Part shown: one piece after another, positions 1 through 64,000 of the stretch
Numbering within the stretch: position 1 is the stretch's first letter
How the letters are laid out: each line of letters starts with the position of its first letter
Virus record (IMG/VR): IMGVR_UViG_3300038425_000083
Span: 12,069-76,068 of that record
DNA length: 64,000 bases
Direction: 5' to 3' (one strand)
Source of the DNA: a virus
Made by a program: the position numbers and the translations under genes
The notes under the pieces: model-generated
What the model was told of the DNA's origin: nothing
Database searches by the model: none
Seen by the model: only the letters and a program-made list of their open reading frames with translations

Positions 1-31
1 TTTAAGATCTACCAACCCTAAAGGAGAAAAA

Positions 32-235
32 ATGGCAATCATACCAGCAGAGATAAAAGAATTTGTATTTACAAATAGTGGAACAACTGTGACTAAGAAA
101 TTTACTTCATCGATTGCCTATACTGTTGTTATACGAAGAGGGGATTTAGTTCTTAACCTAACAGGTCCAGAGTTTGATGCCTTCTTTGAAGTAGTCAGCG
201 ATGCAAATGATCAGCAATACACTGATCCAGTATAG
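32..235 (+). CDS. hypothetical protein
   Basis: 67-aa ORF with AAGGAG RBS upstream. Confidence 0.6.
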   Translation: MAIIPAEIKEFVFTNSGTTVTKKFTSSIAYTVVIRRGDLVLNLTGPEFDAFFEVVSDANDQQYTDPV

Positions 236-250
236 AGGGGTGGTGATTAT

Positions 251-394
251 ATGTTAACAGTTATGATTGTTTTGGCGATTATAGCTATCGTAGCAACTGT
301 TGTTGCAGCATCGGGGCATTGTCCATTGTGGGCTCCCGTATTTATTCTCTGTGTTATTGAATTGCTGCGGGTGCTTCCGTTAGGTAAGCCGTAA
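251..394 (+). CDS. small two-helix membrane protein (not in ORF track)
   Basis: ATG251-TAA394, MLTVMIVLAIIAIVATVVAASGHCPLWAPVFILCVIELLRVLPLGKP; two hydrophobic stretches; GAGGGG upstream. Confidence 0.55.
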   Translation: MLTVMIVLAIIAIVATVVAASGHCPLWAPVFILCVIELLRVLPLGKP

Positions 395-412
395 GATTGA
401 AAAGGAGAAGAG

Positions 413-784
413 ATGAGACAAGCTGAAATAACTACAATAGACGAAGAGTTCAGAAGTAGACATCCTGGCCCAGTAGTAGATGGCTTAGAGAAGTCTAGCG
501 AATCTGCTAAGAAAGCCTGGCAAACAAGACGTAGAGGATTTAAGGGTATACGAAAAGTTATCCCAAGAGTCGGGAGAACAAAAGCGGAACAAGAGTTCTT
601 GAAGAAAGAGAACAAGGGAATCCAAAAGCTTTATGCCGATGTCTATGGTAAAAAGAAAGCAAGCAAGATCCTTCAACACGTCAAGGAGGCTACTCGGCAA
701 GGTTTGATAAAGCCTGGCATGAAGAAGACTCCGAGCAAATGGAAAGAGTATCTAAAGAAACGTGAGATAGAAGCAGGCAACTAA
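413..784 (+). CDS. basic tagged protein (ITTIDEEF leader; LEK|SSESAKKAWQTRR)
   Basis: AGGAG RBS; one copy of the repeated tag (K codon at 491); Lys/Arg-rich remainder. Confidence 0.75.
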   Translation: MRQAEITTIDEEFRSRHPGPVVDGLEKSSESAKKAWQTRRRGFKGIRKVIPRVGRTKAEQEFLKKENKGIQKLYADVYGKKKASKILQHVKEATRQGLIKPGMKKTPSKWKEYLKKREIEAGN

Positions 785-1596
785 TGAGTTGGTGCGACCT
801 TAGTGGATTGAGATTTGGCAAAGTAACAGTCGAAAACATGGCAGGCTCCACTACGAAGAGTTTGTTATGGAGATGTATATGTGATTGTGGCAGCGAAATT
901 GTAGTAGAGACAAATGCCCTCACTAATACTTTAAGTTGTGGACATTGTAAACCTGGCATAAGAAAGAGAGCAAAGACTAAACCTAATTATAGACATCATT
1001 GCAACATAAACTTTGTAGATAATCCCAACGAGGCAACCGACCTAACAGAAGGGAGACGTGCTGAATATAATCCGAAATACCAGTATGAGGGTCGATGGAA
1101 AGCCGACGTTGAACGTTATGAGAGGAGACATGAAATGATTTGTGAAAGATGCGGATGTGAACTGAAGATGGGTCTTGGTGATTTAACAAGAGGACAAGTT
1201 GTTGAACTTCTCGAGCAGGCCGTTCTGGATAAGAAGATAGATGATATCAAATTGTTCCGGTATGAAGGAAGTCGTGGAGCTTGGCCTTTTACCAAAGAGG
1301 AGGAAGCAATCTTAAGAAGTTATCTGCCTGGCTTCGAAGCCTATGAGTCAGGGGTTAGAAGAGTTATAAGAACAGATTCAGATCAACCCCCAGGCAAGAG
1401 AAAGTTTGTTAGAAAAGTTAGAACCAAAGATCGTAAGATGGAAGAACCTCCTGATCTTGAAGAGTTTGGGAAGAGTCTAAGAAACTTTGGAAGAGTTTCT
1501 GGTATAACAGGACGAGAAGGTCTTGACCTTAATGATGTAACGATTGGAAGAGACGAGTATGACCAAACTCCAAGGGACGATCCGGCAAACTTTTAA
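784..1596 (+). CDS. HNH/AP2-associated Cys-rich N-terminal domain fused to a copy of the scaffold C-terminal domain
   Basis: DLSGLRFGKVTV..WRCICDCG..SCG motif; segment 1183-1323 is 26/47 identical to the scaffold C-terminus; possible internal start ATG1135 after AGGAG. Confidence 0.7.
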   Translation: MSWCDLSGLRFGKVTVENMAGSTTKSLLWRCICDCGSEIVVETNALTNTLSCGHCKPGIRKRAKTKPNYRHHCNINFVDNPNEATDLTEGRRAEYNPKYQYEGRWKADVERYERRHEMICERCGCELKMGLGDLTRGQVVELLEQAVLDKKIDDIKLFRYEGSRGAWPFTKEEEAILRSYLPGFEAYESGVRRVIRTDSDQPPGKRKFVRKVRTKDRKMEEPPDLEEFGKSLRNFGRVSGITGREGLDLNDVTIGRDEYDQTPRDDPANF

Positions 1597-1620
1597 AACA
1601 TAAAAGTAAAGGAGCCTGTT

Positions 1621-1899
1621 ATGTGGAAACATAAAATTGAAGATGACGGTAAGATTTTATTCTGGAAAGATGAAGAGAATGATGGAGGACAAAGTCCATC
1701 GGAACAAAAGATGCAGACGTTTTGGATTTGGGATACAAGAGATCTTGTCGATCTAAGCAAGGACATCGACCAGGCAAAGCTTGACTATTCTAAAAAGTTT
1801 AAACACAATCATTCAAAAGAAGCTCGGAGAGTTATAAGAACAGAAAATGATTCCTCTCCGATGAGAATGAGAAAGTTTGAAGGACTTGTAGTACAATAG
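1621..1899 (+). CDS. hypothetical protein with RRVIRT motif
   Basis: AGGAG RBS; shares RRVIRTxxDxxP..RKF with ORF 784. Confidence 0.65.
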   Translation: MWKHKIEDDGKILFWKDEENDGGQSPSEQKMQTFWIWDTRDLVDLSKDIDQAKLDYSKKFKHNHSKEARRVIRTENDSSPMRMRKFEGLVVQ

Positions 1900-1907
1900 G
1901 AGCTCAC

Positions 1908-2753
1908 ATGATTGTTAAAGAAAAAGGCGGGTGGAGTGTTAAGTCAGAGAAGGGTAAAAACCTTGGGGGCCCATACAAGTCTCGAGCTCAGGCTAAGAAA
2001 CGTCTTGCAGAGGTTGAGAAGTTCAAACACATGAATAAATCAGTATCAAGCTATAAGACACAATCTCCCTGGCCTTGGGAAAAAAGTATACCAGATCAGT
2101 TTTATTACATCAATGAAGGCGGAGCCGATCTTGCAAAGACATCTGAAGGAGCTCGTAAAGCATGGGAGACACGTAGATCGGGTGGAAGTCGTAGGACAGA
2201 ACCTTTCCGATCAGGCGAGCCCAGGTTCACGAAAGAGGAAGAAGAGAAAGCTAAGCAGCCTACATGGGATAGTGTCCAGAAAGAAAAGGATGAATTGATT
2301 GGAATAGCCAGAGCTCATGGGATTGAAGTTGTAGATAGTTCTTATAACACTTTAGGAATCAAAGACCCGGAGAAGAAAGCAGACATATATGAAGGAAATG
2401 TTTCATTAAAGTTTTATCCCACACCGGTCGAAAGAGCAGGACAACCATTTAGTGCCCCTTGGACTAACGATCAGCATAAAGATATGATGGCTAAGTTTCA
2501 GCATATTAGAGATCAGGCAAAAGAGAAAGGGTGGAAAGTTGAGCCTCGAGCATTGCCCAATGTTCTTATAAGAGGCAAGTCAATAGGAAGTGCCCGAGCA
2601 GGAACAAGTCGATGGATGCCTTCATACTATGTGACATATCTTACTAAGCAGGCACTTATGACTGCAGCTCCACAACTGAAACCAAGACGACAGATGCAAC
2701 TTGACAAAACTCTTTATGTTGTCTTGGACTTGAAGAAGTCAAGAGAGGATTAA
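1908..2753 (+). CDS. tagged multi-module protein
   Basis: N-terminal small module (WSVKSEKGKNLGGPYKSRAQAKKRLAEVEKFK), LAK|TSEGARKAWETRRSGGS at 2136, C-terminal YVVLDLKK|S. Confidence 0.75.
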   Translation: MIVKEKGGWSVKSEKGKNLGGPYKSRAQAKKRLAEVEKFKHMNKSVSSYKTQSPWPWEKSIPDQFYYINEGGADLAKTSEGARKAWETRRSGGSRRTEPFRSGEPRFTKEEEEKAKQPTWDSVQKEKDELIGIARAHGIEVVDSSYNTLGIKDPEKKADIYEGNVSLKFYPTPVERAGQPFSAPWTNDQHKDMMAKFQHIRDQAKEKGWKVEPRALPNVLIRGKSIGSARAGTSRWMPSYYVTYLTKQALMTAAPQLKPRRQMQLDKTLYVVLDLKKSRED

Positions 2754-2936
2754 ATGACAGTCAAAGACTTATTTGAAAAGTGGTGGTCTGTTTGGCATTT
2801 GAGAGAAGGAATGGGCCCCGTGCCTGAAGAGCTAACAGTTAGGCACAAACTTGGCCCCGATGATCCAGGTGGTACATGGATGCTTAAAAATTTATTATAC
2901 ATAGCCTTTGTTGAAGGATACAAAGAACGGAAATAA
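2754..2936 (+). CDS. hypothetical protein
   Basis: 60-aa ORF tightly packed between neighbours, GAGGA RBS. Confidence 0.5.
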   Translation: MTVKDLFEKWWSVWHLREGMGPVPEELTVRHKLGPDDPGGTWMLKNLLYIAFVEGYKERK

Positions 2937-2937
2937 T

Positions 2938-3342
2938 ATGGCACTTACAAAACGATCAGCTATCGATCTTTTAGAAAAGGCTGTCATGGATGGTAAGTTG
3001 CCTGACAGTTTACTTTATCAAGTTGAAGGTGGGGAAAGGGTTAAGCTTGATGAAAAGCAAGCTGGTATTCTCTTGTCTTATACAGAAGACTTCAAACCAA
3101 CCTTCAGACCAAGCCGTCCTCCTTTACCGGCAAGGACTATTGAAAAGATTTCAGAAGACCTTAAAGACATCTACAAGATGAGAAGAGATGCCCAGTTTCA
3201 TCGTCCAGCATATCAAGTCTTTGATAATAGAGTAAGATACACAAGAGAGGAATGGCAGAAGTTAGAGAAAGCCGAACAAGCAAAAGAAGATGCTAAGTAC
3301 TCGTTCCCTAAAGCGAGAAGAGTTATAAGGTGTGAGGGATAA
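2938..3342 (+). CDS. protein with scaffold-like domain and RRVIR motif
   Basis: MALTKRSAIDLLEKAVMDGKLPDSLLYQVEG..ILLSY matches the scaffold C-terminus; start moved to ATG2938. Confidence 0.7.
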   Translation: MALTKRSAIDLLEKAVMDGKLPDSLLYQVEGGERVKLDEKQAGILLSYTEDFKPTFRPSRPPLPARTIEKISEDLKDIYKMRRDAQFHRPAYQVFDNRVRYTREEWQKLEKAEQAKEDAKYSFPKARRVIRCEG

Positions 3343-3344
3343 TT

Positions 3345-6300
3345 ATGGAATACGTCATTATAGAGAAATCAGCTGAAGGTTCTAAACGAGCATGGCAAAC
3401 ACGTAAACATGGCGGTTCTCATAAAGAAGCAGAGAAGCCTAAACCTAAAGGCCCGGAGATAGACGCTCTTTTAACTAAGGAAGATAAGCTAAAAGAACAA
3501 GCTCTAAGAAAAGAAGTCGAAGTTTTTTCTGACGGCGACCTTTCTGCTTATGTCCAAGTCCTGCGGAAAAAGTTACAAACGAAATCCTGGAACGAATTAA
3601 ATGATTATGAGAAAAGATTTTATCCTCTTGTTCTTGATGAGCAAAGCAGGAGAAGACGTAAAGCTCTTGGGGCTATATTTGCTATAGAGATACCAGAGGT
3701 GCGTCTTGAAGATGTCAAGGAAAGAAAATCTCAACCAAGGAAGGTTTTAATGAATTCACTTCATGTAATCATAGAAAAATCAAGTGAAGGTGCTAAGAGA
3801 GCATGGGAAACAAGAAGACATGGTGGAAAGCATCTTGGCCCCGAGAAGCCAAAGTCAGCAAAGAAAGAGTTATCAGAAAGAGTTAGAGAACTTTCAGATG
3901 AACAACTTCAAGCTACTCATGAAAGGCTTGACAAGATACCATATTCCCAGATGAAGCCTGATGAAAGGAGACTATCTCATCTTGTAGCTTATGAACTGAT
4001 AGAAAGAAAGAGATTAAGACCCATTTCTCAAGACCCAATGGGAAGTCTTGCCAGGCAGGCTGCTAAAAAGGAAAGCGATGAACAGAGACTAAGAAGGAAG
4101 GGGCCTATTGAAACCCCTGGATTACCTGAAAGAGAACCTGAAGTTGTTGAAGAATTTAAAGTTGGAGACAAAGTCAAACATCCTACTTATGGAGAAGGAG
4201 TTGTTAGTGAAGTTCGCAAGATGAAAACCGGGACACCAGTTTATTATGTTAAGTATCCAGGGCGTGATTTGGCCTTCGCTCATGGAGACGAAGAGCTTGA
4301 AAAGGTTGAAGACGTAGCTAAGCCCAAAGAAGAAGTAAGCATGGGTACCAAAGTTCAGAAGTTAAAAGATAAGATCGAACAACAGCAAGCCGAACGGTAT
4401 GCGAAAGACTATCCTCATGTTGAACCTCCTAAAGTTACAGTCAAAGAGGGAGGGAAATACATTCGAGTTGACGTTGGAACTTCTGGCAAATACATGGTTG
4501 AGAAGGACACCGGGAACATCTATGGTATCAAAGGCTACGGAGTTATTCATAGAGGTCATTTCTATGGGACTTTGGATACGATAGATGATTTTAACTGGGG
4601 CGACTATGCAGCGTTTAGGACATTGTCTTTGAAAGATAGAGAATTCAAGGCTGAAAAGCCAGCTGAGCCGTCAGGTGTTGTTAGCATGGATACAGTCAAA
4701 GAAGATGTTAAGAAAATGCAAGAGAAGATCAATGCTCCTTGGGTTCATGTCCAGTCTTCAGATTTAGGTGGAGCAAAGAACGTTTCTATAATCATAAAAG
4801 CCTCGATGCAAAAGAAAGAAGAGTGGCATAATAACATACTACAGAACTCTCCCTATACAATGTTTCATTTGCTAACAGGTGGGGTGTTAGAGCAATTTCA
4901 AAGAAGCCCTGATTTGGATAAACTCGGAGCATTTAGAAAGACAAAAGTTAAGAGTGTGGTTGAAGCTATTCAAAAGATCAATAGCTATTTGAATCCACCA
5001 TTACCGCCAAGGAGAAAAATGCAGATCAAGAAGGGACAGATGTTTGTTATCATAGAGAAAGCCAGAAAGATTGGTTCTAAAGATAGTAAGAAGAGAAAGC
5101 GTAGAGGACAGAAAGAAAAAGAATTATATGAATTTTCTCACAAAGCAGCGTATGGACATTTGCCGTCATCTTCAACTCCATTTAAAGATGACTCCATTAG
5201 ATTCAAGAAAGCTGATATCCAGGTTCAACCATTCACAAGGACAGTCAAGGGAAAGTTTCAAAGAGTTCAACAGTTCTTTAGACCTGGCAAGGAAAGCTAT
5301 CCAGGAACAGAGAAGGGAGTTAATGACTTCATAAAGGATCATGTCGGACTTAGCAACTATGGGCATATCGTTGCAGACGAAGCAAAGAAGGAAGTTGATG
5401 TTGACGTTGCTGCGACAAACGCTTTTATGTCTGTTATGGGTCATGTTGTTGATAAAAAGGAGAAGCCGTCCTTAATCGCTAAAATAGGGTCTAAAATCAT
5501 TTCAAGAGGTGAACAGCCTACAATCCTTAGGCAGTTAGTCCAGAAAGATAAAAAAGCCTTCCAGGGGCTTTTAAAAGAACTCTTTAATAGGGTTCATGGG
5601 GATGTTAGAGAATTTAAGATGGAAATGGGCAAGTCCGTTGAAGGAATGCCTGTTGAATCGGTTAGAGCTCTTGCTGTTAGCCAGGCCATGAGAGAACTCA
5701 AAAAATCAAAATCTCCCGAGAAGGAAGAACATTGGAAGTGTAATAAGTGTGGGCATGAATTAGATGCCCCACATGAAGAAATGCTTAAAAGAATGGTGAC
5801 TTGTCCTGAATGTGGAGGAGCAATGGAGGAACTTAAGAAAGCTGGCTCAAGCGATGCTGCTCATAAAGCATGGCTTAAAAGAGAAGCCGAAAGAAGAGCT
5901 CTAAGAACAAGAGAGCGTGAAGGAACTAAGTTAGATGAACTCTCAGGACTTCAAGAAGCTGCAAGGAAAACCCGGGAACGAATATTTGCTCCAGGGAGAA
6001 CAGTTGAAACTCGGGGTAAGCGTCAGCTTACAGGAAAGGTAGTCAGGATAGTTGGAGATGCCCAGGCAAAAGTTCAATGGGAAGGTGGGTTGATAACCAT
6101 TGAGCCACTCATAGATTTAAAGCCAAAAGTTGATTTAGATATAAATCATCATGACCACATAGTTAAGAAGGGAACGTCAGAAGGAGCAAAGAAGGCCTGG
6201 TCACAAATGCAACATCAAGTTGCAAAGATTGCAGGTGTTCAAGAGAAGGTTAGAACTAAACAAAAGAATCAAGAAGAGATAGAACGACAAAAGAAACTTA

Positions 6301-6368
6301 AAGAAGGGGCCAAAAGTCTCAAGCGATTGGGTAAGCTTGGAATTTGGGGGAATAAAAATGATAGGTAA
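3345..6368 (+). CDS. 1007-aa tagged polyprotein (at least 6 tag-delimited units; KOW/SH3-like modules, Zn ribbon)
   Basis: K|S/A/G tags at 3366, 3777, 5058, 5208, 5838, 6168; FKVGDKVKHPTYGEGVV SH3/tudor-like segment; CNKCG..CPECG. Confidence 0.8.
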   Translation: MEYVIIEKSAEGSKRAWQTRKHGGSHKEAEKPKPKGPEIDALLTKEDKLKEQALRKEVEVFSDGDLSAYVQVLRKKLQTKSWNELNDYEKRFYPLVLDEQSRRRRKALGAIFAIEIPEVRLEDVKERKSQPRKVLMNSLHVIIEKSSEGAKRAWETRRHGGKHLGPEKPKSAKKELSERVRELSDEQLQATHERLDKIPYSQMKPDERRLSHLVAYELIERKRLRPISQDPMGSLARQAAKKESDEQRLRRKGPIETPGLPEREPEVVEEFKVGDKVKHPTYGEGVVSEVRKMKTGTPVYYVKYPGRDLAFAHGDEELEKVEDVAKPKEEVSMGTKVQKLKDKIEQQQAERYAKDYPHVEPPKVTVKEGGKYIRVDVGTSGKYMVEKDTGNIYGIKGYGVIHRGHFYGTLDTIDDFNWGDYAAFRTLSLKDREFKAEKPAEPSGVVSMDTVKEDVKKMQEKINAPWVHVQSSDLGGAKNVSIIIKASMQKKEEWHNNILQNSPYTMFHLLTGGVLEQFQRSPDLDKLGAFRKTKVKSVVEAIQKINSYLNPPLPPRRKMQIKKGQMFVIIEKARKIGSKDSKKRKRRGQKEKELYEFSHKAAYGHLPSSSTPFKDDSIRFKKADIQVQPFTRTVKGKFQRVQQFFRPGKESYPGTEKGVNDFIKDHVGLSNYGHIVADEAKKEVDVDVAATNAFMSVMGHVVDKKEKPSLIAKIGSKIISRGEQPTILRQLVQKDKKAFQGLLKELFNRVHGDVREFKMEMGKSVEGMPVESVRALAVSQAMRELKKSKSPEKEEHWKCNKCGHELDAPHEEMLKRMVTCPECGGAMEELKKAGSSDAAHKAWLKREAERRALRTREREGTKLDELSGLQEAARKTRERIFAPGRTVETRGKRQLTGKVVRIVGDAQAKVQWEGGLITIEPLIDLKPKVDLDINHHDHIVKKGTSEGAKKAWSQMQHQVAKIAGVQEKVRTKQKNQEEIERQKKLKEGAKSLKRLGKLGIWGNKNDR

Positions 6369-6439
6369 AAGATTTGGTAAGTTGATAGTTTGGATCAAAA
6401 AGGCCTACGAACATTCTTTTAAAGCAGGGAGGTTTGCAA

Positions 6440-6841
6440 ATGAGAAGTAATCTAAAGAAACTTTTTATTGTGTCTCTATTGGTATGTTTGATTCCATCAA
6501 TAGTGTTTGGCATCAATCCAACTTTTGCAGAAGTTAAACGACTAGCCCTAACTGCTAAAGTAGATTCAAGAGGTGATTATTTTCTAAACAAGATAGTCGT
6601 TGATAGGGATGGTGAGAAGATCGTCTTTATTCTTGGCTATCTTTCCGATTTCAAGAATGTTGGAGTACTGGTGAATAAGGGGGATACAACAGTTGTTGTT
6701 TGCTTTGATGAAAGTACAGGGATTTATGATTCTGATCTCACAGTTGGAGGTCAGAGGTTCACTAAGAACATTAGCGAAGAAGAAGCAACGGTCTTTGTAA
6801 AGAAAGTTTTAAAAATTTTCAAGGAAGGAGTGGATGCCTAA
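6440..6841 (+). CDS. exported or membrane-anchored protein
   Basis: basic N-terminus plus hydrophobic signal-like segment; GGGAGG RBS. Confidence 0.6.
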   Translation: MRSNLKKLFIVSLLVCLIPSIVFGINPTFAEVKRLALTAKVDSRGDYFLNKIVVDRDGEKIVFILGYLSDFKNVGVLVNKGDTTVVVCFDESTGIYDSDLTVGGQRFTKNISEEEATVFVKKVLKIFKEGVDA

Positions 6842-7212
6842 TGGAAAACGAATATTATACGACGCTTTGTTGTGCTATGACTCCGAGAAGAGTCATAAGA
6901 ACAAGTGAAGACAAGCCGGGTAAGGTTTGTGAGCCTGTTGAAACGGAACCCAAAGGATGGATTTGCCCAAGATGTGGGAAGTCTAATTCTCCGGAAGTTA
7001 GAGTGTGTGGTTGTTTGATACTACCGGGAACATTAGATCAACCGAATACATTCCCTGGCTTAAATCCGTTTGTTAATCCGTTTGTCGAACCTCTTTCTCC
7101 AAGTTTGCCAAATACAGGAGGATGGCCGGGGTCGGGAGTAACTGTAACAACTGACAATGTAACTTGGCGTTTTGCGAATGAGCTCATTTTAGGAGGTAGT
7201 AATGGATCTTAA
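6841..7212 (+). CDS. Zn-ribbon protein with RRVIRT motif
   Basis: GWICPRCGKSNSPEVRVCGC; PRRVIRTSEDKPG. Confidence 0.65.
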   Translation: MENEYYTTLCCAMTPRRVIRTSEDKPGKVCEPVETEPKGWICPRCGKSNSPEVRVCGCLILPGTLDQPNTFPGLNPFVNPFVEPLSPSLPNTGGWPGSGVTVTTDNVTWRFANELILGGSNGS

Positions 7213-7906
7213 AACCAGGCTTGATCTTTTATGGAAGAGTCCGCCTATTTACTTAAAGACTAAAGACCCAGTAGTGGTTTTTAGCGATCTTCACATGAAT
7301 AATCAGGGGAAGACTGATTATTTCTTTCCTAACTACCCAAAATATTTGAAGGTTGCTCGGGCTTATGCAGATGGGGGATGGACGATTATTGTGACTGGGG
7401 ACATGGAAGATATGTGGAAATATCCCAACGTAAAAATCATCCGAGATAGGTACAAAGAACTTTATGATTTACACAATTGGCTTTTATCACAAGGAAGGTT
7501 CTTTAGAATAACTGGGAACCATGATATACAACTTGGATACCCCGAGGCGTTGATTCTAGACCATCCAGTTGGAAAGTTTTTCTTTGTTCATGGGTATCAA
7601 GGAGATCTTTTTAACGATATGCTCTGGCCGTTTTGCATGGTGTTTGTAAGGTATATTGCAAAACCGTTAGAAAAATTAGGGATAAAAGATCCCTGGAGTG
7701 TAAGCAAGAATCCAAAGAGACATAAAAAAGTTAGAGATGCTTTGGTCGATTGGGCTAATAATGCTGATTTGTCCATGAGAGGGATGATTGTTGGACACAC
7801 ACATACTCAGGAAATAGTAGGACGCTATTTCAATGTAGGATGCGAAATGCACGATAGACTTGAGTGCATAGAGATTAATCAAACAATCCAACTCAAGACG
7901 TGGTAG
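7202..7906 (+). CDS. calcineurin-like metallophosphoesterase
   Basis: SDLH, GD, GNHD, HG and GHTH motifs in canonical order. Confidence 0.85.
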   Translation: MDLKTRLDLLWKSPPIYLKTKDPVVVFSDLHMNNQGKTDYFFPNYPKYLKVARAYADGGWTIIVTGDMEDMWKYPNVKIIRDRYKELYDLHNWLLSQGRFFRITGNHDIQLGYPEALILDHPVGKFFFVHGYQGDLFNDMLWPFCMVFVRYIAKPLEKLGIKDPWSVSKNPKRHKKVRDALVDWANNADLSMRGMIVGHTHTQEIVGRYFNVGCEMHDRLECIEINQTIQLKTW

Positions 7907-8528
7907 GAGATGAATAGTATGGGTATGGGAATCTTTATTGGAATTTTTGGTTTAGTTGTAGCTCTCATTGTCTGGGGATATATTTGGTAAAGGAGTTGAG
8001 TAGGATGAAACTGAAGTACTGGATATGGCTTGCTGCGATTGTAATTTTAGTTATGGCAGGTTTGGTTTTTAAGAATAAAGAAACAGGTGGAGTGAATGCT
8101 CTTTTCTTTTTTGCTTTGCTGTTTTTAGGTTGGTGCTTCTTGTGGTTTACACGAGCAGGCAGGAGGTAAATTATGTTACGAATCTGGCGTAGTCAGAAAA
8201 GGTATCAGAGGTTTAATCCGTTTACACTCATTATGGTGCTGATAGTTATTGCAGTCACGTATCTCTTATCAAGGTAGGAGGTGAGTTTATGATTCCTTAC
8301 ATAGTGGTAGGACTTTTAGTGATAGGTGTAATTTGGAGAAATTGGTAATGATAGAAGGCTTAACATCATTGGAGAATACTATCTTTTCTTTATGTCTTTC
8401 TGTGTATAACGAAGCGGTCGCTGAAGAACATTTAGGTCCCCCTGTTAGATTGAAGAAAGCTATCGGTGAATTGAAAAGACATATCATATCTCAGACTTAC
8501 AAAACACCGTGGCAAAAGGATAATAGCG

Positions 8529-8735
8529 ATGGAACTCGATCCTAATAAATTTAAAGTTGATGAGAGCAGATCAAACCCGATGGTTGCAGCCATGCAGTAT
8601 TTAGATTGTCCAAGTGGAAGGGAAATTTGCGCTTACGTGATTGTTGGTTTTGGAAGTATTGCAGAGCAATGCGAATACTTTAAGTCTGACCCTAAAACAG
8701 AACAAGCAGAATGTTTGTTTGAAAAGAAAGATTAG
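8529..8735 (+). CDS. hypothetical Cys-containing protein
   Basis: 68-aa ORF, AAGGA RBS. Confidence 0.45.
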   Translation: MELDPNKFKVDESRSNPMVAAMQYLDCPSGREICAYVIVGFGSIAEQCEYFKSDPKTEQAECLFEKKD

Positions 8736-8901
8736 CCAATGAATCCTCTTATATTTTTGAAAATGCCTGAACGTTGTCCGAACGGAAAGTTTGATACCGA
8801 TGAACAATGTTGGGAATGTGGATTTGTTGAATATGTAGGTGGAGAAAAGAACTATTACAAGTGTCCTTATACTCAAGTTATTTTTGTTAAGGGAGGGTGA
8901 A

Positions 8902-9180
8902 ATGGATAATGAAAATGCTCGTGAAGCATGGCTATTGCAGATAGAAAGAACTAAAAATGGTTATATACTTTTAGGGAATGATGGCCTGAGTGTTATTGAA
9001 GAAGATGATCAAGATGAACTTAAAGAACACGAGAAACTACTTTGGGCAGTCATGGAATATTTTGGTTTTCAAGGAAGCAAACATGACAAGCAACGTTTAC
9101 GAGTCATGCGAGAACAACAAGAGATTGGAATAGGAGACCAGACAATTAGGAGGGATAATGAAAGTTCAGGATGTAATTAG
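8902..9180 (+). CDS. hypothetical acidic protein
   Basis: GGAGG RBS before ATG8902. Confidence 0.6.
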   Translation: MDNENAREAWLLQIERTKNGYILLGNDGLSVIEEDDQDELKEHEKLLWAVMEYFGFQGSKHDKQRLRVMREQQEIGIGDQTIRRDNESSGCN

Positions 9181-9598
9181 CATCGGTGATCTTTATAAGG
9201 CCGTAGGTCATAAATATTTTAGCAAGAAACCAATCGGAGGAGGAAAATACAGATACAAGTATGTTTACCCTGAAGTTGTTTCAGGCAAGGAAGTCCTGGC
9301 TGCAGGTGAAGGCAAACCATCCCAGGCAGCTTTAACAAAGGTTAGAGAAGAAAAGAAAGTAGAGAAGACTTTGTGGGATCACTTAAACAGAGCAAAGACA
9401 GAAATCAAAGAAAAGTTTGGAAAGTTTGATATAGAACCGAGTCATGGAGGCCATGCTGTCATCCTAAAGTTTAAAGACGGAGCCAAGGCTTTAGCCCATA
9501 TGTCAGGGCGAACTAAAGATGATAAGCTTTTGATTGATACCGAGTGGCGAAGCGAACCTTATGTTCCAAAGCAACCCACATTTTATGTGAAAGAATAA
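9158..9598 (+). CDS. tagged protein (VISIGDLYK|AVGHKY..GGGKYRYKY tag)
   Basis: GGAGG RBS; the same HKY tag occurs inside the MuF polyprotein at 45823. Confidence 0.75.
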   Translation: MKVQDVISIGDLYKAVGHKYFSKKPIGGGKYRYKYVYPEVVSGKEVLAAGEGKPSQAALTKVREEKKVEKTLWDHLNRAKTEIKEKFGKFDIEPSHGGHAVILKFKDGAKALAHMSGRTKDDKLLIDTEWRSEPYVPKQPTFYVKE

Positions 9599-9600
9599 AT

Positions 9601-10059
9601 ATGACAAAATATAATAGTCTGGGAAAATTTGGAAAAGATTATTCTAATAAACGTTATAATGATAGAAAAGATGACCCTGAGTTCAAAGAACTTAAAAGTA
9701 ATCAATCAAAGAGATTTTATAAAAAGCACACTACTCGAGTTCTTGAAAAATGTAAAAAACGGAGAGATGATTTAAGAGACCAGGTTTTAAAGGCCTTTGG
9801 CCCATGGTGTGCAAATCTTTGGAATTGTCCGATTCCGAGTGAAAAATTGGATGTGCGAAGCTTGCAAATAGATCATATCAATAATGATGGTTATGAAGAT
9901 AGAAAAAAGTATAAAGGTAGAGGAGCAGCATATTATAAAAAAGTTTTAGCTCATCAAGAGGATTATCAACTTCTGTGTCCTTACTGTAATTGGATGAAGT
10001 TTATTAAACAGGATAAAACTAAGGCTGGAAAGAAGTCTTGGGTTCTGAGGAGAAAATGA
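9601..10059 (+). CDS. HNH endonuclease
   Basis: LQIDHINNDG ... YQLLCPYCN. Confidence 0.8.
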   Translation: MTKYNSLGKFGKDYSNKRYNDRKDDPEFKELKSNQSKRFYKKHTTRVLEKCKKRRDDLRDQVLKAFGPWCANLWNCPIPSEKLDVRSLQIDHINNDGYEDRKKYKGRGAAYYKKVLAHQEDYQLLCPYCNWMKFIKQDKTKAGKKSWVLRRK

Positions 10060-10268
10060 AAGCAGTAATTCAAACCATTGACGAGTTTATAAAATCAAGA
10101 ACTAAAGGTGCTAAAGACAAATTTAAAAGAAGACATAAGCCTAGTCCACCTGTTAATCTTGGTGAAAAGATAACAGCTTCTTTAGGCCAACAGATAAAAG
10201 AGCTCGAAACTCTGCAAGAGCGGAACAGAAGATTAGATAAACTCTTATCAGAGCAGGATAAAGAGTAA
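10056..10268 (+). CDS. tagged small protein (IQTIDEFIK|SRTKGAKDKFKRR)
   Basis: GAGGAG RBS before ATG10056; tag similar to that at 5058. Confidence 0.7.
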   Translation: MKAVIQTIDEFIKSRTKGAKDKFKRRHKPSPPVNLGEKITASLGQQIKELETLQERNRRLDKLLSEQDKE

Positions 10269-10402
10269 AAGAAAGAGGCGTCAGCATGAAAGACAAAATG
10301 CGTAAGAAAGTTAAAAACACAAAAGCCTGGAAAGTACGGCATGTGATTGCTGTTAAGGAAGAGGCTAAGACAAAAAAAGACATGATTGAAAAGGGAGTCA
10401 GT

Positions 10403-11170
10403 ATGAAAGTTCAAGTTATTAGTTTAGATGAGGAGTTTGAAAAATCAACCGAGTCTGCCAAGAAAGCTTGGAAGAAAAGAAAACATGGGAAAGCATTCCA
10501 GTTCGGAGAAGGACGTGGTTATGTAGGAGGCCCGCCAGAGGGAGATCCATTTCCTCATAAGAGATCGTTAGGCTGGAAGAAATGGATAGAGAGAAATCCG
10601 GACTGGATTAAAGAGCATCCAAAATGGAAACCCCCAAAAGTGACAGGTATAACTTTTAGGAGACCAGGCTCAAAACTAAAGAAAGCCGAAGGACAAGTTG
10701 TTATTCCGGCTCACATGGCAACCGTCCATGGTAAGAAAGTTATGGTTCAGCAATCAATACCTTTCATGGCTCCTGGAAGACACGGAGATTATACCAAGAA
10801 AGTTCACACAACGGAGAGGGAAGAAGGGGGTAAAACTCATATCAAATATCATACAACTGATGTAGTGTCTTTTGATTCCAATGAGATAACCTTAAGAGAT
10901 GGTGGATGGATGACAAGTTCCACAAAGAAGAGAATTAACCAAGCTTCAACAGAGCATGGACTTGGCATTAGCATCTTTCAGCATAAGAATGATTGGTTTG
11001 TTGCATACAAAGGAAAGACTATTCCTTTCAGAGACGAAATGACAATCAATCGTGAAAGAGGAGATACTCATTATGACAAATGGTTTGATATGACAGAGAA
11101 GGAAAAGAAAACTCTGGCAAGTTATGAAAAACGGTATCATCGAGCGGAAGAGATGGCAGGCCGCAAATAG
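10403..11170 (+). CDS. two-unit tagged protein
   Basis: VISLDEEFEK|STESAKKAW (10442) and LKK|AEGQVVIPAHMATVHGKKV (10682); C-terminal YHTTDVV..GGWMTSSTKKRINQ domain; start ATG10403 after GGGAG (ORF track starts 10286). Confidence 0.75.
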   Translation: MKVQVISLDEEFEKSTESAKKAWKKRKHGKAFQFGEGRGYVGGPPEGDPFPHKRSLGWKKWIERNPDWIKEHPKWKPPKVTGITFRRPGSKLKKAEGQVVIPAHMATVHGKKVMVQQSIPFMAPGRHGDYTKKVHTTEREEGGKTHIKYHTTDVVSFDSNEITLRDGGWMTSSTKKRINQASTEHGLGISIFQHKNDWFVAYKGKTIPFRDEMTINRERGDTHYDKWFDMTEKEKKTLASYEKRYHRAEEMAGRK

Positions 11171-11171
11171 C

Positions 11172-14100
11172 ATGGAACAGATACAAGCTGTAAAGAAAAC
11201 AATTTATGGGACTCCTGTTTACTTTGTTAAATCCTCTGAAGGATCAAAGAAGGCATGGGAAACAAGAAGATATGGCGGAAGTCGCAAAGACCTTACTAAG
11301 ATAAAGCAAGATCATGAAGACCTAAAGAACAAATACAAAGACCTTATAGAATGGAGTAGAACAGACTCATGGGAGAGGCCAGAGTTCTCTGGTTCGCCCG
11401 AGACCGTAAAGAAGTTCATAGCAGACGTTCAAACTCATCATACGAAGATGGTCGATGCTTTTGGAAAGAACAAAACGAACATAGGTATCGAGGAGGATTT
11501 AGGAAGAGCAACCAAGAACCCTAATGTTCAAGGATCGTTTGGTAATGCTTTAAGTGCTCTTTATGGGATGGAAGATAAGATAAGATGGCTTAACCGCTAT
11601 CTCCCAAAGGAACAAGAGAAAGGGTGGAAAGGCAAGGAAAGATCAGAGGCAAGCTGGAAGGAGCTCATGTCAAAGTCATCTGAAGGAGCAAAGAAAGCAT
11701 GGCTAACAAGAAAATATGGCGGAAGTCACGCAGCATTAGAAGACAAGAAGTCTAGAGAATCTTTCAAGAAAGAGTTTTCGCTCAGTGATGTTGAAGGCGG
11801 TTCTAAAGATGATGTTCAGAGGCTTCACGAATCTTTAAAAAAGATAAATGAAAAAATACAGATTGATGGGAGAGGTAAACTATCCTTCAGTATTAAAGCC
11901 CCTCTTCAAAAGACTTGGTTCGGAGATTTCGATGAGGGAAATGATACCATAGAGATACATCCGAAACATCTTGAGAAAGTTGAACATGAGTATCTTCATT
12001 TTGTTTTTAAATACAGATTTGGAAATCCTATGAGAATAGGCCCAGATCATTACGATAAGTTTGGAAGTAAAAGATTTAGTATTCTTGACCAAAAAGAAAT
12101 ACCCGATTATGAATCGTTTAAAAAGGTAAAGTCAAAAGGATCATACGAGGATTATCATAAATTTGCAAGGGCGTTCGGTCGAAAATTATTTAAAAAGATA
12201 ACTCCTGAAGGTTTAGAAGATTCATTTGATGCATTTATTAAAAAGGTTGCAGATAATAAATCTTTAGATGGGGGGAAGAAAAAAGCGTTTACAGAACTTC
12301 TTCAAATATATAGGAACTTTTATACGAAACCTGGTATCTTAAAAAAGATGCAAGATTTGGTAGATCTCCCTGTTTATGCATTAGAACCTACAGAACTCTT
12401 TGCGAGAGCTGGGGAACTTTACATGCATGGAACAACTTGGTCTTTGGATGTTATCGAAGCTGATCTTACAGGAGAACAGGATTTAAAAGAGGACAAAGCC
12501 AAGAACGTAGCTTCAACTAAATTATTTCAAAGTCAGATTAAAGGGTGGGGAAACAAATATCTTAAAACCGGAGTTATGAGTAAATCTCTTTTTGTTATCT
12601 TTGAGAAATCTTCGGAGGGGGCAAAGAAAGCTTGGTTGACAAGGAAGTTCGGAGGAAGTCACAAAGGAGAAGAGAAGCCAAGTCTTAAGGGTCTTTCTTC
12701 TAAAGCTATTTTAGAGATGAGTCCAGAGGATCGTGAGAAATATCTCAAAGACATGGATTCATGGAATGAAAAGTTTGGCATTCCTAAAAAGATTGAGGTA
12801 TCCGAAGCCAACATTAACAGATTTGTCGATAAACCAGATGAGGCTATAAGAGAGTATAACAGCATCCAGCAGAAGTATGAGATAAAAAAGAAAACAAGTG
12901 TTAAGAAAACAAAGAAGTCTAAATCTAAACCTAAACCATTTAAGATGCAACTGGTCATTCCTCATGAGGAGACTGAAAGGAGAATTCATGAACATCTTCA
13001 ACAAGCGAAAAGAGAATCGTCAACGACACGTTACTTGGAAGGACGTACTCACGATGTGGACATATGGACAAAAGAGGATTTATTGGCTGCAGTGCCTAAG
13101 TCTCCAAAAGGTTCTCAATTCTATGCCAAAACAAATGTCCAAAACATCAAGCGGGTCTTAGAGTTTAAAAAACCAAATGAAGTAGGTGGGATTCATACAA
13201 TCGTTGTTCTCGAGAATGGTAAACCAGTTTATCAATACATTGATACCACAACAGAGAAGAACTCAAGGAAGAAATTTGTACGATCAAAGAATGTCGAAAA
13301 GAATATTGGGGAGATACGAGCCTTCTATAAGAAAGGAATGGGCAAAACTGGATATGACAAGCAGATGGGTACTATCCTTTCATTGATTGACCTGTATACT
13401 ATTCGGGTAGGAAGCAAAGCAGATGTTGATGAAGGTGTGAGGAAAGTTGAAGACTTAAAGAATAGAGCTCTTATTAAAGCGCCAAAAGATATAGCAAGAG
13501 TACCATATGGGCTACCATATGATCGAAACACGGTTTATTACGTTTTTATTAAAGATGGGCAAAGGCTTATCGGCCCATCCGAGAGAATGGATGAGATCAG
13601 CGATGAGATCAACGAAGCCAGGAAGATAAAAGATAAAGCTAAAGTAGAAACTCTTAAGCAAGAGAAGAAAGACCTTGTTAAACCAATGCCCGAGGATTGG
13701 AAGGAAGTTTATAAGTTAGGACACTTTGGAGCAACCCAGTTAGAGGCCAGGCATGTCAAGATCGAGCCCGAGTATAAAGGAGTTGGAACTAATTTTGGAA
13801 GTGTTGTTCACCTTGATTTCATTGGTAAATCTGGGGTTCATTGGGAGTTCCCAGTTAATGATACTGGAATTGCAGAAGCTTTAGCCGATCTGTCCAAAGG
13901 TAAGTCCGGGCGTGATCCTATATTCCCGGATGTTAAATATCAAAAGGTTACGGGTTTGCTCAAAGATAATTGGAAGTGTCTTGCAAAAGATTTTAGAACT
14001 TATCATGCAACAAAAACATTTGCTGAAGCAACTAAAGATTTTCCAGTCCCAAAGACAGAGCAGGAACTCAAATCAATAGAAGGTCAGATATTGGAAAGAG

Positions 14101-14636
14101 TTTCTGGTTTGCTCTGGAACACGAAGGGAATGGCTAAGAAGTCTTATATTGACCCTGCTGTCTATGGAGCGTGGAGAGCAGGCTTATTAAAAGTAATGAT
14201 GGAAGCTGCCCCGATTAAGAAGTCATTGCTTTTTAATGTGATCTTAGAGAAATCAGTTGAAGGCACAAAGAAAGCATGGCTAACAAGAAAGTATGGAGGT
14301 TCCCACAGAGAGCAGAAAAGCTACTATACAACTTCTGGTGCTATGACGATGAAGGAGTTTATAGAAACTGAAGTTGAAGATAGAGGGAACTATCCTTTAT
14401 CTGAGGTTAGAGGCTGGATTAAAAAGTATGGTATCAAAAGAGATCAGCAAATTATGTGGGTATCCCCCAAGAAGTGGAGAGCTTATAGCTATACTCTTCC
14501 GGCAGAGGAAATGGATTCTGCAAGAGATGTAGATGAATCTAAAATGGATGTTACCGAAGTCAAAGGTAAAGAAGGTTTTATAATTCCAGAGTCAGACGAT
14601 GGAAGCGAAGGTTTTTTATTTGTTTTCAAGAATTAA
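11172..14636 (+). CDS. four-unit tagged polyprotein: unknown, zincin (LPD1/MPTase-like), DNA topoisomerase IB, unknown
   Basis: tags at 11229, 11673, 12606, 14250; HEYLH..EPTELFARA; TopIB motifs TIRVG, GATQLEARHV, FIGKSG, KDFRT, LWNT..AKKSYIDP. Confidence 0.85.
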   Translation: MEQIQAVKKTIYGTPVYFVKSSEGSKKAWETRRYGGSRKDLTKIKQDHEDLKNKYKDLIEWSRTDSWERPEFSGSPETVKKFIADVQTHHTKMVDAFGKNKTNIGIEEDLGRATKNPNVQGSFGNALSALYGMEDKIRWLNRYLPKEQEKGWKGKERSEASWKELMSKSSEGAKKAWLTRKYGGSHAALEDKKSRESFKKEFSLSDVEGGSKDDVQRLHESLKKINEKIQIDGRGKLSFSIKAPLQKTWFGDFDEGNDTIEIHPKHLEKVEHEYLHFVFKYRFGNPMRIGPDHYDKFGSKRFSILDQKEIPDYESFKKVKSKGSYEDYHKFARAFGRKLFKKITPEGLEDSFDAFIKKVADNKSLDGGKKKAFTELLQIYRNFYTKPGILKKMQDLVDLPVYALEPTELFARAGELYMHGTTWSLDVIEADLTGEQDLKEDKAKNVASTKLFQSQIKGWGNKYLKTGVMSKSLFVIFEKSSEGAKKAWLTRKFGGSHKGEEKPSLKGLSSKAILEMSPEDREKYLKDMDSWNEKFGIPKKIEVSEANINRFVDKPDEAIREYNSIQQKYEIKKKTSVKKTKKSKSKPKPFKMQLVIPHEETERRIHEHLQQAKRESSTTRYLEGRTHDVDIWTKEDLLAAVPKSPKGSQFYAKTNVQNIKRVLEFKKPNEVGGIHTIVVLENGKPVYQYIDTTTEKNSRKKFVRSKNVEKNIGEIRAFYKKGMGKTGYDKQMGTILSLIDLYTIRVGSKADVDEGVRKVEDLKNRALIKAPKDIARVPYGLPYDRNTVYYVFIKDGQRLIGPSERMDEISDEINEARKIKDKAKVETLKQEKKDLVKPMPEDWKEVYKLGHFGATQLEARHVKIEPEYKGVGTNFGSVVHLDFIGKSGVHWEFPVNDTGIAEALADLSKGKSGRDPIFPDVKYQKVTGLLKDNWKCLAKDFRTYHATKTFAEATKDFPVPKTEQELKSIEGQILERVSGLLWNTKGMAKKSYIDPAVYGAWRAGLLKVMMEAAPIKKSLLFNVILEKSVEGTKKAWLTRKYGGSHREQKSYYTTSGAMTMKEFIETEVEDRGNYPLSEVRGWIKKYGIKRDQQIMWVSPKKWRAYSYTLPAEEMDSARDVDESKMDVTEVKGKEGFIIPESDDGSEGFLFVFKN

Positions 14637-14850
14637 GATCGACCTACAAAGAAGGTTATATGACCGATAAAGAATTTGGAGAACTATTGGATAAACTTTG
14701 GCCGTCAACTGAATTTGACGATGACGAACTACTCGATGAATCTTTAGAGGAAGAGGAGGATGACTAATGAACTACTTTATGGGCGGAGCAATAATTTTTC
14801 TTTGGCTGCTGATATTCATATATCTTCCATACAGAATATAGAGGAATAGA

Positions 14851-15399
14851 GTGTATTACGTCATCTTAGAGAAATCGAGTGAGTCAGCAAAGAAAGCGTG
14901 GGAGACCAGGCGAAGAGGTCTTGGCAAACAAAAGCCTACAAAGAAACAATCTGAGAAGAAATCTGAAGCTGAGTCGCTGGCGAGAGCTAAAAGAATTATA
15001 GCAAAATACCCCACATGGGAATCTTATCATGAATCCCAGAAGGGCACGAAGTATAAAGATTTCATCGGTAGAACTCAAGTCGTAAGAGATGCTGAACACG
15101 ACAAACGCAATTCAAGATATATGTGGGAAGCAGCAAAGCAATGGGTTGATGCAGGTGGAAGCCCGGCAAAGAAATCAGCTATCAAATGGGATAAAACTCT
15201 TTCTGTAGCCCCGGGAGGAAAAGGTTATTTCTATACAGCAAACACTCCGAGAGGAAGAGTTTGGGTTGTATGGGATAGGGTCAACAAGAAGTGGAAAGTA
15301 GATCATGATTCTGGTAAGCCAAGTCATGAATCTATAAAACACGAACGTTTCAAAACTGCCGAAGAGGGATTGAAGGCCGTGGCTAAGTGGCTTGAATAA
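14851..15399 (+). CDS. tagged protein (YYVILEK|SSESAKKAWETRR)
   Basis: GTG start after GAGGA; tag at 14872. Confidence 0.75.
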   Translation: MYYVILEKSSESAKKAWETRRRGLGKQKPTKKQSEKKSEAESLARAKRIIAKYPTWESYHESQKGTKYKDFIGRTQVVRDAEHDKRNSRYMWEAAKQWVDAGGSPAKKSAIKWDKTLSVAPGGKGYFYTANTPRGRVWVVWDRVNKKWKVDHDSGKPSHESIKHERFKTAEEGLKAVAKWLE

Positions 15400-15411
15400 T
15401 CAGGAGGATGT

Positions 15412-15957
15412 ATGATGAAGATTGAAGTCTTGATTCCGTTAATTGCAGCTTGTATAGCGTTTATCGGTTTGATCTATACTTATTTTTGGCCTTTCTCAGA
15501 AATAAAGAAAGAACTCGGAGAAATTTTAGGTCAATTAAAGAACGTAGACTTTAAAGAGATAAGCGAGTTTGTAGGAAAATTCAAGCTCATAAACTTCGAA
15601 GATATCTTTCATAGATTAGTTGGCATAGAGACAAGAAGTACGGCCATAGAAACAAGATTGGGAAGCGTAGATATCCCAGACATGGCTGCAAAGATGGCTA
15701 TCTTTTGGTTAGCGATAGAGCCCTCCATCAAATCTATTATTAAGCAGCCTATCCATTTAAGGAAGGATGACTTGGTAGACAGATTTCCAAGTTTAACGGA
15801 TGAAGAGCTTTGTGAGTTGAAAGATATATTACAGGCAGAGATGCAAGAATTTTCAACAAAGAAATCGGACCCAGTAGCACTTTCAAAAACTCTTGCATAT
15901 GCTTTGATGATGGCAAGAGTAGATACTGTTCTTTACGAGAATGGCAAAAAATGTTAG
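15412..15957 (+). CDS. membrane-anchored hypothetical protein
   Basis: N-terminal transmembrane segment; AGGAGG RBS. Confidence 0.6.
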   Translation: MMKIEVLIPLIAACIAFIGLIYTYFWPFSEIKKELGEILGQLKNVDFKEISEFVGKFKLINFEDIFHRLVGIETRSTAIETRLGSVDIPDMAAKMAIFWLAIEPSIKSIIKQPIHLRKDDLVDRFPSLTDEELCELKDILQAEMQEFSTKKSDPVALSKTLAYALMMARVDTVLYENGKKC

Positions 15958-15965
15958 GAGATGCT

Positions 15966-16541
15966 ATGGATTTTTTAAAAGAGATAGAATTTTGGCTATC
16001 TATATTTGCATTCTTTGGTCAAATTGGTGTTTTGTTTCTGGTTAGGAGAATGATTAGATTCGCTGCAAAGTATGGAAAGCCTTGGGCGTTTGCTTTCAAA
16101 GTCTTCTTTGCAGCTATGTCAATTTGTCTACTAAGACGAGTAGCTATATTACTATGGACTTTAGGAGTAGATGGAGGTTTTAAGGAAGCAATCATTTGGT
16201 ACGATCGGTATATTTCAAATCCTATTCTAACCTGTTTGTATTTACTTTTTCTTATCCTCTTGGTTAGATGGTGGAAATTCTTTTTTGGTAGTTTAGTTGG
16301 GTTGATTACAGGTCGTGAAAATAATGTTGGAAAGAGGGAAGAGGTTGCTAAGAACAGAGAAGATACAGTTACTAAACGTGAAGATGTAGTCCGACTGCGA
16401 GAGATTAAACTTGTAGAGGGTGAAAAACTTATTGTCATAGAACTCAAAAATGCTGAAATCGAAAAGCCCAAAATAGTTGTAATTGAAGGGCAGACGTTAT
16501 CAGTAAGAGGCGCTGGAAAGATTTTAATTGAAAAGGAGTAA
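15966..16541 (+). CDS. multi-pass membrane protein with coiled-coil tail
   Basis: three hydrophobic helices, then RE-x5 heptad repeats (RENNVGK REEVAKN REDTVTK REDVVRL). Confidence 0.6.
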   Translation: MDFLKEIEFWLSIFAFFGQIGVLFLVRRMIRFAAKYGKPWAFAFKVFFAAMSICLLRRVAILLWTLGVDGGFKEAIIWYDRYISNPILTCLYLLFLILLVRWWKFFFGSLVGLITGRENNVGKREEVAKNREDTVTKREDVVRLREIKLVEGEKLIVIELKNAEIEKPKIVVIEGQTLSVRGAGKILIEKE

Positions 16542-16878
16542 GATCGTGTTATTTTGGATAAACATAATACTTGGATTAGGATCTATTGTTGCTCAATCGC
16601 TTGTTGTTTATTATGGCTTGCGACTTTTTAAAGTTGTTGGGCACACAGAGCATTGGTCTTTGGGATGGAAATTTTATCTTGCAGCCAATGGTGTTATACT
16701 TTTACGAAGAGTCATTAATTTTGCAACTTTGGTGTTAGTCACATGCGAATACAAACTATTGAAATACATAATGACTGAAGAAGTTTTAGCTATTGTTATA
16801 AGTGTTCTCCTCCTTTTGTTCGGAAGAGAATTGTCTAAACTTTTTTCCAAATATGTTTTTAAATCAAATGGGTGCTAA
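16528..16878 (+). CDS. three-helix membrane protein
   Basis: hydrophobic segments; loosely similar layout to the preceding ORF. Confidence 0.55.
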   Translation: MKRSKIVLFWINIILGLGSIVAQSLVVYYGLRLFKVVGHTEHWSLGWKFYLAANGVILLRRVINFATLVLVTCEYKLLKYIMTEEVLAIVISVLLLLFGRELSKLFSKYVFKSNGC

Positions 16879-16896
16879 AAGTAAAGAGAGATCAAT

Positions 16897-17226
16897 GTGT
16901 TTAATGTAAGTGAAAGGCAAATTCAGATTGAAGAAAGAGAGTTGCAAACAATGGAAACTGAACAACTAACAAAATGGACATTGGAAGTCACAAAGGACGG
17001 AATTGGTTTGAAGATGAAAGGTGGATATTTGTGTAAAGAAGATGCTTTATCTTTAGCGTCTGCTTTAACCAGGTCTGTTGATCTCTTCAAGCAATTGGCT
17101 TTAGGAGCTTCAGAACCGATAATGACTTTGGCTGATCGGCAATTTCAAGCAAGATGCGATGGAATCCCGGGGTTGATAATAAAGAAGAAGTGGATCCCAA
17201 GTCGTAAGAAAAAGAAGAGGGGATAG
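16897..17226 (+). CDS. hypothetical protein
   Basis: ORF in co-directional gene run; start uncertain. Confidence 0.5.
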   Translation: MFNVSERQIQIEERELQTMETEQLTKWTLEVTKDGIGLKMKGGYLCKEDALSLASALTRSVDLFKQLALGASEPIMTLADRQFQARCDGIPGLIIKKKWIPSRKKKKRG

Positions 17227-17959
17227 TATGGAAGCACAATGTACTAAACCAACTCCTGGTTTCATATGTCATAAAGAAGGGGGCTATGATAAGAAACATT
17301 ATCAATGTAAGCCTTGCCGTTTTAATTCAGTAGCAGAGTATAAAAAAGAATTAGACAGAAAGAGGGCTGAAAATGAAAATTAAAAACTTGGAAGAATGGC
17401 TAAGGCAATTTCCAGGTGATTGTGATATCTCTGGAAAGATTCTTGTGAAGACATCGGATGAGATATTCTGTTCTTGGGAAGAGTCATATGAAGAGATGAT
17501 TGAAAAATGCAAACTAAAAGCGAAATAAAAATAAAACTAAGAGACTGGATGACAGCCTCAAGTCAACTATTGAAAGTGGCTGCTCCGGATAAGATAGGGG
17601 TTAGCGACATATCTTTTATGTTTCGAGCTCAGTACGGAATTAAGATGACGGACAAATGGGTGGAACGTGCTCTATATGGTATCAAGAAGAAACCTTGATG
17701 TTATGTTAGGTCACTTATGCCTTGAACAAATGGCTTTAGCGTCCGATCTTAAAACAGAGTATCTAAAGCTTTATGAAAAACATCTTAGAAAATTGGGCAA
17801 GACCGATGAAGGAATATTCAAAGCAAAGCTCAAACTTTTAAAGTTAGTTGCGGATGCAGATTGGGCGAAAATTGAATGACAATTTCCGCCTATTTATAAA
17901 CAATAATGTTTTTAATTGTTTACACAGAAAAGTGTACCAAAAGGTACAGGGAGGAAAAC

Positions 17960-18340
17960 ATGAGCGATGAAATCTTATCCAAGGACCAATGGCTTGACAG
18001 TTTAAATGTAAAAGAGTGGACTGATTACAAGAGAGTGACAGACAGATATAATAAATTTAAGCCTCCTTCTAAACCGACACAAGAGGAGATTGATGAACGG
18101 CTAAGAAAAGCTTTTGAAGCATTAGATAATTTATCAAAACCCGCTCCTTCTCCAAGAGATGTTCTTCCGTCAAGACCATCTCCATTTCGACCAGGCCACG
18201 AACCGGGAAGAGATGCTCGAGAAACAGAAGCCATAGAGAAGATGATTGAAAAGATTCTTAGTGGAGATAAAGATCAACGACCAAAAGAAGTTGAAAAGCC
18301 AAAAGAAGAAAAGCCAAGACCACGGAGAGTTATAAGATAA
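17960..18340 (+). CDS. Pro-rich protein ending in RRVIR
   Basis: GGGAGG RBS before ATG17960; C-terminal RPRRVIR. Confidence 0.65.
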   Translation: MSDEILSKDQWLDSLNVKEWTDYKRVTDRYNKFKPPSKPTQEEIDERLRKAFEALDNLSKPAPSPRDVLPSRPSPFRPGHEPGRDARETEAIEKMIEKILSGDKDQRPKEVEKPKEEKPRPRRVIR

Positions 18341-18342
18341 GT

Positions 18343-18552
18343 ATGAGCACTCTTGAAATAAAATGTTCGATTTGCGGTGAAAATGTGGTATGGATTAGCG
18401 ATATAGGCACTTCTAATGACCTATTTCGTGACCATTTGAAAACTCATAAAGAGCATGACGTTGAAACCTTATACCCTGCGACATTTAAAAATATGAAAAT
18501 GATGGGATACTTTGAAGCTCCTATGGTCAGAAGGGTAATAAGGACAAGCTAA
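18343..18552 (+). CDS. C2H2-like Zn-finger protein ending in RRVIRTS
   Basis: CSICG..HLKTH; C-terminal VRRVIRTS. Confidence 0.6.
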   Translation: MSTLEIKCSICGENVVWISDIGTSNDLFRDHLKTHKEHDVETLYPATFKNMKMMGYFEAPMVRRVIRTS

Positions 18553-20747
18553 TGCTTTTTAATGTTATTGATTTAGGAAAATCAAAGTCATCTCATGAAG
18601 GCATGATCTTGGTGCCAACAGTTATTAATCTTCGTGGAAAGCAGGTTACAGTTGGCTATTGGAGATATCCAGAGGGAGTTAAAGGGCCTAAAGGAACCCG
18701 CAAGCCAACTATAAAAGTTCCCCGGGAACCGGTTCCAGAACCTAAGACTTCTTACGAAAAGAAAATATATGATGAGGCAGTTAGGATTCAAGAGACCGTT
18801 GAGGCCGCAGAAGATAAGTTAGATCAAGCTAAGAGAGAATTAAAAAAGATCAAGTCCCCGGAAGCTGGAAGCGAACATGCCGTCTCTTTAGTTCGTCAAG
18901 TTCACGAACTTGAAAGTCTTCTTAGTGAGTCTAAAGCAATAAAGACAGAGCTGAAATTAAATAGAATTCATCTTGAAGAGGAGTTATCAAAAAAGTTTCC
19001 AAAGTTTTCAAGAGAAGTTGGTGCAGGGGAGCATGGAGTAATAACTCATAAACCAGGATACGACATATATGTTGATCCAGACTCTGAACAGTTGATTTTA
19101 GTTTATAGATATCCAAAAGTTATAAAACATGAAACTCATCAAGAAATTGCTGGGCTCACGAAAGTTCCTGATCTTGTTGCCAGGGATATAACTTCTAAGG
19201 AAGTTAGAGACAAAGATTTTAAAGTTTTAGCAAACACAGTATCCTCAATGCTTGATAAAAGAGGATGGGACTTTACTGTTGATTCGGCTGGAAGACAAAT
19301 AAGAATTACAGGATATGCAGGTGGTGGGGTAACAAAGCATATCATTGATCTGAATGAAGCAGAGGAGAAATGGAGATTAAAAAAGGGACTCCCGGGGTTA
19401 GTTGCAAAGAAAGTTACTATAATGATGAGCGGTCATCCCTACCAAGGAGTCAGATGGGTTAATCCAAATCCTAAAACTGAATGGCGAAGAATTTTTATAG
19501 ACAAATACAATCTTGGAGGATTCGGATCAGAGCTTGGATTTAGCCCAGACGTTACAAAGAAAATAGATAAGGCTTTTGATCATCTTAGCAAAGCTTTAGT
19601 TGTTGATGGCAAAGGAGAATTAAAGATAACTGTTGGGCCGGAGATAGAAGGCGTAGAGAATGCTGAATACTTTACCGGTAAACATATTATACAGGTTTAT
19701 GGAAAAGATAATACCGAAAGCTTGGCGCATGAGTATGGTCATTGGATGTTTGATGCCAATATTCCTGACTTTCCATCGGTTTTTCCGAAGTCTTGGGATA
19801 AGGCAGATGTTATATCCTGGAAGAGCAAAGTAGAGAAGGTTGCAAAGACTGAACCTATCTTTGACCTTGTTTCTAAAGTTGTTGATTTCTATAAAAAGAA
19901 TCTTTATGAGTTTAAAGAGTTTAGTGATCGATGGGCTGCAACTCAACCAGACCCAAAAGAATTTGGGGATTCCATTAGGATGTATCTCTTTACTCCTCAG
20001 GAAATATTTGCCAGGGCTGTCAATGCTTATGTGGAGCAGGATATTTCAAGATCGTTCTTTACAGAACTTGAAGACGATCCTGCCTACTGGTCGATTGTCA
20101 ATTCGTGGGGAGCCAAGTATCTTAAGACAGGAATTGTCAAAAGCTTAGTAGAGTCATTTACTCGTGTTTCCCGAGGAAAGTTTCAAAAGGTTAAAGAGTT
20201 TTTTAGGAGGGGAGAAGAGAGATTAGAGGATCGTAACATTAGAACTTTTATTAAGCAACGTGATAAGCTACCGGATAAATTTAAGCCTTACGTTACTCCT
20301 TATACATTCGATGAAATAAAGAAAGGAAAGTTTAAAGTTTTTCTTGTAGCTCACAATACTGCAGGCGTACTTGTAAAGCCGGATGGAGAAATTGCTAATC
20401 TTTTTAGTCTTAAAAAAGGAAACGGCAAGCTTGCTCATAAAATAGCGCATGAGAATGGTGGAACATGGGGATATTGTTTTGATGGAAAACTTGTGAAGTA
20501 TTATAAGGAGTTAGGATCACCAGAATTTCATCGAGAGCCTAATTGGGAAAAGGGCAAACCTGATATAGTCTTCACAGGATATAAAAAGGATGTTATGAAA
20601 GCCTTAGACAAATTAAGAAACGACAAAAATATTAAGGCAGCCAAGGAGCGTTATAAAGAACTCAAGGCAAGGCTTGAAGGTACTGAGATTGATTATGCCA
20701 AGCTTGAGGACGATATGTTGGAAATGATGGGAGAACCTACAGAATAA
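18552..20747 (+). CDS. tagged polyprotein: coiled coil, zincin (LPD1/MPTase-like), GNAT-like domain
   Basis: FNVIDLGK|S leader; AHEYGH..PQEIFARA..WGAKYLKTGIVK|S; hairpin tag FTRVSRGKFQKV; GNGKLAHKIAHENGG..CFDGKLVKYYKELG. Confidence 0.8.
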   Translation: MLFNVIDLGKSKSSHEGMILVPTVINLRGKQVTVGYWRYPEGVKGPKGTRKPTIKVPREPVPEPKTSYEKKIYDEAVRIQETVEAAEDKLDQAKRELKKIKSPEAGSEHAVSLVRQVHELESLLSESKAIKTELKLNRIHLEEELSKKFPKFSREVGAGEHGVITHKPGYDIYVDPDSEQLILVYRYPKVIKHETHQEIAGLTKVPDLVARDITSKEVRDKDFKVLANTVSSMLDKRGWDFTVDSAGRQIRITGYAGGGVTKHIIDLNEAEEKWRLKKGLPGLVAKKVTIMMSGHPYQGVRWVNPNPKTEWRRIFIDKYNLGGFGSELGFSPDVTKKIDKAFDHLSKALVVDGKGELKITVGPEIEGVENAEYFTGKHIIQVYGKDNTESLAHEYGHWMFDANIPDFPSVFPKSWDKADVISWKSKVEKVAKTEPIFDLVSKVVDFYKKNLYEFKEFSDRWAATQPDPKEFGDSIRMYLFTPQEIFARAVNAYVEQDISRSFFTELEDDPAYWSIVNSWGAKYLKTGIVKSLVESFTRVSRGKFQKVKEFFRRGEERLEDRNIRTFIKQRDKLPDKFKPYVTPYTFDEIKKGKFKVFLVAHNTAGVLVKPDGEIANLFSLKKGNGKLAHKIAHENGGTWGYCFDGKLVKYYKELGSPEFHREPNWEKGKPDIVFTGYKKDVMKALDKLRNDKNIKAAKERYKELKARLEGTEIDYAKLEDDMLEMMGEPTE

Positions 20748-20788
20748 AGGAGTAGCTATGGAGATAAAACATTGGAGGGAAATACAAA

Positions 20789-21832
20789 ATGGAGCTTAGA
20801 GTCTTTTCAGTAGACGAATTACTTAAAGCCAGAAGAGCAATGCAAATAACAACAGCATCTGAGGCAGCAAAGAAAGCTTGGGAAACACGGAAGTTCGGCG
20901 GATCGCATAAAACAGAACTTCCGGCAAAAGGCCAAGTTCTGAAACCAAGAGAAGAAGTAAAACATGAAATCCCAGAGGCTTCTAAAAAGGATTATTCTAA
21001 ATTTAGAAACAACCTTAGAGAGTATTTCACAACACAGAATGAATACAGAGATCTTCAAGGTCAGATTGAAGGCAAGAAGGCTGAGCTCGAAGATCAGATG
21101 AAAGTCATAAGGCCTTACTTGGCTAAGATGCAGAACTTGGAAACAAAGGAGAATAAGTTCCGAGCTAAGTTCGAAGACGATGGATTCAAATATGAATTTC
21201 TTCAATTTACTTTGACAAGAACTCCTTATAAAGAACTCTATACAGAGGCCTTTAGTAAATTGAACGACCAGGCTAAGGCAGAGATGACAGCTATTCAGAA
21301 AAAGCTTGGGCAGACTTATGCTCAAGAGAAATTTGAAAGAGAATCACTTACAAAGGCTGAAAGCATTGTTGATCATTTAAAGAAATTGTGTGCTATCAAA
21401 GAGAAGGGCTTAGAACTCTTGAAGAAGATTGCAACTCCGGGACTTAGGAAGGCTATTATGCTTAAATTAGCCCCGGAAGTCTTTGAAGAATATAAGAGAG
21501 GAAACAGATTAGTTGTTGTAAGTCCAATGGTCGGTGAAGCCGACTTAGAAAAAGATGAGGAGGATGACATGGAAATAATAACATTGGATGAAGCATTGAT
21601 GGAGAAGTCCAAAGAAAAGCAACCTTTTCAGATTGATGGTAAAATCAACAAAGAACTACTTGCTCAGATCGAAGAGGATAAGGGCAAGATAAAAGCACAT
21701 TATAGAGGGGATTTTGTAGTTAAAGAGCCTGGCGTTCCTGATCACAAAGGAAGACCATCGGCTATTATCGAAATGACTTCCGGAAAGTGGAAGGGCGGAA
21801 CTTTTGAAATTTTTCTAAACGGAATTGAATAA
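20789..21832 (+). CDS. tagged coiled-coil protein
   Basis: VFSVDELLK|A..SEAAKKAWETRKFGGSH; internal IITLDEALMEK|S. Confidence 0.75.
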   Translation: MELRVFSVDELLKARRAMQITTASEAAKKAWETRKFGGSHKTELPAKGQVLKPREEVKHEIPEASKKDYSKFRNNLREYFTTQNEYRDLQGQIEGKKAELEDQMKVIRPYLAKMQNLETKENKFRAKFEDDGFKYEFLQFTLTRTPYKELYTEAFSKLNDQAKAEMTAIQKKLGQTYAQEKFERESLTKAESIVDHLKKLCAIKEKGLELLKKIATPGLRKAIMLKLAPEVFEEYKRGNRLVVVSPMVGEADLEKDEEDDMEIITLDEALMEKSKEKQPFQIDGKINKELLAQIEEDKGKIKAHYRGDFVVKEPGVPDHKGRPSAIIEMTSGKWKGGTFEIFLNGIE

Positions 21833-21844
21833 CAGGAGGATAGA

Positions 21845-23023
21845 ATGGCAGACAAAGAAGAAAAGGACAAAAAGAAAAAGTTAACCTTTAGCAAGTTCAA
21901 GCCTAAAGAAGCGGACGAAGAAGAAAAGGACACATCCGAAGACGAAGAGGAATCTGGAAAAAAGAAAAAGAAAAAGGGATTCCCTTTTAAGAAGAAAGAC
22001 GAAGAGGGAAAGAAACCTAAGCCCGGTGAAGATGCGGACAAAGGCGACGAAGACCCCGAGAAGAAAGAAGCTCTCGATAAGATCGATGAGATAGAAGGCG
22101 ACGAGGACGAAGAGGGTGAGCCTAAAGAGGGTGACGAAGATGAGGGTGAGGAAGGTAAGGAGTCTCCTTTTGAAAAACCTGAAGAGGGCGAAGAAGGTGA
22201 TGAGAAACCTGAAGACTTCCAAGAAGCCCCTCCTGGCGGGCCTGCTGGGCCTCAGGCCAATGTCATTATAAGTAAAGTCCAGATCGGTGATACCATTGTC
22301 ATTGATGAAAAAGAAGCCGAAGTCATAGCTATTGGGAAAGATGGAGTCACAGCCAAAGGAGAAAATGATATAAGATATCAGGTTCTCCATGAGGATGTAG
22401 TAACCCCGGAAGAAGCCAATGCTAAAGGCGAACTTGATGGTAAGGAAAAAGAAGGCGAACTCAAGTCACCTGCAGAAACAAAAGAAGGTGAAGCCGATAA
22501 GGATAAAGATAAATCTCAGGAGAAAGAGGGAGACAAGAAGGGCGAAGAAGGTAAAGAACTTGGGACTCCTAAAGAGGGACAGACGACAGCGAACTTAGTT
22601 CTTAAAGATATGAAGCTTTCTTTAACCGCCTCATTCAAAGATAAGGTAGATAACTTCCCTAATGATGAGGATGGGAAACCCCATAATCATTTCGTTATAA
22701 CCGTTCAAACAGAGAAAGGGAAGGAAGATTTTGATTACTATGATTCAAATGCAAATTTTGAGGCCAAGAAACAAACTCTTGACGAACCTGATGTGAAAGA
22801 GGCCTTCAATTCAATTCTGCAAGATGCAAATGATGCGACTAAAACTTTTGAAGACTTTGTTGGAGCTCTGGGTCTTAAAACTCAAGACCGTGCCAAGGCG
22901 AAAAAGATTTATGAAGTTGCGGTTGAGAATCTCAATAAACTTCTTAAATTGGGAATTAAACGTGAGGACTTGGAATCGTTGGTTGAAGAGTTTGGGAAAC
23001 AGAATCCTTCAGAAAAGAAGTAG
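21845..23023 (+). CDS. highly acidic low-complexity protein with GKDGVT SH3-like module
   Basis: E/D/K-rich N-terminal half; IGDTIVIDEKEAEVIAIGKDGVTA matches the MuF polyprotein C-terminus. Confidence 0.7.
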   Translation: MADKEEKDKKKKLTFSKFKPKEADEEEKDTSEDEEESGKKKKKKGFPFKKKDEEGKKPKPGEDADKGDEDPEKKEALDKIDEIEGDEDEEGEPKEGDEDEGEEGKESPFEKPEEGEEGDEKPEDFQEAPPGGPAGPQANVIISKVQIGDTIVIDEKEAEVIAIGKDGVTAKGENDIRYQVLHEDVVTPEEANAKGELDGKEKEGELKSPAETKEGEADKDKDKSQEKEGDKKGEEGKELGTPKEGQTTANLVLKDMKLSLTASFKDKVDNFPNDEDGKPHNHFVITVQTEKGKEDFDYYDSNANFEAKKQTLDEPDVKEAFNSILQDANDATKTFEDFVGALGLKTQDRAKAKKIYEVAVENLNKLLKLGIKREDLESLVEEFGKQNPSEKK

Positions 23024-23043
23024 TTAATTCTGTTATATACTAT

Positions 23044-23241
23044 ATGAAGCTTGCAAAAGTTTTAAAAGACGTGGGAGTAGTATCATATTGGATCGTAATG
23101 TGTCCAAAATGCAAATTGGATAATGTTTTTAAAGATACTTGGATCATAGATGAAATTTTTGCCGAACGAGCAGGTGGATGTATTTGGGTATGCCCCTGGT
23201 GTGGTTTTGAAACAATGATAACAAAGGAGAATGTAAAGTGA
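23044..23241 (+). CDS. Zn-ribbon protein
   Basis: CPKC..CPWCG. Confidence 0.55.
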   Translation: MKLAKVLKDVGVVSYWIVMCPKCKLDNVFKDTWIIDEIFAERAGGCIWVCPWCGFETMITKENVK

Positions 23242-23450
23242 AAGAGATAGACGAGAACGAAGCACACTTCTTAAAACAATTACTCATCTATAATCATGAG
23301 ATGAGACTAAAAATTGGGGCAAGATTGGTTGTTATAATGAGCGATCATTGCAAAGGTTGTGTTAATCAACCTCCTTGTTGGAATGGACTTATTTTATTTA
23401 ATGATTTGACTATATCCAACAAGAGATGTGTTAATAGGAGAACGAAATGA
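23238..23450 (+). CDS. hypothetical Cys-containing protein
   Basis: GTGA overlap with upstream ORF; AGGAG RBS. Confidence 0.5.
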   Translation: MKEIDENEAHFLKQLLIYNHEMRLKIGARLVVIMSDHCKGCVNQPPCWNGLILFNDLTISNKRCVNRRTK

Positions 23451-23662
23451 GAAGAGGAAAAGTACCAGGCGAATATTATGTTATCTTAGAGAAATCTCGA
23501 AGGAGTGGAGGGTTTAGACTCGCAAGGCATGAACTTGGTGAAGAAGAATCTGCTGCTGGAAGAAAACGAAGACGCAAAGAAGGAAGTTGGACTCCTCACC
23601 TTGAAAGATTTAGGGAGCGGGCAAGAGAAAGAAGAGAGGAGCAAGAAGCCCCTGAGGCCTAA
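23447..23662 (+). CDS. tagged Arg-rich small protein (YYVILEK|S)
   Basis: AGGAG RBS; leader identical to ORF 14851. Confidence 0.7.
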   Translation: MRRGKVPGEYYVILEKSRRSGGFRLARHELGEEESAAGRKRRRKEGSWTPHLERFRERARERREEQEAPEA

Positions 23663-23744
23663 GGGTGTGCAAGTTGTTTTCACCCTTAAATGGGTGTGTT
23701 CAGAAAATCAACGTGTTCATAAATAATGAACAAGGAGTTAACCA

Positions 23745-23954
23745 ATGGAAAAGTTAAAGTATGAAGACGGAGCTTACATTGATGTTGTGATTGATCGGAT
23801 CAATGAACTTATTGATACGGTCAATGGTTTAGAAGATAGGATAGATAACCATTGGTCATTCCATCGCCACAAGTTTATGGAAGAGAAGAAAGCGAAATCA
23901 GAGAAAGAAAAAAATGGAAGAGAATCTAAAGAAGAAAACAGCAAATCTTCTTAG
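23745..23954 (+). CDS. hypothetical coiled-coil protein
   Basis: AAGGAG RBS. Confidence 0.55.
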   Translation: MEKLKYEDGAYIDVVIDRINELIDTVNGLEDRIDNHWSFHRHKFMEEKKAKSEKEKNGRESKEENSKSS

Positions 23955-24435
23955 TGGATATTTGGAAGAACGGCGAAAAGATGGTCGTCTGGCAAAGCAT
24001 ATAGAACGTCTTGCAGCTATGTCCCGGGGTAAATCTAAGCCTCAGCATAGTAAATTAATGAAGCAAGTTATGAAGGGTAAAAATATTGAATCCACTAAAA
24101 GACTTTGGCAAGATGAAAACTATGCTAAAAATTGGGCACAAAAGTGTGGGCTAAAACCTAATAAACTTGAAAAAAGTTTCATGATCTTTTTGGGAGAAGA
24201 GGCTCCGAACGAATGGAGATATGTGGGCGATGGTTCAGTATGGATTGCAGGTAAAAATCCTGATTTCATTCATAAGGTAGAACGCAGAGTTATAGAATTG
24301 TTTGGTTCTTATTGGCACAAGAAAGAAGAAGAGAAAGAAAGAGTTTCTCATTTCGAGAAATACGGTTTTGAATGTATTATTGTTTGGGATAAACAATTTA
24401 AAGATTGGAAACAAAGTCTTGGCTATGTATTTTAG
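23914..24435 (+). CDS. Vsr/DUF559-like PD-(D/E)xK nuclease, probable homing endonuclease
   Basis: PNKLE..RYVGDG..NPDF..IELFGSYWH..IIVW; basic N-terminal repeats. Confidence 0.75.
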   Translation: MEENLKKKTANLLSGYLEERRKDGRLAKHIERLAAMSRGKSKPQHSKLMKQVMKGKNIESTKRLWQDENYAKNWAQKCGLKPNKLEKSFMIFLGEEAPNEWRYVGDGSVWIAGKNPDFIHKVERRVIELFGSYWHKKEEEKERVSHFEKYGFECIIVWDKQFKDWKQSLGYVF

Positions 24436-24451
24436 CCGAAGGAGGAGACAA

Positions 24452-25120
24452 ATGGCGATAAAGGGAATAGTAAGAACTCTGGACGAGATCAAAAAGAGTG
24501 ACAAGAAACCTAAGTTAACAAAAGATGAAGCCTTACAATGGCTAAGAGTCAGAATATCACGTAGGGTCAAAGATGAACTTCGCTATCCGGACAAAGATTC
24601 CCCGCCTACAATAGATAATGTAGCCCAAAAGGTCTACGAGAACATTGTTGACGATTGGACTTACAACTCGGAGATTTTGGCAGCTTGTCGTGCAGTTGGA
24701 TTTAACCAAGCATATGTTTCGTCTATCGTAACTGGATTCTTTGATGGCGAAGGAAAACCACTTCCTATAAAGGGTAGTAGCGGGCCTGAAGTTGCGAAGA
24801 CGGCTGGCGAACCAGCTGTAGAACTTGGAAGGTCGCTTTCAAATCTTACGACTATAGATGATGAGTTTGATGAATTGGCTAAGACATCCGAAGGAGCCAA
24901 GAAGGCATGGTTAACAAGAAGAGGTGGTTCTTCTCATAAAAAAGCTGGCAAGTCTGCTAAATGGAGCAAACTTGATAGTATCTTTAAGAAGCATCATGGA
25001 GGTAGAGGTGCTCTTGTTAAAAAAGTTAAAGCAGCTGGTATGACAGAGAAAGACCTTGATAGGTATCTCAATCTTACAGATACTAAAGCTGCAAGGGCTG
25101 AGTTTGCGAGAGGGAAATAA
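24452..25120 (+). CDS. two-unit tagged protein
   Basis: GGAGG RBS; IVRTLDEIKK|S and LTTIDDEFDELAK|TSEGAKKAWLTRR (24881). Confidence 0.75.
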   Translation: MAIKGIVRTLDEIKKSDKKPKLTKDEALQWLRVRISRRVKDELRYPDKDSPPTIDNVAQKVYENIVDDWTYNSEILAACRAVGFNQAYVSSIVTGFFDGEGKPLPIKGSSGPEVAKTAGEPAVELGRSLSNLTTIDDEFDELAKTSEGAKKAWLTRRGGSSHKKAGKSAKWSKLDSIFKKHHGGRGALVKKVKAAGMTEKDLDRYLNLTDTKAARAEFARGK

Positions 25121-25339
25121 ATGTTCTCTAATCAACTGCAGGTGGAATTACTGAATGCGTTTGTTGTTCCTGAGAAAGACATCGAGATATGTCTTTTCAC
25201 AAGTATATTTGGCAACTTCTCTGTTGTTGTTCGTGAAGGCAAAGAAGTAAAAAGCAATATCTGTGTTTCACAATCGCAAGCACAGAAGTTATTTGAGGAC
25301 TGTGTTAAACGAACCGTTAATAGATTTCAACTTAACTAA
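25121..25339 (+). CDS. hypothetical protein
   Basis: abutting ORF, GAGGG RBS. Confidence 0.5.
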   Translation: MFSNQLQVELLNAFVVPEKDIEICLFTSIFGNFSVVVREGKEVKSNICVSQSQAQKLFEDCVKRTVNRFQLN

Positions 25340-25341
25340 AG

Positions 25342-25578
25342 GTGAATATGGTTAGAGGATTCGTTGTTAAAGTTAAGATGATCCCTGACAATGTGACGAG
25401 GGGAGAAAGATCAGCCGTCAAATTTATGAAACCAGATTTTCCTTATTCTATCTTAGATGTTCACAAGTTCAGGGATAAGGATGGACTCTTTTGGACTTGG
25501 TTTCTTGTTGGAGATCAAGAGACCGGAGAACTTATCTGGGTAGATGCCAACAAAGTTAGCTTTGTAGGAGTTGTCTAA
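25342..25578 (+). CDS. hypothetical SH3-like beta protein
   Basis: WFLVGDQETGELIWVD beta pattern. Confidence 0.5.
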   Translation: MNMVRGFVVKVKMIPDNVTRGERSAVKFMKPDFPYSILDVHKFRDKDGLFWTWFLVGDQETGELIWVDANKVSFVGVV

Positions 25579-25580
25579 CT

Positions 25581-25847
25581 ATGACTGTGATTTATGATTA
25601 TTTTGGGGATGGAGAACACTGCCAGGTTTGTAGCAAGATTTATTTTCCGCATCATAGCCATCAGAATTCATGTTCTGATTGTGAAGAGTTGAATTTTGTG
25701 ATTCCTGGCGTTACGTTCTATTGTAAGTGTGGCTGGGAAGTTGATAAAGACAAGTTTGAACTTGTTTATACACCGAAAGGTCTAAGAAGGGATCATAGAT
25801 GCCCTGAATGTGGCAGGAAGATTTCTCAGGTTTCTTCCCGGGGTTGA
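25581..25847 (+). CDS. multi-Zn-ribbon protein
   Basis: CQVC, CSDC, CKCG and CPECG. Confidence 0.55.
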   Translation: MTVIYDYFGDGEHCQVCSKIYFPHHSHQNSCSDCEELNFVIPGVTFYCKCGWEVDKDKFELVYTPKGLRRDHRCPECGRKISQVSSRG

Positions 25848-25944
25848 TATAATGATGCATGTATAAGACGTAAAACCATGTCTATACGACATCTTTTGAA
25901 AAGTTCCATAATCCGATACGGATTGAGGGTTTAGGAGAAAAACG

Positions 25945-27615
25945 ATGGGCTTATTGGACAGATTTTTTAAGACAAGACTTGCAGCCGAAGTTGCAAAAGT
26001 AGAAGAACGTATGATTGGAGTATCAGAGTCAAGAGCACTTGAGAAGGCCAAAGAGATTCATCAAGTTTGGCTTGATGACTTAAGCAAGTCGAATGATGCT
26101 CAGCCAAAAACTCTTTTGCATGATCCTTTCCAGTTGCTCGAGTCGATGGGATACAAAGAACGTCCTATGATGATAACTTATGATACACTTAGGACTATGT
26201 CTGAAAGAAACCCGATCATAGCTGCAGTCATCAATACAAGAGTTAACCAGATTGCTGCTTTCTCGTCTCCTCCGAAGACTAAGTACGATATTGGTTACTC
26301 GGTAGAGATGAGAGATGACGAAGCAGAGCCCACGATTGAAGACGAGCGAAGGATGAAAGAGATCGAGAGCATGCTTGAGAATACCGGTGTTACTTCTTTG
26401 GCTCCTGAGGAACGAGATGACTTTGATTCTTTCTTAAGAAAGTTAGGAAGGGATTCATTGACCTTTGACCAAAGCTGTTTTGAAATAGTAGATGGTCGTG
26501 GAGGAAAGCCTGTTGCTTTCTATGCGGTTGATGCATCAACTATACGTCTTGCGACAACTCCTAAATACATGAAGGATGTTAGGGACTTTACTCTTCAAGA
26601 CATTGGCCCGGAACCTCAAAGATCAAAGGACACAAGATATGTTCAAGTTATAAGTGGAAAGGTTGTAAACACTTATACGGAAGATGAGATGTCTTTTGGT
26701 ATTCGGAACCCAAGAACAAACATCAAGCAAAATGGGTATGGGACTGCCGAGCTGGAGATTCTGGTCAATACGGTAACGGCTCATCTATGGGCAGAAGAGT
26801 ACAACCGAAGATTCTTTAGTCAAGGTAGTGCTCCTAAAGGGATTATACATTTTGAAGGTAACGTTCCAGAGAATCAATTACTTGCTTTTAGAAGACAATG
26901 GCATGCTCAAGTTATGGGAGTCTTTAATGCTTGGAGAACCCCTGTTATTGCGGCCCCGGCTAAACTTCAGTATACAAATCTTCAGATGTCTAACAGACAG
27001 ATGGAATATAGTAACTGGATTGATTATTTGATCAAACTGATTTGTGCAGTTTATCTTATTGATCCATCTGAGATTAATTTTGAACTAAGAGGCGGAGCCC
27101 AGTCTCAGGAAGGCCCACTGTTTGAAAGTCATTCAGAAACAAAATTGAAGATGAGCCGAGATCGTGGCTTAAGACCTTTCTTAAAGTTTATTCAATCTTG
27201 TATTAACAAGGACTTGATTTTTAGAATAGACCCAAGATATGAAATGAGGTTTACAGGATTGGATGCCAAGACCGAAGAGCAAATGTTAGAGTTAAGAATA
27301 AAGGAGATCACGAACTACAAGACCATAGATGAAGTTAGAGCTCTTGATGACCTGGAAGCTCTTGGCCCGGAGAGAGGTGGCGACTTGATCATGAATCCTT
27401 CGTATATCACATTCATGACACAGAAAGCTATGGCTCAGCAAATGGGCGGTGGTGGCGGAGCGATGCCTGGTAAAGAAGGAATGGACTTTGGAGAAGAGGG
27501 TCACGGATACGAAGGTATTGATTTTGGTGCCGAAGAAGGAATTGATTTTGGAAATCCAAATGTGGAACATCCAAATAAACTTGACTTCGGAAGGGAAGAG
27601 AAGGGACAAATCTAA
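25945..27615 (+). CDS. phage portal protein
   Basis: IIAAVINTRVNQ, RDSLTFDQ, FYAVDASTIR, RNPRT..GYG..ELE, NRRFFSQG..PKGII, YLIDPSEINF, DRGLRPFLKFI..IN, TIDEVR: motifs typical of SPO1/A511-type portals. Confidence 0.92.
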   Translation: MGLLDRFFKTRLAAEVAKVEERMIGVSESRALEKAKEIHQVWLDDLSKSNDAQPKTLLHDPFQLLESMGYKERPMMITYDTLRTMSERNPIIAAVINTRVNQIAAFSSPPKTKYDIGYSVEMRDDEAEPTIEDERRMKEIESMLENTGVTSLAPEERDDFDSFLRKLGRDSLTFDQSCFEIVDGRGGKPVAFYAVDASTIRLATTPKYMKDVRDFTLQDIGPEPQRSKDTRYVQVISGKVVNTYTEDEMSFGIRNPRTNIKQNGYGTAELEILVNTVTAHLWAEEYNRRFFSQGSAPKGIIHFEGNVPENQLLAFRRQWHAQVMGVFNAWRTPVIAAPAKLQYTNLQMSNRQMEYSNWIDYLIKLICAVYLIDPSEINFELRGGAQSQEGPLFESHSETKLKMSRDRGLRPFLKFIQSCINKDLIFRIDPRYEMRFTGLDAKTEEQMLELRIKEITNYKTIDEVRALDDLEALGPERGGDLIMNPSYITFMTQKAMAQQMGGGGGAMPGKEGMDFGEEGHGYEGIDFGAEEGIDFGNPNVEHPNKLDFGREEKGQI

Positions 27616-27905
27616 TGACTGAAGAATTCTACCGCATCCAGCCGATTGAGCAAGAGGAACGTGGAAATCTCAAAATGCTTGGACTTGGGGAAGCAGTTCT
27701 ACTAACAGATATAAATGCAGATGTCTTAGTAGTTCATATCCGAACTACTTTGGATCACAGCCAGTTGGATAATTTGAATGCCCAGTTGAAGATGATCTTC
27801 GGACAGAATACTTTAGTCTTTGCCTTTGAGGAAAAGATCGATTTTCTTAAAGCTACAAAGATGACCGAAGCAGAAGTTCTGAAGGAGATTGGGAAACCAA
27901 GTTAA
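27615..27905 (+). CDS. hypothetical protein
   Basis: TAATG coupling to portal. Confidence 0.6.
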   Translation: MTEEFYRIQPIEQEERGNLKMLGLGEAVLLTDINADVLVVHIRTTLDHSQLDNLNAQLKMIFGQNTLVFAFEEKIDFLKATKMTEAEVLKEIGKPS

Positions 27906-27931
27906 ATGGAAGTAACTTCCAGGGGAAAATT

Positions 27932-28336
27932 TACCATAATGTTTTCAATAATTTAAGTTCTCGAGGAGCTGAAGAAATGAACGACGTTAAAGAATTAATA
28001 GAACAGAATGACAAAGTTCTTACCGAACATGAAGAGAAACTAATTAAAGCGATAAATGTTGCGTACCAGAAAGCTCTGAAGGCGTGTACGAAAGAGTTTA
28101 AGGAACTCGAAGGTCTTGACCCAGGAGTGAAACTTGGTTCGCAGCAGGTTAAAGAAATCCTGGCTAAAGCCATGACAAACTTCCAAGATGAATATCAAGT
28201 GCTTATCAAACCGATCCGTGAAGCCATGCTGAAATGCTATGATGAGGGATTAAAAGAGGCAGGGCAATTCTTAGAATCTTTAGAAAATAAAATGTAAGAT
28301 TTTACCCAGGGGTCTGGAAAATACCATAATGTTTTC
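27932..28336 (+). repeat. 15-bp direct repeat TACCATAATGTTTTC (27932-27946 and 28322-28336), each preceded by CCAGGGG
   Basis: seen directly; flanks ORF 27977. Confidence 0.75.
27977..28297 (+). CDS. helical protein, possibly the detached N-terminal part of MuF
   Basis: GAGGAG RBS; amphipathic helices; sits downstream of portal where MuF normally lies. Confidence 0.6.
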   Translation: MNDVKELIEQNDKVLTEHEEKLIKAINVAYQKALKACTKEFKELEGLDPGVKLGSQQVKEILAKAMTNFQDEYQVLIKPIREAMLKCYDEGLKEAGQFLESLENKM

Positions 28337-28476
28337 GGTTGATTATAAAATGTTGTTCACCTAAATGTTCAAAATGAAGCCAAAAAAGCAGAAAAGTTCC
28401 GGAATTCCGGAAGTGATTCTTCATTTTGAAGCCAAAAGCAGAATAAATTCTCAAATTGAGGATGGAAATCTCAAAA

Positions 28477-29946
28477 ATGACTCTACTTTTTCATGTAATC
28501 GATCTTCAAAAATCTTCAGAGGGGGCCAAGAAGGCCTGGGAAACAAGAAGACATGGAGGTTCCCATCAGAAGATTAAGTTAACAAAGCAGCAAGCTTGGG
28601 ATTTGAGAGAACAAGAACGCAAAGCTCAAATGAATCTTCCTCTTAAAGAGAGGGCAAAGTTAAAACAAAGATATGATGAACTAAAACAAGATGCGGAATT
28701 ATCTTCCGAAGAATACGCAAAGAAGTATTCAAAGGAATACGGAGAAAAGTATTTAAAAGAATATCCGTATGCACTTGAATATCGGCAAAAGATGGCAAAA
28801 GAAATTGTTTCTAAGCCATTTGAAGAACAACTTAAACTCTTCTCTGAGAAAAAGAAGCCTGAAGACATGACCTGGACAGAATACTTTGAACACAGAAAAG
28901 CTACTCCAAAGGGTCAAATGCCAGGGCAGTTCTATGCCGGAGATGTGAACCGAATACGAAAAGATTACAAGAAACTTCAGGAGAAGAAACAACTTAAACT
29001 CTTCCCAGAGAAGAAGCCCGAGAAATCTTTAAAACAAAAACAGATAGATGCTATGACTAAGGAAGAACGAAAGAAATATATGGCTCCGTGGGGAGGACGA
29101 ATAGGAAAGCCGAAGATCGAGAGTAGCAAAGCTCACTTTACACCAAAAGAAGTTAGTTCTGCAATCGATAAATTGAAGACTGCTACTATTGAAGATGTTC
29201 AGGGTGGAAAAATCCCTCTTGCTTTTTACGGGGGAAATGAACTTGGCCCAGAGATTGTTGCCCAGTTTAGTAATGGCAAGATTCGTTTGTTCGATGGTTT
29301 TTTTAAGATGCCTGCGGAAGATCGCCCCTCATTGCTTTACCATGAATTTGGGCATGAGGTTACACGTATAGCATTTGGTTATCATTCAGATGAGACTAAC
29401 TCCATGTTAAAACCATTCCAGTTGGGTACAATGAGATATGACAATTTTGCAGGAGCCAGTTATCGTCCAGATGAAATGATAGCGGATATCTACTCAGAGG
29501 CGATGACCGTCAAGGAACCGATATGGGAGAGCGGTGGGAAGTATGAGCGAATGACAGATTACATTCTTAATATTGCTCATAGTGCAGGGTTACCCACTCC
29601 AAAATGGTTTACTTCTAAGTCCGTTCCTGAAAAGGTTTACCCTGCAGGTTATAAACCAGAATCAATAGATGAATGGATGGATTGGCACGAGAAGCATAAA
29701 GATGAGTTAGAACGGAAGCAAGAGAAGCGAGATGTCTTATTTAAGAAGAGTTTTTATCCTGGAACATTAGCGATGACCGCTGGTAAAGATTTACCACGTC
29801 CTCGGAAGATAAAGGATGTAGAGAGGTTGATAAGAAAAGTCGAAAAGAATGAAAAGGACCGAAAGAAAATGTTAACGGCTGATATATTACCAGAAAATCC
29901 TTTGAAGCAAACAACAGGAAGCGGCTCTCAAGCAGTTCTTGGGTAA
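28477..29946 (+). CDS. tagged protein with zincin metallopeptidase domain
   Basis: FHVIDLQK|SSEGAKKAWETRRHGGSH; LLYHEFGHE..PDEMIADIY; internal repeat QLKLF(S/P)EKKP. Confidence 0.8.
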   Translation: MTLLFHVIDLQKSSEGAKKAWETRRHGGSHQKIKLTKQQAWDLREQERKAQMNLPLKERAKLKQRYDELKQDAELSSEEYAKKYSKEYGEKYLKEYPYALEYRQKMAKEIVSKPFEEQLKLFSEKKKPEDMTWTEYFEHRKATPKGQMPGQFYAGDVNRIRKDYKKLQEKKQLKLFPEKKPEKSLKQKQIDAMTKEERKKYMAPWGGRIGKPKIESSKAHFTPKEVSSAIDKLKTATIEDVQGGKIPLAFYGGNELGPEIVAQFSNGKIRLFDGFFKMPAEDRPSLLYHEFGHEVTRIAFGYHSDETNSMLKPFQLGTMRYDNFAGASYRPDEMIADIYSEAMTVKEPIWESGGKYERMTDYILNIAHSAGLPTPKWFTSKSVPEKVYPAGYKPESIDEWMDWHEKHKDELERKQEKRDVLFKKSFYPGTLAMTAGKDLPRPRKIKDVERLIRKVEKNEKDRKKMLTADILPENPLKQTTGSGSQAVLG

Positions 29947-30021
29947 CTAAGGAAGACTGATTTCTGCATACAACTACTTATAACTGAAAGCAGAGCTCGA
30001 GTCGCCCATGAAATTTCTGGG

Positions 30022-30420
30022 ATGATTCTATTGGGCTCAAAAGAAGTGGATGTGCCCTTCGGGGCAATCAGTCTGGTTCTAAATATTATGTTTAATCAAG
30101 AAGATAAAGAGTTTTTAGAAGTTATGAATCTTAGGAAGCATATCCTGTCTAAAATGGATAAGCATCCAGATGAGATGTTTTACGCTTTTTCCTGGGTTCT
30201 ACTTGAAGGGGTAAAAGATGGATACTTAGAATTTACTAAAGATTTGGATTTGACAGCAAAAGATTGTGAAGAAATCTTTAAAGGCATGCTCGAGAAAGAG
30301 TTCAATTCATTAGATGATTTAGATGTTGCCATTGATTTCGGCCAGAAAGTTTTAAAAAAGTTTGATGAAGTCTTTAGACTATTAAAAAAGGAAAAGAGAG
30401 GTAAAGAGAGAAGTCTTTAA
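30022..30420 (+). CDS. hypothetical protein
   Basis: 132-aa ORF; start uncertain. Confidence 0.55.
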   Translation: MILLGSKEVDVPFGAISLVLNIMFNQEDKEFLEVMNLRKHILSKMDKHPDEMFYAFSWVLLEGVKDGYLEFTKDLDLTAKDCEEIFKGMLEKEFNSLDDLDVAIDFGQKVLKKFDEVFRLLKKEKRGKERSL

Positions 30421-30489
30421 AGCATTACGTGAAAATTGAAACTTGAATAACCGCCCATGAAAAATTGATACTCTCTTTTGTGGGTTAGT

Positions 30490-31146
30490 ATGCTTATTAA
30501 TGCAGCAGATATTCTTAACATTATAGGAACGTCTGGTTATTCAGGGTTAGGAACGTCAGGCTATTCTGGAACAGGTTATTCTGGTTATTCTGGAGCAGGT
30601 TACTCTGGGGCATCTGGTTACTCAGGATACGATGCCAGGGCAGGATATTCTGGTATTTCTGGATACTCTGGGATAGTTAAAACCAGGCTGGATTATTCGC
30701 CTGAACTTGTTTTTACAGTTGATGTCACTGGTACGACAGAACCAATCACAGAAGTACGCTTAACTATTCATGACAATAGAAAGGTTAGCTATACAGGACA
30801 ATATAAAGAAGGTAGGGCTTTCTTTAAGCTGGATGAACTTAAAAAATATTTTAAAGTTGGAGCATTTAAGTATGATCTTGAAATATTTATTGGTAATCAA
30901 TTCTTTGTTCCTTTGTCTGGTCAAATAGAGTTTACTGAACCAATAAGAGTGACAGCCGATAAAGAGTCCCTCAAAGAGCCTCCTGTTGCGATAGTCCAGG
31001 CTGGAATTTCTATGGCTAAGGCTTTAGACTTCGGGATTCCAAAACCAGAACCCAAAGTTGTTAAAAAAAGTGAGAGTGAAAAAGTTGTAAGAAGAAAAAC
31101 AAAACAAAGATTTGTAGTTTTAGATTTTAAAGAGAAGAGGGGTTAA
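30490..31146 (+). CDS. SGYSG-repeat protein with Ig-like beta domain
   Basis: GYSG repeated 8 times at about 30535-30672; beta-rich C-terminal domain; terminal FVVLDFK. Confidence 0.7.
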   Translation: MLINAADILNIIGTSGYSGLGTSGYSGTGYSGYSGAGYSGASGYSGYDARAGYSGISGYSGIVKTRLDYSPELVFTVDVTGTTEPITEVRLTIHDNRKVSYTGQYKEGRAFFKLDELKKYFKVGAFKYDLEIFIGNQFFVPLSGQIEFTEPIRVTADKESLKEPPVAIVQAGISMAKALDFGIPKPEPKVVKKSESEKVVRRKTKQRFVVLDFKEKRG

Positions 31147-32243
31147 TGACAGAACCTGTTAGGCGTTGGGATGATTGGAGATGGCAGTTAAGAAATCGTA
31201 TTACGACTAAAGAAGAATTAGAGAAATTAATTGAACTTATCCCTGAAGAAATAAAAGGGATAGAATCATTGCAAGGTAAAGGTATGGGGTTAAACATAAC
31301 GCCTTACTATGCTTCTTTAGTTGACCCGAAGTCTCCCAACGATCCTATAAGAAGAACCGTTGTTCCAAGGATTGAGGAGACAATTATCAAGCCTTGCGAG
31401 ATGGAAGACCCTTTAGCTGAAGATAGGATGAGTCCGGTTCCAGGGTTAGTCCGTAGATATCCAGATCGGGTTCTTTTGCTTGTAACAGACCATTGTGCGA
31501 GCTATTGTCGTTATTGTACCAGGCGGAGACTGGTAGGTCACAAGGAAAGACCAATAACAAAGACTGATTTTAAAGAGGTTGTTCGTTGGCTTAAGGAGCA
31601 TAGAGAAATAAAGGATGTTCTTATATCAGGTGGTGATCCTTTGACTTTAGAAACAACAAAGTTGGAGGACTTTTTAAGAGACCTCTATGCTATACCTCAT
31701 ATTGATTTAATTCGCATAGGAACGAAAGCTCCTGTGACTATGCCTATGAGAATAACATCGAGTCTTTGTAATACTTTGAGAAGTTATCATCCTTTGTTTA
31801 TCTCAATAAATTTTATTCACCCAAAGGAGATAACTGATGAGTGCAAGGAGGCTTGTATAAAACTTGCGGAGGCTGGGATACCGTTAGGAAGTCAAACTGT
31901 TCTTCTTAAAGGAGTCAATGATGATGTTCCCACAATGAGAAAGCTAATGCATGAACTTCTTAAAATCAGAGTCAAGCCATACTATATTTATCAGTGTGAT
32001 CTTGCTCAAGGAACAGATCATTTTAGAACTCCTGTGTCTACAGGTATAAAAATTATTAATAAGCTCCGTGGATTTACAACAGGATTTGGAGTACCAACTT
32101 ATGTTATTGATGGCCCCGGAGGTCTTGGAAAGATTCCAGTTTCGCCAGACTATGTTGTAAGCAGAGATGAAAAGAAAATTATTCTAAGAAATTTTAAAGA
32201 TAAGACATGCGAATATCCGGAGGTTGAAAATGAAAGTAATTAG
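31146..32243 (+). CDS. kamA: lysine 2,3-aminomutase (KamA family radical SAM)
   Basis: WDDWRWQLRN, ITPYY, EDPLAED, RYPDRVL, CASYCRYC, SGGDPL, QTVLLKGVND, HFRT, YVIDGPGGLGKIP (PLP Lys). Confidence 0.92.
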   Translation: MTEPVRRWDDWRWQLRNRITTKEELEKLIELIPEEIKGIESLQGKGMGLNITPYYASLVDPKSPNDPIRRTVVPRIEETIIKPCEMEDPLAEDRMSPVPGLVRRYPDRVLLLVTDHCASYCRYCTRRRLVGHKERPITKTDFKEVVRWLKEHREIKDVLISGGDPLTLETTKLEDFLRDLYAIPHIDLIRIGTKAPVTMPMRITSSLCNTLRSYHPLFISINFIHPKEITDECKEACIKLAEAGIPLGSQTVLLKGVNDDVPTMRKLMHELLKIRVKPYYIYQCDLAQGTDHFRTPVSTGIKIINKLRGFTTGFGVPTYVIDGPGGLGKIPVSPDYVVSRDEKKIILRNFKDKTCEYPEVENESN

Positions 32244-32445
32244 TGATTATGATGAGCACGCAGATGTTCTTTATTTAACTTTTGATGATGCAGAGCCTGC
32301 AATCTGCTATGAGTTAGAGGAAAAATTCAGAAGTGCCATTTTAGTCCGTTATAATCCAGCAACTGATAGAGTTTCTGGAATAACAATTTTAAATTTGAAA
32401 GACATTAAACCAAAGGATGAACATGAAAATTTCGGATTTTTTTAA
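32230..32445 (+). CDS. DUF2283-like protein
   Basis: YDEHADVLYL..GITILN. Confidence 0.7.
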   Translation: MKVISDYDEHADVLYLTFDDAEPAICYELEEKFRSAILVRYNPATDRVSGITILNLKDIKPKDEHENFGFF

Positions 32446-32632
32446 TCCCCAAAGTTTAGAACATATGATGGCTTACAAACATCTTCAGGAGAAAGGATTT
32501 TGGCCTGAGGGTTTTATTCCGGAGAGAATGGAATTTGAACCTGCCTGGCAAATCATTCTTCAAGGAAAGATGGCCGAAGAGTATATGAAGCAGTTAGAGA
32601 AAGGATGGGATTGTGAATGGATGGAGGGGTAA
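32417..32632 (+). CDS. hypothetical protein
   Basis: ORF in packed gene run. Confidence 0.55.
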   Translation: MNMKISDFFNPQSLEHMMAYKHLQEKGFWPEGFIPERMEFEPAWQIILQGKMAEEYMKQLEKGWDCEWMEG

Positions 32633-33034
32633 ATGGCTGATTGGAGCATTGTTCGTTTTGACCCTGACTATCCAGAGAAACTTGATCCAGAAATCATTCC
32701 TCTCTGTGATGCTTTGAATGCAGCCGGTTTTGTAACGACTGCCTCTTGTTGTGGTCACGTGCGGGATTGGCCTATTGTATGGTTTGAACATAGTACCGAT
32801 GAGCGTACCGAGAGCTTAGCAAGATTCATTATCAAAGAAGAACAAGGGGATTACCGTCCTCATTTTTCAGTCTTTAGAAAAGAAATTTTACTTGAAGGAT
32901 ATATCTGGTGTTTAGAAATACATTGCAATAATGTGTATAGTGATACACCGCAGAACATAGTTCATAAAGAATATGAACAAGCTTTGGTTAAAGTCACTCA
33001 GTTGATTGATGAATGGAGGGAACATAATGGCTGA
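32633..33034 (+). CDS. protein with TYW3-like N-terminal motif
   Basis: LDPEIIPLCDALN..FVTTASCCGH resembles D..I..L...LN...TTSSCSG of Tyw3/Taw3. Confidence 0.55.
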   Translation: MADWSIVRFDPDYPEKLDPEIIPLCDALNAAGFVTTASCCGHVRDWPIVWFEHSTDERTESLARFIIKEEQGDYRPHFSVFRKEILLEGYIWCLEIHCNNVYSDTPQNIVHKEYEQALVKVTQLIDEWREHNG

Positions 33035-33190
33035 TCTTATAAAGATTCTTAAGCTTGAATGTTTGATATGCGGTACTGTCTTTGACTTGGAGACCCCGAC
33101 AGGTTTTATAAGATGGCAGTATTGTCCTGCATGTAAGAACTCCGGGAAGTTTAAGCAACTTGGAATGACAATAAAAGAGGAGAAGAAATA

Positions 33191-34513
33191 GTGAGAGCAG
33201 TTATAAGAAGACCCCAATCTGAATCATATATTATTTTGGAAAAGGCCAAGAAGACGCCTTCAAAGAAAGTTCTTATTTGGGACTGCGATTATGGGACAGA
33301 ACTTGCGGCCAGATTTGCTAAAGATGGACATGATACTCTTTATTATACGGAGTGGCCTGAGTCCCATTCCCATTTTAATAAGTTTGCCGTCGGCTTAGGA
33401 ATGGATGGCATTAAGAAGATTAAGCATTTCTTTAAATACTACAAAGATGTTGATTATATTATTTTTATGGAAACGGGACGTGGAGACTTGTGCAACGATC
33501 TTAGAAAAGAAAAAATTGCTAATCCTGATTCCTCTTTACCTTATATCTTCGGTGCTGGTCTCGGTGAGAAGTTAGAACTGAAGCGTGCCTGGGCCAAAGA
33601 GATTCAAAAGCAGGTGGGACTTCCAGTCGCACCTTATAAGATAATTAAAGGAGTTGAAGGAGTTATTAACTATCTGAAGAAGAATCCTGGGAAGTGGATT
33701 AAACAGGATATCTTTAGAGGAGATAAAGAAACTTTCTATGCTGAGGATGAATACGGGGCAAGAACAGAACTTAATTATTTGCGTCCCAAAATCGGGCCGT
33801 TTGAAGAAACGTATGAGTTCATAGTAGAAGACCCGGTCAAAGATGCTGTAGAAGCTGGTTGGGATTTATTTTTTAATGGTAATGATTTTCTTAAGCCTTA
33901 CTTATGGGGATATTGCCAAGACTGGTTTTATGTTGGCAAATTTACCGATAAAATGCCTCCTGTATTGGAGGATGTGGCTGTGAGAATAAAACCTATCCTT
34001 CAAGAGTTGAATTACAGAGGAATTATATCAATAGAATGCCAAGTTGTAAAAGACGGCACAGGATTTGTAACCGATTGGACTACAAGATTTCCTTTGCCGT
34101 TAGGTTTTGCTTATGAATACGGCTTAAAGAACTTTTCCGATGTCATGTTTGCGGTTGCCGAAGGCAAAGATATAGAACTTGACATTAAGAACAAGTATAT
34201 TGGTTACATGGAAGTTCAATCTATGGATGTTCAAGATAGTTGGCTTAAAGTAACCTTCCCAGAGAAGTATAAAGATAATATCAAATTAAGAAAGCCGACT
34301 AAGGTTGAAGGAAATTACTATGCTATCCCGACCATCGATGAAGTTTTATGTGCTGTAGTTGATTCTAATTCAAATATGAAAAATATGTTTGAGAGGATTT
34401 GTGATATAGGAACACAAATTAAAGCATCTGGATGTGATGCTGGTCAAGCTTCCGATGCTTACGGAATTTATGAAGAGATAAAAAAAGGGAAGAAGAGGGG
34501 GCTTGATTTCTAA
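33191..34513 (+). CDS. ATP-grasp ligase (PurD/GARS-like) with YIILEK|A leader
   Basis: LELKRAWAKE..GLP, FIVEDPV..VEAGWDLFFNG, YRGIISIE, DWTTRF. Confidence 0.7.
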   Translation: MRAVIRRPQSESYIILEKAKKTPSKKVLIWDCDYGTELAARFAKDGHDTLYYTEWPESHSHFNKFAVGLGMDGIKKIKHFFKYYKDVDYIIFMETGRGDLCNDLRKEKIANPDSSLPYIFGAGLGEKLELKRAWAKEIQKQVGLPVAPYKIIKGVEGVINYLKKNPGKWIKQDIFRGDKETFYAEDEYGARTELNYLRPKIGPFEETYEFIVEDPVKDAVEAGWDLFFNGNDFLKPYLWGYCQDWFYVGKFTDKMPPVLEDVAVRIKPILQELNYRGIISIECQVVKDGTGFVTDWTTRFPLPLGFAYEYGLKNFSDVMFAVAEGKDIELDIKNKYIGYMEVQSMDVQDSWLKVTFPEKYKDNIKLRKPTKVEGNYYAIPTIDEVLCAVVDSNSNMKNMFERICDIGTQIKASGCDAGQASDAYGIYEEIKKGKKRGLDF

Positions 34514-35253
34514 TGATAGTCTATGTTGATGACCGATTAATGAAAGCTGACCGTAGCCATGTTGCCTTTGAAAGAACTGTTAAAGGCAAGCAACAACATA
34601 TCAAACAAAAGGGTTCGAAGAAAGAAGAAGAGACTGAGCAAAAAAATAAAAAGCCTAAAGGCGAGCAGGCCAGAACCGAAGCCAAAGGGATAGTCGATAG
34701 TATAGGAAATACTATGAAAATATTTAAACAGTCTGAAGGGATGTGCGGGCCGACGAGTGTTAGCATGGCATTGACAAAATTCAGAAAAAATTATTCTCCG
34801 GAACAAATAGCCAAGATTGCCCACTCTACGGCTTCGGAAGGAACAGATAGCGGTGAGTTGGTAAAGGCAATTAAATCTGTTGGTATAGATGTTGTTGAAT
34901 ATAAAAATTTAAGTAGGTTACATGCCTTGCATGTTCTTAGGAATCATACCAAGAATGGAGAGCCTTGTATCGTATCTTGGCTTAAAACAAAACTCGTATC
35001 TTCAAGTGAGTCCAGTATAAAGGGGTCAGAAGGGATGAAGCCTGGTTTTGAAGAAGTCCCGGACATGAAGACGATATCGAAAAAGCAAGCAGAAGAAGCA
35101 GAGCATTATTCAGTTGTTAAAAGTGTAGACGATAAGTATGTTCATATGCTTGATCCGTTGGAAGACAAAGAACAATCACTTCCAATTAAATATTTTTTGG
35201 ATAGATGGTGGGATTCAGAGGATAAGAGATGGTTCCTGGTCTTAACAAAATAG
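34513..35253 (+). CDS. tagged C39-like cysteine peptidase
   Basis: LMK|A plus hairpin tag; QSEGMCGP, EGT, HYSVV, MLDP. Confidence 0.8.
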   Translation: MIVYVDDRLMKADRSHVAFERTVKGKQQHIKQKGSKKEEETEQKNKKPKGEQARTEAKGIVDSIGNTMKIFKQSEGMCGPTSVSMALTKFRKNYSPEQIAKIAHSTASEGTDSGELVKAIKSVGIDVVEYKNLSRLHALHVLRNHTKNGEPCIVSWLKTKLVSSSESSIKGSEGMKPGFEEVPDMKTISKKQAEEAEHYSVVKSVDDKYVHMLDPLEDKEQSLPIKYFLDRWWDSEDKRWFLVLTK

Positions 35254-35263
35254 GAGGAGAAAC

Positions 35264-35671
35264 ATGGAAGAAAGAGCTTGGAGGAACATAAGTATCGGAA
35301 AGACAGATCGCCCTGTGTTATGTCCTGATCTTATTCGTCAGAGATGTGTCATCGAGTTTTTGACTGATTTGGACATGAATGACTTTGATTTCATGGAGAA
35401 ACACCTAACGAAGTTTCTCCATGATTTGTCAAAAACCTTGGATATGAGGATATTCATGGGGCCGATTATAGGGAACGACAGAAACGAACTTACTGGCGAG
35501 AATGGTCCCTCAGCACTTGTAGGATGGACTACTTCGGGTTGCCAGATTCACTCTTGGCCTTTCAGAAAGTTTGTATCGATTGATATCTATAGCTGCAAAG
35601 CGTACGATGTATTAAAGGCATTCAAACTTGTGACTAAATATTTTAATCCTGTTATTGTGGACATTCGTTAA
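35264..35671 (+). CDS. S-adenosylmethionine decarboxylase-like (pyruvoyl) proenzyme
   Basis: GPSALVGWTT-SGCQIHSWP..FVSIDIYSCK; T-S rather than E-S at the self-cleavage position. Confidence 0.8.
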   Translation: MEERAWRNISIGKTDRPVLCPDLIRQRCVIEFLTDLDMNDFDFMEKHLTKFLHDLSKTLDMRIFMGPIIGNDRNELTGENGPSALVGWTTSGCQIHSWPFRKFVSIDIYSCKAYDVLKAFKLVTKYFNPVIVDIR

Positions 35672-36486
35672 TGAGGATGCAAGTCTATTTAAGAAAGTTG
35701 TTTAAAGTCGTTAGTGAACGGAGGCTTTGGCTTACTGTTCTTGGGAAAACAGGACGCCAGTATATCTGGATTGTTCGATCAACTTTAGAGTTTGATCATG
35801 ACAGGCCAAACTTTTTAATTGCTGCAGGTTTTCATGGAGAGGAGATTGCCGGGCCTTTTGCGATTCTGAAATGGCTTGAAACTGCAACTCCAAATCAACT
35901 TGCAAAGGCCAATTTTACATTTTTACCAGTTATGAACCCGATCGGATTTAACAGAGGTTCTCGGTATGCTCGAGCAGGAGAGAAAACAAATGCTGGCTTC
36001 TATCACGTAGAAGAAAGCAAAGATGTTCTTTCAACAGAGGGTCAGATTCTTATGGAGAATGTTGACTTTCTGATTAAGGCTGCCAGGGATGGCTTTCTTA
36101 GTTTGCATGAGGATGAGACTGTAGATAAGTTCTATGTTTATGATTATGTAGCAGAGGAGCGAGCCAAGCCAAGTTCTTTTGCAAGAGCTATGAGAGATGA
36201 GGAGAAGAAGTTTTTTGATGTCATTGCGGATAATACCCCTGTCAATGAGGAAGGCGATCCGAATGCAGTTGTTTGGGATGGGATTGTTTATCATTTGTGC
36301 GATGGTAGTTTTGAAGACATGTTAATGCATAACGGAATACCAAGAGCTATAACTACAGAGACCCCATCACTTGGCATCGGATTGGAAAAAAGAGTTGAAG
36401 CTGGGGTTGCGTTAATAACAAAATTTGTTAATTTATCTGTTAGACGTTCCAGGGTTATGTCAAAATATAGGAGAGATAAAGAATAA
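35671..36486 (+). CDS. M14 family peptidase/deacylase (succinylglutamate desuccinylase-like)
   Basis: AGFHGEE, PVMNPIG..R, LSLHED, TTETP. Confidence 0.85.
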   Translation: MRMQVYLRKLFKVVSERRLWLTVLGKTGRQYIWIVRSTLEFDHDRPNFLIAAGFHGEEIAGPFAILKWLETATPNQLAKANFTFLPVMNPIGFNRGSRYARAGEKTNAGFYHVEESKDVLSTEGQILMENVDFLIKAARDGFLSLHEDETVDKFYVYDYVAEERAKPSSFARAMRDEEKKFFDVIADNTPVNEEGDPNAVVWDGIVYHLCDGSFEDMLMHNGIPRAITTETPSLGIGLEKRVEAGVALITKFVNLSVRRSRVMSKYRRDKE

Positions 36487-37245
36487 ATGGGAAGAGAAGT
36501 TAAATGTTTTATGTTAGAACCGACAGATCGAGTTAGAAGGCATCTTCGAAGATTTGTATCTTTTAAAGTCTCGCAAGCTGACCGAGAATGTAAAGTAGCT
36601 GAACATGGCTATCATCAGGCACGACAAATGATTGAAGATGCACCAGCTCAGATGACCAGAAGAATTATTCAAACAGAGAACGGAATAAAAGAAGTAGGCG
36701 ATCCTATCTATATTGAATGCGAACAGCCAGGAAGATTTAGAGTTTTAGAATTTGTTGGAATATCGGGATATACAGGGCATCAGGGCCTCTCTGGTGTTTG
36801 CAATGCTGATGAAACCGATCACCAAGTTTATTCCGGAAAGGAAGATCCGAGATGGCCATGGCACTGCCCATGTGGTTATAAGTTTACTCCTGAAGATGAA
36901 TGGCAGGTGTTTACGAATCTTATCTACAAGCGGAAGGATACCGGCGAGTTGATGACATTGCAAGAGTCTCCTCCCGGGGCTATGTGGGATGCCGATTGGA
37001 TGCATGACCTAATCGAGTATTACGGTAGTGATCATAGAGGAGAGAGATTGGACGATGGCATGATTCTGGTCGTTAAAACTCCTGCTGGGGAATGGCTGAT
37101 TGATGGGCCGTCGAGCGACAAACCTTCTAAACGATGGACAAGAAGTGGAGTTCCTCCACTTATAACGGTTCAAGGTTCTATTGGAATTGGAAGTCCGCAG
37201 AAATATCATGGGATGCTTATTGAAGGAGTTTTGAGAGATGTATAA
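36487..37245 (+). CDS. conserved phage-type hypothetical protein
   Basis: PPGAMWDADW, WLIDG, WTRSGVPPLITV..SI..YHG.L..GVL. Confidence 0.65.
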   Translation: MGREVKCFMLEPTDRVRRHLRRFVSFKVSQADRECKVAEHGYHQARQMIEDAPAQMTRRIIQTENGIKEVGDPIYIECEQPGRFRVLEFVGISGYTGHQGLSGVCNADETDHQVYSGKEDPRWPWHCPCGYKFTPEDEWQVFTNLIYKRKDTGELMTLQESPPGAMWDADWMHDLIEYYGSDHRGERLDDGMILVVKTPAGEWLIDGPSSDKPSKRWTRSGVPPLITVQGSIGIGSPQKYHGMLIEGVLRDV

Positions 37246-37771
37246 GTTTGTTATTTTAGAAAAATCTAAGGACTTTCCAGGAGGCTATTACTATATAGAC
37301 CTTGACAAGACGCTCGCATATCATAAAACCGAATGGGGGGCAGATGTCATAGGTAAGCCACTTCCTAAGATGTTGAAAAAACTTAAGGGCTTATTGCGGA
37401 ATGGAAAGAAGATAAAGATTTTCACTGCAAGAGCTACCGATAAAAAAGCTGTTAAAGAAATTCAAGCTTGGTTGAAGGAAAATAAATTACCCCGCTTTGA
37501 AGTTACCAATATAAAGGGAACTGATGTCATTGAGATATGGGATGATAGAGCAAGACAAGTTGATCCTAATACTGGAGAGTTTACAAAAGCGCAGGGTGGA
37601 TACGGGGGCTCTCGAGTTCCTTTGATTGGATTAGGCCTACCAGGTTCTGGACAGTTTCGTTCTCATAAATTGGGGAGATCAGAACGGAAGAGGTTAGCTA
37701 AAAGAAAACGTATAGAGCGAAAGAAAGAACGGAAGGAAGATATAGAAGCATATGGCGAAGCTCTTGACTAA
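37238..37771 (+). CDS. tagged HAD-superfamily phosphatase
   Basis: FVILEK|S leader; IDLDKTL (DxD), IFTAR, WDDRA; basic C-terminal unit after FTK|A. Confidence 0.8.
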   Translation: MYKFVILEKSKDFPGGYYYIDLDKTLAYHKTEWGADVIGKPLPKMLKKLKGLLRNGKKIKIFTARATDKKAVKEIQAWLKENKLPRFEVTNIKGTDVIEIWDDRARQVDPNTGEFTKAQGGYGGSRVPLIGLGLPGSGQFRSHKLGRSERKRLAKRKRIERKKERKEDIEAYGEALD

Positions 37772-37919
37772 TTATGTCATTTTGAAAAAGGCTGAGAAGA
37801 AGTTACCAGATCATAACTCTATGCAATTTCACAAGGAACTTTTTGAAGTAGAAGATGATCTGATGGATTACTTAGACACATTGGAGAAAGAACCAAAGCA
37901 TGAGGCTCGTAATTCTTAA
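37752..37919 (+). CDS. small tagged protein (YVILKK|A), not in ORF track
   Basis: MAKLLTNYVILKKAEKKLPDHNSMQFHKELFEVEDDLMDYLDTLEKEPKHEARNS. Confidence 0.6.
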   Translation: MAKLLTNYVILKKAEKKLPDHNSMQFHKELFEVEDDLMDYLDTLEKEPKHEARNS

Positions 37920-39732
37920 ATCAAGCGAAAGTGCACGTAGGGCATGGGAAACAAGAAGATATGGAGGTTCTCATACAACCCTATCGACCGAACGCTCTGA
38001 ATATTACAAAGAAAGAGAAAAGCTTGACAAAGAGGTTTTTCTTAATGAGCTTCCAAAGTTTAGGGAAGAACTTAACATAAAAAAGTTTTATACAAAATTT
38101 CCTAAAGTGTCTTCTCAGATCGAAGAGAAGTTTCGAACTATTACTGAAAGTTACAGAAGCGGTGGTTTAGATGACTTGGGTGCTAAACCAGAAGAAGTAA
38201 GAGAGAAGATGCAAGTTGTTAAAGATGAAATAAAATCGTGGGGCGACAAACTTCAATTTAATGGAAGAGGTAGACTGTCTATTAAAGTCGGCACCATACC
38301 AAAAAGAGGAAGACATAAAACCTATGGTATGTACTACCCTGGGATTCAAGTTTTAGAAGTGGATCAAAGATACAAAAATTCTATAGCTCATGAGTATGCT
38401 CATTTTATTTTTGATGACAATGGATGGGAAGATAGCTACAAAGATAGTTTAGTTCATGGGAATTTCGATGAGGCTTATGAATTTGGGTTTACGAATTTTT
38501 TAGAGAAATTTTCTCAAGATATGGAATTTGTTCCCTCTGACATAAGTTCTGCAGGCACAGCTGCTACAATTAAAAATCAAGGGAAAGCACTTATAGAACT
38601 TTTCGCTCAGCTAAAAGATTTTTATAAACTTCCAGATGTTATGGAAAAATTTAAGAAAAGTCAAGACCCTCCTATCATTTGGGCGTCTACTGAGGCTTTA
38701 TCGGATAAGCAAAAGCTTACTCGAGAACGGATTGAACGGACGTTCGCCAGAGGAGTTTATAAAAGAGTTCAGAATCGTATGAAGTATCTATTTCGTCCAA
38801 CCGAAATATTTGCAAGAGCTGTTGGGTCATATGTATCAGAGGATTTTATTTCTAACCCGGTTGAAAAAGATGATAGATACAAGGCAATTGTAAAAGCCTG
38901 GGGTGATAAGTATCTGAAGACTGGTATTGTGAAGAGTTATGTGATTCTTGAAAAAGCCCAGATACAGATTAAGCCTTCTTTTAGGCATACGGCTTCTGGT
39001 AAGATAGTTCCTGTCAAAGGATTTACAGTTGAAAGGGAAACTTTTGAGCATGCCGTTCTTGCCGATGAATTTTTCAAATCACTTAAGGAGATTGAAGGAT
39101 CAGATTGGCAATTTGAACCCGGCGAAGTTTTTGATATGGGTGATAAAATAAATGTTGAAGTTAGATTGTGGGACCGAAGTAAGAATATCACAGAACTTGA
39201 ACCTTATAGAGCAAAGGGAACTTCTTTAACACGCTATAAAAAGATGTCTGGATACATTGGTCGTTTTGAATTGAATTTTCTTAAGAATGGGAAAGATGTG
39301 TATCTATCATCTTTATTTTTAAAAGACGAGTGGCAAGGTAAAGGTGTTGGCAATGATTTAATGAAGCGAGCTATAGACTTTGGAATTTCTAAAGGCTTCA
39401 AAAGTTTTGAACTCTTTGCAAATGGGGATGTCGGAACTTATGCGTGGGCTATCCAAGGATGGGATTTTGTTAAGAAAACAGAGAAACAAGATTTGCTTGG
39501 AGACTTTTGTAAATGGCTAAAGAAAAAATATAATGTAGAGAAAAATCCTCTGGATTTTCCTCATGCTTGGAATATAGCAGCGTTTAGAATAGGAGATGAG
39601 AAAGTCGGAAAAAAATTTATGACTGGAGATGGTCATAATGATTTCTGGGAAGGCGCTCTTAACGTTGGTAGCAAAGGCTACAAATTGTTTAAGGAATATC
39701 ATAGATTAAGGTTACTAAGGAAAATGAGTTAG
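37900..39732 (+). CDS. two-unit tagged polyprotein: zincin (LPD1/MPTase-like) and GNAT acetyltransferase
   Basis: LVILK|SSESARRAWETRRYGGSH; AHEYAH..PTEIFARA..WGDKYLKTGIVK|SYVILEK|A; QGKGVG acetyl-CoA motif. Confidence 0.85.
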   Translation: MRLVILKSSESARRAWETRRYGGSHTTLSTERSEYYKEREKLDKEVFLNELPKFREELNIKKFYTKFPKVSSQIEEKFRTITESYRSGGLDDLGAKPEEVREKMQVVKDEIKSWGDKLQFNGRGRLSIKVGTIPKRGRHKTYGMYYPGIQVLEVDQRYKNSIAHEYAHFIFDDNGWEDSYKDSLVHGNFDEAYEFGFTNFLEKFSQDMEFVPSDISSAGTAATIKNQGKALIELFAQLKDFYKLPDVMEKFKKSQDPPIIWASTEALSDKQKLTRERIERTFARGVYKRVQNRMKYLFRPTEIFARAVGSYVSEDFISNPVEKDDRYKAIVKAWGDKYLKTGIVKSYVILEKAQIQIKPSFRHTASGKIVPVKGFTVERETFEHAVLADEFFKSLKEIEGSDWQFEPGEVFDMGDKINVEVRLWDRSKNITELEPYRAKGTSLTRYKKMSGYIGRFELNFLKNGKDVYLSSLFLKDEWQGKGVGNDLMKRAIDFGISKGFKSFELFANGDVGTYAWAIQGWDFVKKTEKQDLLGDFCKWLKKKYNVEKNPLDFPHAWNIAAFRIGDEKVGKKFMTGDGHNDFWEGALNVGSKGYKLFKEYHRLRLLRKMS

Positions 39733-39740
39733 GAGATAAA

Positions 39741-40754
39741 ATGAAAGTTCTGTTTATTTGCAAAGTAAGAGAATATTCTGAAGACTACTCGGATTGGGGT
39801 TATTCTGATTGGGCATCTGGATTGCTTATTTCTGCAAAGCTTCTTTCAGATATGCTTAACAAAATAGGAATTTCTTCCAAGGTAGTTCGAGTTGTTGATA
39901 ATAATGATATAGATAGGGAAGTTCATAAATACAGACCTAATTATGTTATCATTGAAGCTCTATGGGTTGTTCCGGAAAAGTTTCATATCTTGAGACGGCT
40001 TCACCCACATGTAAAATGGGTAGTTAGAATCCATAGCGAGATTCCCTTTTTAGCAAACGAAGGAATAGCTATGAAGTGGCTTTATGGATACAGAGATTTG
40101 GGTTTTGTTCACATAGGTGTGAACAGTAAAAGAATAGGAGAAGCTCTTAAAGGTTTAGGATTTGATGTTCTGATGCTTCCTAACTATTACCCAGTTGATC
40201 CGAGAAGAGCAAGGCTTTCAAGAAGAGGGTCAGAGTTGAGAGTGGGATGCTTCGGAGCAATTCGACCTCTTAAAAATCAGCTTATGCAGGCTATAGCTGC
40301 GATTAGATGTGCAGAAGAGTTGAAATTACATCTTGAATTTCATATTAACCACAATAGAGTAGAGAACAGAGGAATAGAAGTTCTTAAAAACATAAGAGAT
40401 TTATTTGCCAATAATATTAACTGCGAATTGGTGGAGCATTCTTGGATGAGTCACCATAAATTTATTGAGCTACTTAAAACAATGGACATTGGAATGAATG
40501 TGAGTTTAAGTGAGACATATAGCGTTATTACCGCAGACATGGTTTCTCATAATGTACCTATAGTCGTATCACATGAAGTAGCATGGGCACATACTTTAAG
40601 CAAGGCAAATCCAAACGATTTAGATGATATAGTAAAAAAGATGAAAATAGCTTTTCATAATGAAGAACTTATTTACGACAATAAATCATTGCTTAGATTG
40701 AACGGAAGATTATCTAAACAAGAATGGAAGAGATTTTTGTTACAAAAAATTTAA
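39741..40754 (+). CDS. GT-B (GT4-like) glycosyltransferase
   Basis: GCFGAIRPLKN, MDIGMNVSLSETY..ADMV..VPIV. Confidence 0.75.
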   Translation: MKVLFICKVREYSEDYSDWGYSDWASGLLISAKLLSDMLNKIGISSKVVRVVDNNDIDREVHKYRPNYVIIEALWVVPEKFHILRRLHPHVKWVVRIHSEIPFLANEGIAMKWLYGYRDLGFVHIGVNSKRIGEALKGLGFDVLMLPNYYPVDPRRARLSRRGSELRVGCFGAIRPLKNQLMQAIAAIRCAEELKLHLEFHINHNRVENRGIEVLKNIRDLFANNINCELVEHSWMSHHKFIELLKTMDIGMNVSLSETYSVITADMVSHNVPIVVSHEVAWAHTLSKANPNDLDDIVKKMKIAFHNEELIYDNKSLLRLNGRLSKQEWKRFLLQKI

Positions 40755-40765
40755 GGAGGAATGTT

Positions 40766-41587
40766 ATGAGTATATTTGAGACGATTAAAGAAGATGTTGT
40801 TGGATTATTTGAAAAGAAAGTCCCAAAGAAATTTGGAGGATACGGTTGGATTAAAGATGCTTCCGATCCGAGAGACTTCAAGTTTGTATCTCCTATAAAG
40901 ACTCTCCCAAAATCTGTTAACATGAGACCTTATATGCCGCCGATTTTGGATCAGGGAAACTTAGGAAGTTGCACAGCTAATGCAATAGCAAATGATTTTT
41001 ATGCCGAGATGTTGAGACAGCTTTCGTTAAAGACTATCAACCACGCCTGGCTTCCGTCAAGACTTCTCATTTATTTCAATGAGAGAACTTTAGAAGGAAC
41101 CGTTAAACAAGACTCCGGAGCCAGCGTACGTGATGGATTTAAAACTATCAACACGCTGGGTGTTTGCCCGGAAACAGAGTGGCCTTATATTATTAGCAAC
41201 TTTGCTGTAAAACCTCCGGCAAAGTGTTACATAGATGCATTAAGAGATAAGACAGTTCAGTATTTGAGTATACCTCAGGTTCTCACTCAAATGAAGGGAT
41301 GCCTTGCTTCTGGATATCCATTTGTTTTTGGATTTAATGTCTATGAAAGTTTCGAGAGCGATGAAGTGGCCAAGACAGGTATTGTACCAATGCCAGTAAA
41401 GGGAGAAGCACTCTTAGGTGGGCACTGTGTTTTGGCTTGTGGCTATGATGATTATTATCAAAGGTTTATGGTTATGAACAGCTGGGGTTCAGGCTGGGGT
41501 ATTAAGGGATATTTTACAATCCCTTATGCTTACCTGACAAGTGCAAATTTGGCGTCAGATTTTTGGACAATACGATTGGTATCGTAA
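40766..41587 (+). CDS. papain-like C1A cysteine peptidase
   Basis: DQGNLGSCTANA, GGHCV, NSWGSGWG..GYF. Confidence 0.92.
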   Translation: MSIFETIKEDVVGLFEKKVPKKFGGYGWIKDASDPRDFKFVSPIKTLPKSVNMRPYMPPILDQGNLGSCTANAIANDFYAEMLRQLSLKTINHAWLPSRLLIYFNERTLEGTVKQDSGASVRDGFKTINTLGVCPETEWPYIISNFAVKPPAKCYIDALRDKTVQYLSIPQVLTQMKGCLASGYPFVFGFNVYESFESDEVAKTGIVPMPVKGEALLGGHCVLACGYDDYYQRFMVMNSWGSGWGIKGYFTIPYAYLTSANLASDFWTIRLVS

Positions 41588-41716
41588 GAGGTTTATGGAA
41601 CTTATTACATGTCCTATTTGTGGTAATCAGGTAATGTGGATAATTTGGGATGACTATGAAAATAGGATTCCTGCTATGTGCATTGACTGTTATGAACTTG
41701 AAAGGATGATCAATCT

Positions 41717-41881
41717 ATGAAAAAGGACAATCATAAATTTGTTATTCTAAAGAAGAGCGTATCGTGCCCCATTTGTGGTAAAGCTAACGCTATACAGATG
41801 GGAACCCGGTATAAAAGGGATAATCTTTGGGCCAGAAGATTCCGTTGCTCTAAGGGTCACGTCTTTGAAGAAATTCAATAG
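41717..41881 (+). CDS. small tagged Zn-ribbon protein (FVILKK|S), not in ORF track
   Basis: MKKDNHKFVILKKSVSCPICG..RFRCSKGH; AAGGA RBS. Confidence 0.6.
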   Translation: MKKDNHKFVILKKSVSCPICGKANAIQMGTRYKRDNLWARRFRCSKGHVFEEIQ

Positions 41882-41890
41882 GAGATTCCT

Positions 41891-42076
41891 ATGAAGATCA
41901 AAAGATGTTTGAGATGCGGGAGATCTGTTCTTTTACCGAAGGAATTTTTTACTTGCAAAGAATGTCGGAAAGAAAACAATGAAGTGTTAGACTTGGCTGC
42001 GAGATATGTTTCACATCACATGGAAGTTATTCGTGAGTTAAGAAAGAGAGGAGCGTGGGAAGGAGCATGGACATAG
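41891..42076 (+). CDS. Zn-ribbon protein
   Basis: CLRCG..CKEC; AGGAG RBS. Confidence 0.55.
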   Translation: MKIKRCLRCGRSVLLPKEFFTCKECRKENNEVLDLAARYVSHHMEVIRELRKRGAWEGAWT

Positions 42077-42323
42077 AAATTGGAAAACCAAAACCTGAGA
42101 AACCTTGGAAGTGGGCAGAAACAGAAGAAGGAATCCGAATTCCAATTCCTTCGAGTAAGCAGATAAAACCTTCAAAATACAGACCGGATAGAGGGAAGAG
42201 GATTCTTAATAGGCACGATCCTCACTGCTTTATTGAAAAGTCTAAGATGGATAACAATCCCTGCAACAACTTGCCCAAATGCAAGAGTTGTATGTGGAGA
42301 TTTAATTGTAAGAAGGAGTAGAT

Positions 42324-42674
42324 ATGAAAAAAAGAATTTTGAGAATGTTAATTATTGGTCTTATTGCAACCCTTGTTATATGTGTATGGCAAATTACAGC
42401 TCAGCAAACAGGGCCACAAGCGGGAGCACAAACACGAGTAATCTTTCTGTGTGGGCAAACAAGTCAACAAGTTATGTCTCAGATGGTTCCAATGATTCCG
42501 AAGATTACAAAAGATACTTATGGGTTTATCTACTTGAGCTATAACTTTGATGGGGTGATTTTTATCTTTCAATTTTACAATGATAAATTGGCAGGCATAC
42601 TGATTGGTGCCCCGGCCGTACCTCTTGAGCAGGAGAATAAAGCCCCGCAGGAGAAAAGATACAGGGGGAAATAA
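42324..42674 (+). CDS. exported or membrane-anchored protein
   Basis: signal-like N-terminus; AAGGAG RBS. Confidence 0.6.
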   Translation: MKKRILRMLIIGLIATLVICVWQITAQQTGPQAGAQTRVIFLCGQTSQQVMSQMVPMIPKITKDTYGFIYLSYNFDGVIFIFQFYNDKLAGILIGAPAVPLEQENKAPQEKRYRGK

Positions 42675-42676
42675 CG

Positions 42677-43015
42677 ATGAAAAAGAAACCAAAAAGTTTT
42701 TTAACCTTTGAAAGTTTTAGGGATAAGATAACTGTTATTTCAAGCATCTTGCTTATATTTGGTATGCTATTTGCAGCATGGATGTTTCTCGATAATAGAT
42801 ATGCCCAAAAGAAAGTTGAACAGAAACTGGATTATGTAAAATATAGCCTGCAGTTTCAAATGAACAACGATAAGATTTCGACATTGATGTCTTTGTACCC
42901 AAAAATAGAAACTGCTGATCCAGTCGTAAAGCAGCAACTTCAAACTTATATGGATACAAAGTTAGAACTCGTCCGTAAGATGGAAGTTTTAGAAAAGTTG
43001 GGGATAGGTCTATAA
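42677..43015 (+). CDS. single-TM coiled-coil protein
   Basis: TM segment then LDNRYA and coiled coil; TAATG-coupled to MuF. Confidence 0.6.
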   Translation: MKKKPKSFLTFESFRDKITVISSILLIFGMLFAAWMFLDNRYAQKKVEQKLDYVKYSLQFQMNNDKISTLMSLYPKIETADPVVKQQLQTYMDTKLELVRKMEVLEKLGIGL

Positions 43016-46000
43016 TGCCAAGGGTAAGGTTTGAACCTTTAAAGATAACAACTCTCTACGAAGAGAAAGTTGCTCAAAGCGTTAAGGATCGCTATAAGAG
43101 TCACATTAATAGAGAATCCCTTCGTCTCGTAAGTAACATCACGGATGACATGAGGGATAGGATTGCTGGATTAATGCACGAGGGTATTGACGAAGGTAGG
43201 TCAGTTAGTGCAACTGCCAGCACACTTCTTAAGACTGGTCTGGACAAAGGAGTTTTTAGATCGGCAAGACGAAGAGCCTATCTCATATCAAGAACTGAAT
43301 TACATAGAGCAAGACAACAAGGAGCTTTTGATCTTTATAGAGCAAATCATATTGATCTTGTTAAGTGGATTGCCATAGGAGATGAAAGAACATGCGATAC
43401 GTGTGCACCCCGAAACAACCATGTTTATAGGCTTAGCGAGATAGAGGGAGACTTACCGCCTATTCATCCAAGATGTAGGTGTAGAGTTGTGCCTTCAGAT
43501 TTTCAACTCGAGATAAGTGTTAGACGTGATCGAAGAGGAAAGATAATGGAAACAAGAATTTCTCCAACTCCTCAGAACTACAAATACTATGTGAGTCTTG
43601 ACAGGAAGCCAAGAAGACGAGTTAAGAAGTCACTCGAGAAGGCTGTTTCAGTCAGAGCATTTACAAGGTACGTTCCAGGCAGAGGGTTTCAAAGATATAA
43701 ACAGTTTCAAAGGGATGTAGCTGTTATTGATAAACCTGTTCCAAGGGATTTTTCATATGAGATAGCTAACTCTGGGGAAGATGTAGCAAATAAGATTGAG
43801 GAACGAAGAGAAGGAAAAGTTCGAGCTACTTATGCCGTTAATGCGGTTAGGGCTTGGAACATGGAAGCAAAAAATAAGTATCCTAACACTAATTATCTCG
43901 GTGACGTTGGCGTTAGAGAATGCTTACAAAATAGTTTGGATGCGGTCACAGAATCTTTAGAAAAAGGAGAGATAAAGAGGGGCAAGATCGAAATAGAACT
44001 TACTCCTCATAAAGAAAAGTACTCTGTCAAAGATAATGGAATAGGAATGTCCGATACAGACATTCGTGACAAGTTCCTTGCTCTTTACGGAACAGGGAAA
44101 GATATCAAAGGTAGATTCGGAGGATTTGGAATCGCTAAGGCTGTTATCTTGGCTCCTTCTGAAAGTTCACATTGGCAACTCAAAACAAGAGATAATTTCT
44201 TTGATGACAAGATGGCCTCTGCAAATGATCAGATTAAAGCCATTCCAAAAATTCAAGGAACACAAATTGATGTTTGGGCAGGGGAGGATATTGTTAGCGA
44301 AGATGCCAAGAAATATGTGGAGACGACTGAAGTTCCTAAAAATATAGGTATAAGATTTAAGTGGGCACTTGATGATTGGGAAACTTTAAAGAATCCTTTT
44401 CTGAAATTAAAGAGTGAAGTAAGTCATACTACGGCAAAGGGTTCTGAAATAACAATGTCTTTCTTTCCAAGACCGCCATCGGAATACAGAAATCATATGA
44501 TTTTGAGACTTGTTGACAAAAAGACCGGGGCTAAATTAACTCAGGCCATAAACCCTATATTTGGAGATTTTAAAGGGGCTTTAGTTGTTGATATAGAAAC
44601 AAGTGCAACCCCGGGCTCCGGTGGATATCCTCTTACCGATTCGAGAATGGGATTGAAGTGGGGAGAAGTTCAAGATTTTGTTAACACAGAAATAAGTCAA
44701 AGAACAAGAGAAAAGAAATCAGCTGAGCGAGTTGGTCAACAAGAGAAGTGGCTGGACTTACCGGAAGTTCCTGGCTGGAAAGATACTCTCGAGAGAATTA
44801 AAACAGATACAGGTTATGCATATCTTAAAGACACAATAGATAAAATTTGGCAAAAAGATTTTGTGTCGCAACATTTAAAAGGTATAGTATCAACAGATAT
44901 AGGAGAACAACCTTTTACCTCTCTTGAAAATATAAAGATACTTAGGGATGTTGGCTTTAAAGGTTCGGATGGCGGGACTGTTGCTCAAGCAAAGTTGATG
45001 CTGGCATTTGAGTCTTTAGCTCAGATGTATTCACAAACTTTGCAAAAAGCTGGTATGCATTGTCCGTTGTTTGGATTTCATGCTCTGTTGTCTAAAGCTA
45101 CATCGACCGGAGTGAGACTTGCACATTTTAGCAGACAAGAACATACTTTAGGTTTGGATATTAAATCTTTTCCTAAGAGTGCTTTCGCAAGTCCGGTTAG
45201 TCTTGCCTTAGAAATGGTCAACACTATTCAGCATGAGTTCACTCATAATTGGAGGAGGGAACACGACGAAGGTTTCACTTCTCAACTTGGGCAAATACAA
45301 ACGGTAACAGCGCCCTTATTTAATAGGGCTTTAGAGGTTGCAGGAGCGCTTCTCGGCAAGGATACCAGAATAACTATAGATACACCGCAAGGAATAGAAA
45401 AAATCAAGAGAAGCCATATTTGGACAATAGGAGAAAAACCAAAACAGCCTGAATGGAGAGCAGAACTTTTTCAGTTGTACAAGGAGATAGGGGGAAAGTC
45501 AGGAGCGACTGCAGTTTACAAGATTGCTGAAAAATATAACATTCCAGAGAAACGTGTAAGAATGGTTCTTGCCGGATACAAAGCGGCACAAAGCCGAAAG
45601 GAGAAGAAAGATGTCACTAAATCCATTACAGAAAGCAGCGTTGGATTCCGAGGCCCCGAGAGAACAAGTCATCCAAGGTTTGTTATCCAACTTGATAAAC
45701 GATTGCCTGATGAAAGCAGGGATCGATCCCAATGGGCCGATAGCAGGATCGATGCGGAAGCTGGGACAGGACGTTTGGGACTTGAGGGACGCTCTGGAAG
45801 AAGAGGGTTATTGGTAATAGAGAAAGCCAGATCTCACAAGTATCTCAGAAAAATACCGAGAGGATCGGGAAGATATGAATATATCTATCAGAGACCAGAT
45901 GTAGGTTTTCACGGAACCACTTCTAAGTTTTTAGAAACTATTCTTAAAGAAGGTTTAAGAAGTTCAAAAGATACCGGAGTTGCGTTGTATAGTGGAGAAT

Positions 46001-49000
46001 CACAATTTGGCCCAAAAGCTAAGAGATATGGAGTTTATTTCGCAAAAACTCCGGAAAGAGCTTTTGGTATTGCTGAAGTGGCAACAAAAAAATTTGGTGG
46101 GAAGCCTGTAATTTTTATTGCTAAAGTTGATCCTAAAAAAGCAGAATCGGATGAAGATTTTGCAGTTGTCTTGGGTGATCTCTTTCGTGATATTTCTCGA
46201 GACAAACCTCCTCTTTTAACGGGTAATGAAATTAGGCAGCGTCTCAAGGATTATAAATTAAGCTATGGGGAGACCTATTATATACCGCAAGATACGCAAT
46301 ATAGATTGAATACGTTATCTGACGGAAAATTGGAACGTCTGTACGATAATTGGCGGAAGGGAGGTTCTAAAGCGATAGATGAGGAGCTCACATCCAAAGA
46401 TAGTTGGAAAATATTTGGGAGTGCTGCATTTCCTGGTGATAAGCCAGAAGATATCAGAGCTGCTATTTTTTGGGATTGGGCTGAACATAAATATACAAGA
46501 ATAGGATCACCTTTTGAAAAGAAATTAGATAAAGCTTTAAGAAGGTTAAACTTAAGAGAAGTAACTAAACTTCCAGGGGCCCACGTTGTTGAAAATCCGG
46601 CCTTTATAAAAGCTTTAGAAGAGTTTGGATTCTTTGCGACATCTACCGGACTTTTGAAATCAGTTATGGGAGAAGATTTAAAGAAAGCCAGAAGCTATGT
46701 AAGATTCAGACATGGGAAGTATGAGCATGTTAAAGGATGGTCTGGAAAACCAAGATTATTTGATTTATCATCAGAGGACAAAATTCACCGTTATCTTCTT
46801 GACGCATCTTCCCCTGAAATAGAAAAAGCACTTCAAGTAGTTCAGGAAATACATGCTGTCGGTGGGCAAACTTTATTTATTGGAGGTTGCGTTAGAGATG
46901 CTTTGCTTGGCAAGAAGAGTAAAGATATCGATCTTGAAGTTTACAATGTGAAACCGGAAGAAGTTCGAGCAATTCTTGACCGAGCCGGAAAAGTAGATCA
47001 GGTAGGAAAGAGTTTTGGAGTTTTTAAACTCTCTTTTCCCGGAATGGAGGCTATTGATGTAGCCATTCCAAGAAGGGAAAGTAAAACTGGCAAAGGACAT
47101 AAAGGATTTATGGTAGATCATGATCCTTCAATGACTTTCAAGGAAGCTGCGGGACGTAGAGATTTAACTATCAATGCTTTGGCATACAATCCTATAGAGG
47201 ACAAGATAATTGATGAATATGGAGGCCTTCAGGACATTAAGGACAAGATATTAAGAGCTACAAACCCAGAAACCTTTGGAGAAGATTCATTAAGAGTATT
47301 GCGAGTTATGAGATTCGCTGCCCAGTTAGAATTCTCTCCGGATTTTAATCTTGCATGGCTTTGCAGGCAGATCGATCTGACCGATCTTCCAAAGGAGAGA
47401 ATTTTTGGGGAAGTTGCTGGAATGCTTCTTAAAGCAAAGAGACCAAGTATAGGATTAAGATTGATTCACATACTTGGAATTAATAAGATTCTCCCAGAGC
47501 TCGATGAACTTAAAGGAACAGAACAGGATGAGAAATGGCATCCTGAAGGGGATGTATGGGAGCACACATTATTGGCGGTAGACGAAGCCGCCAAGATGAA
47601 GAAGCAACTCGCAAATAATCAAGATAGACTGGTTTATATGCTTGGCGTCCTATGCCATGACATGGGAAAGCCAGAAACAACAGATGTTAATGAGGAGGGG
47701 AGAACAATCAGTCATGGGCATGACGAGATGGGAGCGAAGGTAGCTCAGGATTTTCTTGGAAGATTAACTGACGAGACAGATATTTTAGAAAGAGTTGAAG
47801 GTTTGGTAAGACATCACATGAGACCTACCTTCTTCTTTCATGACAAGGTTCCGGATTCAGCTATTAGAAGACTTGCAAAGAAAGTCGATATTCCAATGCT
47901 CCTTATGGTATCGGCTGCCGATAAATCCGGTAGAGGGGATAAAGACATTGATCTAAGTGCCGAGAGATGGATGATGAGAAAGTTCAAGAATCTAAAACTC
48001 GCACATCCTGAAACTCTCGAGCCGAAAGTCATGGGAAGACATCTCATTCCATTAGGCATTAAACCTGGCCCGGAGATGGGAAGAATTCTAGACAAGATTT
48101 ACAATGCTCAGCTGGAAGGTAAGTTTGAAACCACAGATGCTGGTTTGGAATATGCTAATCAGCAAGGATGGTTAAAGACAGAAGAAGATACTGTCATTAA
48201 AGCTGTTCCCGTTAAGAAACTTATAACAAGTAGAGGGAAAACTTTTCTCCATACTTACTATGAAAATAGAAGTGGCTTAGGCCCCGGATTTTTTGCAGGA
48301 GCCGAGCCTTTGGTTGTAAATAAAATGTCTTTCAAGCAAAGTGAGGATCAGAAAAGATGGGGAGAAGAAGTTGTTCTTGTTGATGTTTCTAAATTTGATG
48401 CTGAATGGAGTAAAGACGAAGGATTTTATATTTCTTCTTCTGGAAAGAATGAGATTAGCAATAGGAGAGAAAAATTCCAAGAGTTTCTCAAAACTGGAAA
48501 GCCTATTATAATGCCTTCGGTCTCTGTAAGAGATATCGGATCGAGGGGTCTTATAGGTTTTACAAATGGAAGACATAGATTTGCAGTTCTCAGAGATATG
48601 GGCTTTACAGAAATTCCTGTATCTGTGGATGCGAAATCTGCGAAGATGGCAAAGGAACTCTTTAAAGCCCCAAGTTTAAAGGAGAAACTGGAAGCGCAAA
48701 ATTACTGGTGGAAAACCGTTGCCGGAGGAATCGAAAGCAAGTATGAGGGGGTTAAAATAGTTTACGCAGGAAAGAAGACATCTGAAGGGTTTACCCATAC
48801 TTATGCAGATGAGCAGTTCCAAGATGCAATAGATATGATTCCGGAAGAGCATAGGAAGCTTATTGATTCAGTGATTCTTGAGCCTGGGAGTGTATTGGGT
48901 GAAGATGGCAAAGCTGAATTTGGTCGTGTTTTTGAAGGAACAAGTTCTATTCACATATACCGTGGGGTTCAACTTCATGAGTATGGAACCAGTTTTGAAG

Positions 49001-49707
49001 AACAGTTTGCCCACGAAGTGGGACATTTGGTAGCACGAAAAGTGTTTGGAAGCATAGAAGCTGAGAAGTGGGGCGATGTTATTAAAGGAGAGAATCCTGT
49101 TTCTCATAGAGGTAGAGAAAATGCTGCAGAAGATTTTGCAGAAACTTATTCTCTTTATCTTAATGATGAATTAAATAAGGATGATTATCCACAGAGATAT
49201 AAAGCAATAAAGAATATAGTAGATAGGGCAAGGAAGCCCAGAAAAGTTTCAAAATTAAAATGGGAAGTCAAAGATTTGAAAGATGAGTTTGAAGAGAAGA
49301 CTCCTTTGCTTCATACTACTTATGACAGATTAGCTGCAGGTGGGAAAGCTAAATATACTTCGAAGCCAAGTCCTGAAGCTGAAGCCGCTTTGAAAAAATT
49401 ATTTGGGAAGGGTATGGTGATAGATATGGTAAAATCCAGAAAGAAGATAGTTGAAATGAAAAAATCCAGACTCGAGAATAAGTTTGTGCCTCACAAGATA
49501 GATGGAAAAGTTTCATGGGTTAAAGTTAAACATGGAGGCATGCTTGTTAAGAGTGCTAAACTTATCCAAGTCGGACAAGAGATTTTAGCCAAGTCTGGTT
49601 TAGCTACAATAACTGCGGTCGGGAAAGATGGAGTTACGGCAAGAACATCTAAAGGAGATAAAATACTTCTCCTTATGAAAGATGTTCTACCTTATGTAAG
49701 AGGATAA
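43015..49707 (+). CDS. 2230-aa MuF-headed polyvalent polyprotein: MuF, GHKL ATPase plus zincin, ART-like domain, CCA-adding/HD enzyme, ParB-like domain, zincin, SH3-like domain
   Basis: MuF ISRTE..W..GDERTC..PPIHPRCRC; ECLQNSLDA/DNGIGM/GGFG; HEFTH; FHGTT..GL..GVYFA; GGCVRD/DIDLE/RRDLTINA/EDSLR/HPEGDV.EHT/HDMGK; NGRHR; HEVGH..EDFAE. Confidence 0.9.
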   Translation: MPRVRFEPLKITTLYEEKVAQSVKDRYKSHINRESLRLVSNITDDMRDRIAGLMHEGIDEGRSVSATASTLLKTGLDKGVFRSARRRAYLISRTELHRARQQGAFDLYRANHIDLVKWIAIGDERTCDTCAPRNNHVYRLSEIEGDLPPIHPRCRCRVVPSDFQLEISVRRDRRGKIMETRISPTPQNYKYYVSLDRKPRRRVKKSLEKAVSVRAFTRYVPGRGFQRYKQFQRDVAVIDKPVPRDFSYEIANSGEDVANKIEERREGKVRATYAVNAVRAWNMEAKNKYPNTNYLGDVGVRECLQNSLDAVTESLEKGEIKRGKIEIELTPHKEKYSVKDNGIGMSDTDIRDKFLALYGTGKDIKGRFGGFGIAKAVILAPSESSHWQLKTRDNFFDDKMASANDQIKAIPKIQGTQIDVWAGEDIVSEDAKKYVETTEVPKNIGIRFKWALDDWETLKNPFLKLKSEVSHTTAKGSEITMSFFPRPPSEYRNHMILRLVDKKTGAKLTQAINPIFGDFKGALVVDIETSATPGSGGYPLTDSRMGLKWGEVQDFVNTEISQRTREKKSAERVGQQEKWLDLPEVPGWKDTLERIKTDTGYAYLKDTIDKIWQKDFVSQHLKGIVSTDIGEQPFTSLENIKILRDVGFKGSDGGTVAQAKLMLAFESLAQMYSQTLQKAGMHCPLFGFHALLSKATSTGVRLAHFSRQEHTLGLDIKSFPKSAFASPVSLALEMVNTIQHEFTHNWRREHDEGFTSQLGQIQTVTAPLFNRALEVAGALLGKDTRITIDTPQGIEKIKRSHIWTIGEKPKQPEWRAELFQLYKEIGGKSGATAVYKIAEKYNIPEKRVRMVLAGYKAAQSRKEKKDVTKSITESSVGFRGPERTSHPRFVIQLDKRLPDESRDRSQWADSRIDAEAGTGRLGLEGRSGRRGLLVIEKARSHKYLRKIPRGSGRYEYIYQRPDVGFHGTTSKFLETILKEGLRSSKDTGVALYSGESQFGPKAKRYGVYFAKTPERAFGIAEVATKKFGGKPVIFIAKVDPKKAESDEDFAVVLGDLFRDISRDKPPLLTGNEIRQRLKDYKLSYGETYYIPQDTQYRLNTLSDGKLERLYDNWRKGGSKAIDEELTSKDSWKIFGSAAFPGDKPEDIRAAIFWDWAEHKYTRIGSPFEKKLDKALRRLNLREVTKLPGAHVVENPAFIKALEEFGFFATSTGLLKSVMGEDLKKARSYVRFRHGKYEHVKGWSGKPRLFDLSSEDKIHRYLLDASSPEIEKALQVVQEIHAVGGQTLFIGGCVRDALLGKKSKDIDLEVYNVKPEEVRAILDRAGKVDQVGKSFGVFKLSFPGMEAIDVAIPRRESKTGKGHKGFMVDHDPSMTFKEAAGRRDLTINALAYNPIEDKIIDEYGGLQDIKDKILRATNPETFGEDSLRVLRVMRFAAQLEFSPDFNLAWLCRQIDLTDLPKERIFGEVAGMLLKAKRPSIGLRLIHILGINKILPELDELKGTEQDEKWHPEGDVWEHTLLAVDEAAKMKKQLANNQDRLVYMLGVLCHDMGKPETTDVNEEGRTISHGHDEMGAKVAQDFLGRLTDETDILERVEGLVRHHMRPTFFFHDKVPDSAIRRLAKKVDIPMLLMVSAADKSGRGDKDIDLSAERWMMRKFKNLKLAHPETLEPKVMGRHLIPLGIKPGPEMGRILDKIYNAQLEGKFETTDAGLEYANQQGWLKTEEDTVIKAVPVKKLITSRGKTFLHTYYENRSGLGPGFFAGAEPLVVNKMSFKQSEDQKRWGEEVVLVDVSKFDAEWSKDEGFYISSSGKNEISNRREKFQEFLKTGKPIIMPSVSVRDIGSRGLIGFTNGRHRFAVLRDMGFTEIPVSVDAKSAKMAKELFKAPSLKEKLEAQNYWWKTVAGGIESKYEGVKIVYAGKKTSEGFTHTYADEQFQDAIDMIPEEHRKLIDSVILEPGSVLGEDGKAEFGRVFEGTSSIHIYRGVQLHEYGTSFEEQFAHEVGHLVARKVFGSIEAEKWGDVIKGENPVSHRGRENAAEDFAETYSLYLNDELNKDDYPQRYKAIKNIVDRARKPRKVSKLKWEVKDLKDEFEEKTPLLHTTYDRLAAGGKAKYTSKPSPEAEAALKKLFGKGMVIDMVKSRKKIVEMKKSRLENKFVPHKIDGKVSWVKVKHGGMLVKSAKLIQVGQEILAKSGLATITAVGKDGVTARTSKGDKILLLMKDVLPYVRG

Positions 49708-49708
49708 A

Positions 49709-49921
49709 ATGGTAGACTGCCCAAAGTGCGGGAATACGATTGTAAAATCATATCCCGGCAATAAAGTAAAATTAAGGACTAACATAATTATATGGGAGTC
49801 TGGTGGAAAGGCCTTTTGCAAATGCAACAAGTGTCACGAGGAAGTTTGCATCCCTGTGTCTATTGAATTACCTACTGGAAAAAAATTAGGCCACGTAATT
49901 ATTCAAGGAAAGAAAAAATAA
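49709..49921 (+). CDS. Zn-ribbon protein
   Basis: CPKCG..CNKC; GAGGA RBS. Confidence 0.65.
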   Translation: MVDCPKCGNTIVKSYPGNKVKLRTNIIIWESGGKAFCKCNKCHEEVCIPVSIELPTGKKLGHVIIQGKKK

Positions 49922-49981
49922 TGATCATCATTGTGTTATATTTATTAGAGATTTCATCTTGCCCTTTAAGTAGGGCTTTTT

Positions 49982-50314
49982 GTGCTTATGAAAACAGAAA
50001 TATTGAGAGGACGTAGATACAATATCTATCCCGATCGGCCTAAGAAGTGCCCGTTTTGTGGATATAGGATAGTATGGTCGAACGCAGATAGATGGAAATG
50101 TGGAAAATGCTATAAGAGCTGGGGCAAGAAAACTTTTCCAAGACGCAAAGATTTAGGAGATCGTCCAAAGTGCTTATGCGGGGCTTCAAATCCTATATCG
50201 GAAGGAGTAAACTGGTTATGTACTGAATGCGGACGGCATTGGCTGAAGATTTATAGAATAGAAAAACAACTTACCCAAAGGGAGGTTTTAAGCGCTCAAG
50301 TTTTTGAAATATGA
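49982..50314 (+). CDS. double Zn-ribbon protein
   Basis: CPFCG..CGKC and CLCG..CTECG. Confidence 0.6.
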   Translation: MLMKTEILRGRRYNIYPDRPKKCPFCGYRIVWSNADRWKCGKCYKSWGKKTFPRRKDLGDRPKCLCGASNPISEGVNWLCTECGRHWLKIYRIEKQLTQREVLSAQVFEI

Positions 50315-50646
50315 TTATCTACAAAGCTAAGAAGAAGTTATCCAAAGCTTTAAAAGGAAAGCCTAAATCTGAGGAGATGAAGAGAAAGATATCTGACTTT
50401 TTTAAGGGTAAATCTCTTTCGGAAGAGTTAAAGAAAAAGATGAGTGAAGCTCATATGGGCAAGCCTTGGAGTGAATTCAGAAAAGTTAGTTACTATCGTC
50501 ATTCAGAAGCGACAAAGAAAAAGTTATCCGATGCCATTAAAGGAAAATGTTGTTCTGAAGGAGCAAAGAGAAAAGTGTCCGAATTTTGGGCAAAAAGGAG
50601 AAGAACCCAATGCGAAAATCGAAATCTGACAGTGGTTTGGAAATGA
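50311..50646 (+). CDS. NUMOD3-repeat DNA-binding protein (homing-endonuclease remnant)
   Basis: repeated GK..SEE.K.K(I/M/L)S; no nuclease domain visible. Confidence 0.75.
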   Translation: MIIYKAKKKLSKALKGKPKSEEMKRKISDFFKGKSLSEELKKKMSEAHMGKPWSEFRKVSYYRHSEATKKKLSDAIKGKCCSEGAKRKVSEFWAKRRRTQCENRNLTVVWK

Positions 50647-51494
50647 TTAAAAGCTTTAAAATCAAGGAGTTACGAAAGTTTTTTGTAAGACGTATTGCAG
50701 CAGTTGGGGATTTACATTTGATGTCGAGGTATTCATTATTTCCTCCGGAGTTTGAGACAGAACAAGGAAATATATTTAAAGCAAGTCCGGGGCAACAACA
50801 AATATGGGAATCTTATCAAAACTTTCTTCATGTTTGTGATGAATGGGAGGTCGATACAGTTCTTGTTGCATCTGATTTGGTTCATGGACAGAATGCAAAA
50901 GAAAGAGGAATGGGTCTGATAAGCACAAACATGAATGAACAAATTCAGTTAGCAGAGCTAACTTTGAGGCCTCTCCTTAAAGGAAGGGAGTCTCACTGGG
51001 TTAGTGGATCGGGATACCATAACTCTGTTCAGGGAATGTATGTTGAAGAAGAACTTTGCACGAAGTTGGGAAAGGAGAAGGACATAACTACAAATTGGTA
51101 TGGCACCGTAGCAAACTTAAAGGTTAAGCCTTTCGATAAGATAATCAATTTAACTCACGGTGGTGGAAGAGCGATGTATTATCGAGAGACATTGGCTGCC
51201 AGAGAAATCATTTATGGTAAGGTAGCAGAAGTTAATCAAAAACTTCCAAGAATTGATATGTATGTTCATGGTCACTTCCATTGGTATTGCTACATGCATC
51301 AAGGGAATGTCCATCATTTACAATTACCAGGATTTACTGCTTATGAACCGGTTCCGATATTCACCCCTTCTTACACAAGGGCCCAGCCAGACATTGGGGG
51401 AGCTCTAATTATGTTTGATCAGAGCGGAAGAATCACGGTTTGGCACTTCTTGTATCCTCTTCCTCATATTAGCGATGAGGTGACAGGGATTTAA
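50643..51494 (+). CDS. calcineurin-like metallophosphoesterase
   Basis: GDLH, SDLVHG, SGYH, THG, GHFH. Confidence 0.75.
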   Translation: MIKSFKIKELRKFFVRRIAAVGDLHLMSRYSLFPPEFETEQGNIFKASPGQQQIWESYQNFLHVCDEWEVDTVLVASDLVHGQNAKERGMGLISTNMNEQIQLAELTLRPLLKGRESHWVSGSGYHNSVQGMYVEEELCTKLGKEKDITTNWYGTVANLKVKPFDKIINLTHGGGRAMYYRETLAAREIIYGKVAEVNQKLPRIDMYVHGHFHWYCYMHQGNVHHLQLPGFTAYEPVPIFTPSYTRAQPDIGGALIMFDQSGRITVWHFLYPLPHISDEVTGI

Positions 51495-51731
51495 AAATGA
51501 AGATTACAGAAAAGCAAGCCGTAGTGATGTTTGATATTTTGAGGCACGCAATTCAGTTCGCAGGTGGATTTGCTGGATATCCCACAAAAACACTTATAGA
51601 TGTCTACGATCAAATAATCAATCAACAGAGTAATGATCTTGTGGAGTTAGACAAGACATAGAGAGACACAAGGACATCCTTATATAATTAATAATGTAGA
51701 CTAAGAATACCTTAGAGAGACATAGAACCAG

Positions 51732-51763
51732 AAGCCAGGGGTTGTCTTGATCCTTGGCTTTTT
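51732..51763 (+). terminator. putative intrinsic terminator
   Basis: AAGCCAGGGG...TCCTTGGCTT stem (with G-U pairs) followed by a T-tract. Confidence 0.55.
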
Positions 51764-51816
51764 CTTCAAGGGACACATAAGCACATCATTATATAAATTA
51801 AAGTATAGGCAAATGT

Positions 51817-52122
51817 ATGTCAGTTGCTTTAGAGATAATCCGAAGGACAATTCAATCTGATCTGGATAGATTTAAAAAGGCAATCCAAGAAAAAGAATTA
51901 GAACATAAGAAACATCATGTCCATGATACGATAGATGATGTCATGAAAAGAAACTTGGAAATGCAGGGCTATCCAGTAGACGATGTCATATCTCAAGATG
52001 AGGCTAAGTTCCAGTTAGATTATGATGCTCTTGAGAAGACGGAAGTGCCAAAGACTGAGTCTGGTGAACAACCCAAATCGGGAGCTGAAGTCTATGAAAA
52101 GTTCTTAGACTCAATGAAATAA
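51817..52122 (+). CDS. hypothetical head-module protein
   Basis: directly upstream of the protease; contains ALEK|T. Confidence 0.6.
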   Translation: MSVALEIIRRTIQSDLDRFKKAIQEKELEHKKHHVHDTIDDVMKRNLEMQGYPVDDVISQDEAKFQLDYDALEKTEVPKTESGEQPKSGAEVYEKFLDSMK

Positions 52123-52132
52123 AGGGAATTTT

Positions 52133-53680
52133 ATGGAAAAAGGCGGATGCGGAGCGATAGAGAGGGACTTTAGTTTTTGGATGCCTCTTGAAGTAGTTAA
52201 GGGGCAGAAGGGCGAAATGAGAATTGGAGGGATAGCTTCCGATGAAGAGTCCCATGATCTCCAAGGTGAAAAAGTTTTTGTCGATGGTTTAGATACTTCA
52301 TATTTGCTTCAAAGAGGTGCTTTTAATTGGGATCATCTAAAAGGCCCAGAAGATATACTTGGCGAGATTGATACTGTTCAAAAGCAAGAAAAGAAGCTTT
52401 ATGTTGAAGGTTTTTTATATCCCAAAGTTAAGAAGGCCATTGATGTATTCGATTTGATGCAATCTCTTAAAGAGTCTGGTAGTAATAGGAAGTTAGGGCT
52501 CTCCTTGGAAGGTAAAGTTAAAGAAAGAGATGAAAAAGATGCTAAGGTCATAAAAAAGGCCTGGATTAAGAACGTTGCCATAACATACAACCCAATTAAT
52601 CAAGGTGCCTGGGTTGATATGATTAAATCGTTGGGAAACTTTACTTTTGATAGTTGTGATAAAGACTGTTCCCGTTGTCCATTATGTGAAGCCAAAAAAG
52701 AAGTTAAATTGGAGCCGGTTAAGAAGGCAACAGCAACGCCTCCTTCTTTTATAGTTCAGGACGGTATCAAATACTATCCAAAAGATTTTGGTGAGTTAAA
52801 GAAAGCTGGCGAAGGTGGAACAAGTGGTTCCGGAGGAGCTGCTCCTGCACCGCCACAAAGTGGTGGTCTTGCTGCTGGACATGATAACCCGGCATCGTCC
52901 GGAGGGATTAGTGGTTCGGCTCTTAGGAGACAATCCTTAGATAAGAAAAAGAAAAAGACGACTTACGATGAAGAGCATGTAGGTCAGAAGGTTGAACCCG
53001 AGAAGTCCGAGACAGACAAGAAGAAAAAGAAAAAGATGACTAAGTCTGAAGTCTTTGAGTTTATTAAGTCTGAGGGAAATTCGGAGGATAGAGCTAATCT
53101 TCTTACTGATTTAGTATTTGCAATGATTGAAGTTGCACCGATCTTAGCAAAATCCAGCGAAGGAGCCAAGAAAGCTTGGATAACCAGACGTAAAGGTTTG
53201 ATTTCTCTTGCTCAGCAAAAGAAAAAGAAGAAAGACCCAAGAGATACCCCTGAATTTTGGGAAGAACGATACGGAAAGAAGAAAAAGGGTGCTGATGTTA
53301 GAACAACTGGAAAGGGAGTAACTCCAAGTCCTATTTTAAGTGTTAAAGAAAAGGAAGATTGGAAGAGGCATTCAAAGATGCCTAAGAAAGTACAGAAGGA
53401 AGCACCTAAAGAACTTGCTCCGACAGGGACAGCCAAACTTGTTGCTCATGAAATTCATAGAATAACTTCCATGTCTGATAAGGCCTTACTTAATCGAGCT
53501 ACCAAGATTACCGATCCTAATAAAATGAAGAACTTTTATCTTGCTGCAAAGTTGAAAGGAAAAGGCGATTTAGCCGGAGCAATAATTACTGCCGGTGGGA
53601 GAATTGGTATTAACCCGCATGAATTTGGTACTAATGCCAAAGAAACTACTAAAGAATTCCGAAGACAACTGTCGGCGTAG
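52133..53680 (+). CDS. prohead (capsid maturation) protease with long C-terminal extension
   Basis: DLQGE..GLD..GAFNWDH..LYVEGFLY..LGLSLEG..NVAITYNPIN; position before scaffold and MCP. Confidence 0.88.
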   Translation: MEKGGCGAIERDFSFWMPLEVVKGQKGEMRIGGIASDEESHDLQGEKVFVDGLDTSYLLQRGAFNWDHLKGPEDILGEIDTVQKQEKKLYVEGFLYPKVKKAIDVFDLMQSLKESGSNRKLGLSLEGKVKERDEKDAKVIKKAWIKNVAITYNPINQGAWVDMIKSLGNFTFDSCDKDCSRCPLCEAKKEVKLEPVKKATATPPSFIVQDGIKYYPKDFGELKKAGEGGTSGSGGAAPAPPQSGGLAAGHDNPASSGGISGSALRRQSLDKKKKKTTYDEEHVGQKVEPEKSETDKKKKKKMTKSEVFEFIKSEGNSEDRANLLTDLVFAMIEVAPILAKSSEGAKKAWITRRKGLISLAQQKKKKKDPRDTPEFWEERYGKKKKGADVRTTGKGVTPSPILSVKEKEDWKRHSKMPKKVQKEAPKELAPTGTAKLVAHEIHRITSMSDKALLNRATKITDPNKMKNFYLAAKLKGKGDLAGAIITAGGRIGINPHEFGTNAKETTKEFRRQLSA

Positions 53681-53689
53681 GAGATAACA

Positions 53690-53893
53690 ATGAAGCGAGA
53701 CGAAGCAATAGCTTATTTAAGAGGCCAGAATTATTCAAGAAGATTAAGTGCTAAGTTAGCTGATATTGCTTTGCTTCGTAAGACAAATAGTATTTTTGCT
53801 GATGCTATTAAGTCGGCACTTGAGAAGGCTAAGCCTAAGAAAAAAGGAAAAAAGATTAAAGGCCAGGATAAACAAGGTAATTTAGGATGTTAA
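53690..53893 (+). CDS. small basic head-module protein
   Basis: MKRDEAIAYLRGQNYSRRLS resembles MTKSEVFEFIKSEGNSEDRA in the protease; LEK|A then Lys-rich tail. Confidence 0.6.
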   Translation: MKRDEAIAYLRGQNYSRRLSAKLADIALLRKTNSIFADAIKSALEKAKPKKKGKKIKGQDKQGNLGC

Positions 53894-54159
53894 CCGAACA
53901 AGATAAGGTAAACATTGAATTTGTAAATAAGTATTTCGAGAAAGCTGGGGTTCCTAAAGGACTCAGAAAGTGGGTAGGGGAACATGGGTTTAATGAGTGC
54001 GTTGCTAAGCTCTCCGGCAAAAGAGGTATTGATAGTGCAAAGGCTGTTTGTGGTAGTTTGAAAGGCAAAGCAAGAGAAGCCGGAGAACTAAAACCCAAAC
54101 ATATGGGGCGGATCGAGAAGCAGAAATATTTAAAACGAAAAAAGACTAAAAAGAGTTAG
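53887..54159 (+). CDS. small basic head-module protein
   Basis: YFEK|A then FNECVAKL..AKAVCGSL. Confidence 0.6.
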   Translation: MLTEQDKVNIEFVNKYFEKAGVPKGLRKWVGEHGFNECVAKLSGKRGIDSAKAVCGSLKGKAREAGELKPKHMGRIEKQKYLKRKKTKKS

Positions 54160-54211
54160 ACGTATATATAGACGTGAGGATACAGTCCAAAAAAGGCGGT
54201 GTTATAAAAGA

Positions 54212-54907
54212 ATGGCAAAAGAAGAAGAAAAGAAAGAAGAAAAAAAGGAAGATTTGAAAAAGGTCGATGAGAAGATTGAAAAGAAAGAGCCCGAGATCAC
54301 TGAGGACGAACTTAAGAAATCTCTCAAAGACTTAACTGACATTATCAAGGCTGGACGTGCTCCCGTAGTTACCGAAGAAGAGGAAGAGGACGAAGACGAG
54401 GAAGAACTTGAAGAATCCTTTACCGGAAACTTTGAAGAAAACGAGACCATTGCGAAAGCTATTGAAGTGTCTGACTTCCTTGCCGATCTCGTAGAACAGA
54501 CAGAGACATCTCTGGAAGCTGTTGGAAAATTGGTTAAATCACTTCAAAAATCTGAGGAAGTTTTCGATCAGAAGTTCGTTGATGCCCTTGGAAATATTTC
54601 CAAGAAATTTGACGACATGGATGCTCGTCTAAAGAAAATTGAAGATACACCAGTTGCCGCAGGACCAAAGACAATTCAGAAGTCGGTTCAGAAGATCGAA
54701 AAATCATTTACGGCTTCCGGGAAAGAGGTTGAAGGAACAGATGAGTTAGCCGCTTTACCGAAGAGACAGGTCATGGCCCTTTTGGAGAAAGCAGTTGCAG
54801 ATAACAAGATCAAAGATTCAACGTTATTTGCTTACGAAGGATCGCCTGGCGTGTTTAAATTTAATAGTGAGGACGAAGAAATCCTCAAGTCCTATATCAA
54901 GAAGTAA
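54212..54907 (+). CDS. capsid scaffolding protein
   Basis: acidic/coiled-coil protein between protease and MCP; nine (L/I)xK|(S/A) sites. Confidence 0.78.
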   Translation: MAKEEEKKEEKKEDLKKVDEKIEKKEPEITEDELKKSLKDLTDIIKAGRAPVVTEEEEEDEDEEELEESFTGNFEENETIAKAIEVSDFLADLVEQTETSLEAVGKLVKSLQKSEEVFDQKFVDALGNISKKFDDMDARLKKIEDTPVAAGPKTIQKSVQKIEKSFTASGKEVEGTDELAALPKRQVMALLEKAVADNKIKDSTLFAYEGSPGVFKFNSEDEEILKSYIKK

Positions 54908-54920
54908 AATAGGATTCTCT

Positions 54921-54948
54921 CACAGGGTTTTAACAACCTGTGTTTTTT
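54921..54948 (+). terminator. terminator-like hairpin between scaffold and MCP
   Basis: CACAGG...CCTGTG followed by TTTTTT. Confidence 0.45.
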
Positions 54949-55004
54949 AGATTCAAAATTTTTGAAATACGGATACTTCCAAAAAAGGCAGGTGTAATAA
55001 AATA

Positions 55005-56417
55005 ATGATCTCAATGAAGGACTACGAGCAGACTGATGGTTTTGGGATGGCTACCTGGGAAGAAGTTGCAGAGTTGAACAAGGCTCTTGCTGCGGGCTAT
55101 GATATTCCTGCTACGTCAGGAGGTATCAGCGGTTCCGCTTTAAGGGTTGAGTCACTTGAATCTTCTTTGAAGGTGATCACTTACCAAATGCAACACATTA
55201 AGTTCTGGCAGAAGATCCCCAAATTGCCTGCTTATAGTACCGTTGAAGAGTACAACCAGTTGACTTCTTATGGTTCAGAAGCTGGTGCGTTTACTCCTGA
55301 AGGAGAACTTGGTGAATTCGATGATGCTACTTATCAAAGAAAGGTTTCATTAGTGAAATACCTCCAAACCGTTCGAAAAGTTACCCATCCGTTAACATTG
55401 GTTAGGGCAGCTCACGGCGACGTTGTAGGAAATGAAATCCGAAATGGTATCATGTGGTTAATCGGAAAAATCGAGAACTACCTATTCTGGGGAAACAGCA
55501 AGCTGAGACCTACGGGTGCAGAGGGTTATGAGTGGGATGGAATCAATATTTTGATTGATCCCTCTATGGTGATTGATGCTAAGGGAGAACCCCTTGGAGA
55601 AGACATCTTAGAAAGCGCTTCTAACACTATTGTTGAAAACTACGGTTTTCCAACTGATATCTTTATAGGTACAAGGCCGTTGGCGGATTTAGCTAAAGTA
55701 ATGTTCCCTAAAGAAAGGATAGTTGTTCCTTACAAGGAAGGTCAAGTTGGTGTGCCTTTAAATACCTTCGCTTCACAGGCTGGTATTTTGGCATTCAATC
55801 CTGACGTTTTCTTGAAGAAGAAGGCTTGTCCTGTTGCTGCCACTTCAGGCAAAGCACCTACCGCACCCTCAAGTGTTACTATAGCACAGCGAACAACTAC
55901 AGGGCTGGGAGGCGATTGGACGAAGACTGGCAACGCTTATGGAACTTACTACTATGTTGCAACATACGGAAACAGATTCGGAGAATCAGCTCCATGTGGT
56001 GTTCAGCACAATGCAAATGCTGCAATCACAGCCGATACTGATGAGATTACTGTAGCAGTTATGACAACTACCTATTCGATTGCTCCCGATTACGTGAACA
56101 TCTATAGGTCAGTTGCCAATGATGCAACTGGTACAAGATATCTTGTTTATTCAGGCCCGGTTGATGATCCCGGAACAAGCACGACCGGTAAAGCATGGGT
56201 TGATGTGAACGCTATCTGTGCTAATTGCCATAAAGTATTCTTGGGCGAGTTAACTCCTCAAGTTATTGCTTTTAAACAGTTAGCCCCTATGATGAAGATG
56301 GATTTGGCGGTTGTTGAGCCAAGTGTCCGTTGGTTACAATTACTCTATGGAGTACCTCAAATATATGCTCCTAAAAAGTGGATTATAATCAAGAACATTG
56401 GTGAAGCTTCTGTTTAA
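55005..56417 (+). CDS. major capsid protein (SPO1/A511/K-like)
   Basis: ELNK|ALAAG..GSALRVESLE, IPKLPAYSTVEEY, IE..LFWG, EWDG, Fn3-like insertion (YYYVAT..NRFGESAP), QLAPMMKMDLA..WLQLLYG.P..YAPKKW..IKN. Confidence 0.92.
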   Translation: MISMKDYEQTDGFGMATWEEVAELNKALAAGYDIPATSGGISGSALRVESLESSLKVITYQMQHIKFWQKIPKLPAYSTVEEYNQLTSYGSEAGAFTPEGELGEFDDATYQRKVSLVKYLQTVRKVTHPLTLVRAAHGDVVGNEIRNGIMWLIGKIENYLFWGNSKLRPTGAEGYEWDGINILIDPSMVIDAKGEPLGEDILESASNTIVENYGFPTDIFIGTRPLADLAKVMFPKERIVVPYKEGQVGVPLNTFASQAGILAFNPDVFLKKKACPVAATSGKAPTAPSSVTIAQRTTTGLGGDWTKTGNAYGTYYYVATYGNRFGESAPCGVQHNANAAITADTDEITVAVMTTTYSIAPDYVNIYRSVANDATGTRYLVYSGPVDDPGTSTTGKAWVDVNAICANCHKVFLGELTPQVIAFKQLAPMMKMDLAVVEPSVRWLQLLYGVPQIYAPKKWIIIKNIGEASV

Positions 56418-56434
56418 TTCCAAAAGTGAATGAA

Positions 56435-56491
56435 AGAAGGGGGAATGATATCCCATCGGATCAATGTGTATTCCCCCTTCTATTTTTTTTT
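56435..56491 (+). terminator. intrinsic terminator after MCP
   Basis: 12-bp stem AGAAGGGGGAAT/ATTCCCCCTTCT followed by T9. Confidence 0.8.
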
Positions 56492-56542
56492 CTCAATAGA
56501 ACCGAGAATTACTACTTGACTTAAAAGGAGGTTAGAAAAATT

Positions 56543-57100
56543 ATGGCAGCTATTACTTTTACCTTATTGGATGATTGGTTGATAGCAAATGGGTGGGCAG
56601 CAACACCTGCCGCAGCCGTTCAGGTAATGATCAATCGAATGACCGCTGCATTTCCGACCGTTGCTCTTGATGTTGGTCTGATCCAGATGCTTTCTAAGAC
56701 ATTCACAGATCTTCAAGCGGTGGTTAAGGGAGTATATGAAGCAGGTGATGTAACTATTCCACCTTCAGTAGCTCATATCGATGCCTGGATTTTGGCAAAC
56801 AGACCTGATTTGGTTGGGCTTGATGCGATGTTTGAAGGCCTAATCCGAACAGATCTTTATGCTTTGATCCCAGCAATACCCGCTGCAGAGTCTTCTCCAA
56901 ACGGAACTTCAACAACTTGGAGTTCAGAGCAGAGATACCTTGAAGTTGTGACATTGCTTCTGGAAAAGGTTATTTGGTACACGAGACATTTCGTGACAGT
57001 AGCTCAAACCTATCCAGCAGATAGCATGAACGCTGGATTGATGTTGACACCGCCATTCCCGCCATCAAGTATTCCGGGAGTGTCTGAATTTTATTGGTAA
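56543..57100 (+). CDS. hypothetical (probably virion) protein
   Basis: AGGAGG RBS; follows MCP. Confidence 0.65.
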   Translation: MAAITFTLLDDWLIANGWAATPAAAVQVMINRMTAAFPTVALDVGLIQMLSKTFTDLQAVVKGVYEAGDVTIPPSVAHIDAWILANRPDLVGLDAMFEGLIRTDLYALIPAIPAAESSPNGTSTTWSSEQRYLEVVTLLLEKVIWYTRHFVTVAQTYPADSMNAGLMLTPPFPPSSIPGVSEFYW

Positions 57101-57116
57101 CAGTTGGTTCTGAAAA

Positions 57117-57377
57117 ATGCCGATTTACGAATTCACGTGTTCAAAAGATAACTTGGTAAAGGAGGAGATACGAAGGCTCGGGGATGTTTCTCCTCCTAAG
57201 TGTCCTGTTTGTGCGTGTGATATGGAGAGGGTCATATCCGGAACGATTGTTATAGATAAGACAAAAATTCCGGAGAAACTGAAAAAGCGATCTGAGGAAC
57301 AAGGGAAGAAATTCTTTAGAAGGTATCCTCAATATCAACAGCTTGTAACTAAAACATTAAATACTGGAAGGAGATAA
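57117..57377 (+). CDS. FmdB-like zinc-ribbon protein
   Basis: MPIYEFTC..CPVC..MERVIS. Confidence 0.75.
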   Translation: MPIYEFTCSKDNLVKEEIRRLGDVSPPKCPVCACDMERVISGTIVIDKTKIPEKLKKRSEEQGKKFFRRYPQYQQLVTKTLNTGRR

Positions 57378-57381
57378 AATC

Positions 57382-57663
57382 ATGGCAGAAGATGTGAAAA
57401 TTAGACTATTAGGTGTTAAGAAAACGACTCCAACGGAGTTTTACTTTCCTTGGATGAGAAAGAAAGTTTCGTTTGACAAAGACGGCTTTGCTCAAGTTCC
57501 TATTTTTGCGGCAGAGAGAATAAAAAAAGAAGCCCCAGATAATTATGAGTATCCAGTAGTTCACGTGGATACTGCTCCGCAAAAGAAGCAAGCAAAGGAA
57601 GTTAAGGAAGTGCCTTTGGAAGATAAGACAAAGGAGCAAGCATTTGTTGAAGCAATAAAATAA
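57382..57663 (+). CDS. hypothetical protein
   Basis: AAGGAG RBS. Confidence 0.6.
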   Translation: MAEDVKIRLLGVKKTTPTEFYFPWMRKKVSFDKDGFAQVPIFAAERIKKEAPDNYEYPVVHVDTAPQKKQAKEVKEVPLEDKTKEQAFVEAIK

Positions 57664-57685
57664 TTTTTAGGAGGTCAAGATCGAC

Positions 57686-58381
57686 ATGATCACTAACGTA
57701 TTAGAACGTTCAAGCGACTGTCCTCTCGGTGACGAGTTTAACATTCCTGATATAGTTGGAGCTTTGCAGAAGAAACAATGGCTTTTCGGAGCCAGAGTAG
57801 CTGATGTTGGAGCTATAACTTATCTGACATTGTCCGGAGGTATCGTTAAAAGACTTTATGGGAACGTCCAAATTTTAGCCCAAAAGCTAAATGTTGCCCC
57901 CAGTAATAAAACCTTTGCTTCCGCTAAGGGAACAAATGGTTTTACCTTGAATGGGGATTCTGGTGGAGCTTACAGCATTGTTATTCTTGGAACAGAACCT
58001 GCTACTGATCCGCCAGGTGGAAAATGGGCTAAAGATTATTGCCCATTTTGTAAGTCTCAAGGGTATCCAGCTATTCTTGGATCGTCTCTCAAGGAACAGG
58101 TAGCATTTGCTTTTTTGCATACTTTAGGAAGTGGTGCAGATGTAATTAGCTTTGCTACAGATACAAAACCTTACACTATGTTAGGATTACCCAGAGGCCT
58201 TAAGAAAGCGTCTTTAGTTACTCAGATGGCCGATGATGATTATCAGATTATCATTACCAAAGTCTCGGATGATGGAACAACTGCTCCGTATCCAACTTTG
58301 ATAACACCAACTGGGTTTACCTTGAATGGAGATCAAAACTCACTTTATGATATTTTCATTCTTGGGTCAATACTCTACTAA
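57686..58381 (+). CDS. putative head decoration protein with internal duplication
   Basis: GFTLNGD..Y.I.ILG occurs twice; WAKDYCPF shared with the next ORF. Confidence 0.6.
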   Translation: MITNVLERSSDCPLGDEFNIPDIVGALQKKQWLFGARVADVGAITYLTLSGGIVKRLYGNVQILAQKLNVAPSNKTFASAKGTNGFTLNGDSGGAYSIVILGTEPATDPPGGKWAKDYCPFCKSQGYPAILGSSLKEQVAFAFLHTLGSGADVISFATDTKPYTMLGLPRGLKKASLVTQMADDDYQIIITKVSDDGTTAPYPTLITPTGFTLNGDQNSLYDIFILGSILY

Positions 58382-58392
58382 GGAGGATTCAA

Positions 58393-58758
58393 ATGCCGAA
58401 CAAAAGATGGATTAAAGATTATTGTCCATTTGCCAAAGATCAGGGATTCATGTCCATAGTAGGAGACGTGGCCCCGGGTGAAACTGTTTTTGGTTTTACT
58501 ATCCCGGCTGCTTTGATGACTGCTAATACAGGTATAGCGTTAACATTTGCTCAATTAACATCCGGTTATGGAATGGGAAGCATCAGTAAAGTCACCCAGA
58601 TGAAAGATGCAGTCTGGCGAGCAATGTGTTCTGCTGTAACTTCTGGTTCTGAAATCCTACTTCCAAAGATTTATGCTAAGACCAAAGTAGGATTTACCAT
58701 CAAAGCAGATGCAAGCAAGGATTATGACGTTGTAATTATTGGAAGAATTCTCTACTAA
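58393..58758 (+). CDS. paralog of the C-terminal half of ORF 57686
   Basis: WIKDYCPF..QG, VTQM.D, GFT..YD..I.G.ILY. Confidence 0.65.
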   Translation: MPNKRWIKDYCPFAKDQGFMSIVGDVAPGETVFGFTIPAALMTANTGIALTFAQLTSGYGMGSISKVTQMKDAVWRAMCSAVTSGSEILLPKIYAKTKVGFTIKADASKDYDVVIIGRILY

Positions 58759-58767
58759 GGGGTTCCC

Positions 58768-59082
58768 ATGGCAAAAAAAATACGAATGGTTTATGATGCA
58801 ATGGGCTCCCCTATTCAGGGAGCCCTTCATCCAGTTGGAACAGATGTAAAAACTATATCCGCTTCACCAAATAAGACAACCGCTGGTTTTTTAGATGGTT
58901 ATGAGGTTGTCGAACTTTTTGCTACAGTGGCTTGTTTCATTAGATTCAGTACCGGGGAAGATGCCACAGTTAGCGATATGCCTTTCCCAGCTAATATTGT
59001 TAAAAGATATTCGCTTAAGGGAGCCACTTATATAGGCGTTATAGGTACGTCCGGTTCTCTTTATGTAACCAAGTTTGATTAA
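58768..59082 (+). CDS. small beta-rich putative virion protein
   Basis: ATVACFIRF..ATVSDMP..IGVIG..GSLYVT. Confidence 0.55.
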   Translation: MAKKIRMVYDAMGSPIQGALHPVGTDVKTISASPNKTTAGFLDGYEVVELFATVACFIRFSTGEDATVSDMPFPANIVKRYSLKGATYIGVIGTSGSLYVTKFD

Positions 59083-59123
59083 TTGTTGACAATTTGTTGT
59101 CGCTTGAAATTGAAAGGTGAAAC

Positions 59124-61163
59124 ATGAGAAGGCAAGCGAATCACATTCCGTTTGCAAGTAAAAGTCTCTCTTCTTTTAAAAGCCAGCCTATTCAACAAAG
59201 AACTCCTAAAAATGTTATTCCAGCTATTCTTATAAGTCGTCAAACCGGGGGCATAGGCGACATGCTTATGATCACCCCTTCAATCAAAGCAATCAAAGAA
59301 GCCAATCCAGATACCCCTATCATCCTTAGCACCTCTTCTGCATATGGTGGAGGAAGAGGTGTTCTCATCGACATCTTGAAATACAATCCCTATATTGATA
59401 AGGTCATATCTGTTGATAAGATTGAAGAATATGACTTTAAAAAGACCTATGATTTTGGATCGGGGCGAGAAGTTGCAATAGAAGCACGAACTAATGAGAA
59501 TAGAATAGACATATTTGCCAGACTTGCTGAACTTGAGCTTAAAGATAAACAGACGATTTATGTTGTATCCGAAAGTGAAAAGCAATGGGCAAAGAAATGG
59601 ATCACAGATCGAATTCCTCCGGAGAGAAGGAAACTTATAGGTATCCAGGTTCATACAACAACAGCCAAGCGTAATTGGCCTGAAGAAAAATCTCTTCTTT
59701 TAGCTTTTCAGATTGCTAATACTTGGAAGGATACTTCTATTCTTCTTTTTTATGAGGGATTAACAGAAATCAAATCTTCGACCTATGTTAATATCTATCC
59801 GATAGTCAGATTGCCTATTCGATGGGTTGCAGCTTTAATTAATGAATGTGAAATTTTTGTTTCCCCAGATAGCGGGTTATTGCATATAGCTGGGGCTCTT
59901 AAAAAGAAAACATTAGGAATATTTGGTTCTATCAAACCCGAGTCCAGGTTATCTTACTATCCAAACGCTCAGGGAGTGTATTTGTATTATCCATGCAGCC
60001 CTTGTTGGTATAAGACTTGTGAAAATCACTACGAATGTTTAAGAAATATAGATACGAATCTCGTTTTAAACCGTGTTGAGAAGTTTCTCGGCAAACCCAT
60101 TGCTCAGGATAAAACAATAGTTCTTCCTAAAAAACTCAAAAAGACTAAGAAAAGTAAGGAACGTGTTCTTGTTATAAGAATGGGAGGAATGGGGGACATT
60201 GCTTGTCTATCTTCTTCCCTTAAAACCTTCAAAAAAGAAAATAAGGATAGCATTGTTGACTTGGCAACAATGCCGGAGAATGTTCATATACTCAAAGGGG
60301 TTTCATTTCTCGATGATGTCTTTTCTTTAAATGATATCCCAAAGAAGGTTCCTTATGATAGGACATTTGATTTAAGATATGGTGCGGAGGGTGAAAGAAT
60401 AGGGGAAGGTAAATTGCTTTGGAATATCTATATGACCCAAGATCGATCAGACATTTTTGATAGTCTAATGGGTGTCAAAGGGGAAAAAGAATTTGAAGTT
60501 GTAGTAGATGCAGACGCCCTTAAAACAATGAAGAAAAGAATAAAATCATTGAAAGGGAGGATAGTTCTTATTAATCCGACAACAAAAGGAGACGTAAGAG
60601 CAATTCCGGTGGAGTACATCGAGCCTCTGTGCGAGATGATTTTAGGTATTCCCAGTGAGCAGGAAAAGTCTGGTGATCTTCCTCTAAGGGAAGAGCTTAA
60701 GAAACCACGTGAGAAACTTTCAATTATTATAGCTGGTACAGATATGGGATGGGGAGATTATATAAGAAACCAAGAGCTTAAAGAAGATAAACGAATTCTC
60801 AATCTTTTGGGAAAGACATCCGTTCAGGAAATTGTAGCTTTGGTAAACCTTTCGGATATTGTTATTTGCCCGGATGCTGGACTTATGCACATAGCCGGAG
60901 CTCTTAAAGTTAATTGCGTAGCGATTTTTGGTAACATCGATCCTCAAACCAGAGTTAAATACTATCCTTCCGTTTTTCCATTGTATCCCAAGGGTGAATT
61001 TCCTTGTATTCCTTGTGGTGACATTCCGGCTGTAGCCGCTGATTGTAAAAAGAGAGTTAGACCAACACACACCCCCGGGGCTGCTTGCATGAAATTGATC
61101 ACTCCTGGGAGAATTTACGAAGCTGCCAAGGAGGTTTTAAATATCAAAGATGGAAGACGTTAA
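59124..61163 (+). CDS. tandem GT9 (heptosyltransferase-like) glycosyltransferase
   Basis: two GG(I/M)GD and two D(S/A)GL.HIAGAL..IFG motifs, each unit ending C.PC..C. Confidence 0.88.
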   Translation: MRRQANHIPFASKSLSSFKSQPIQQRTPKNVIPAILISRQTGGIGDMLMITPSIKAIKEANPDTPIILSTSSAYGGGRGVLIDILKYNPYIDKVISVDKIEEYDFKKTYDFGSGREVAIEARTNENRIDIFARLAELELKDKQTIYVVSESEKQWAKKWITDRIPPERRKLIGIQVHTTTAKRNWPEEKSLLLAFQIANTWKDTSILLFYEGLTEIKSSTYVNIYPIVRLPIRWVAALINECEIFVSPDSGLLHIAGALKKKTLGIFGSIKPESRLSYYPNAQGVYLYYPCSPCWYKTCENHYECLRNIDTNLVLNRVEKFLGKPIAQDKTIVLPKKLKKTKKSKERVLVIRMGGMGDIACLSSSLKTFKKENKDSIVDLATMPENVHILKGVSFLDDVFSLNDIPKKVPYDRTFDLRYGAEGERIGEGKLLWNIYMTQDRSDIFDSLMGVKGEKEFEVVVDADALKTMKKRIKSLKGRIVLINPTTKGDVRAIPVEYIEPLCEMILGIPSEQEKSGDLPLREELKKPREKLSIIIAGTDMGWGDYIRNQELKEDKRILNLLGKTSVQEIVALVNLSDIVICPDAGLMHIAGALKVNCVAIFGNIDPQTRVKYYPSVFPLYPKGEFPCIPCGDIPAVAADCKKRVRPTHTPGAACMKLITPGRIYEAAKEVLNIKDGRR

Positions 61164-62133
61164 AGTTATATTCATTGCTTATAACAGGCCGCAGTATTTC
61201 AAGCAAGAGTTGGAGTCTATCAAAGATCAGGTTATGGGTATGGATGTTCATCTTATTCTTGACGGCCCTAAAGAGAAACAATTAAAAGGCGAAAGCACAG
61301 AATGGATGAGAGATAAATTTAAAGCATATCAGTTTGGATATGAGGAAGATGAGCGGAGAATTAATGAGTGTGAACAATTATTTAAAGAAGCTTTTAAGTC
61401 CTATCCAGATATAGATAGGAGAGTTCACAGAGAGAAGGAAAATATCGGCGGGGATAGAAATGTTGGCAAGGCTTATTACGTCGCTTTTGAAGAACTTGGG
61501 GCCAAGTATGCTTTTTTTATTGAAGATGATTTTGTTTTTGCCCCTGTCTATGTGGAGCAACTAAAGATTCTTTTTGACTTTTGTAAAGACGACAAAGATA
61601 TCGTAATAATGACTTGTTTCGGGTATTTATCAAGGGAATGGCCTCCTGGAATATTGGATAAGCAGTATTGTAAACTTATAGAACAGTCGTGGCTTTGTGG
61701 TTCTTTGTGGAAAAGGGATGCATGGGAGATTCTTAAACCCCATTTTGATATATATTTAGATTTAATCAAGAATAACCCTTGGGATGTGTTTGTTGAAAAA
61801 CTAAAGGCGTATACAAAAAGCATTGGCATTCATTATCTTGATAGTGCCGGAGGCGAAGACTCTTTTCTTGCGAATGTTTTATCTATATATCAGAAATTAA
61901 GGGTAAGTACAGCTGGGGAATATCTTTATAACATAGGGAAAACAGGCGCTCATTGTTATGAAGAGATGATAGGAAATCATCCTATGTTTATCAAAAATAT
62001 TTATCCTAAAGTTGCCAGAGAACTTTACATCGACAAGCAACACAGAGGTTTTCAACTTCAATTAACCGGAAGTCTATCGGAGGATTGGGAAGAGAAACGA
62101 AAAAAAATAATCGAAAACACTCTTCCTTATTAG
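61150..62133 (+). CDS. GT-A glycosyltransferase
   Basis: IAYNRPQYF..LESI, DG, N.GG, FIEDD, NIG..G.H. Confidence 0.78.
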   Translation: MEDVKVIFIAYNRPQYFKQELESIKDQVMGMDVHLILDGPKEKQLKGESTEWMRDKFKAYQFGYEEDERRINECEQLFKEAFKSYPDIDRRVHREKENIGGDRNVGKAYYVAFEELGAKYAFFIEDDFVFAPVYVEQLKILFDFCKDDKDIVIMTCFGYLSREWPPGILDKQYCKLIEQSWLCGSLWKRDAWEILKPHFDIYLDLIKNNPWDVFVEKLKAYTKSIGIHYLDSAGGEDSFLANVLSIYQKLRVSTAGEYLYNIGKTGAHCYEEMIGNHPMFIKNIYPKVARELYIDKQHRGFQLQLTGSLSEDWEEKRKKIIENTLPY

Positions 62134-62136
62134 AAA

Positions 62137-63057
62137 ATGGAAAAACTTTACACCAGCACTACAGCTAAATTGCTTCACAATCTACATCGATTGATCGAGA
62201 TAAAGAACGGAGTTTTCAGGCCTATATCTGTTCAATTTGCTCCGACTGATAAGTGCAATCTGGATTGCGATTTTTGCTCTGTTAAAAATCGGGAAGGTGA
62301 TGAGATAGAAATTGGAGATGCTAAGAAAGCTGTTTTTGATTTTAAAAATTTAGGGGCCAAGACAATCGAATTTACAGGCGGAGGAGAACCCACTTTATAT
62401 AAAGGGATTAATGAGCTCATTTTGTATTCTCACAATTTGATGTATAGGATAGGATTTATAACTAATGGGATCAAACTTTCCAAGATTGTGGATGAGAATC
62501 TGGATAGGCTCGATTGGCTTAGAATTAGTTTGAACAGCCTGGACTATGTCAAAGATATAGATGTCCCTAAAATAAAAGGCACTTTGGGATTTAGCTACGT
62601 CATAAATGATAGGACAACGGAAAAGACTTTCGAGAAGATCAAGCAATACAAAGAAAAATATGAAGCGACTTATGTTCGGATAGTTCCGAACTGTTTATCG
62701 GTAGACACAATAGAGGAGTCCAGGAAGAAAGCCGAGAACTTATTGAATCAATCAAAGGGATTCTTTTTTCAGTCTAAAAAATATGATGTTCCGAAGAGAT
62801 GCTGGATCGGATATCTGAAACCTTTTATAGCTCCGGATGGTTATGTCTATGCGTGTTCTGCAAATCCGTTGATAGCAAGAAAGTTTGATCCAAGATTTAG
62901 AATAGGTCACATCTCTAATGTTAGGGAGATTTACGACCGTAAAGTTTTTATACCTTTCGATACTTCGGTATGCCAGAAAGGCAAATGTTTTTTCAAAGAG
63001 CATAATGATCTAATCGAAGACCTACTTTGCGAAATAGAACATGAGGATTTCATATAA
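62137..63057 (+). CDS. radical SAM protein with SPASM/twitch-like C-terminus
   Basis: CNLDCDFC, GGGEP, ITNG, CWIG..DGYVYAC. Confidence 0.88.
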   Translation: MEKLYTSTTAKLLHNLHRLIEIKNGVFRPISVQFAPTDKCNLDCDFCSVKNREGDEIEIGDAKKAVFDFKNLGAKTIEFTGGGEPTLYKGINELILYSHNLMYRIGFITNGIKLSKIVDENLDRLDWLRISLNSLDYVKDIDVPKIKGTLGFSYVINDRTTEKTFEKIKQYKEKYEATYVRIVPNCLSVDTIEESRKKAENLLNQSKGFFFQSKKYDVPKRCWIGYLKPFIAPDGYVYACSANPLIARKFDPRFRIGHISNVREIYDRKVFIPFDTSVCQKGKCFFKEHNDLIEDLLCEIEHEDFI

Positions 63058-63707
63058 TGGATTATAGTGAGGAAGGAGCATTTTTAGTAAATTTCTTTAA
63101 AGAGCATCCTGCTAAATACAAGTTCTTGGTAGATGTCGGGGCTTTTACTACGGATGGTTCTAATACCCTTAATTTACTCGAGCTTGGATGGTCGGGACTT
63201 CTCATAGAACCTATGCCAATAGAAAAGTATTACAGACCCTTGGTTGAAGCTTTAAAAGGAAATGATAAAGTTAAATTTTGCAATTTAGCAATTTCGGATT
63301 TTTGCGGAACAGCTGAAGGTTTTGAATACTATGACGGTGAAGGCGCCCTGGCTGGTCATAGTTCGATGATGAATGAAACATATGATACAGGTGCTCAGAA
63401 GATGGTTGTTCGCATACCAAAGAAGAAGTTTTTGTTAACTGTTTCTACATTGCCTAAAGTTCTTGAAGACTATAATGTTCCCCTTGATTTTGATGTTCTT
63501 TCTGTGGATGCGGAGGGAATGGATTTTAGGATTCTTAAGCATCTTTTTTTAAAAAGCAGCTATCGTCCAAAGATTATAGTAGTTGAATGGGGGAAAGATT
63601 TTCCCCATCTTCAAGATTGGGAAACTCTGGAATCCGATGATTCAATTTTTGATGGATATGAACTTCTGCTTCAAACACAAGGCAATAGAATAATTTTGAG
63701 GAAGTAG
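63057..63707 (+). CDS. FkbM-family methyltransferase
   Basis: VDVGA..GSNT..GWSGLLIEP, DVLSVDAEGMD, PKIIVVE. Confidence 0.85.
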   Translation: MDYSEEGAFLVNFFKEHPAKYKFLVDVGAFTTDGSNTLNLLELGWSGLLIEPMPIEKYYRPLVEALKGNDKVKFCNLAISDFCGTAEGFEYYDGEGALAGHSSMMNETYDTGAQKMVVRIPKKKFLLTVSTLPKVLEDYNVPLDFDVLSVDAEGMDFRILKHLFLKSSYRPKIIVVEWGKDFPHLQDWETLESDDSIFDGYELLLQTQGNRIILRK

Positions 63708-63714
63708 AGCCGGG

Positions 63715-64000
63715 ATGATTCCTCTTTTTTCGTCATTGCTTTTAGAAACATTTTCACTTTGTAACCGTCGGTGCACAACCTGTATTCGGAATTCTGATCC
63801 GGATCGTAAAGCATGGGAACCGTGGTTTGTTCCAAACGAACTTCCGATGGAGACAATAGTCTCTATTCTGCAGCAAGCTTTTGATCTGGGTTTCAGAGGA
63901 GAGGTATCTTTGATAGCAAATAATGAACCGCTTCTTGATAAAAGACTTCCAGAAATTGTTCGACTTGTAAAAGAAATGGGATTAATTCCCGAAGTTTTTT
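63715..64000 (+). CDS. radical SAM protein, truncated by window end (not in ORF track)
   Basis: MIPLFSSLLLETFSLCNRRCTTC..NNEPLLD; open to the end of the window. Confidence 0.8.
   Translation, partial: MIPLFSSLLLETFSLCNRRCTTCIRNSDPDRKAWEPWFVPNELPMETIVSILQQAFDLGFRGEVSLIANNEPLLDKRLPEIVRLVKEMGLIPEVF

Follow-up and report, generated by a model that had tools for sequence, protein, structure and literature searches.

In SPO1-like heads (Herelleviridae) the major capsid protein (MCP) is trimmed after a lysine near residue 23-26 and the scaffold is degraded. Encapsulins use short, portable cargo-loading peptides to send diverse enzymes inside an HK97-fold shell. In phage T4, the internal proteins IPI-III and Alt carry a capsid targeting sequence (CTS), which the prohead protease gp21 removes (Mullaney and Black, 1996, cited after PMC10052503 and PMC12991175), and gp245, the prohead protease of the phiKZ-like phage SPN3US, processes proteins of the head, the inner body and ejection at an A-X-E motif, with 14 sites in 9 substrates (PMC10052503). 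Moreover, polyvalent and MuF-fused effectors have been proposed to be packaged and injected (Iyer, Burroughs, Anand, de Souza and Aravind, 2017; PMC5512222). Hence, leader-plus-cleavage addressing is already known from T4 and phiKZ-like phages, as is the processing of many substrates (PMC10052503), and lysine specificity is a common trait of SPO1-like heads. In these respects the first-pass interpretation of the present locus is overstated, whereas no description was found, in the literature searched, of polyvalent enzymes that carry shared tags in a cassette grammar.

The window analysed here, a stretch of 64,000 nucleotides, is best explained as the head-gene region, in expanded form, of a peat/wetland phage that is uncultured and has an SPO1-like head (Table 1). 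The genes for terminase (phrog_2, L006:9528-11171, on the 12 kb of contig that precede the window), portal, MuF, protease, scaffold and MCP are scattered across about 60 kb, and the gaps are filled by tagged genes. About 20 ORFs among these head genes, as many as the first-pass annotation had counted, carry a short hydrophobic leader, a lysine site and an interchangeable basic tag. This shared grammar is genuine and well above chance, and its presence on so many head-region proteins suggests that many enzymes are probably brought into the capsid and separated by cleavage once inside.

Table 1. Features of the window. A vertical bar marks the junction; numbers in brackets after a site are nucleotide positions of the K codon, followed by the tag type.
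Product	Position	Strand	Leaders and junctions	Modules and matches
123-aa protein	413..784	+	ITTIDEEF...GLEK27|S (491, KAW)	
HNH-like protein	784..1596	+		phrog_374 HNH aa 5-94; scaffold C-terminal domain copy aa 131-181
281-aa protein	1908..2753	+	internal DLAK77|T (2136, KAW)	
144-aa protein	2908..3342	+		aa 12-58 copy scaffold C-terminal domain
Polyprotein, 1007 aa	3345..6368	+	K8 (3366, KAW); K145 (3777, KAW); K572 (5058, Lys/Arg-rich); K622 (5208, hairpin); degenerate KAW at 5847 and 6174	phrog_3308 (aa 464-550), Lar-like zinc ribbon (aa 795-837), each within inter-junction segments
146-aa protein	9158..9598	+	VISIGDLYK14|A, HKY (GHKYFSKKPIGGGKYRYKYVY)	
Small protein	10056..10268	+	VIQTIDEFIK|S (10092, Lys/Arg-rich)	
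Kyano_Gp96-like protein	10403..11170 (longer ORF variant begins at 10286)	+	N-terminal MKVQVISLDEEFEK|S (10442, KAW)	Kyano_Gp96-like domain
Polyprotein, 1170 aa (ORF11124)	11124..14636	+	four KAW junctions: K36 (11229); K184 (11673); K495 (12606); K1043 (14250)	148-aa unit; zincin HEYLH unit ending WGNKYLKTG; topoisomerase IB unit (Pfam Topoisom_I E 4.9e-21, aa 866-1003); 127-aa unit
182-aa protein	14851..15399	+	(M)YYVILEK8|S (14872, KAW)	
731-aa protein	18552..20747	+	N-terminal LFNVIDLGK10|S, hairpin-like; WGAKYLKTGIVK|S (~20139, hairpin)	zincin HEYGH module, ending at the second junction; C-terminal phrog_2563 module
347-aa protein	20789..21832	+	RVFSVDELLK13|A (20825); KAW 9 residues on (20852)	
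Small ORF	23447..23660 (end approximate)	+	MRRGKVPGEYYVILEK|S, Arg-rich	
Two-site protein	24452..25120	+	IVRTLDEIKK|S (24494); internal DEFDELAK|T (24881, KAW)	
Portal protein	25945..27615	+		phrog_12 E 2.5e-54
496-aa protein	28456..29946	+	LLFHVIDLQK19|S (28510, KAW)	zincin motif HEFGH at aa 296
440-aa protein	33191..34513	+	SYIILEK18|A (33242, Lys-rich)	
HAD-type phosphatase-like protein, 177 aa	37238..37771	+	MYKFVILEK9|S (37262)	
Small protein, 55 aa	37752..37919	+	NYVILKK13|A (37788)	
Two-module protein, 610 aa (ORF37900)	37900..39732	+	N-terminal MRLVILK7|S (37918, KAW); YVILEK352|A (38953, hairpin)	zincin HEYAH module ending WGDKYLKTGIVKS; GNAT acetyltransferase
Small zinc-ribbon protein, 54 aa	41717..41881	+	KFVILKK13|S (41753)	
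MuF polyvalent protein, 2230 aa	43015..49707	+	K209 (43639, hairpin); K937 (45823, HKY); K1224 (46684, hairpin); K1729 (48199, hairpin); K1884 (48664); K2140 (49432)	Pfam MuF, HATPase_c, PolyA_pol, HD; modules MuF; GHKL ATPase + zincin HEFTH; ART-like; CCA-adding enzyme + HD; small module; zincin HEVGH; C-terminal module
Prohead protease, long form, 515 aa	52133..53680	+	ILAK340|S (53150, KAW)	phrog_1028 E 4.5e-39; catalytic domain aa 29-165; MCP N-arm copy aa 246-283; small helical domain aa 304-335; C-terminal helical domain aa 433-514
Scaffolding protein, 231 aa	54212..54907	+		phrog_15087
MCP, 470 aa, SPO1/Herelleviridae type	55005..56417	+	LNK26|A27 (55080)	phrog_752 E 9e-100

The most characteristic tag, KAW (consensus K[ST]SEGAKKAWxTR[KR]xGGSH), was located with an HMM of the tag in 15 full copies, scoring 32-46 bits, and 2 degenerate ones, every one in + strand ORFs; the HMM search found none in the other reading frames, nor in the 12 kb before the window. 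Fourteen full copies begin at a lysine codon (Table 1), and in the 15th (20852) a T replaces this K while K|A sits 9 residues upstream. The DNA coding for the tags is on average only 60% identical and mixes TCN with AGY serine codons, which indicates that selection acts on the peptide. Leaders of the (Y/F)VI(L/I/F)EK type, noticed already in the first-pass annotation, are also far from chance (12 matches to VI[LIF][EK]K[SAT] vs 0.2 +/- 0.5 in shuffles), and its second leader class also exceeds expectation (4 regex matches vs 0.1), but follows a looser pattern. Shine-Dalgarno-like sequences back the starts it had chosen at 10056, 10403, 23447 and 24452.

The lysine site itself, h-x-K-[SA], occurs 78 times in the tagged ORFs where 34.6 are expected (z 7.9), including 21 sites vs 7.4 expected in the MuF protein. 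By gene class the enrichment is confined to tagged ORFs and scaffold; it is seen neither in MCP, portal and terminase together (5 vs 3.6) nor in the early region (11 vs 8.4) nor downstream of the MCP (4 vs 6.7). The basic tags are evident too, since the 20 residues after the junction have a mean net charge of +3.6 (27 junctions) vs a background of +0.8 +/- 2.5. However, many h-x-K-[SA] matches fall within likely folded domains, so that cutting cannot be predicted from the motif alone.

The head proteins bear on the meaning of the site. The MCP is 42-47% identical to Herelleviridae MCPs and matches the structures PDB 9vel (SPO1 gp6.1), 5lii and 9row. Exactly one h-x-K-[SA] site is present in it, as the first-pass annotation had stated; it aligns to VVK24|S of the phage 812 MCP, for which 5lii is the full-length protein (463 aa) and 9row_B the deposited mature chain (439 aa), beginning directly after the aligned lysine. 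The site thus coincides with a known mature N-terminus. In 4/4 related MCPs the aligned lysine site is again the only one. The scaffold contains all nine sites reported before, vs 1.3 expected (z 7.2), with predicted fragments each shorter than 45 aa, and 6/6 related scaffolds carry 9-12 sites vs about 1.2 expected. It also has an acidic tract (aa 52-69). The last 50 aa of its C-terminus are copied into two other proteins, ORF 784..1596 (53% identical along 51 aa; E 3e-11 in the within-proteome comparison) and ORF 2908..3342 (48% over 48 aa, E 2e-6); in the former, the copy is possibly a second, tag-independent way into the prohead.

In its AF2 model the protease has the assemblin/gp21 fold, with Foldseek matches to herpesvirus assemblins and T4 gp21, and H68 and S124 are invariant across 31 homologues. 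The MCP mimic within it is 61% identical over 38 aa. The junction between the catalytic part and the conserved C-terminal domain is conserved (DLIFK|A in relatives, ILAK|S here), and the tag behind it varies by lineage. The first-pass interpretation of the grammar as a prohead protease code is partly supported by these results: the site corresponds to the one at which homologous SPO1-like capsid proteins mature, scaffold enrichment extends across the clade, the protease has a suitable predicted fold and tagged genes fill the head module. However, the lysine specificity is a family trait and not new.

The relatives of the window phage are all metagenomic, and the large set of tagged cargo is peculiar to this uncultured clade. 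Stand-alone genes in relatives start with the leader at positions of the window phage's internal junctions. P0012, for example, matches module 1 of ORF11124 (aa 32-185), starts with MFYVIIKK|S and ends 3 residues past the next junction lysine, and the stand-alone GNAT genes P0104, P0105 and P0106 begin with a leader where ORF37900 has its internal junction (position of aa 347). In the MuF protein, homology blocks start 2-4 residues before K937, K1224 and K2140 and stop at K209 and K1884, and its ART-like module with HKY tag stands at a different position in L052. Hence, the junctions coincide with module boundaries, where the first-pass annotation had placed them. Leader and tag are retained in P0008, a homologue of ORF 28456..29946 (37% identity), and are common to ORF 413..784 and its relatives P0018 and P0043. 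The tag types, i.e. helical KAW, beta-hairpin, HKY and a plain Lys/Arg run, are interchangeable; the first three swap for one another within one slot among relatives, as in P0046, the orthologue of ORF 9158..9598, with KAW in place of HKY. Regardless of the tag that follows, P1 is Lys and P1' a small residue at every junction of the clade. On sequence comparison, the exchangeable unit is the cassette of site, tag and cargo.

Outside this clade, the KAW tag was also found in unrelated phages without the preceding lysine, of which the first-pass annotation was unaware. The complete 120-kb phage G002 has 10 KAW tags preceded by [QKE][AS][YFH]G, a pattern not recurring in its protease-scaffold protein. 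The tag alone does therefore not imply cleavage by a prohead protease.

From these data we infer, with good support, that the junctions are cut by the assemblin-fold prohead protease and that the tagged proteins are loaded into the capsid. Gene order, scaffold-domain copies and the MuF fusion provide a head context that counts for loading, as do the cargo types, which match those of polyvalent proteins for which packaging and injection have been proposed (PMC5512222); the T4 CTS and SPN3US gp245 provide precedents. Each cassette comprises a short hydrophobic or acidic leader, the h-x-K|S/A site, a basic tag and a cargo domain (topoisomerase IB, GNAT, HAD phosphatase, CCA-adding enzyme with HD, ART-like fold or zincin), either as a single gene or in in-frame polyprotein fusions that include the MuF polyvalent protein and the protease. 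The tagged proteins would be co-assembled into the prohead, some via MuF/portal, two through the copied scaffold domain and the others by leader and/or tag, with the basic tags possibly binding the acidic scaffold. The protease would then trim the MCP at K26, shred the scaffold and also cut each exposed junction, and the freed modules, with a basic tag at the new N-terminus, may associate with the incoming DNA and be ejected together with it. We regard this as the best overall explanation, with a likelihood slightly above even.

Compared with the described systems, the proposed one resembles the T4 CTS in an N-terminal leader of about 10 residues that ends in the consensus site of the prohead protease, in the protease fold and, if the proposal holds, in basic or enzymatic cargo injected with DNA. 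However, the T4 site is L/I-x-E| and there is no sequence similarity; moreover, the unit found here also occurs inside polyproteins, has conserved interchangeable tags behind it and is present on about 20 proteins including polyvalent enzymes, for which targeting is predicted. Herelleviridae share the homologous head module and a protease with the same MCP-arm mimic. The cultured Bacillus phage YungSlug (Herelleviridae) shows the same MCP-site and scaffold-site pattern, but in this one cultured relative inspected the protease is short (247 aa), and the PARP-like protein beside it has no site enrichment (3 vs 3.6), yet a hairpin-tag-like start. Encapsulins are an analogy only: they work without protease or DNA, have another consensus and showed no similarity in sequence. 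As inferred for the window phage, phiKZ-like giants use a single morphogenetic protease with a simple motif on many head proteins and the MCP, and their protease cuts itself at the C-terminus. In contrast, they remove N-terminal propeptides of 20-254 residues (PMC10052503), descriptions of them mention neither a shared tag nor a cassette structure, and their substrates are not multi-enzyme polyvalent proteins. With polyvalent proteins (PMC5512222), the locus has multi-domain proteins with ART, zincin, NTase, ParB-like, GNAT and TopIB-type modules near portal/MuF genes in common. For those, MPTase self-processing is proposed, and text searches of the paper returned no protease-site junctions or shared tags, whereas each module boundary here has a head-protease-type site and a tag.

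The cargo itself offers another processing enzyme, namely six zincin modules, which the first-pass annotation overlooked. Zincin (MPTase-like) metallopeptidases might process the junctions in cis or trans, either prior to packaging or following injection; Iyer et al. hypothesised this for polyvalent proteins (PMC5512222). All six HExxH motifs lie within tagged ORFs; three of the modules are paralogous, match LPD1 weakly, have an E(I/L)FARA motif further downstream and end in WG(D/N/A)KYLKTGxxK|S right before the junction, also in 7 related proteins. The two zincins of the MuF protein match WLM and ATLF weakly, and this protein also gives a weak Tpt1/PARP match. Nevertheless, the Pfam matches are all under the curated cut-offs, many tagged proteins have no zincin, the zincins are plausible as effectors too, and h-x-K|S/A also marks MCP and scaffold, substrates of the prohead protease also in Herelleviridae without such zincins. 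Processing by zincins is thus unlikely.

Doubtful, too, is the view that most junctions stay uncut and that leader, lysine and tag together are a conserved linker or handle that defines exchangeable cassettes, with a common binding activity per module (DNA/RNA, scaffold, portal or host factor) and a resemblance to protease sites that is partly coincidental in Lys-rich proteins. The strongly basic tags would fit it, as would the KAW tags without preceding lysine and the small proteins consisting solely of tandem KAW repeats, some of them in archaeal MAGs; transfer without any cutting is described for N4 vRNAP and for several polyvalent proteins of plasmids (PMC5512222). But the fixed residues at P1 and P1', whatever the tag, homology blocks that start with the site itself, enrichment limited to cargo and scaffold, and leaders at the extreme N-terminus, 7-15 residues long with the site at their end and in this similar to the T4 CTS, all favour cleavage. 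Finally, many copies within one genome and tandem cassettes could suggest repeats that arose as a side effect of recent duplication or gene conversion and have no function of their own. This is extremely improbable, as it is contradicted by the divergent tag DNA with its mixed serine codon families, by copies on unrelated cargo, by conservation of the motif in other phages and by tags that swap inside conserved slots.

A repeated peptide grammar runs through the genes that lie among the head genes of this phage. With one profile, the KAW tag K[ST]SEGAKKAWxTR[KR]xGGSH was found in 15 full and two degenerate copies, all in plus-strand ORFs, while neither the other frames nor the contig's first 12 kb held anything comparable. 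Since the tag DNA is 60% identical between copies and both serine codon families occur within one column, conservation acts on the peptide and not on the DNA. Beside these 17 KAW tags, the window encodes at least seven beta-hairpin tags and two HKY tags, each of the latter two types following K↓S/A (the arrow marks the candidate cut). For the leader VI[LIF][EK]K[SAT], 12 occurrences were counted where 0.2 would be expected, and another, acidic class of leader (h-I-x-T-I-D-E-E-F-x-K) is present in looser form. At least 12 ORFs begin with a leader of 7-19 residues ending in h-x-K↓S/A, i.e. hydrophobic-x-Lys before Ser or Ala, which is the motif of the sites in the major capsid protein (MCP) and the scaffold. 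The 231-aa scaffold has nine of these candidate prohead protease sites where 1.3 would be expected, the MuF polyvalent protein 21 (7.4 expected) and the protease itself eight (2.5 expected); the MCP has a single one, LNK26↓A. By gene class, the site is enriched only in the scaffold and in the tagged ORFs, where 78 sites stand against 34.6 expected (z 7.9); no enrichment was found for MCP, portal and terminase, for the early region or for the genes 3' of the MCP. Furthermore, the 20 residues after a junction, as we call such a site between modules, carry a mean charge of +3.6 vs +0.8 in the background (n=27). The first-pass annotation had described the tag and leader grammar, the nine scaffold sites and the lone MCP site, all of which the counts bear out. 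It had also named a comparison with shuffled Lys-rich controls as a refuting test, and the enrichment by gene class answers this test in its favour.

Judged from the sequences of relatives, site, tag and cargo move as one unit, and four comparisons lead to this conclusion. A stand-alone metagenomic homologue of 158 aa (P0012) matches the topoisomerase IB polyprotein ORF11124 over its residues 32-185 with 66% identity, starts with MFYVIIKK↓SSEG and ends three residues past the Lys of the next junction. Stand-alone GNAT proteins start with MKYVIK↓A (P0104), MYYVIK↓A (P0105) or ...GYVILEK↓A plus a hairpin tag (P0106), and all three align with the zincin-GNAT protein ORF37900 from its residue 347, which is its internal junction YVILEK352↓A. 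For these two modules only, the search for shorter homologues returned stand-alone counterparts. Six related contigs encode MuF polyvalent proteins that share blocks with that of the window phage, and these blocks break at K209, K937, K1224, K1729, K1884 and K2140; homology typically begins 2-4 residues ahead of the junction Lys and the sequence further upstream is unrelated. An ART-like module with its HKY tag stands directly after MuF in one related contig (L052) and after K937 in the window phage. Finally, tags interchange in a fixed slot: ORF9158 has an HKY tag and its orthologue a KAW tag, and related proteases mostly carry DLIFK↓A and the hairpin tag GYxRTRRGxLERVKPF, whereas the protease of the window phage and its nearest relative carry ILAK↓S and a KAW tag, with the same C-terminal domain after either tag type.

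The window comprises bases 12069-76068 of a source contig of 76,068 bp without terminal repeat, and all its genes are on the plus strand. Terminase, portal, MuF, protease, scaffold and MCP surround and alternate with the tagged genes. The MCP shares 42-47% identity with SPO1-like/Herelleviridae MCPs, its best solved relative being SPO1 gp6.1. An identical protease sequence is present on contigs up to 179 kb, hence the phage genome exceeds the contig. Its DNA was detected in numerous peat and wetland metagenomes, and no RNA dataset is listed among the sequencing runs that contain it. Searches of GenBank phages gave no match to the DNA, the tag peptide or the GNAT cassette, IMG/VR gave no relative when searched with the protease, and the ESM Atlas gave no usable match. 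The tag search in IMG/VR returned K-type tags only, in single copy each, in three fragments.

Features of the window phage and of the cultured Bacillus phage YungSlug (L005); L006 is the 12 kb upstream of the window, all other coordinates are those of the window
Feature	Position	Strand	Remark
Large terminase	L006:9528-11171	+	just 5' of the window
Portal	25945-27615	+	inside the window
MuF polyvalent protein, 2230 aa	43015-49707	+	inside the window
Prohead protease	52133-53680	+	match to phrog_1028
MCP N-arm copy in protease, aa 246-283	52868-52981
Scaffold, 231 aa	54212-54907	+	nine h-x-K-[SA] sites
MCP	55005-56417	+	SPO1-like/Herelleviridae type
Mature MCP N-arm, aa 28-65	55086-55199
Scaffold-domain copy in ORF784, aa 131-181	1174-1326
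Scaffold-domain copy in ORF2908, aa 12-58	2941-3081
HExxH motifs	ORFs 11124 (aa 288), 18552 (aa 393), 28456 (aa 296), 37900 (aa 164), 43015 (aa 740 and 2000)
ORF with N-terminal tandem GYSG/TSGYSG repeat	30478-31146		Gly-Tyr-Ser rich
Radical SAM-like gene	31146-32243		sits among cargo genes
Family 9 glycosyltransferase, heptosyltransferase-like (Pfam E 5e-32), and further ORFs	59124-63707		directly 3' of the head genes
YungSlug 'PARP polymerase'	L005:3094-5703		just 5' of the portal
YungSlug protease	L005:7479-8222		with MCP N-arm copy

The catalytic domain of the protease (aa 29-165) is modelled by AF2 with pLDDT >90 in an assemblin-type fold, for which Foldseek returned the KSHV protease (E 1.3e-4) and T4 gp21 (5jbl, target TM 0.54). 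His68 and Ser124 are invariant across 31 homologues and are candidate catalytic residues. The MCP site LNK26↓A is aligned with VVK24↓S in the MCP of Staphylococcus phage 812, for which the PDB holds the full-length protein (5lii, 463 aa) and a 439-aa chain (9row_B) beginning exactly after the aligned Lys. Solely by homology to phage 812, the protease would be predicted to cut its own MCP after the N-arm Lys. The A511 protein Cps is reportedly cut after Lys-23. YungSlug has the MCP sequence DLNK↓ALSAGY, 11 sites in its scaffold (1.2 expected) and six in its protease (0.7 expected). Among the metagenomic relatives fetched via the protease, a single MCP site was present in all four complete MCPs, and 9-12 sites were present in each of six scaffolds, with about 1.2 expected. 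From the aligned MCP site of phage 812 and from the MCP sites and site-rich scaffolds of YungSlug and the metagenomic relatives it follows that the predicted h-x-K cutting is a trait of the SPO1-like family and not new; what is special are the other places where the site occurs. A complex prediction for protease aa 1-180 (31-row alignment) with a leader plus tag peptide scored 0.00 (mark 0.32), which speaks neither for nor against an interaction.

The protease also contains a copy of the mature MCP N-arm (LAAGHDNPASSGGISGSALRRQSLD vs LAAGYDIPATSGGISGSALRVESLE; 61% likeness over 38 residues), and such a copy, including the K↓S site, is found in the YungSlug protease and across the metagenomic clade. 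This mimic may be an entry route of these proteases into the prohead. Related long-form proteases (P0086, P0089, P0083, P0085, P0090, P0096 and P0097) have the extra Pfam domains PF09537, PF18905 and PF20106 according to database-precomputed annotation. In P0086 and P0089 an insert 5' of the MCP mimic is ferritin/rubrerythrin-like as read by eye, which would recall encapsulin cargo.

It could be argued that the polyvalent junctions are self-processed by the zincin modules (HExxH metallopeptidases) in the cargo instead of being cut by the prohead protease, and metallopeptidase self-processing of polyvalent proteins was proposed by Iyer et al. 2017 (PMC5512222). The predicted proteome has six HExxH motifs, each of them within a tagged ORF, and three paralogous zincin modules with E(I/L)FARA, whose matches to LPD1 reach E 0.002-0.03 and stay below the gathering score, end with WGDKYLKTGxxK↓S immediately before a junction, as they do in relatives. 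However, the prohead protease is favoured because the junction motif is identical to the MCP and scaffold sites; phages without such zincins share these sites. The first-pass annotation, which had assigned the cutting to the prohead protease, is supported by this identity, but it had overlooked the rival offered by the six zincins.

The KAW tag is not confined to this phage. Among 1.84 billion representatives, 52 proteins matched the tag profile at E <= 0.001, all of them metagenomic and mostly foreign, and many of the foreign proteins are large and carry 2-6 copies together with ART, 2H-phosphoesterase, SNF2 plus TopIB or GNAT domains. Foreign tags mostly begin with x-G-T-S-E-G, and the residues before them are uniform inside one protein but vary across proteins (K↓AG, K↓DG, N[SA]↓G, A[YH]↓G, E.E.↓G), which would fit lineage-specific P1 residues. 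One complete foreign phage of 120.7 kb with direct terminal repeats (G002, IMGVR_UViG_3300025581_000001; L018-L020 and L025-L027) has an unrelated head module with a protease-scaffold fusion and a 331-aa MCP. Its 10 KAW tags each follow [QKE][AS][YFH]G, and in this one phage the pre-tag motif was not found in the protease-scaffold protein, hence the KAW tag is an independent module. No model in Pfam, PHROGs or NCBIfam covers the tag, and our literature search found no description of it. Several proteins of about 70-350 aa (P0023/P0059/P0060, P0017, P0029, P0031, P0035, P0037 and P0051) are for the most part made up of KAW-type repeats (SEAAKKAWxTRR), two or three in tandem, and two identical tandem-KAW copies come from the annotation of Nitrososphaerales archaeon MAGs (MEM4201549.1 and MEM3510653.1).

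The junctions bear on two questions: how polyvalent multi-enzyme proteins enter phage heads, and whether such proteins act as a single chain or as individual enzymes. As with the T4 capsid targeting sequence (CTS), a short N-terminal leader on non-structural cargo predicted for the head ends in a head-protease-type site; in contrast, P1 is Lys in the window phage and Glu in T4 (L/I-x-E↓ cut by gp21), and the leaders show no similarity. Because specificity and sequence differ, the window system falls outside the T4 CTS family, although it would work in a CTS-like way. The predicted multi-substrate processing is a likeness to phiKZ-like phages (PMC10052503). As in the polyvalent proteins of Iyer et al. 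2017, at least two unrelated effector-type domains occur per polypeptide (MuF + GHKL + PolyA_pol/HD; TopIB + zincin; zincin + GNAT), and the genes likewise lie amid virion and packaging genes, including a MuF fusion. Encapsulins differ in that the shell here is a portal-bearing phage MCP, and by sequence inspection the tags are unlike the encapsulin consensus. The tag and cleavage code had initially been considered new, which does not hold for the lysine specificity; a putative head-protease-type site at every polyvalent module boundary, interchangeable and widely shared basic tags right after the site, and the same cassettes as single genes or fusions do seem undescribed.

As a tentative generalization, which we consider possible rather than probable, tailed phages would possess a portable cargo code in which a lineage-specific head-protease site is joined to a shared basic tag (KAW, beta-hairpin or HKY) serving as handle for loading, DNA tethering or ejection. 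Enzymes bearing the cassette would be loaded into the head, released by cleavage and injected; polyvalent proteins would be strings of cassettes. The coincidence of module boundaries, head-protease-type site and shared tags yields explicit testable predictions. If the grammar holds, the injected arsenal of uncultured phages could be listed from sequence only, that of the window phage amounting to about 9,200 cargo residues with topoisomerase IB, CCA-adding enzyme, GNAT, ART-like fold and six zincins, and a handle to load foreign proteins into SPO1-like capsids would be at hand. A truly portable code would make virion-delivered effectors predictable across uncultured phages and cargo loading engineerable. 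The system, with its predicted cleavage, packaging and leader/tag roles, is of high interest for research on phage assembly and counter-defence.

Further signs of capsid addressing come from the scaffold, of which the C-terminal approximately 50 residues are copied with 53% identity in ORF784, a protein with HNH-like N-terminus, and also in the N-terminus of the small protein ORF2908. In well-studied scaffolds such as that of P22, the C-terminal part binds the coat protein. The duplicated domain suggests a second way for proteins into the prohead. The 'PARP polymerase' of YungSlug, a member of the Herelleviridae, starts hairpin-tag-like (MPVQRMVTRDGKTFQTTVWVK), so published virion proteomes of such phages might already reveal whether or not hairpin-tagged proteins enter the virion.

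Follow-up and report, generated by a model that had tools for sequence, protein, structure and literature searches.

Tagged ORFs and head genes

The window, a 64,000-nucleotide stretch within the 76-kb record of an uncultivated phage, holds head genes for portal, MuF protein, protease, scaffold and capsid (Table 1). In or beside this head module lie 11 ORFs bearing a basic, Trp-containing peptide of about 19 residues, K-SSEGAKKAWETRRxGGSH (hereafter the KAW tag), which stands at the start of 16-17 protein modules and occurs in 16 strong copies and one degenerate copy, all in frame and on the + strand. All 17 positions named in the original prediction were translated, and 15 displayed the full motif at the K codon given there, which opens the range in Table 1, the exception being 20825, where the core begins, with the offset already indicated, nine codons on at 20852 and has T in place of K. 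The remaining two are weaker. The copy at 6168, offset by one residue, has kept its first half (TSEGAKKAW) and lost the TRRxGG half, and that at 5838 is a degenerate relic of 6.7 bits against 46-61 bits for the other copies, scores that are circular because the same 16 window copies trained the HMM, so that their informative part is the gap to background. Run over six frames of the whole 76-kb record, this HMM recovered only its 16 training copies, all on the + strand and in the coding frame, and no tag in the 12 kb upstream of the window.

The count of 11 ORFs was likewise correct, and the statement that they are otherwise unrelated was nearly so: with the tags masked, the sole similarity was a module common to two of them (aa 228-485 of ORF 11124 and aa 101-344 of ORF 37900; 22% identity, E 5e-9). 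No PHROGs family was common to the tagged ORFs. Several unrelated domains may share one chain, as in ORF 11124 (zincin-like, by eye, and TopoIB), ORF 37900-39732 (an HExxH zincin-like module, by eye, and GNAT) and ORF 43015 (MuF, GHKL ATPase and PolyA_pol/HD). In the MuF protein, basic hairpin-type headers follow K↓A (arrow, putative cut) at about aa 210, 938 and 1226. The scaffold carries a long acidic run. In ORF 28456-29946, leader and tag are identical to those of an ortholog at 26 of 28 positions, in a protein 38% identical as a whole. The protease, used as a query, found no related locus in IMG/VR, and AlphaFold2 gave a model of low confidence for ORF 14851 from its single sequence (mean pLDDT 50).

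Table 1. KAW tags and head genes of the window, in order of position.
Feature	Position	Strand	ORF	Remarks
KAW tag	491..547	+	413-784	after GLEK; 50.6 bits
KAW tag	2136..2192	+	1908-2753	after DLAK; 50.4 bits
KAW tag	3366..3422	+	3345-6368 (1007 aa)	N-terminus, after leader MEYVIIEK; 54.6 bits
KAW tag, copy 2	3777..3833	+	3345-6368	after HVIIEK; 61.1 bits
Degenerate tag relic SSDAAHKAWLKRE	5838..5894	+	3345-6368	6.7 bits only
Half tag KKGTSEGAKKAW	6168..6227	+	3345-6368	second half lost
KAW tag	10442..10498	+	10286-11170	Kyano_Gp96-like protein
KAW tag 1/4	11229..11285	+	11124-14636 (1170 aa)	
KAW tag 2/4	11673..11729	+	11124-14636	opens HExxH module (zincin-like, by eye)
KAW tag 3/4	12606..12662	+	11124-14636	after FVIFEK; opens module with type IB topoisomerase core
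KAW tag 4/4	14250..14306	+	11124-14636	after NVILEK
KAW tag	14872..14928	+	14851-15399	N-terminus, after leader MYYVILEK
KAW tag	20852..20908	+	20789-21832	sole copy without preceding K
KAW tag	24881..24937	+	24302-25120	near C-terminus
Portal protein	25945..27615	+		head-module context
KAW tag	28510..28566	+	28456-29946	near N-terminus
KAW tag	37918..37974	+	37900-39732	N-terminus, after leader MRLVILK
MuF polyvalent protein, 2230 aa	43015..49707	+		no KAW tag; hairpin-type headers instead
Head maturation protease	52133..53680	+		phrog_1028, E 4.5e-39
KAW tag	53150..53206	+	52133-53680	inside prohead protease, between catalytic part and conserved C-terminal domain
Scaffold	54212-54907	+		head module
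Major capsid protein	55005-56417	+		46% identical to Herelleviridae Bacillus phage capsid proteins

Selection on the peptide

Selection acts on the encoded peptide; the tag is not kept as a DNA repeat. Mean pairwise identity was 0.64, 0.66 and 0.45 at codon positions 1, 2 and 3, respectively, which bears out the earlier claim of conservation at the protein level. Many copies in one genome could in principle stem from a nucleotide-level repeat or a recombination scar with no peptide function, but third codon positions are only 45% identical, identical tag residues are encoded by different codons in 51% (Ser alternating between TCN and AGY), no copy lies out of frame or on the - strand, and the peptide is kept in genomes of 39-67% GC. 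Codon variation and the distribution over strands and frames refute the nucleotide-repeat reading, whose probability we regard as negligible; conservation is not highest at the nucleotide level.

Spread in other phages

Many unrelated phages have this peptide at intervals along giant proteins that carry enzyme domains. Among 1.84e9 representatives, the tag profile matched 83 proteins at E<=1e-3, of which 78 were foreign and held 188 tags at a median spacing of 173 aa, the window's own having been removed. Most tagged proteins have 2-5 copies some 170 residues apart, and the first tag lies within 40 residues of the start in half of the foreign ones (39/78); some foreign tags stand directly after Met and others form tandem arrays. 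Pfam domains in 62 tagged proteins comprised ADPrib_exo_Tox, Zeta_toxin, Acb1, Topoisom_I, ART-PolyVal, NUDIX, LigT and Phage_Mu_F, each in only one or two members, most of the 62 having none. Across phages of this wide GC range, with unrelated scaffolds and capsid proteins, the tag core is nearly identical. Regarding gene order, one foreign phage (G004) has terminase, portal and MuF followed by a tagged protein of 847 aa, and in another (G003) the genes for protease and capsid protein are immediately preceded by those for two tagged proteins; in a third (G002), PHROGs matched no head gene next to the tagged genes and was uninformative there on head context.

No Pfam family, DNA-binding ones included, matched the tag, and neither the tag profile nor a tandem-tag protein found anything meaningful among PDB sequences, nor did the tag part return anything above chance level from the ESM Atlas. 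A full-text literature search with motif strings found no relevant paper. Moreover, tblastn of the window tag and a consensus-type tag gave no match at E<=10 in 50,697 deposited phage genomes. With queries this short the search has little power, and the absence of the tag from cultured phages is only weakly indicated.

The junction before the tag

That the tag begins directly after a putative cut holds by position, K being at -1 in 15 of the 16 strong copies and almost every copy having a hydrophobic residue at -3; cleavage there is putative. In the window the junction strand is phi-x-K, often YVI(L/I)EK, and at true N-termini it becomes an 8-residue leader, M-x-Y-V-I-L-E-K. The window variant has no x-G spacer (compare the form NGTSEGALKGWETRR), and so its K abuts the core. 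Three residues before TSEG, identity is 0.70 among tags of one protein and 0.19 among tags of different proteins (K 62, A 33, N 22, L 14, D 12), and two residues further upstream L, V or I is found in 64% of tags. Each protein thus has its own residue (K, N, A or D/E) just upstream of the core, preceded by a hydrophobic one, and the core is universal. Internal duplication is not the explanation, because the downstream flank has no such within-protein likeness (0.146 vs 0.103). The pattern looks like a phage-specific protease site followed by a universal header. Furthermore, in G003 the pattern phi-x-N precedes both KAW tags and Cys-His tags and is present in the leader MFYKLFN of protease and cargo alike.

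Strands of the VI(L/I)EK[SA] type number 16 on the + strand of the window and 1 on the - strand, against 4.0 in shuffles; tagless ones occur at, for example, 5046, 33230, 37250 and 38941, and a putative capsid protein site (...AELNK↓ALAAGYD) is also tagless. The protease is the presumed cutter of these phi-x-K↓S/A junctions, and its own chain holds the same site and tag. A complex prediction of its catalytic part with the alignment of junction plus tag scored 0.00 without controls, which favours neither side. Self-cleavage at G↓T of G-T-S-E-G was rejected as unsupported, because a lone helix has no catalytic fold and the window variant lacks the G.

Predicted helix and possible link to nucleic acids

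AlphaFold2 (16-row alignment) predicted the core as helical, in agreement with the original prediction; the core reached pLDDT 84, although for a 32-mer such a model is a weak test. The supposed likeness to the tails of nucleases proved real for at least one GIY-YIG endonuclease but was not supported for the window's own HNH-like tail KAGKKSWVLRRK, which has only the pattern KK[AS]WxxRR and is not scored by the tag HMM. This GIY-YIG endonuclease, from a 465-kb phage contig, has ...NKKAWETRRRGA as its last residues, directly behind a NUMOD3 motif in its C-terminal region, the region with which GIY-YIG homing endonucleases are known to bind DNA. In this context, a sister form of the tag, SEAAKKAWETRR, stands at the C-terminal end of that endonuclease, at the N-termini of a clamp-loader-like AAA+ protein (DNA_pol3_delta2-like) and of an ORF resembling a PD-(D/E)xK nuclease by eye with no Pfam match, and, repeated in tandem, builds up small proteins that are very basic. 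These tails on DNA enzymes are a slightly different subclass (SEAAKK, no G-T-S-E-G) with only a handful of members, and just 2 of 23 homologues of the GIY-YIG endonuclease have the KAW tail.

NUMOD3 (PF07460) and further short motifs that bind DNA, found in C-terminal regions of GIY-YIG and HNH homing endonucleases, are similarly short, basic and helix-forming. However, the NUMOD3 model covers a neighbouring motif of the GIY-YIG protein (residues 131-150) and not the KAW tail (about 167-180), and it matches no tagged ORF at E<=0.01. Two conserved acidic residues, both E, are kept in the tag, and its small residues (G/A) at i and i+4 could equally serve protein-protein packing.

Interchangeable headers

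Where the window protease and its 67% relative have the KAW tag, protease homologues of 50-56% identity have a basic hairpin motif, AGYxRTRKGxLERV. As judged from this exchange, the KAW tag is one of several interchangeable headers. Other cargo of this phage carries copies of the scaffold C-terminus, and capsid addressing is more plausibly borne by these copies and the N-terminal hydrophobic leader than by the tag. With other address-like elements in the same phage, the tag would be free for another job.

Proposed role of the tag

The tag is probably a portable label for proteins that would be separated by cleavage inside the capsid and delivered along with the DNA. More specifically, we tentatively read it as a nucleic-acid-binding header of head-associated cargo modules, kept by each released module, a reading to which we give somewhat less than an even chance; cleavage, packaging and DNA binding of the tagged modules are all inferred from sequence. 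The tag would form a short helix (a TSEG start, an AKK-A/G-W-ETRR body and a GG end) with a flexible linker behind it. It would open a module on the N-terminal side, immediately preceded by a short hydrophobic strand whose last residue is the P1 residue particular to that phage. Precursors would enter the procapsid with the leader acting like the capsid-targeting sequence (CTS) of T4, the prohead protease would cut after K, and each released module, to judge from the position of the site, would from then on begin with the tag. With its basic face, which bears the Trp, the helix may then bind a polyanion, most likely the packaged DNA, and the modules would thereby stay with the genome and exit the capsid with it. 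The original prediction had likewise suggested a tether to the packaged genome, or else an ejection signal, as possible roles. Against the DNA header count the two conserved acidic residues and the tagged protease, which need not travel with the DNA. Several tags on one precursor would also agree with a cut-here signal or with avidity in procapsid targeting.

Alternatively, the tag may be a procapsid address which binds an assembly component (the acidic stretch of the scaffold, the inner wall of the capsid or the portal) before DNA entry, with several copies providing avidity. The tagged genes all lie around the head module, the protease, which must enter the procapsid, bears the tag, a basic helix could bind the long acidic run of the scaffold, and T4 loads its internal proteins by a short peptide (PMC9026906). 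The T4 signal, however, is removed on cutting, which releases the cargo, whereas the KAW tag follows the putative phi-x-K site and would remain on the product, and it does not qualify as a CTS in this respect. Moreover, a core nearly identical despite unrelated scaffolds and capsid proteins should have a universal binding partner, enzymes encoded outside any head context bear this motif as well, and the phage has the leader and the scaffold C-terminus copies as other address-like elements; we consider such an address unlikely. Slightly less probable is a cut-here mark, in which the tag would be the P' side of the protease site, an exposed, self-capped helix presenting the scissile bond or docking on the protease, with no role after cleavage. 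Such a mark would explain why the tag always adjoins a protein-specific P1 position after a hydrophobic residue, lies at module borders one domain apart and occurs at the internal site of the protease itself. It does not sit well with the tagless junction strands and capsid protein site of the same phage, with tags in tandem arrays or with tags directly after Met, where cleavage would remove nothing. Nor would one expect a universal P' element where P1 differs between the proteases of different phages.

A function on the host side, by which the tag would, after delivery, guide an effector to nucleoid, RNA, ribosome, membrane or another target in the host, or keep it from being degraded, strikes us as quite improbable. 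A universal partner would fit the conservation of the tag across phages of very different hosts, and the cargo consists of host-directed effectors (ART, Zeta toxin, Acb1, TopoIB, GNAT), but a protease fragment is also tagged and, on direct reading, the tag matches no known localisation or degradation signal. A twin-arginine (Tat) signal was rejected, as no hydrophobic stretch follows TRR.

Beyond the header itself, unrelated phage lineages may have a small vocabulary of interchangeable mini-headers (the basic helix of KAW, the basic beta-hairpin and a Cys-His knuckle). Each of these would follow a protease site specific to its lineage and might be a nucleic-acid binder of minimal size, and together they would make up a general code of the kind "cut, then ride the DNA". 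We hold this generalization to be doubtful, with a modest chance of being right; if true, any protein domain could be loaded, released in the capsid and co-injected with the genome, and the KAW tag would be a universal, transplantable delivery handle.

Comparison with known systems

The CTS of T4 is present on internal proteins IPI-III and Alt and is cut by the prohead protease gp21 (PMC9026906). Like the KAW tag, it is a short peptide at the N-termini of proteins that have little else in common and whose genes accompany those of the head. The hydrophobic-x-P1 pattern of its protease site fits the sequence before the KAW tag, where the cut is putative, and its cargo is delivered with the DNA, as that of the KAW tag would be. 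Nevertheless, the place of the CTS is held here by the hydrophobic leader MxYVILEK, which resembles it in length and position, and not by the tag; P1 is K in the window and E in the T4 CTS; and the KAW tag, unlike the CTS, recurs inside polyproteins and is common to unrelated phages, the CTS being limited to T4-like phages. In giant phages such as SPN3US and its phiKZ-like relatives, the prohead protease reportedly cuts many head-internal proteins at a short motif, and these are ejected into the cell; studies of these phages are said to give cleavage logos, not a post-cleavage header common to unrelated phages.

Polyvalent proteins of phages and conjugative elements, including MuF-linked ones, have been described by Iyer et al. 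(2017; PMC5512222), who proposed processing by embedded zincin-like peptidases. As in these, tagged proteins comprise long chains of swappable effector domains (TopoIB, ART, Zeta, NUDIX, GNAT, CCA/HD, zincins) beside portal or MuF, with injection and processing expected. Several unrelated domains per chain were found in ORFs 11124, 37900 and 43015 and, among foreign proteins, with ART, Zeta, Acb1 and NUDIX, and association with head morphogenesis was seen in the window, G004 and G003. In contrast to the picture of Iyer et al., a conserved header here marks module borders and is found on single-domain proteins and the head protease as well. The word "linker" does not occur in PMC5512222, where no description of a repeated junction peptide was found.

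The choice, loading, release and injection of cargo by phages are known in detail for few models, notably the T4 CTS. A conserved 19-residue header would give a sequence rule for injected effectors in metagenomes (Acb1, ADP-ribosyltransferases, topoisomerase IB) and a direct experimental handle on the fate of cargo after cleavage, could possibly serve as a portable tag for protein delivery by phage, and would add defined module borders and a candidate processing logic to the polyvalent-protein picture. The injected effectors sought by such a rule include anti-defence enzymes.

The KAW tag in the window

From sequence comparison, the best-supported statement concerns architecture: the KAW tag, a basic Trp peptide of about 19 residues (K-SSEGAKKAWETRRxGGSH), is a widespread header of cargo modules associated with the head, follows immediately upon a protease-type site particular to each lineage, and is exchangeable with other basic headers. 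On translation, the motif was found at each of the 17 positions of the original prediction, as 15 full copies, a half copy at 6168 (first half only, with a one-residue shift) and a relic at 5838. An HMM scanned over the six frames of the whole record recovered only the same 16 good copies from which it had been built (46-61 bits), all of them on the + strand and in the coding frame, with the relic scoring next (6.7 bits). Conservation at the protein level, as had been proposed, was borne out by identities among copies of 0.64, 0.66 and 0.45 at codon positions 1, 2 and 3, by differing codons for half of the conserved residues, and by serines that alternate between the two Ser codon families. 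Together with the confinement of the copies to the coding frame of the + strand, these observations exclude a DNA-level repeat.

The carriers had been described as 11 otherwise unrelated ORFs, and outside the tag they are indeed unrelated, except for one HExxH module common to ORFs 11124 and 37900, named by start coordinate (aa 228-485 of the former vs aa 101-344 of ORF 37900-39732; 22% identity, E 5e-9). This module follows a KAW tag in both polyproteins, and its motifs (HEYLHF and HEYAHF) look zincin-like by eye. One more HExxH-like motif, HEFGHE, is present in ORF 28456. Domains recognised in tagged ORFs were a type IB topoisomerase core, GNAT, a Kyano_Gp96-like domain and the protease.

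Immediately upstream of the tag, residue -1 is K in 15 of 16 copies, residue -3 is hydrophobic in nearly all, and a (Y/F/H)VI(L/I)EK-type strand precedes the tag in nine cases. The strand also forms an eight-residue N-terminal leader, M-x-Y-V-I-L-E-K, in ORFs 3345, 14851, 37238 and 37900 and in the small ORFs 23447 and 41717, and VI(L/I)EK-type strands (16 on the + strand and one on the - strand, vs 4.0 in shuffles) occur internally without a KAW tag as well. The capsid protein has a putative K↓A site near its N-terminus (...AELNK↓ALAAGYD). In the window, the KAW tag and the hydrophobic strand that ends in K are therefore separate elements. Some ORFs that open with a YVILEK-type leader lack the tag (see table); as candidate small packaged proteins, they comprise among others a very basic protein of 71 aa and a zinc-ribbon protein of 54 aa.

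Occurrence in other phages

When 1.84 billion representative proteins were searched with a profile of the tag, 83 matched at E<=1e-3, which, after removal of the window's own, left 78 foreign proteins with 188 tags. Two to five copies were present in 63 of the 78, at a median spacing of 173 residues, and in half of the 78 the first tag lies within 40 residues of the start. The foreign consensus reads phi-x-[K/A/N/D/E]-x-G-TSEGAKK(G/A)WETRR-GG (phi, hydrophobic), followed by a Gly/Ala/Glu/Pro-rich stretch, whereas the window variant lacks the x-G spacer and its K abuts the core. The ten of the 78 whose cluster records were consulted are named only 'hypothetical protein' and stem from metagenome assemblies, JGI/IMG or MAGs. 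Most of the 62 foreign proteins run against Pfam showed no domain; those recognised were ADP-ribosyltransferases, Zeta toxin, Acb1, topoisomerase IB, NUDIX, LigT and MuF, with one or two members each, which is the set known from polyvalent proteins (PMC5512222). Probing covered five tag-bearing IMG/VR records, with a GC content of 51-67% vs 39% in the window. In one (G004) the gene order is terminase, portal, MuF and a tagged 847-aa protein, in another (G003) the head protease and capsid protein are immediately preceded by two tagged proteins, and in a third (G002) no head-gene matches were found among the neighbours of the tagged genes.

The core is common to all the foreign tags, with an identity of 0.65 between proteins. 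The residue three before TSEG is identical in 0.70 of comparisons within a protein vs 0.19 between proteins, and the residue two further upstream is L, V or I in 64% of foreign tags. Recent internal duplication as the cause of this within-protein likeness was ruled out, because the downstream flank lacks it (0.146 within vs 0.103 between proteins). This pattern would be expected of a shared header that stands behind a protease site particular to each lineage. In G003, an unrelated phage, one and the same phi-x-N precedes the KAW tags, a Cys-His peptide (QPCGDSHI..G..C; five copies, one of them in the protease) and a third repeat, GEF(K/V)LFKKGQNSLGD, and also goes with the leader MFYKLFN, which is found at the start of the protease as well as of a cargo protein.

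Interchangeable headers and copied head-protein segments

Among 43 homologues of the window protease, only the closest (67% identity) carries a KAW tag, in the same place; in those of 50-56% identity a basic hairpin-like motif, AGYxRTRKGxLERV, stands in its stead, followed likewise by the conserved C-terminal domain. In the MuF polyvalent protein, which lacks the KAW tag, three module borders bear hairpin-like basic motifs that come after K↓A. Furthermore, an ortholog of ORF 28456 (38% identity overall) has its middle module swapped, with leader and tag kept at 26 of 28 residues.

Segments of head proteins have also been copied. Thirty-eight residues of the protease match the capsid protein (60% identical, E 1.6e-9), starting in the latter two residues past the putative ...ELNK↓A site; this segment is conserved among the protease homologues printed, and may enable the protease either to join the capsid protein in assembly or to mimic it. 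Likewise, the C-terminal ~50 residues of the scaffold recur in two otherwise unrelated proteins, a possible second way of bringing proteins into the procapsid.

Predicted structure and function of the tag

AlphaFold2 on the 16-row tag alignment gave a helix (pLDDT 84 over the core), and a single-sequence model of ORF 14851 was poor, yet had a helix at residues 11-20. On a hand-drawn helical wheel, one face would cluster W with A, K and both R, and the opposite face would carry the E/K pairs and small G and A/G spaced i, i+4.

A sister form of the tag occurs on DNA enzymes. As SEAAKKAWETRR it forms the C-terminus of a GIY-YIG endonuclease on a 465-kb phage contig, directly after a NUMOD3 motif; this tail is restricted to that enzyme and its 62% relative, and other homologues have NUMOD3 or other modules there. 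It is N-terminal in an AAA+/clamp-loader-like protein from a Bathyarchaeia MAG and in a deltaproteobacterial MAG ORF that resembles a PD-(D/E)xK nuclease by eye and had no Pfam match. Several small and very basic proteins, one of them known from Nitrososphaerales MAGs, consist mostly of tandem arrays of it. Since none of these proteins offers anything to cut, the peptide has a role of its own there.

In this context, we lean tentatively towards binding of a polyanion, most likely packaged DNA, by the N-terminal tag of the released modules. This reading is favoured because the tag would stay on the product, because its partner has to be one that unrelated phages share, because DNA enzymes carry the sister form, which also makes histone-like arrays, and because nucleic-acid binding is frequent among motifs of the kinds that serve as alternative headers (basic hairpin, Cys-His knuckle). 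That the tag is a procapsid address seems rather unlikely; the phage has other address-like elements, namely the leader, the scaffold C-terminus copies (ORFs 784 and 2908) and the copy of the capsid N-terminal segment in the protease, which again favours polyanion binding. We give somewhat less credence to a pure cut-here mark. A host-side role is the least probable of these readings.

The motif matched no Pfam family, PHROGs had no family common to the tagged ORFs, the motif was absent from PDB sequences, and no paper with it was found in the searchable literature. In the polyvalent-protein paper the word 'linker' is absent and no junction peptide was found described (PMC5512222). The KAW-tagged proteins would belong with known protease-processed, capsid-loaded cargo and polyvalent proteins, and the header itself is apparently undescribed so far.

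The phage and its head module

The window covers bases 12069-76068 of its source record, a linear IMG/VR virus of 76 kb, ~65% complete, and has nearly all its genes on the + strand. The phage is large, since the same proteins are present on a separate 179-kb contig. Its capsid protein is closest, at 46% identity, to those of Herelleviridae Bacillus phages.

Coordinates of head-module genes, copied segments and other features (window positions unless stated)
Feature	Position	Remark
Portal	25945-27615	
MuF polyvalent protein	43015-49707	2230 aa
MuF hairpin-type motifs	about aa 210-235, 938-960, 1226-1245	resemble AGYxRTRKGxLERV of protease homologues
Head maturation protease	52133-53680	
Capsid-like segment of protease	52868-52981	aa 246-283
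Scaffold	54212-54907	
Scaffold C-terminus	54746-54898	aa 179-229
Scaffold C-terminus copy, ORF 784	1174-1326	53% identity, E 5e-13
Scaffold C-terminus copy, ORF 2908	2941-3081	48% identity, E 3e-7
Major capsid protein	55005-56417	
Capsid segment copied in protease	55086-55199	aa 28-65
ORFs with leader, without KAW tag	23447-23662, 41717-41881, 37238-37771, 33191-34513	
Papain-family cysteine protease	40724-41587	Peptidase_C1, E 2.2e-10
392-aa protein	21845-23023	C-terminal domain phrog_4273
Radical-SAM-like ORF	31146-32243	
679-aa protein	59124-61163	family 9 glycosyltransferase (heptosyltransferase) domain, E 4.9e-32
G003 ORFs with phi-x-N tags	12645-14204, 10356-12641, 9132-10352	- strand; positions in locus L029 (G003:C1:65001-85000)

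The cysteine protease, whose gene immediately precedes that of the MuF polyvalent protein, might instead be the enzyme that processes the cargo. Between tagged genes, the 392-aa protein, whose very long N-terminal half is acidic and lysine-rich, is possibly another internal head protein. The radical-SAM-like ORF within the cargo region and the glycosyltransferase downstream of the capsid gene are unusual passengers for a head and tail region.

Follow-up and report, generated by a model that had tools for sequence, protein, structure and literature searches.

The C-terminus of the scaffolding protein holds the capsid protein in P22, 80alpha and the herpesviruses, and to our knowledge all scaffolds studied bind the coat at this end (P22 gp8, 80alpha gp46 and HSV pre-VP22a). 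As far as we know, detailed knowledge of how non-structural proteins enter the head of tailed phages is limited to a few models, i.e., the targeting sequence of T4, the ejection proteins of P22 and the Dar proteins of P1. The T4 capsid targeting sequence of IPI-III and Alt, known from Mullaney and Black, is said to be removed by gp21. With the engineered P22 scaffold fusions of Douglas and colleagues, the scaffold C-terminal domain reportedly suffices to package a foreign protein. In addition, the SaPI1 protein CpmB and the 80alpha scaffold compete for the latter's site on the capsid protein (PMC5644958).

Here we analyse a stretch of 64,000 nucleotides (the window) from an uncultured SPO1-like phage from peat, where a domain of the scaffold recurs in two other proteins, ORF784 and ORF2938. 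The common element of 48 residues, called the module below, is the three-helix domain that is conserved at the C-terminus of SPO1-type head scaffolding proteins. The features discussed are as follows.

784..1596 (+): ORF784, 270 aa (PHROG 374 match; Atlas lead at 0.89)
1122..1137 (+): internal GAGGAG (1122-1127) and in-frame ATG 1135 (Met118), as read from the sequence
1183..1323 (+): module copy 2, ORF784 aa 134-180 (L-E-Q-A, I-L-R-S)
1357..1371 (+): RRVIR motif of ORF784, 11 residues downstream of the module
2938..3342 (+): ORF2938, 134 aa (nine family members, AF2 model)
2941..3081 (+): module copy 3, ORF2938 aa 2-48 (L-E-K|A, I-L-L-S)
3316..3330 (+): RRVIR motif of ORF2938, 3 residues upstream of the stop codon
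52133..53680 (+): prohead protease, 515 aa (PHROG 1028, E 4.5e-39)
54212..54907 (+): head scaffolding protein, 231 aa (PHROG 15087, SPO1 gp3.3 homology, AF2)
54755..54895 (+): module copy 1, scaffold aa 182-228 (AF2 pLDDT 84-90)
55005..56417 (+): major capsid protein (MCP; PHROG 752, E 9e-100; 42% identity to SPO1 gp6.1)

ORF 54212 is solidly identified as a genuine SPO1 gp3.3-type scaffold, as the first-pass annotation had supposed: it matches PHROG 15087 (E 1.7e-10) and SPO1 gp3.3 (29% identity, E 6e-15), its gene lies upstream of that of the MCP, and it has a long helix and a small C-terminal domain. In the AF2 model it consists of an acidic N-terminus, the long helix (76-145), a disordered linker and the C-terminal three-helix module (pLDDT 84-90), the helices of the latter lying at 184-196, 202-210 and 219-228. 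Along the DNA the protease gene (52133-53680) is followed by two small ORFs, the scaffold gene (54212-54907) and the MCP gene (55005-56417), and the order of protease, scaffold and MCP is identical in SPO1. The C-terminal end of gp3.3 is homologous to the module and is the sole match of the module profile in the SPO1 genome. The scaffold homologues number 34, including ORF 54212 itself, and 23 of them were drawn as rows of the scaffold alignment; the scaffold profile matched only coiled coils among PDB sequences, and an HMM search found no module copy in the prohead protease. A 179-kb contig carries an identical scaffold.

The three copies are related pairwise. By BLASTP, scaffold residues 179-229 and ORF784 residues 131-181 are identical at 27 of 51 positions (53%, E 1e-13), and the gapless match of 26 in 47 between 54755-54895 and 1183-1323, noted earlier, proved correct in coordinates and count when recounted. 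The further match noted at the N-terminus of ORF2938 (residues 2-48) likewise stands, with 48% identity to the scaffold (E 4e-8), and the modules of ORF784 and ORF2938 are 35% identical (E 4e-6). An HMM built from the three copies found only these three in the 76-kb contig when run over its complete six-frame translation, the next hits having E of 0.3-0.5. In ORF2938, AF2 places the helices at 5-17, 24-30 and 39-48, so that the same three module helices are predicted in two contexts, and the identical helix pattern is present in all 28 database matches of the module. In a profile search of 1.84 billion representatives, all matches to the module were either scaffolds or proteins of several non-scaffold architectures. 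Pfam and NCBIfam yielded no family to which the module or either carrier belongs, and searches of IMG/VR, GTDB genomes and JGI metagenomes with the module and the ORF2938 family gave no related loci except the 2.85-kb contig L013.

The coat-binding elements of P22 gp8 (a helix-turn-helix), 80alpha gp46 and HSV pre-VP22a are terminal, and so is the scaffold module here, with at most 5 residues after it; by contrast, every accessory copy is followed by at least about 20 residues. The module differs from P22 gp8 in having three helices, and a structural match was not obtained: the fold searches gave no link from the module to any solved scaffold domain, with nothing above noise in Foldseek of the scaffold model against PDB (best E above 2) or in a wide VIA search with the ORF2938 model (best Z 4.1, to CARD domains), it being noted that small helical domains score poorly in both. 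The full scaffold architecture of coiled coil and end domain is absent from ORF784 and ORF2938, where the homology is confined to the module of about 50 residues and the acidic N-terminus and multiple lysine sites are missing as well. The two proteins are thus carriers of a scaffold domain and not scaffolds.

ORF784 consists, from N to C, of a Cys-rich domain, a CxxC, the module, RRVIR and a charged tail. Its residues 5-94 match PHROG 374 (E 1.7e-10), covering only positions 196-268 of the 617 of that profile. Cys-rich domains of this type are found on phage HNH endonucleases; in Pfam neither PF01844 nor any other HNH family matched ORF784, even at E 5. The in-frame ATG 1135 coincides with the start of stand-alone small CxxC-module proteins, M-I-C-E-K/R-C-G, in an alignment with P0044, P0052 and P0048, and may be used as an internal start. 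In ORF784, a zinc-ribbon domain and a small protein of module and basic motif are joined in one reading frame. No full-length homologue of 148-473 aa was found for it, and a tblastn search of cultured phages with the ORF784 unit and with P0066 gave no match. ORF2938 has the module at its N-terminus, then a linker, a conserved helix with R-Y-T-R-E-E-W, and RRVIR-C-E-G at its C-terminus; its family has nine members, one of which (P0041) is 60% identical to it.

The families of the carriers are older and consist of metagenomic members only, and a basic motif [KR]R-phi-phi-R (RRVIR in this phage) usually comes after their module. Module and motif occur together in 18 of the 30 non-scaffold carriers and in none of the scaffolds, and the motif also ends many other small ORFs in G000, in the relative G001 and in L013. 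A DNA-level signal (promoter or Shine-Dalgarno) was considered for RRVIR and rejected: the motif stands in frame throughout, is encoded by varying codons, and is kept by relatives as a peptide pattern with other residues. It had been suggested that the domain was copied into two unrelated proteins. They are indeed different in the rest of their layout, but because RRVIR lies downstream of the module in both, they are not wholly unrelated. The suggested copying from the phage's own scaffold, if recent, does not agree with the tree, which places both modules with metagenomic non-scaffold families; the non-scaffold copies are on long branches, and the module of ORF784 clusters with those of P0043, P0047 and P0042 (support 87-94). 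For ORF784 a recent copy was rejected on this grouping, the tree backbone being without resolution. A diverged lineage of the scaffold end-domain exists outside scaffolds, in uncultured relatives. Several previously undescribed protein families are defined here, together with the recurrent C-terminal basic motif. Both genes lie inside the terL-to-portal block of the phage's own genome. In G001 the layout from terL to the scaffold is the same and the extra module copies are absent, and therefore the carrier proteins are dispensable.

The lysine positions give a second line of comparison. Conserved [LIV]-x-K-[SA] motifs, of the type of the Twort-like capsid maturation site, occur about nine times in the scaffolds, the module accounting for two; S or A comes next after 9 of the 13 conserved scaffold lysines, mostly with L, I or V at P3 (P 1.5e-5). 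The deposited MCP of a Twort-like phage is a 439-residue chain of a 463-residue precursor, beginning at the residue aligned to S25, directly after K24, and the maturation site of the MCP in the window, as placed by alignment to 5lii and 9row, is probably L-N-K26|A27. The conserved scaffold motifs and the start of the Twort-like deposit make K|S/A a credible protease motif, as had been proposed; in the literature no published specificity of a Herelleviridae prohead protease was found, and the K|S site is taken from PDB deposit lengths. The prohead protease is presumed to cleave at the [LIV]-x-K|[SA] sites. In the scaffold module the sites are L-E-K193|A and I-L-K226|S, K193 and K226 being invariant in 40 of 40 scaffold copies. 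The residue changes reported before are real: ORF784 has L-E-Q-A and I-L-R-S, and ORF2938 keeps L-E-K-A and has I-L-L-S at the second site, where Leu is invariant in its family. As a general statement, the loss of the lysines holds for the second (present in 3 of 30 non-scaffold copies versus 40 of 40 scaffold copies) and not for the first, which 27 of the 30 non-scaffold copies retain, ORF784 being an exception. Since the first lysine is so widely retained and the Gln of ORF784 is exceptional, a general design for protease resistance is not supported.

Our preferred reading, which we hold tentatively and at somewhat less than an even chance, is that ORF784 and ORF2938 are minor head-core or cargo proteins docking via the scaffold-like domain. 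R185, E192, K193, D202 and E209 are conserved in both the scaffold and the non-scaffold classes, which points to a partner common to both, presumed to be the MCP. The course that we infer for the carriers, from coat binding and packaging to cleavage and fate, would be as follows. The conserved face of helices 1 and 2 would dock the accessory proteins at the scaffold's place in the assembling prohead and thus bring them into it, in the role of minor core proteins or cargo. Cleavage by the prohead protease would probably follow the Lys of [LIV]-x-K|[S/A]. With about nine such sites, including the two in the module, the scaffold would be chopped up and leave the head, whereas the accessory copies would be cleaved less or differently, because the second module site is lost, and both in ORF784. 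Since P22 scaffold fusions reportedly package foreign protein, the proposed mechanism is physically workable, although that system is artificial and has the scaffold domain at the free C-terminus, unlike the carriers here.

Like the T4 targeting sequence, the module would be an address element into the prohead core with prohead-protease sites. ORF2938 has it at the N-terminus with an internal L-E-K|A site, while in ORF784 it is internal and without a Lys site. The T4 sequence is a peptide of about 10 residues for which no scaffold homology is claimed, whereas here it is a folded 48-residue domain homologous to the scaffold; the T4 sites are Glu-specific, and those here, in a Herelleviridae-like lineage, appear Lys-specific. 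If the preferred reading is true, the module would serve as a naturally occurring address for the large T=16 capsids of the SPO1/Twort type, a lineage that includes therapeutic staphylococcal and listerial phages, and the two Lys sites of the scaffold module versus their partial loss in the accessory modules would offer a built-in contrast of release and retention. Against docking, it is noted that the basic residues of helix 3, K222 and K226, are scaffold-specific and have disappeared from the accessory copies; should the coat be contacted by helix 3 or by the free C-terminus, as in P22 and 80alpha, the docking may be weak or absent. Without the scaffold-specific lysine and a free C-terminal end, the binding could just as well be weaker or of another kind.

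Against the cargo part of this reading, the small carriers, of 81-101 residues, have little besides the module and no evident cargo domain. This would suit another, rather unlikely reading, where the carriers are assembly modulators or mini-scaffolds that occupy the scaffold sites on the capsid protein and tune nucleation, stoichiometry or size. The models for it are SaPI1 CpmB and the T4 minor core proteins gp67 and gp68. The single N-terminal CxxC of the small carriers could join two chains through a common zinc ion, and the competition of CpmB with the 80alpha scaffold is a precedent: like CpmB, the carriers would be small helical non-scaffold proteins with the scaffold's capsid-binding element. 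However, CpmB is satellite-encoded and redirects capsid size, with the element at its C-terminus, while ORF784 and ORF2938 are encoded by the phage itself and have a whole folded domain, internal in the former and N-terminal in the latter. Moreover, the sporadic spread, with the extra copies absent from G001 and SPO1, is a poor fit to a core morphogenetic role, and the extra conserved regions of ORF784 and of the ORF2938 family would be needless in a pure competitor.

It is also conceivable, though improbable on the whole, that the module, instead of binding the coat, is a domain for binding peptides or proteins in general, in which case the carriers might act outside the capsid, or else as adaptors or self-associating units. 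The acidic face of the module, where E192, D197, D202 and E209 are conserved, might as one possibility bind the [KR]R-phi-phi-R tails of many small proteins, in agreement with the co-occurrence of module and motif in carriers and the many other small ORFs ending in the motif. This argument is drawn from co-occurrence, however, and the C-terminal place of the module in scaffolds is that of coat binding in the scaffolds studied. Coat docking and tail binding could be combined, with low probability, in a two-part loading system of SPO1-like environmental phages, where the domain would be both the coat anchor and the receptor for the basic C-terminal tags of many small proteins; the accessory proteins having both parts would be adaptors or form chains, and so increase or regulate cargo intake.

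Still less probable are protease-resistant decoys mimicking the scaffold and poisoning the head assembly of satellites or of related phages infecting the same cell. In favour, the genes are accessory, of sporadic occurrence and, judging by the long branches, fast-evolving, and ORF784 has lost both lysines; yet its module is 53% identical to that of its own scaffold, because of which self-interference would be expected, there is no sign of a competitor, and most family members retain the first Lys site. Finally, chance or common amino-acid composition, of practically nil probability, is ruled out as the cause of the three-copy similarity by the E-values of 1e-13 to 4e-6, the 28 database matches with their common helix pattern and the same three AF2 helices in two contexts. 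In the region 700-3400, four further runs from peat or wetland gave contigs that each cover a part, and these show zero differences wherever they reach.

The module, i.e., the ~48-residue C-terminal domain of head scaffold ORF 54212 (54212-54907, 231 aa), is also present in two non-scaffold proteins, ORF784 (784-1596, 270 aa) and ORF2938 (2938-3342, 134 aa), as the first-pass annotation had claimed. Scaffold residues 179-229 align without gaps to ORF784 residues 131-181 (27/51 identical, E 1e-13), the scaffold matches ORF2938 residues 2-48 with 48% identity (E 4e-8), and the two carriers are 35% identical to each other (E 4e-6). With the three-copy profile, no fourth copy was found in all six frames of the 76-kb contig. 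The assignment of ORF 54212 as the scaffold, made in the same annotation, is borne out by its match to PHROG 15087 and its alignment to SPO1 gp3.3 (E 6e-15), which extends into the module; in the SPO1 genome the gp3.3 C-terminus is the sole match to the module profile. In the AF2 model of ORF 54212, a helix of 70 residues is joined by a disordered linker to an end domain of three helices modelled with confidence (184-196, 202-210 and 219-228), and the model of ORF2938 has the same three helices at the N-terminus.

Judged from its sequence, the phage is SPO1-like, with its major capsid protein (MCP) sharing 46% identity with Bacillus phage MCPs and 42% with SPO1 gp6.1. The window covers positions 12069-76068 of the 76-kb viral contig. 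The head genes are as follows.

Head genes
55005-56417, MCP (PHROG 752, E 9e-100)
52133-53680, prohead protease
25945-27615, portal
just upstream of the window, TerL

ORF784 and ORF2938 lie 1.7-4 kb 3' of terL, inside the long terL-to-portal block. The studied region is present in peat and wetland metagenomes of 2017-2020, and contigs of four further runs are identical at positions 700-3400 where they cover them, none covering the entire stretch. The identical scaffold protein is also encoded by a 179-kb contig, so the 76-kb record probably represents less than half of the genome, and additional module carriers may lie outside it.

The module profile gave 28 matches among 1.84 billion representative proteins, and further search added more. 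Beside the scaffolds, three architectures can be read from the sequences of the carriers. The ORF2938-like class (126-170 aa) has an N-terminal module, then a conserved R-Y-(S/T)-R-x-E-W helix and a C-terminal RRVIR or K-F-Y-R-K-I-E-V; in the small class (81-101 aa) the module stands between an N-terminal CxxC and a C-terminal motif of K-R-L-L-R-V or R-R-F-L-R-P type; the third (~150 aa) has a different N-domain, followed by the module and a basic motif. ORF784 belongs to the small class and has, fused in front, a Cys-rich domain like those joined to phage HNH endonucleases (residues 5-94, PHROG 374 match, no catalytic HNH match), and it has no homologue along its full length. Exactly at the start point of the stand-alone small proteins, ORF784 contains two internal features.

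Internal features of ORF784
1122-1127, GAGGAG
1135, in-frame ATG

In a tree of 68 modules, with a poorly supported backbone, ORF784 clusters with the metagenomic homologues P0043, P0047 and P0042 (support 87-94) and ORF2938 with P0041 (support 100), neither clustering with its own scaffold. This grouping rejects recent copying from that scaffold and argues for old lineages. The relative G001 (TerL 60% identical, terL-to-scaffold layout alike) has the scaffold's module copy only.

In a 23-row scaffold alignment, 13 Lys columns are conserved (at least 90%), and at nine of them the next residue is Ser or Ala in 80% of rows or more, where composition predicts 15% (binomial P 1.5e-5); P3 of these nine is mostly Leu, Ile or Val. 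The same motif type appears to mark MCP maturation. The Twort-like MCP 5lii (463 residues) has V-V-K24-S25, and in 9row, 9rox and 9roz the same protein is a 439-residue chain with its first residue aligned to S25, the chain lengths suggesting the mature protein; in the MCP of this phage the corresponding site is L-N-K26|A27. Two of the scaffold's Lys motifs sit inside the module.

Candidate protease sites in the module
Site 1, L-E-K193|A: Lys in 40/40 scaffold copies vs 27/30 non-scaffold; replaced by Gln in ORF784 and by Arg in two others
Site 2, I-L-K226|S: Lys in 40/40 scaffold copies vs 3/30 non-scaffold; replaced by L, R, T, F, W, M, V or E

From these counts, the earlier claim of lysine loss applies at site 2 to the non-scaffold copies as a group, while at site 1 it is true just of ORF784.

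Two observations on the head genes are noted. Protease positions 52868-52942 copy the MCP N-arm (55086-55160; G-G-I-S-G-S-A-L-R plus flanks), a stretch that directly follows the site where the MCP is probably cut in maturation (K26|A27). The N-terminus of the MCP itself matches protease family PHROG 1028.

It is proposed that the accessory proteins would dock via the conserved helix 1-2 surface at the scaffold's docking place, would thereby enter the prohead, and inside it would undergo less cleavage than the scaffold does. Scaffold and accessory modules both retain the charged residues R185, E192, K193, D202 and E209. Counting against this proposal, the accessory modules are never C-terminal, they have lost the basic residues of helix 3, the smallest carriers have no evident cargo domain, and the module-carrier genes are dispensable in a relative. 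Alternatively, the accessory proteins might be putative CpmB-like modulators (PMC5644958), or the module might have a putative peptide-binding role tied to the RRVIR-type tails; a putative anti-competitor decoy role is a further rival. A non-scaffold protein mimicking scaffold (CpmB) and the capsid address tags of T4 are already known. What is new here is that an SPO1-like lineage has several families of accessory proteins built on an entire folded scaffold domain, and that the accessory module is coupled to a second motif, with class-specific loss of one Lys site.

This second motif, [KR]R-phi-phi-R, is present in 18/30 non-scaffold carriers and in no scaffold. It lies within ~16 residues of the C-terminus except in ORF784, counted among the 18, where it is ~75 residues before the stop. 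Its form is RRVIR here, R-R-M-L-R-P and similar in G001, and F-R-R-I-R-P or K-R-M-F-R in the 2.85-kb contig L013.

RRVIR sites in the window
1357-1371
1825-1839
3316-3330
6886-6900
18323-18337
18529-18543

Many small ORFs of this phage group end with the motif, always in frame and with variable codon use; 5/10 copies in the 76-kb contig and 5/7 in G001 are at most 10 residues from the stop (~9% expected). A paralogue of ORF1621 (1621-1899) lies shortly before the window begins, at 11684-11920 of the contig (35% identity over 62 residues, E 6e-7), and the extension RRVIR-T-E-N-D is common to ORF1621 and ORF784 and absent from that paralogue. Another repeat, S-S-E-G-A-K-K-A-W-E-T-R-R, has 15 copies in 11 proteins (506-53165 of the window), nearly always directly after Lys, and zero copies in G001. 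L013, from lake or sediment, encodes at 1351-2502 a protein of 383 residues whose motifs H-A-H-I-D-R and H-M-H-V-D-Q, read by eye, resemble those of metal-dependent amidohydrolases; its neighbours are a small gene for a CxxC-module protein and short ORFs that terminate in the basic motif.
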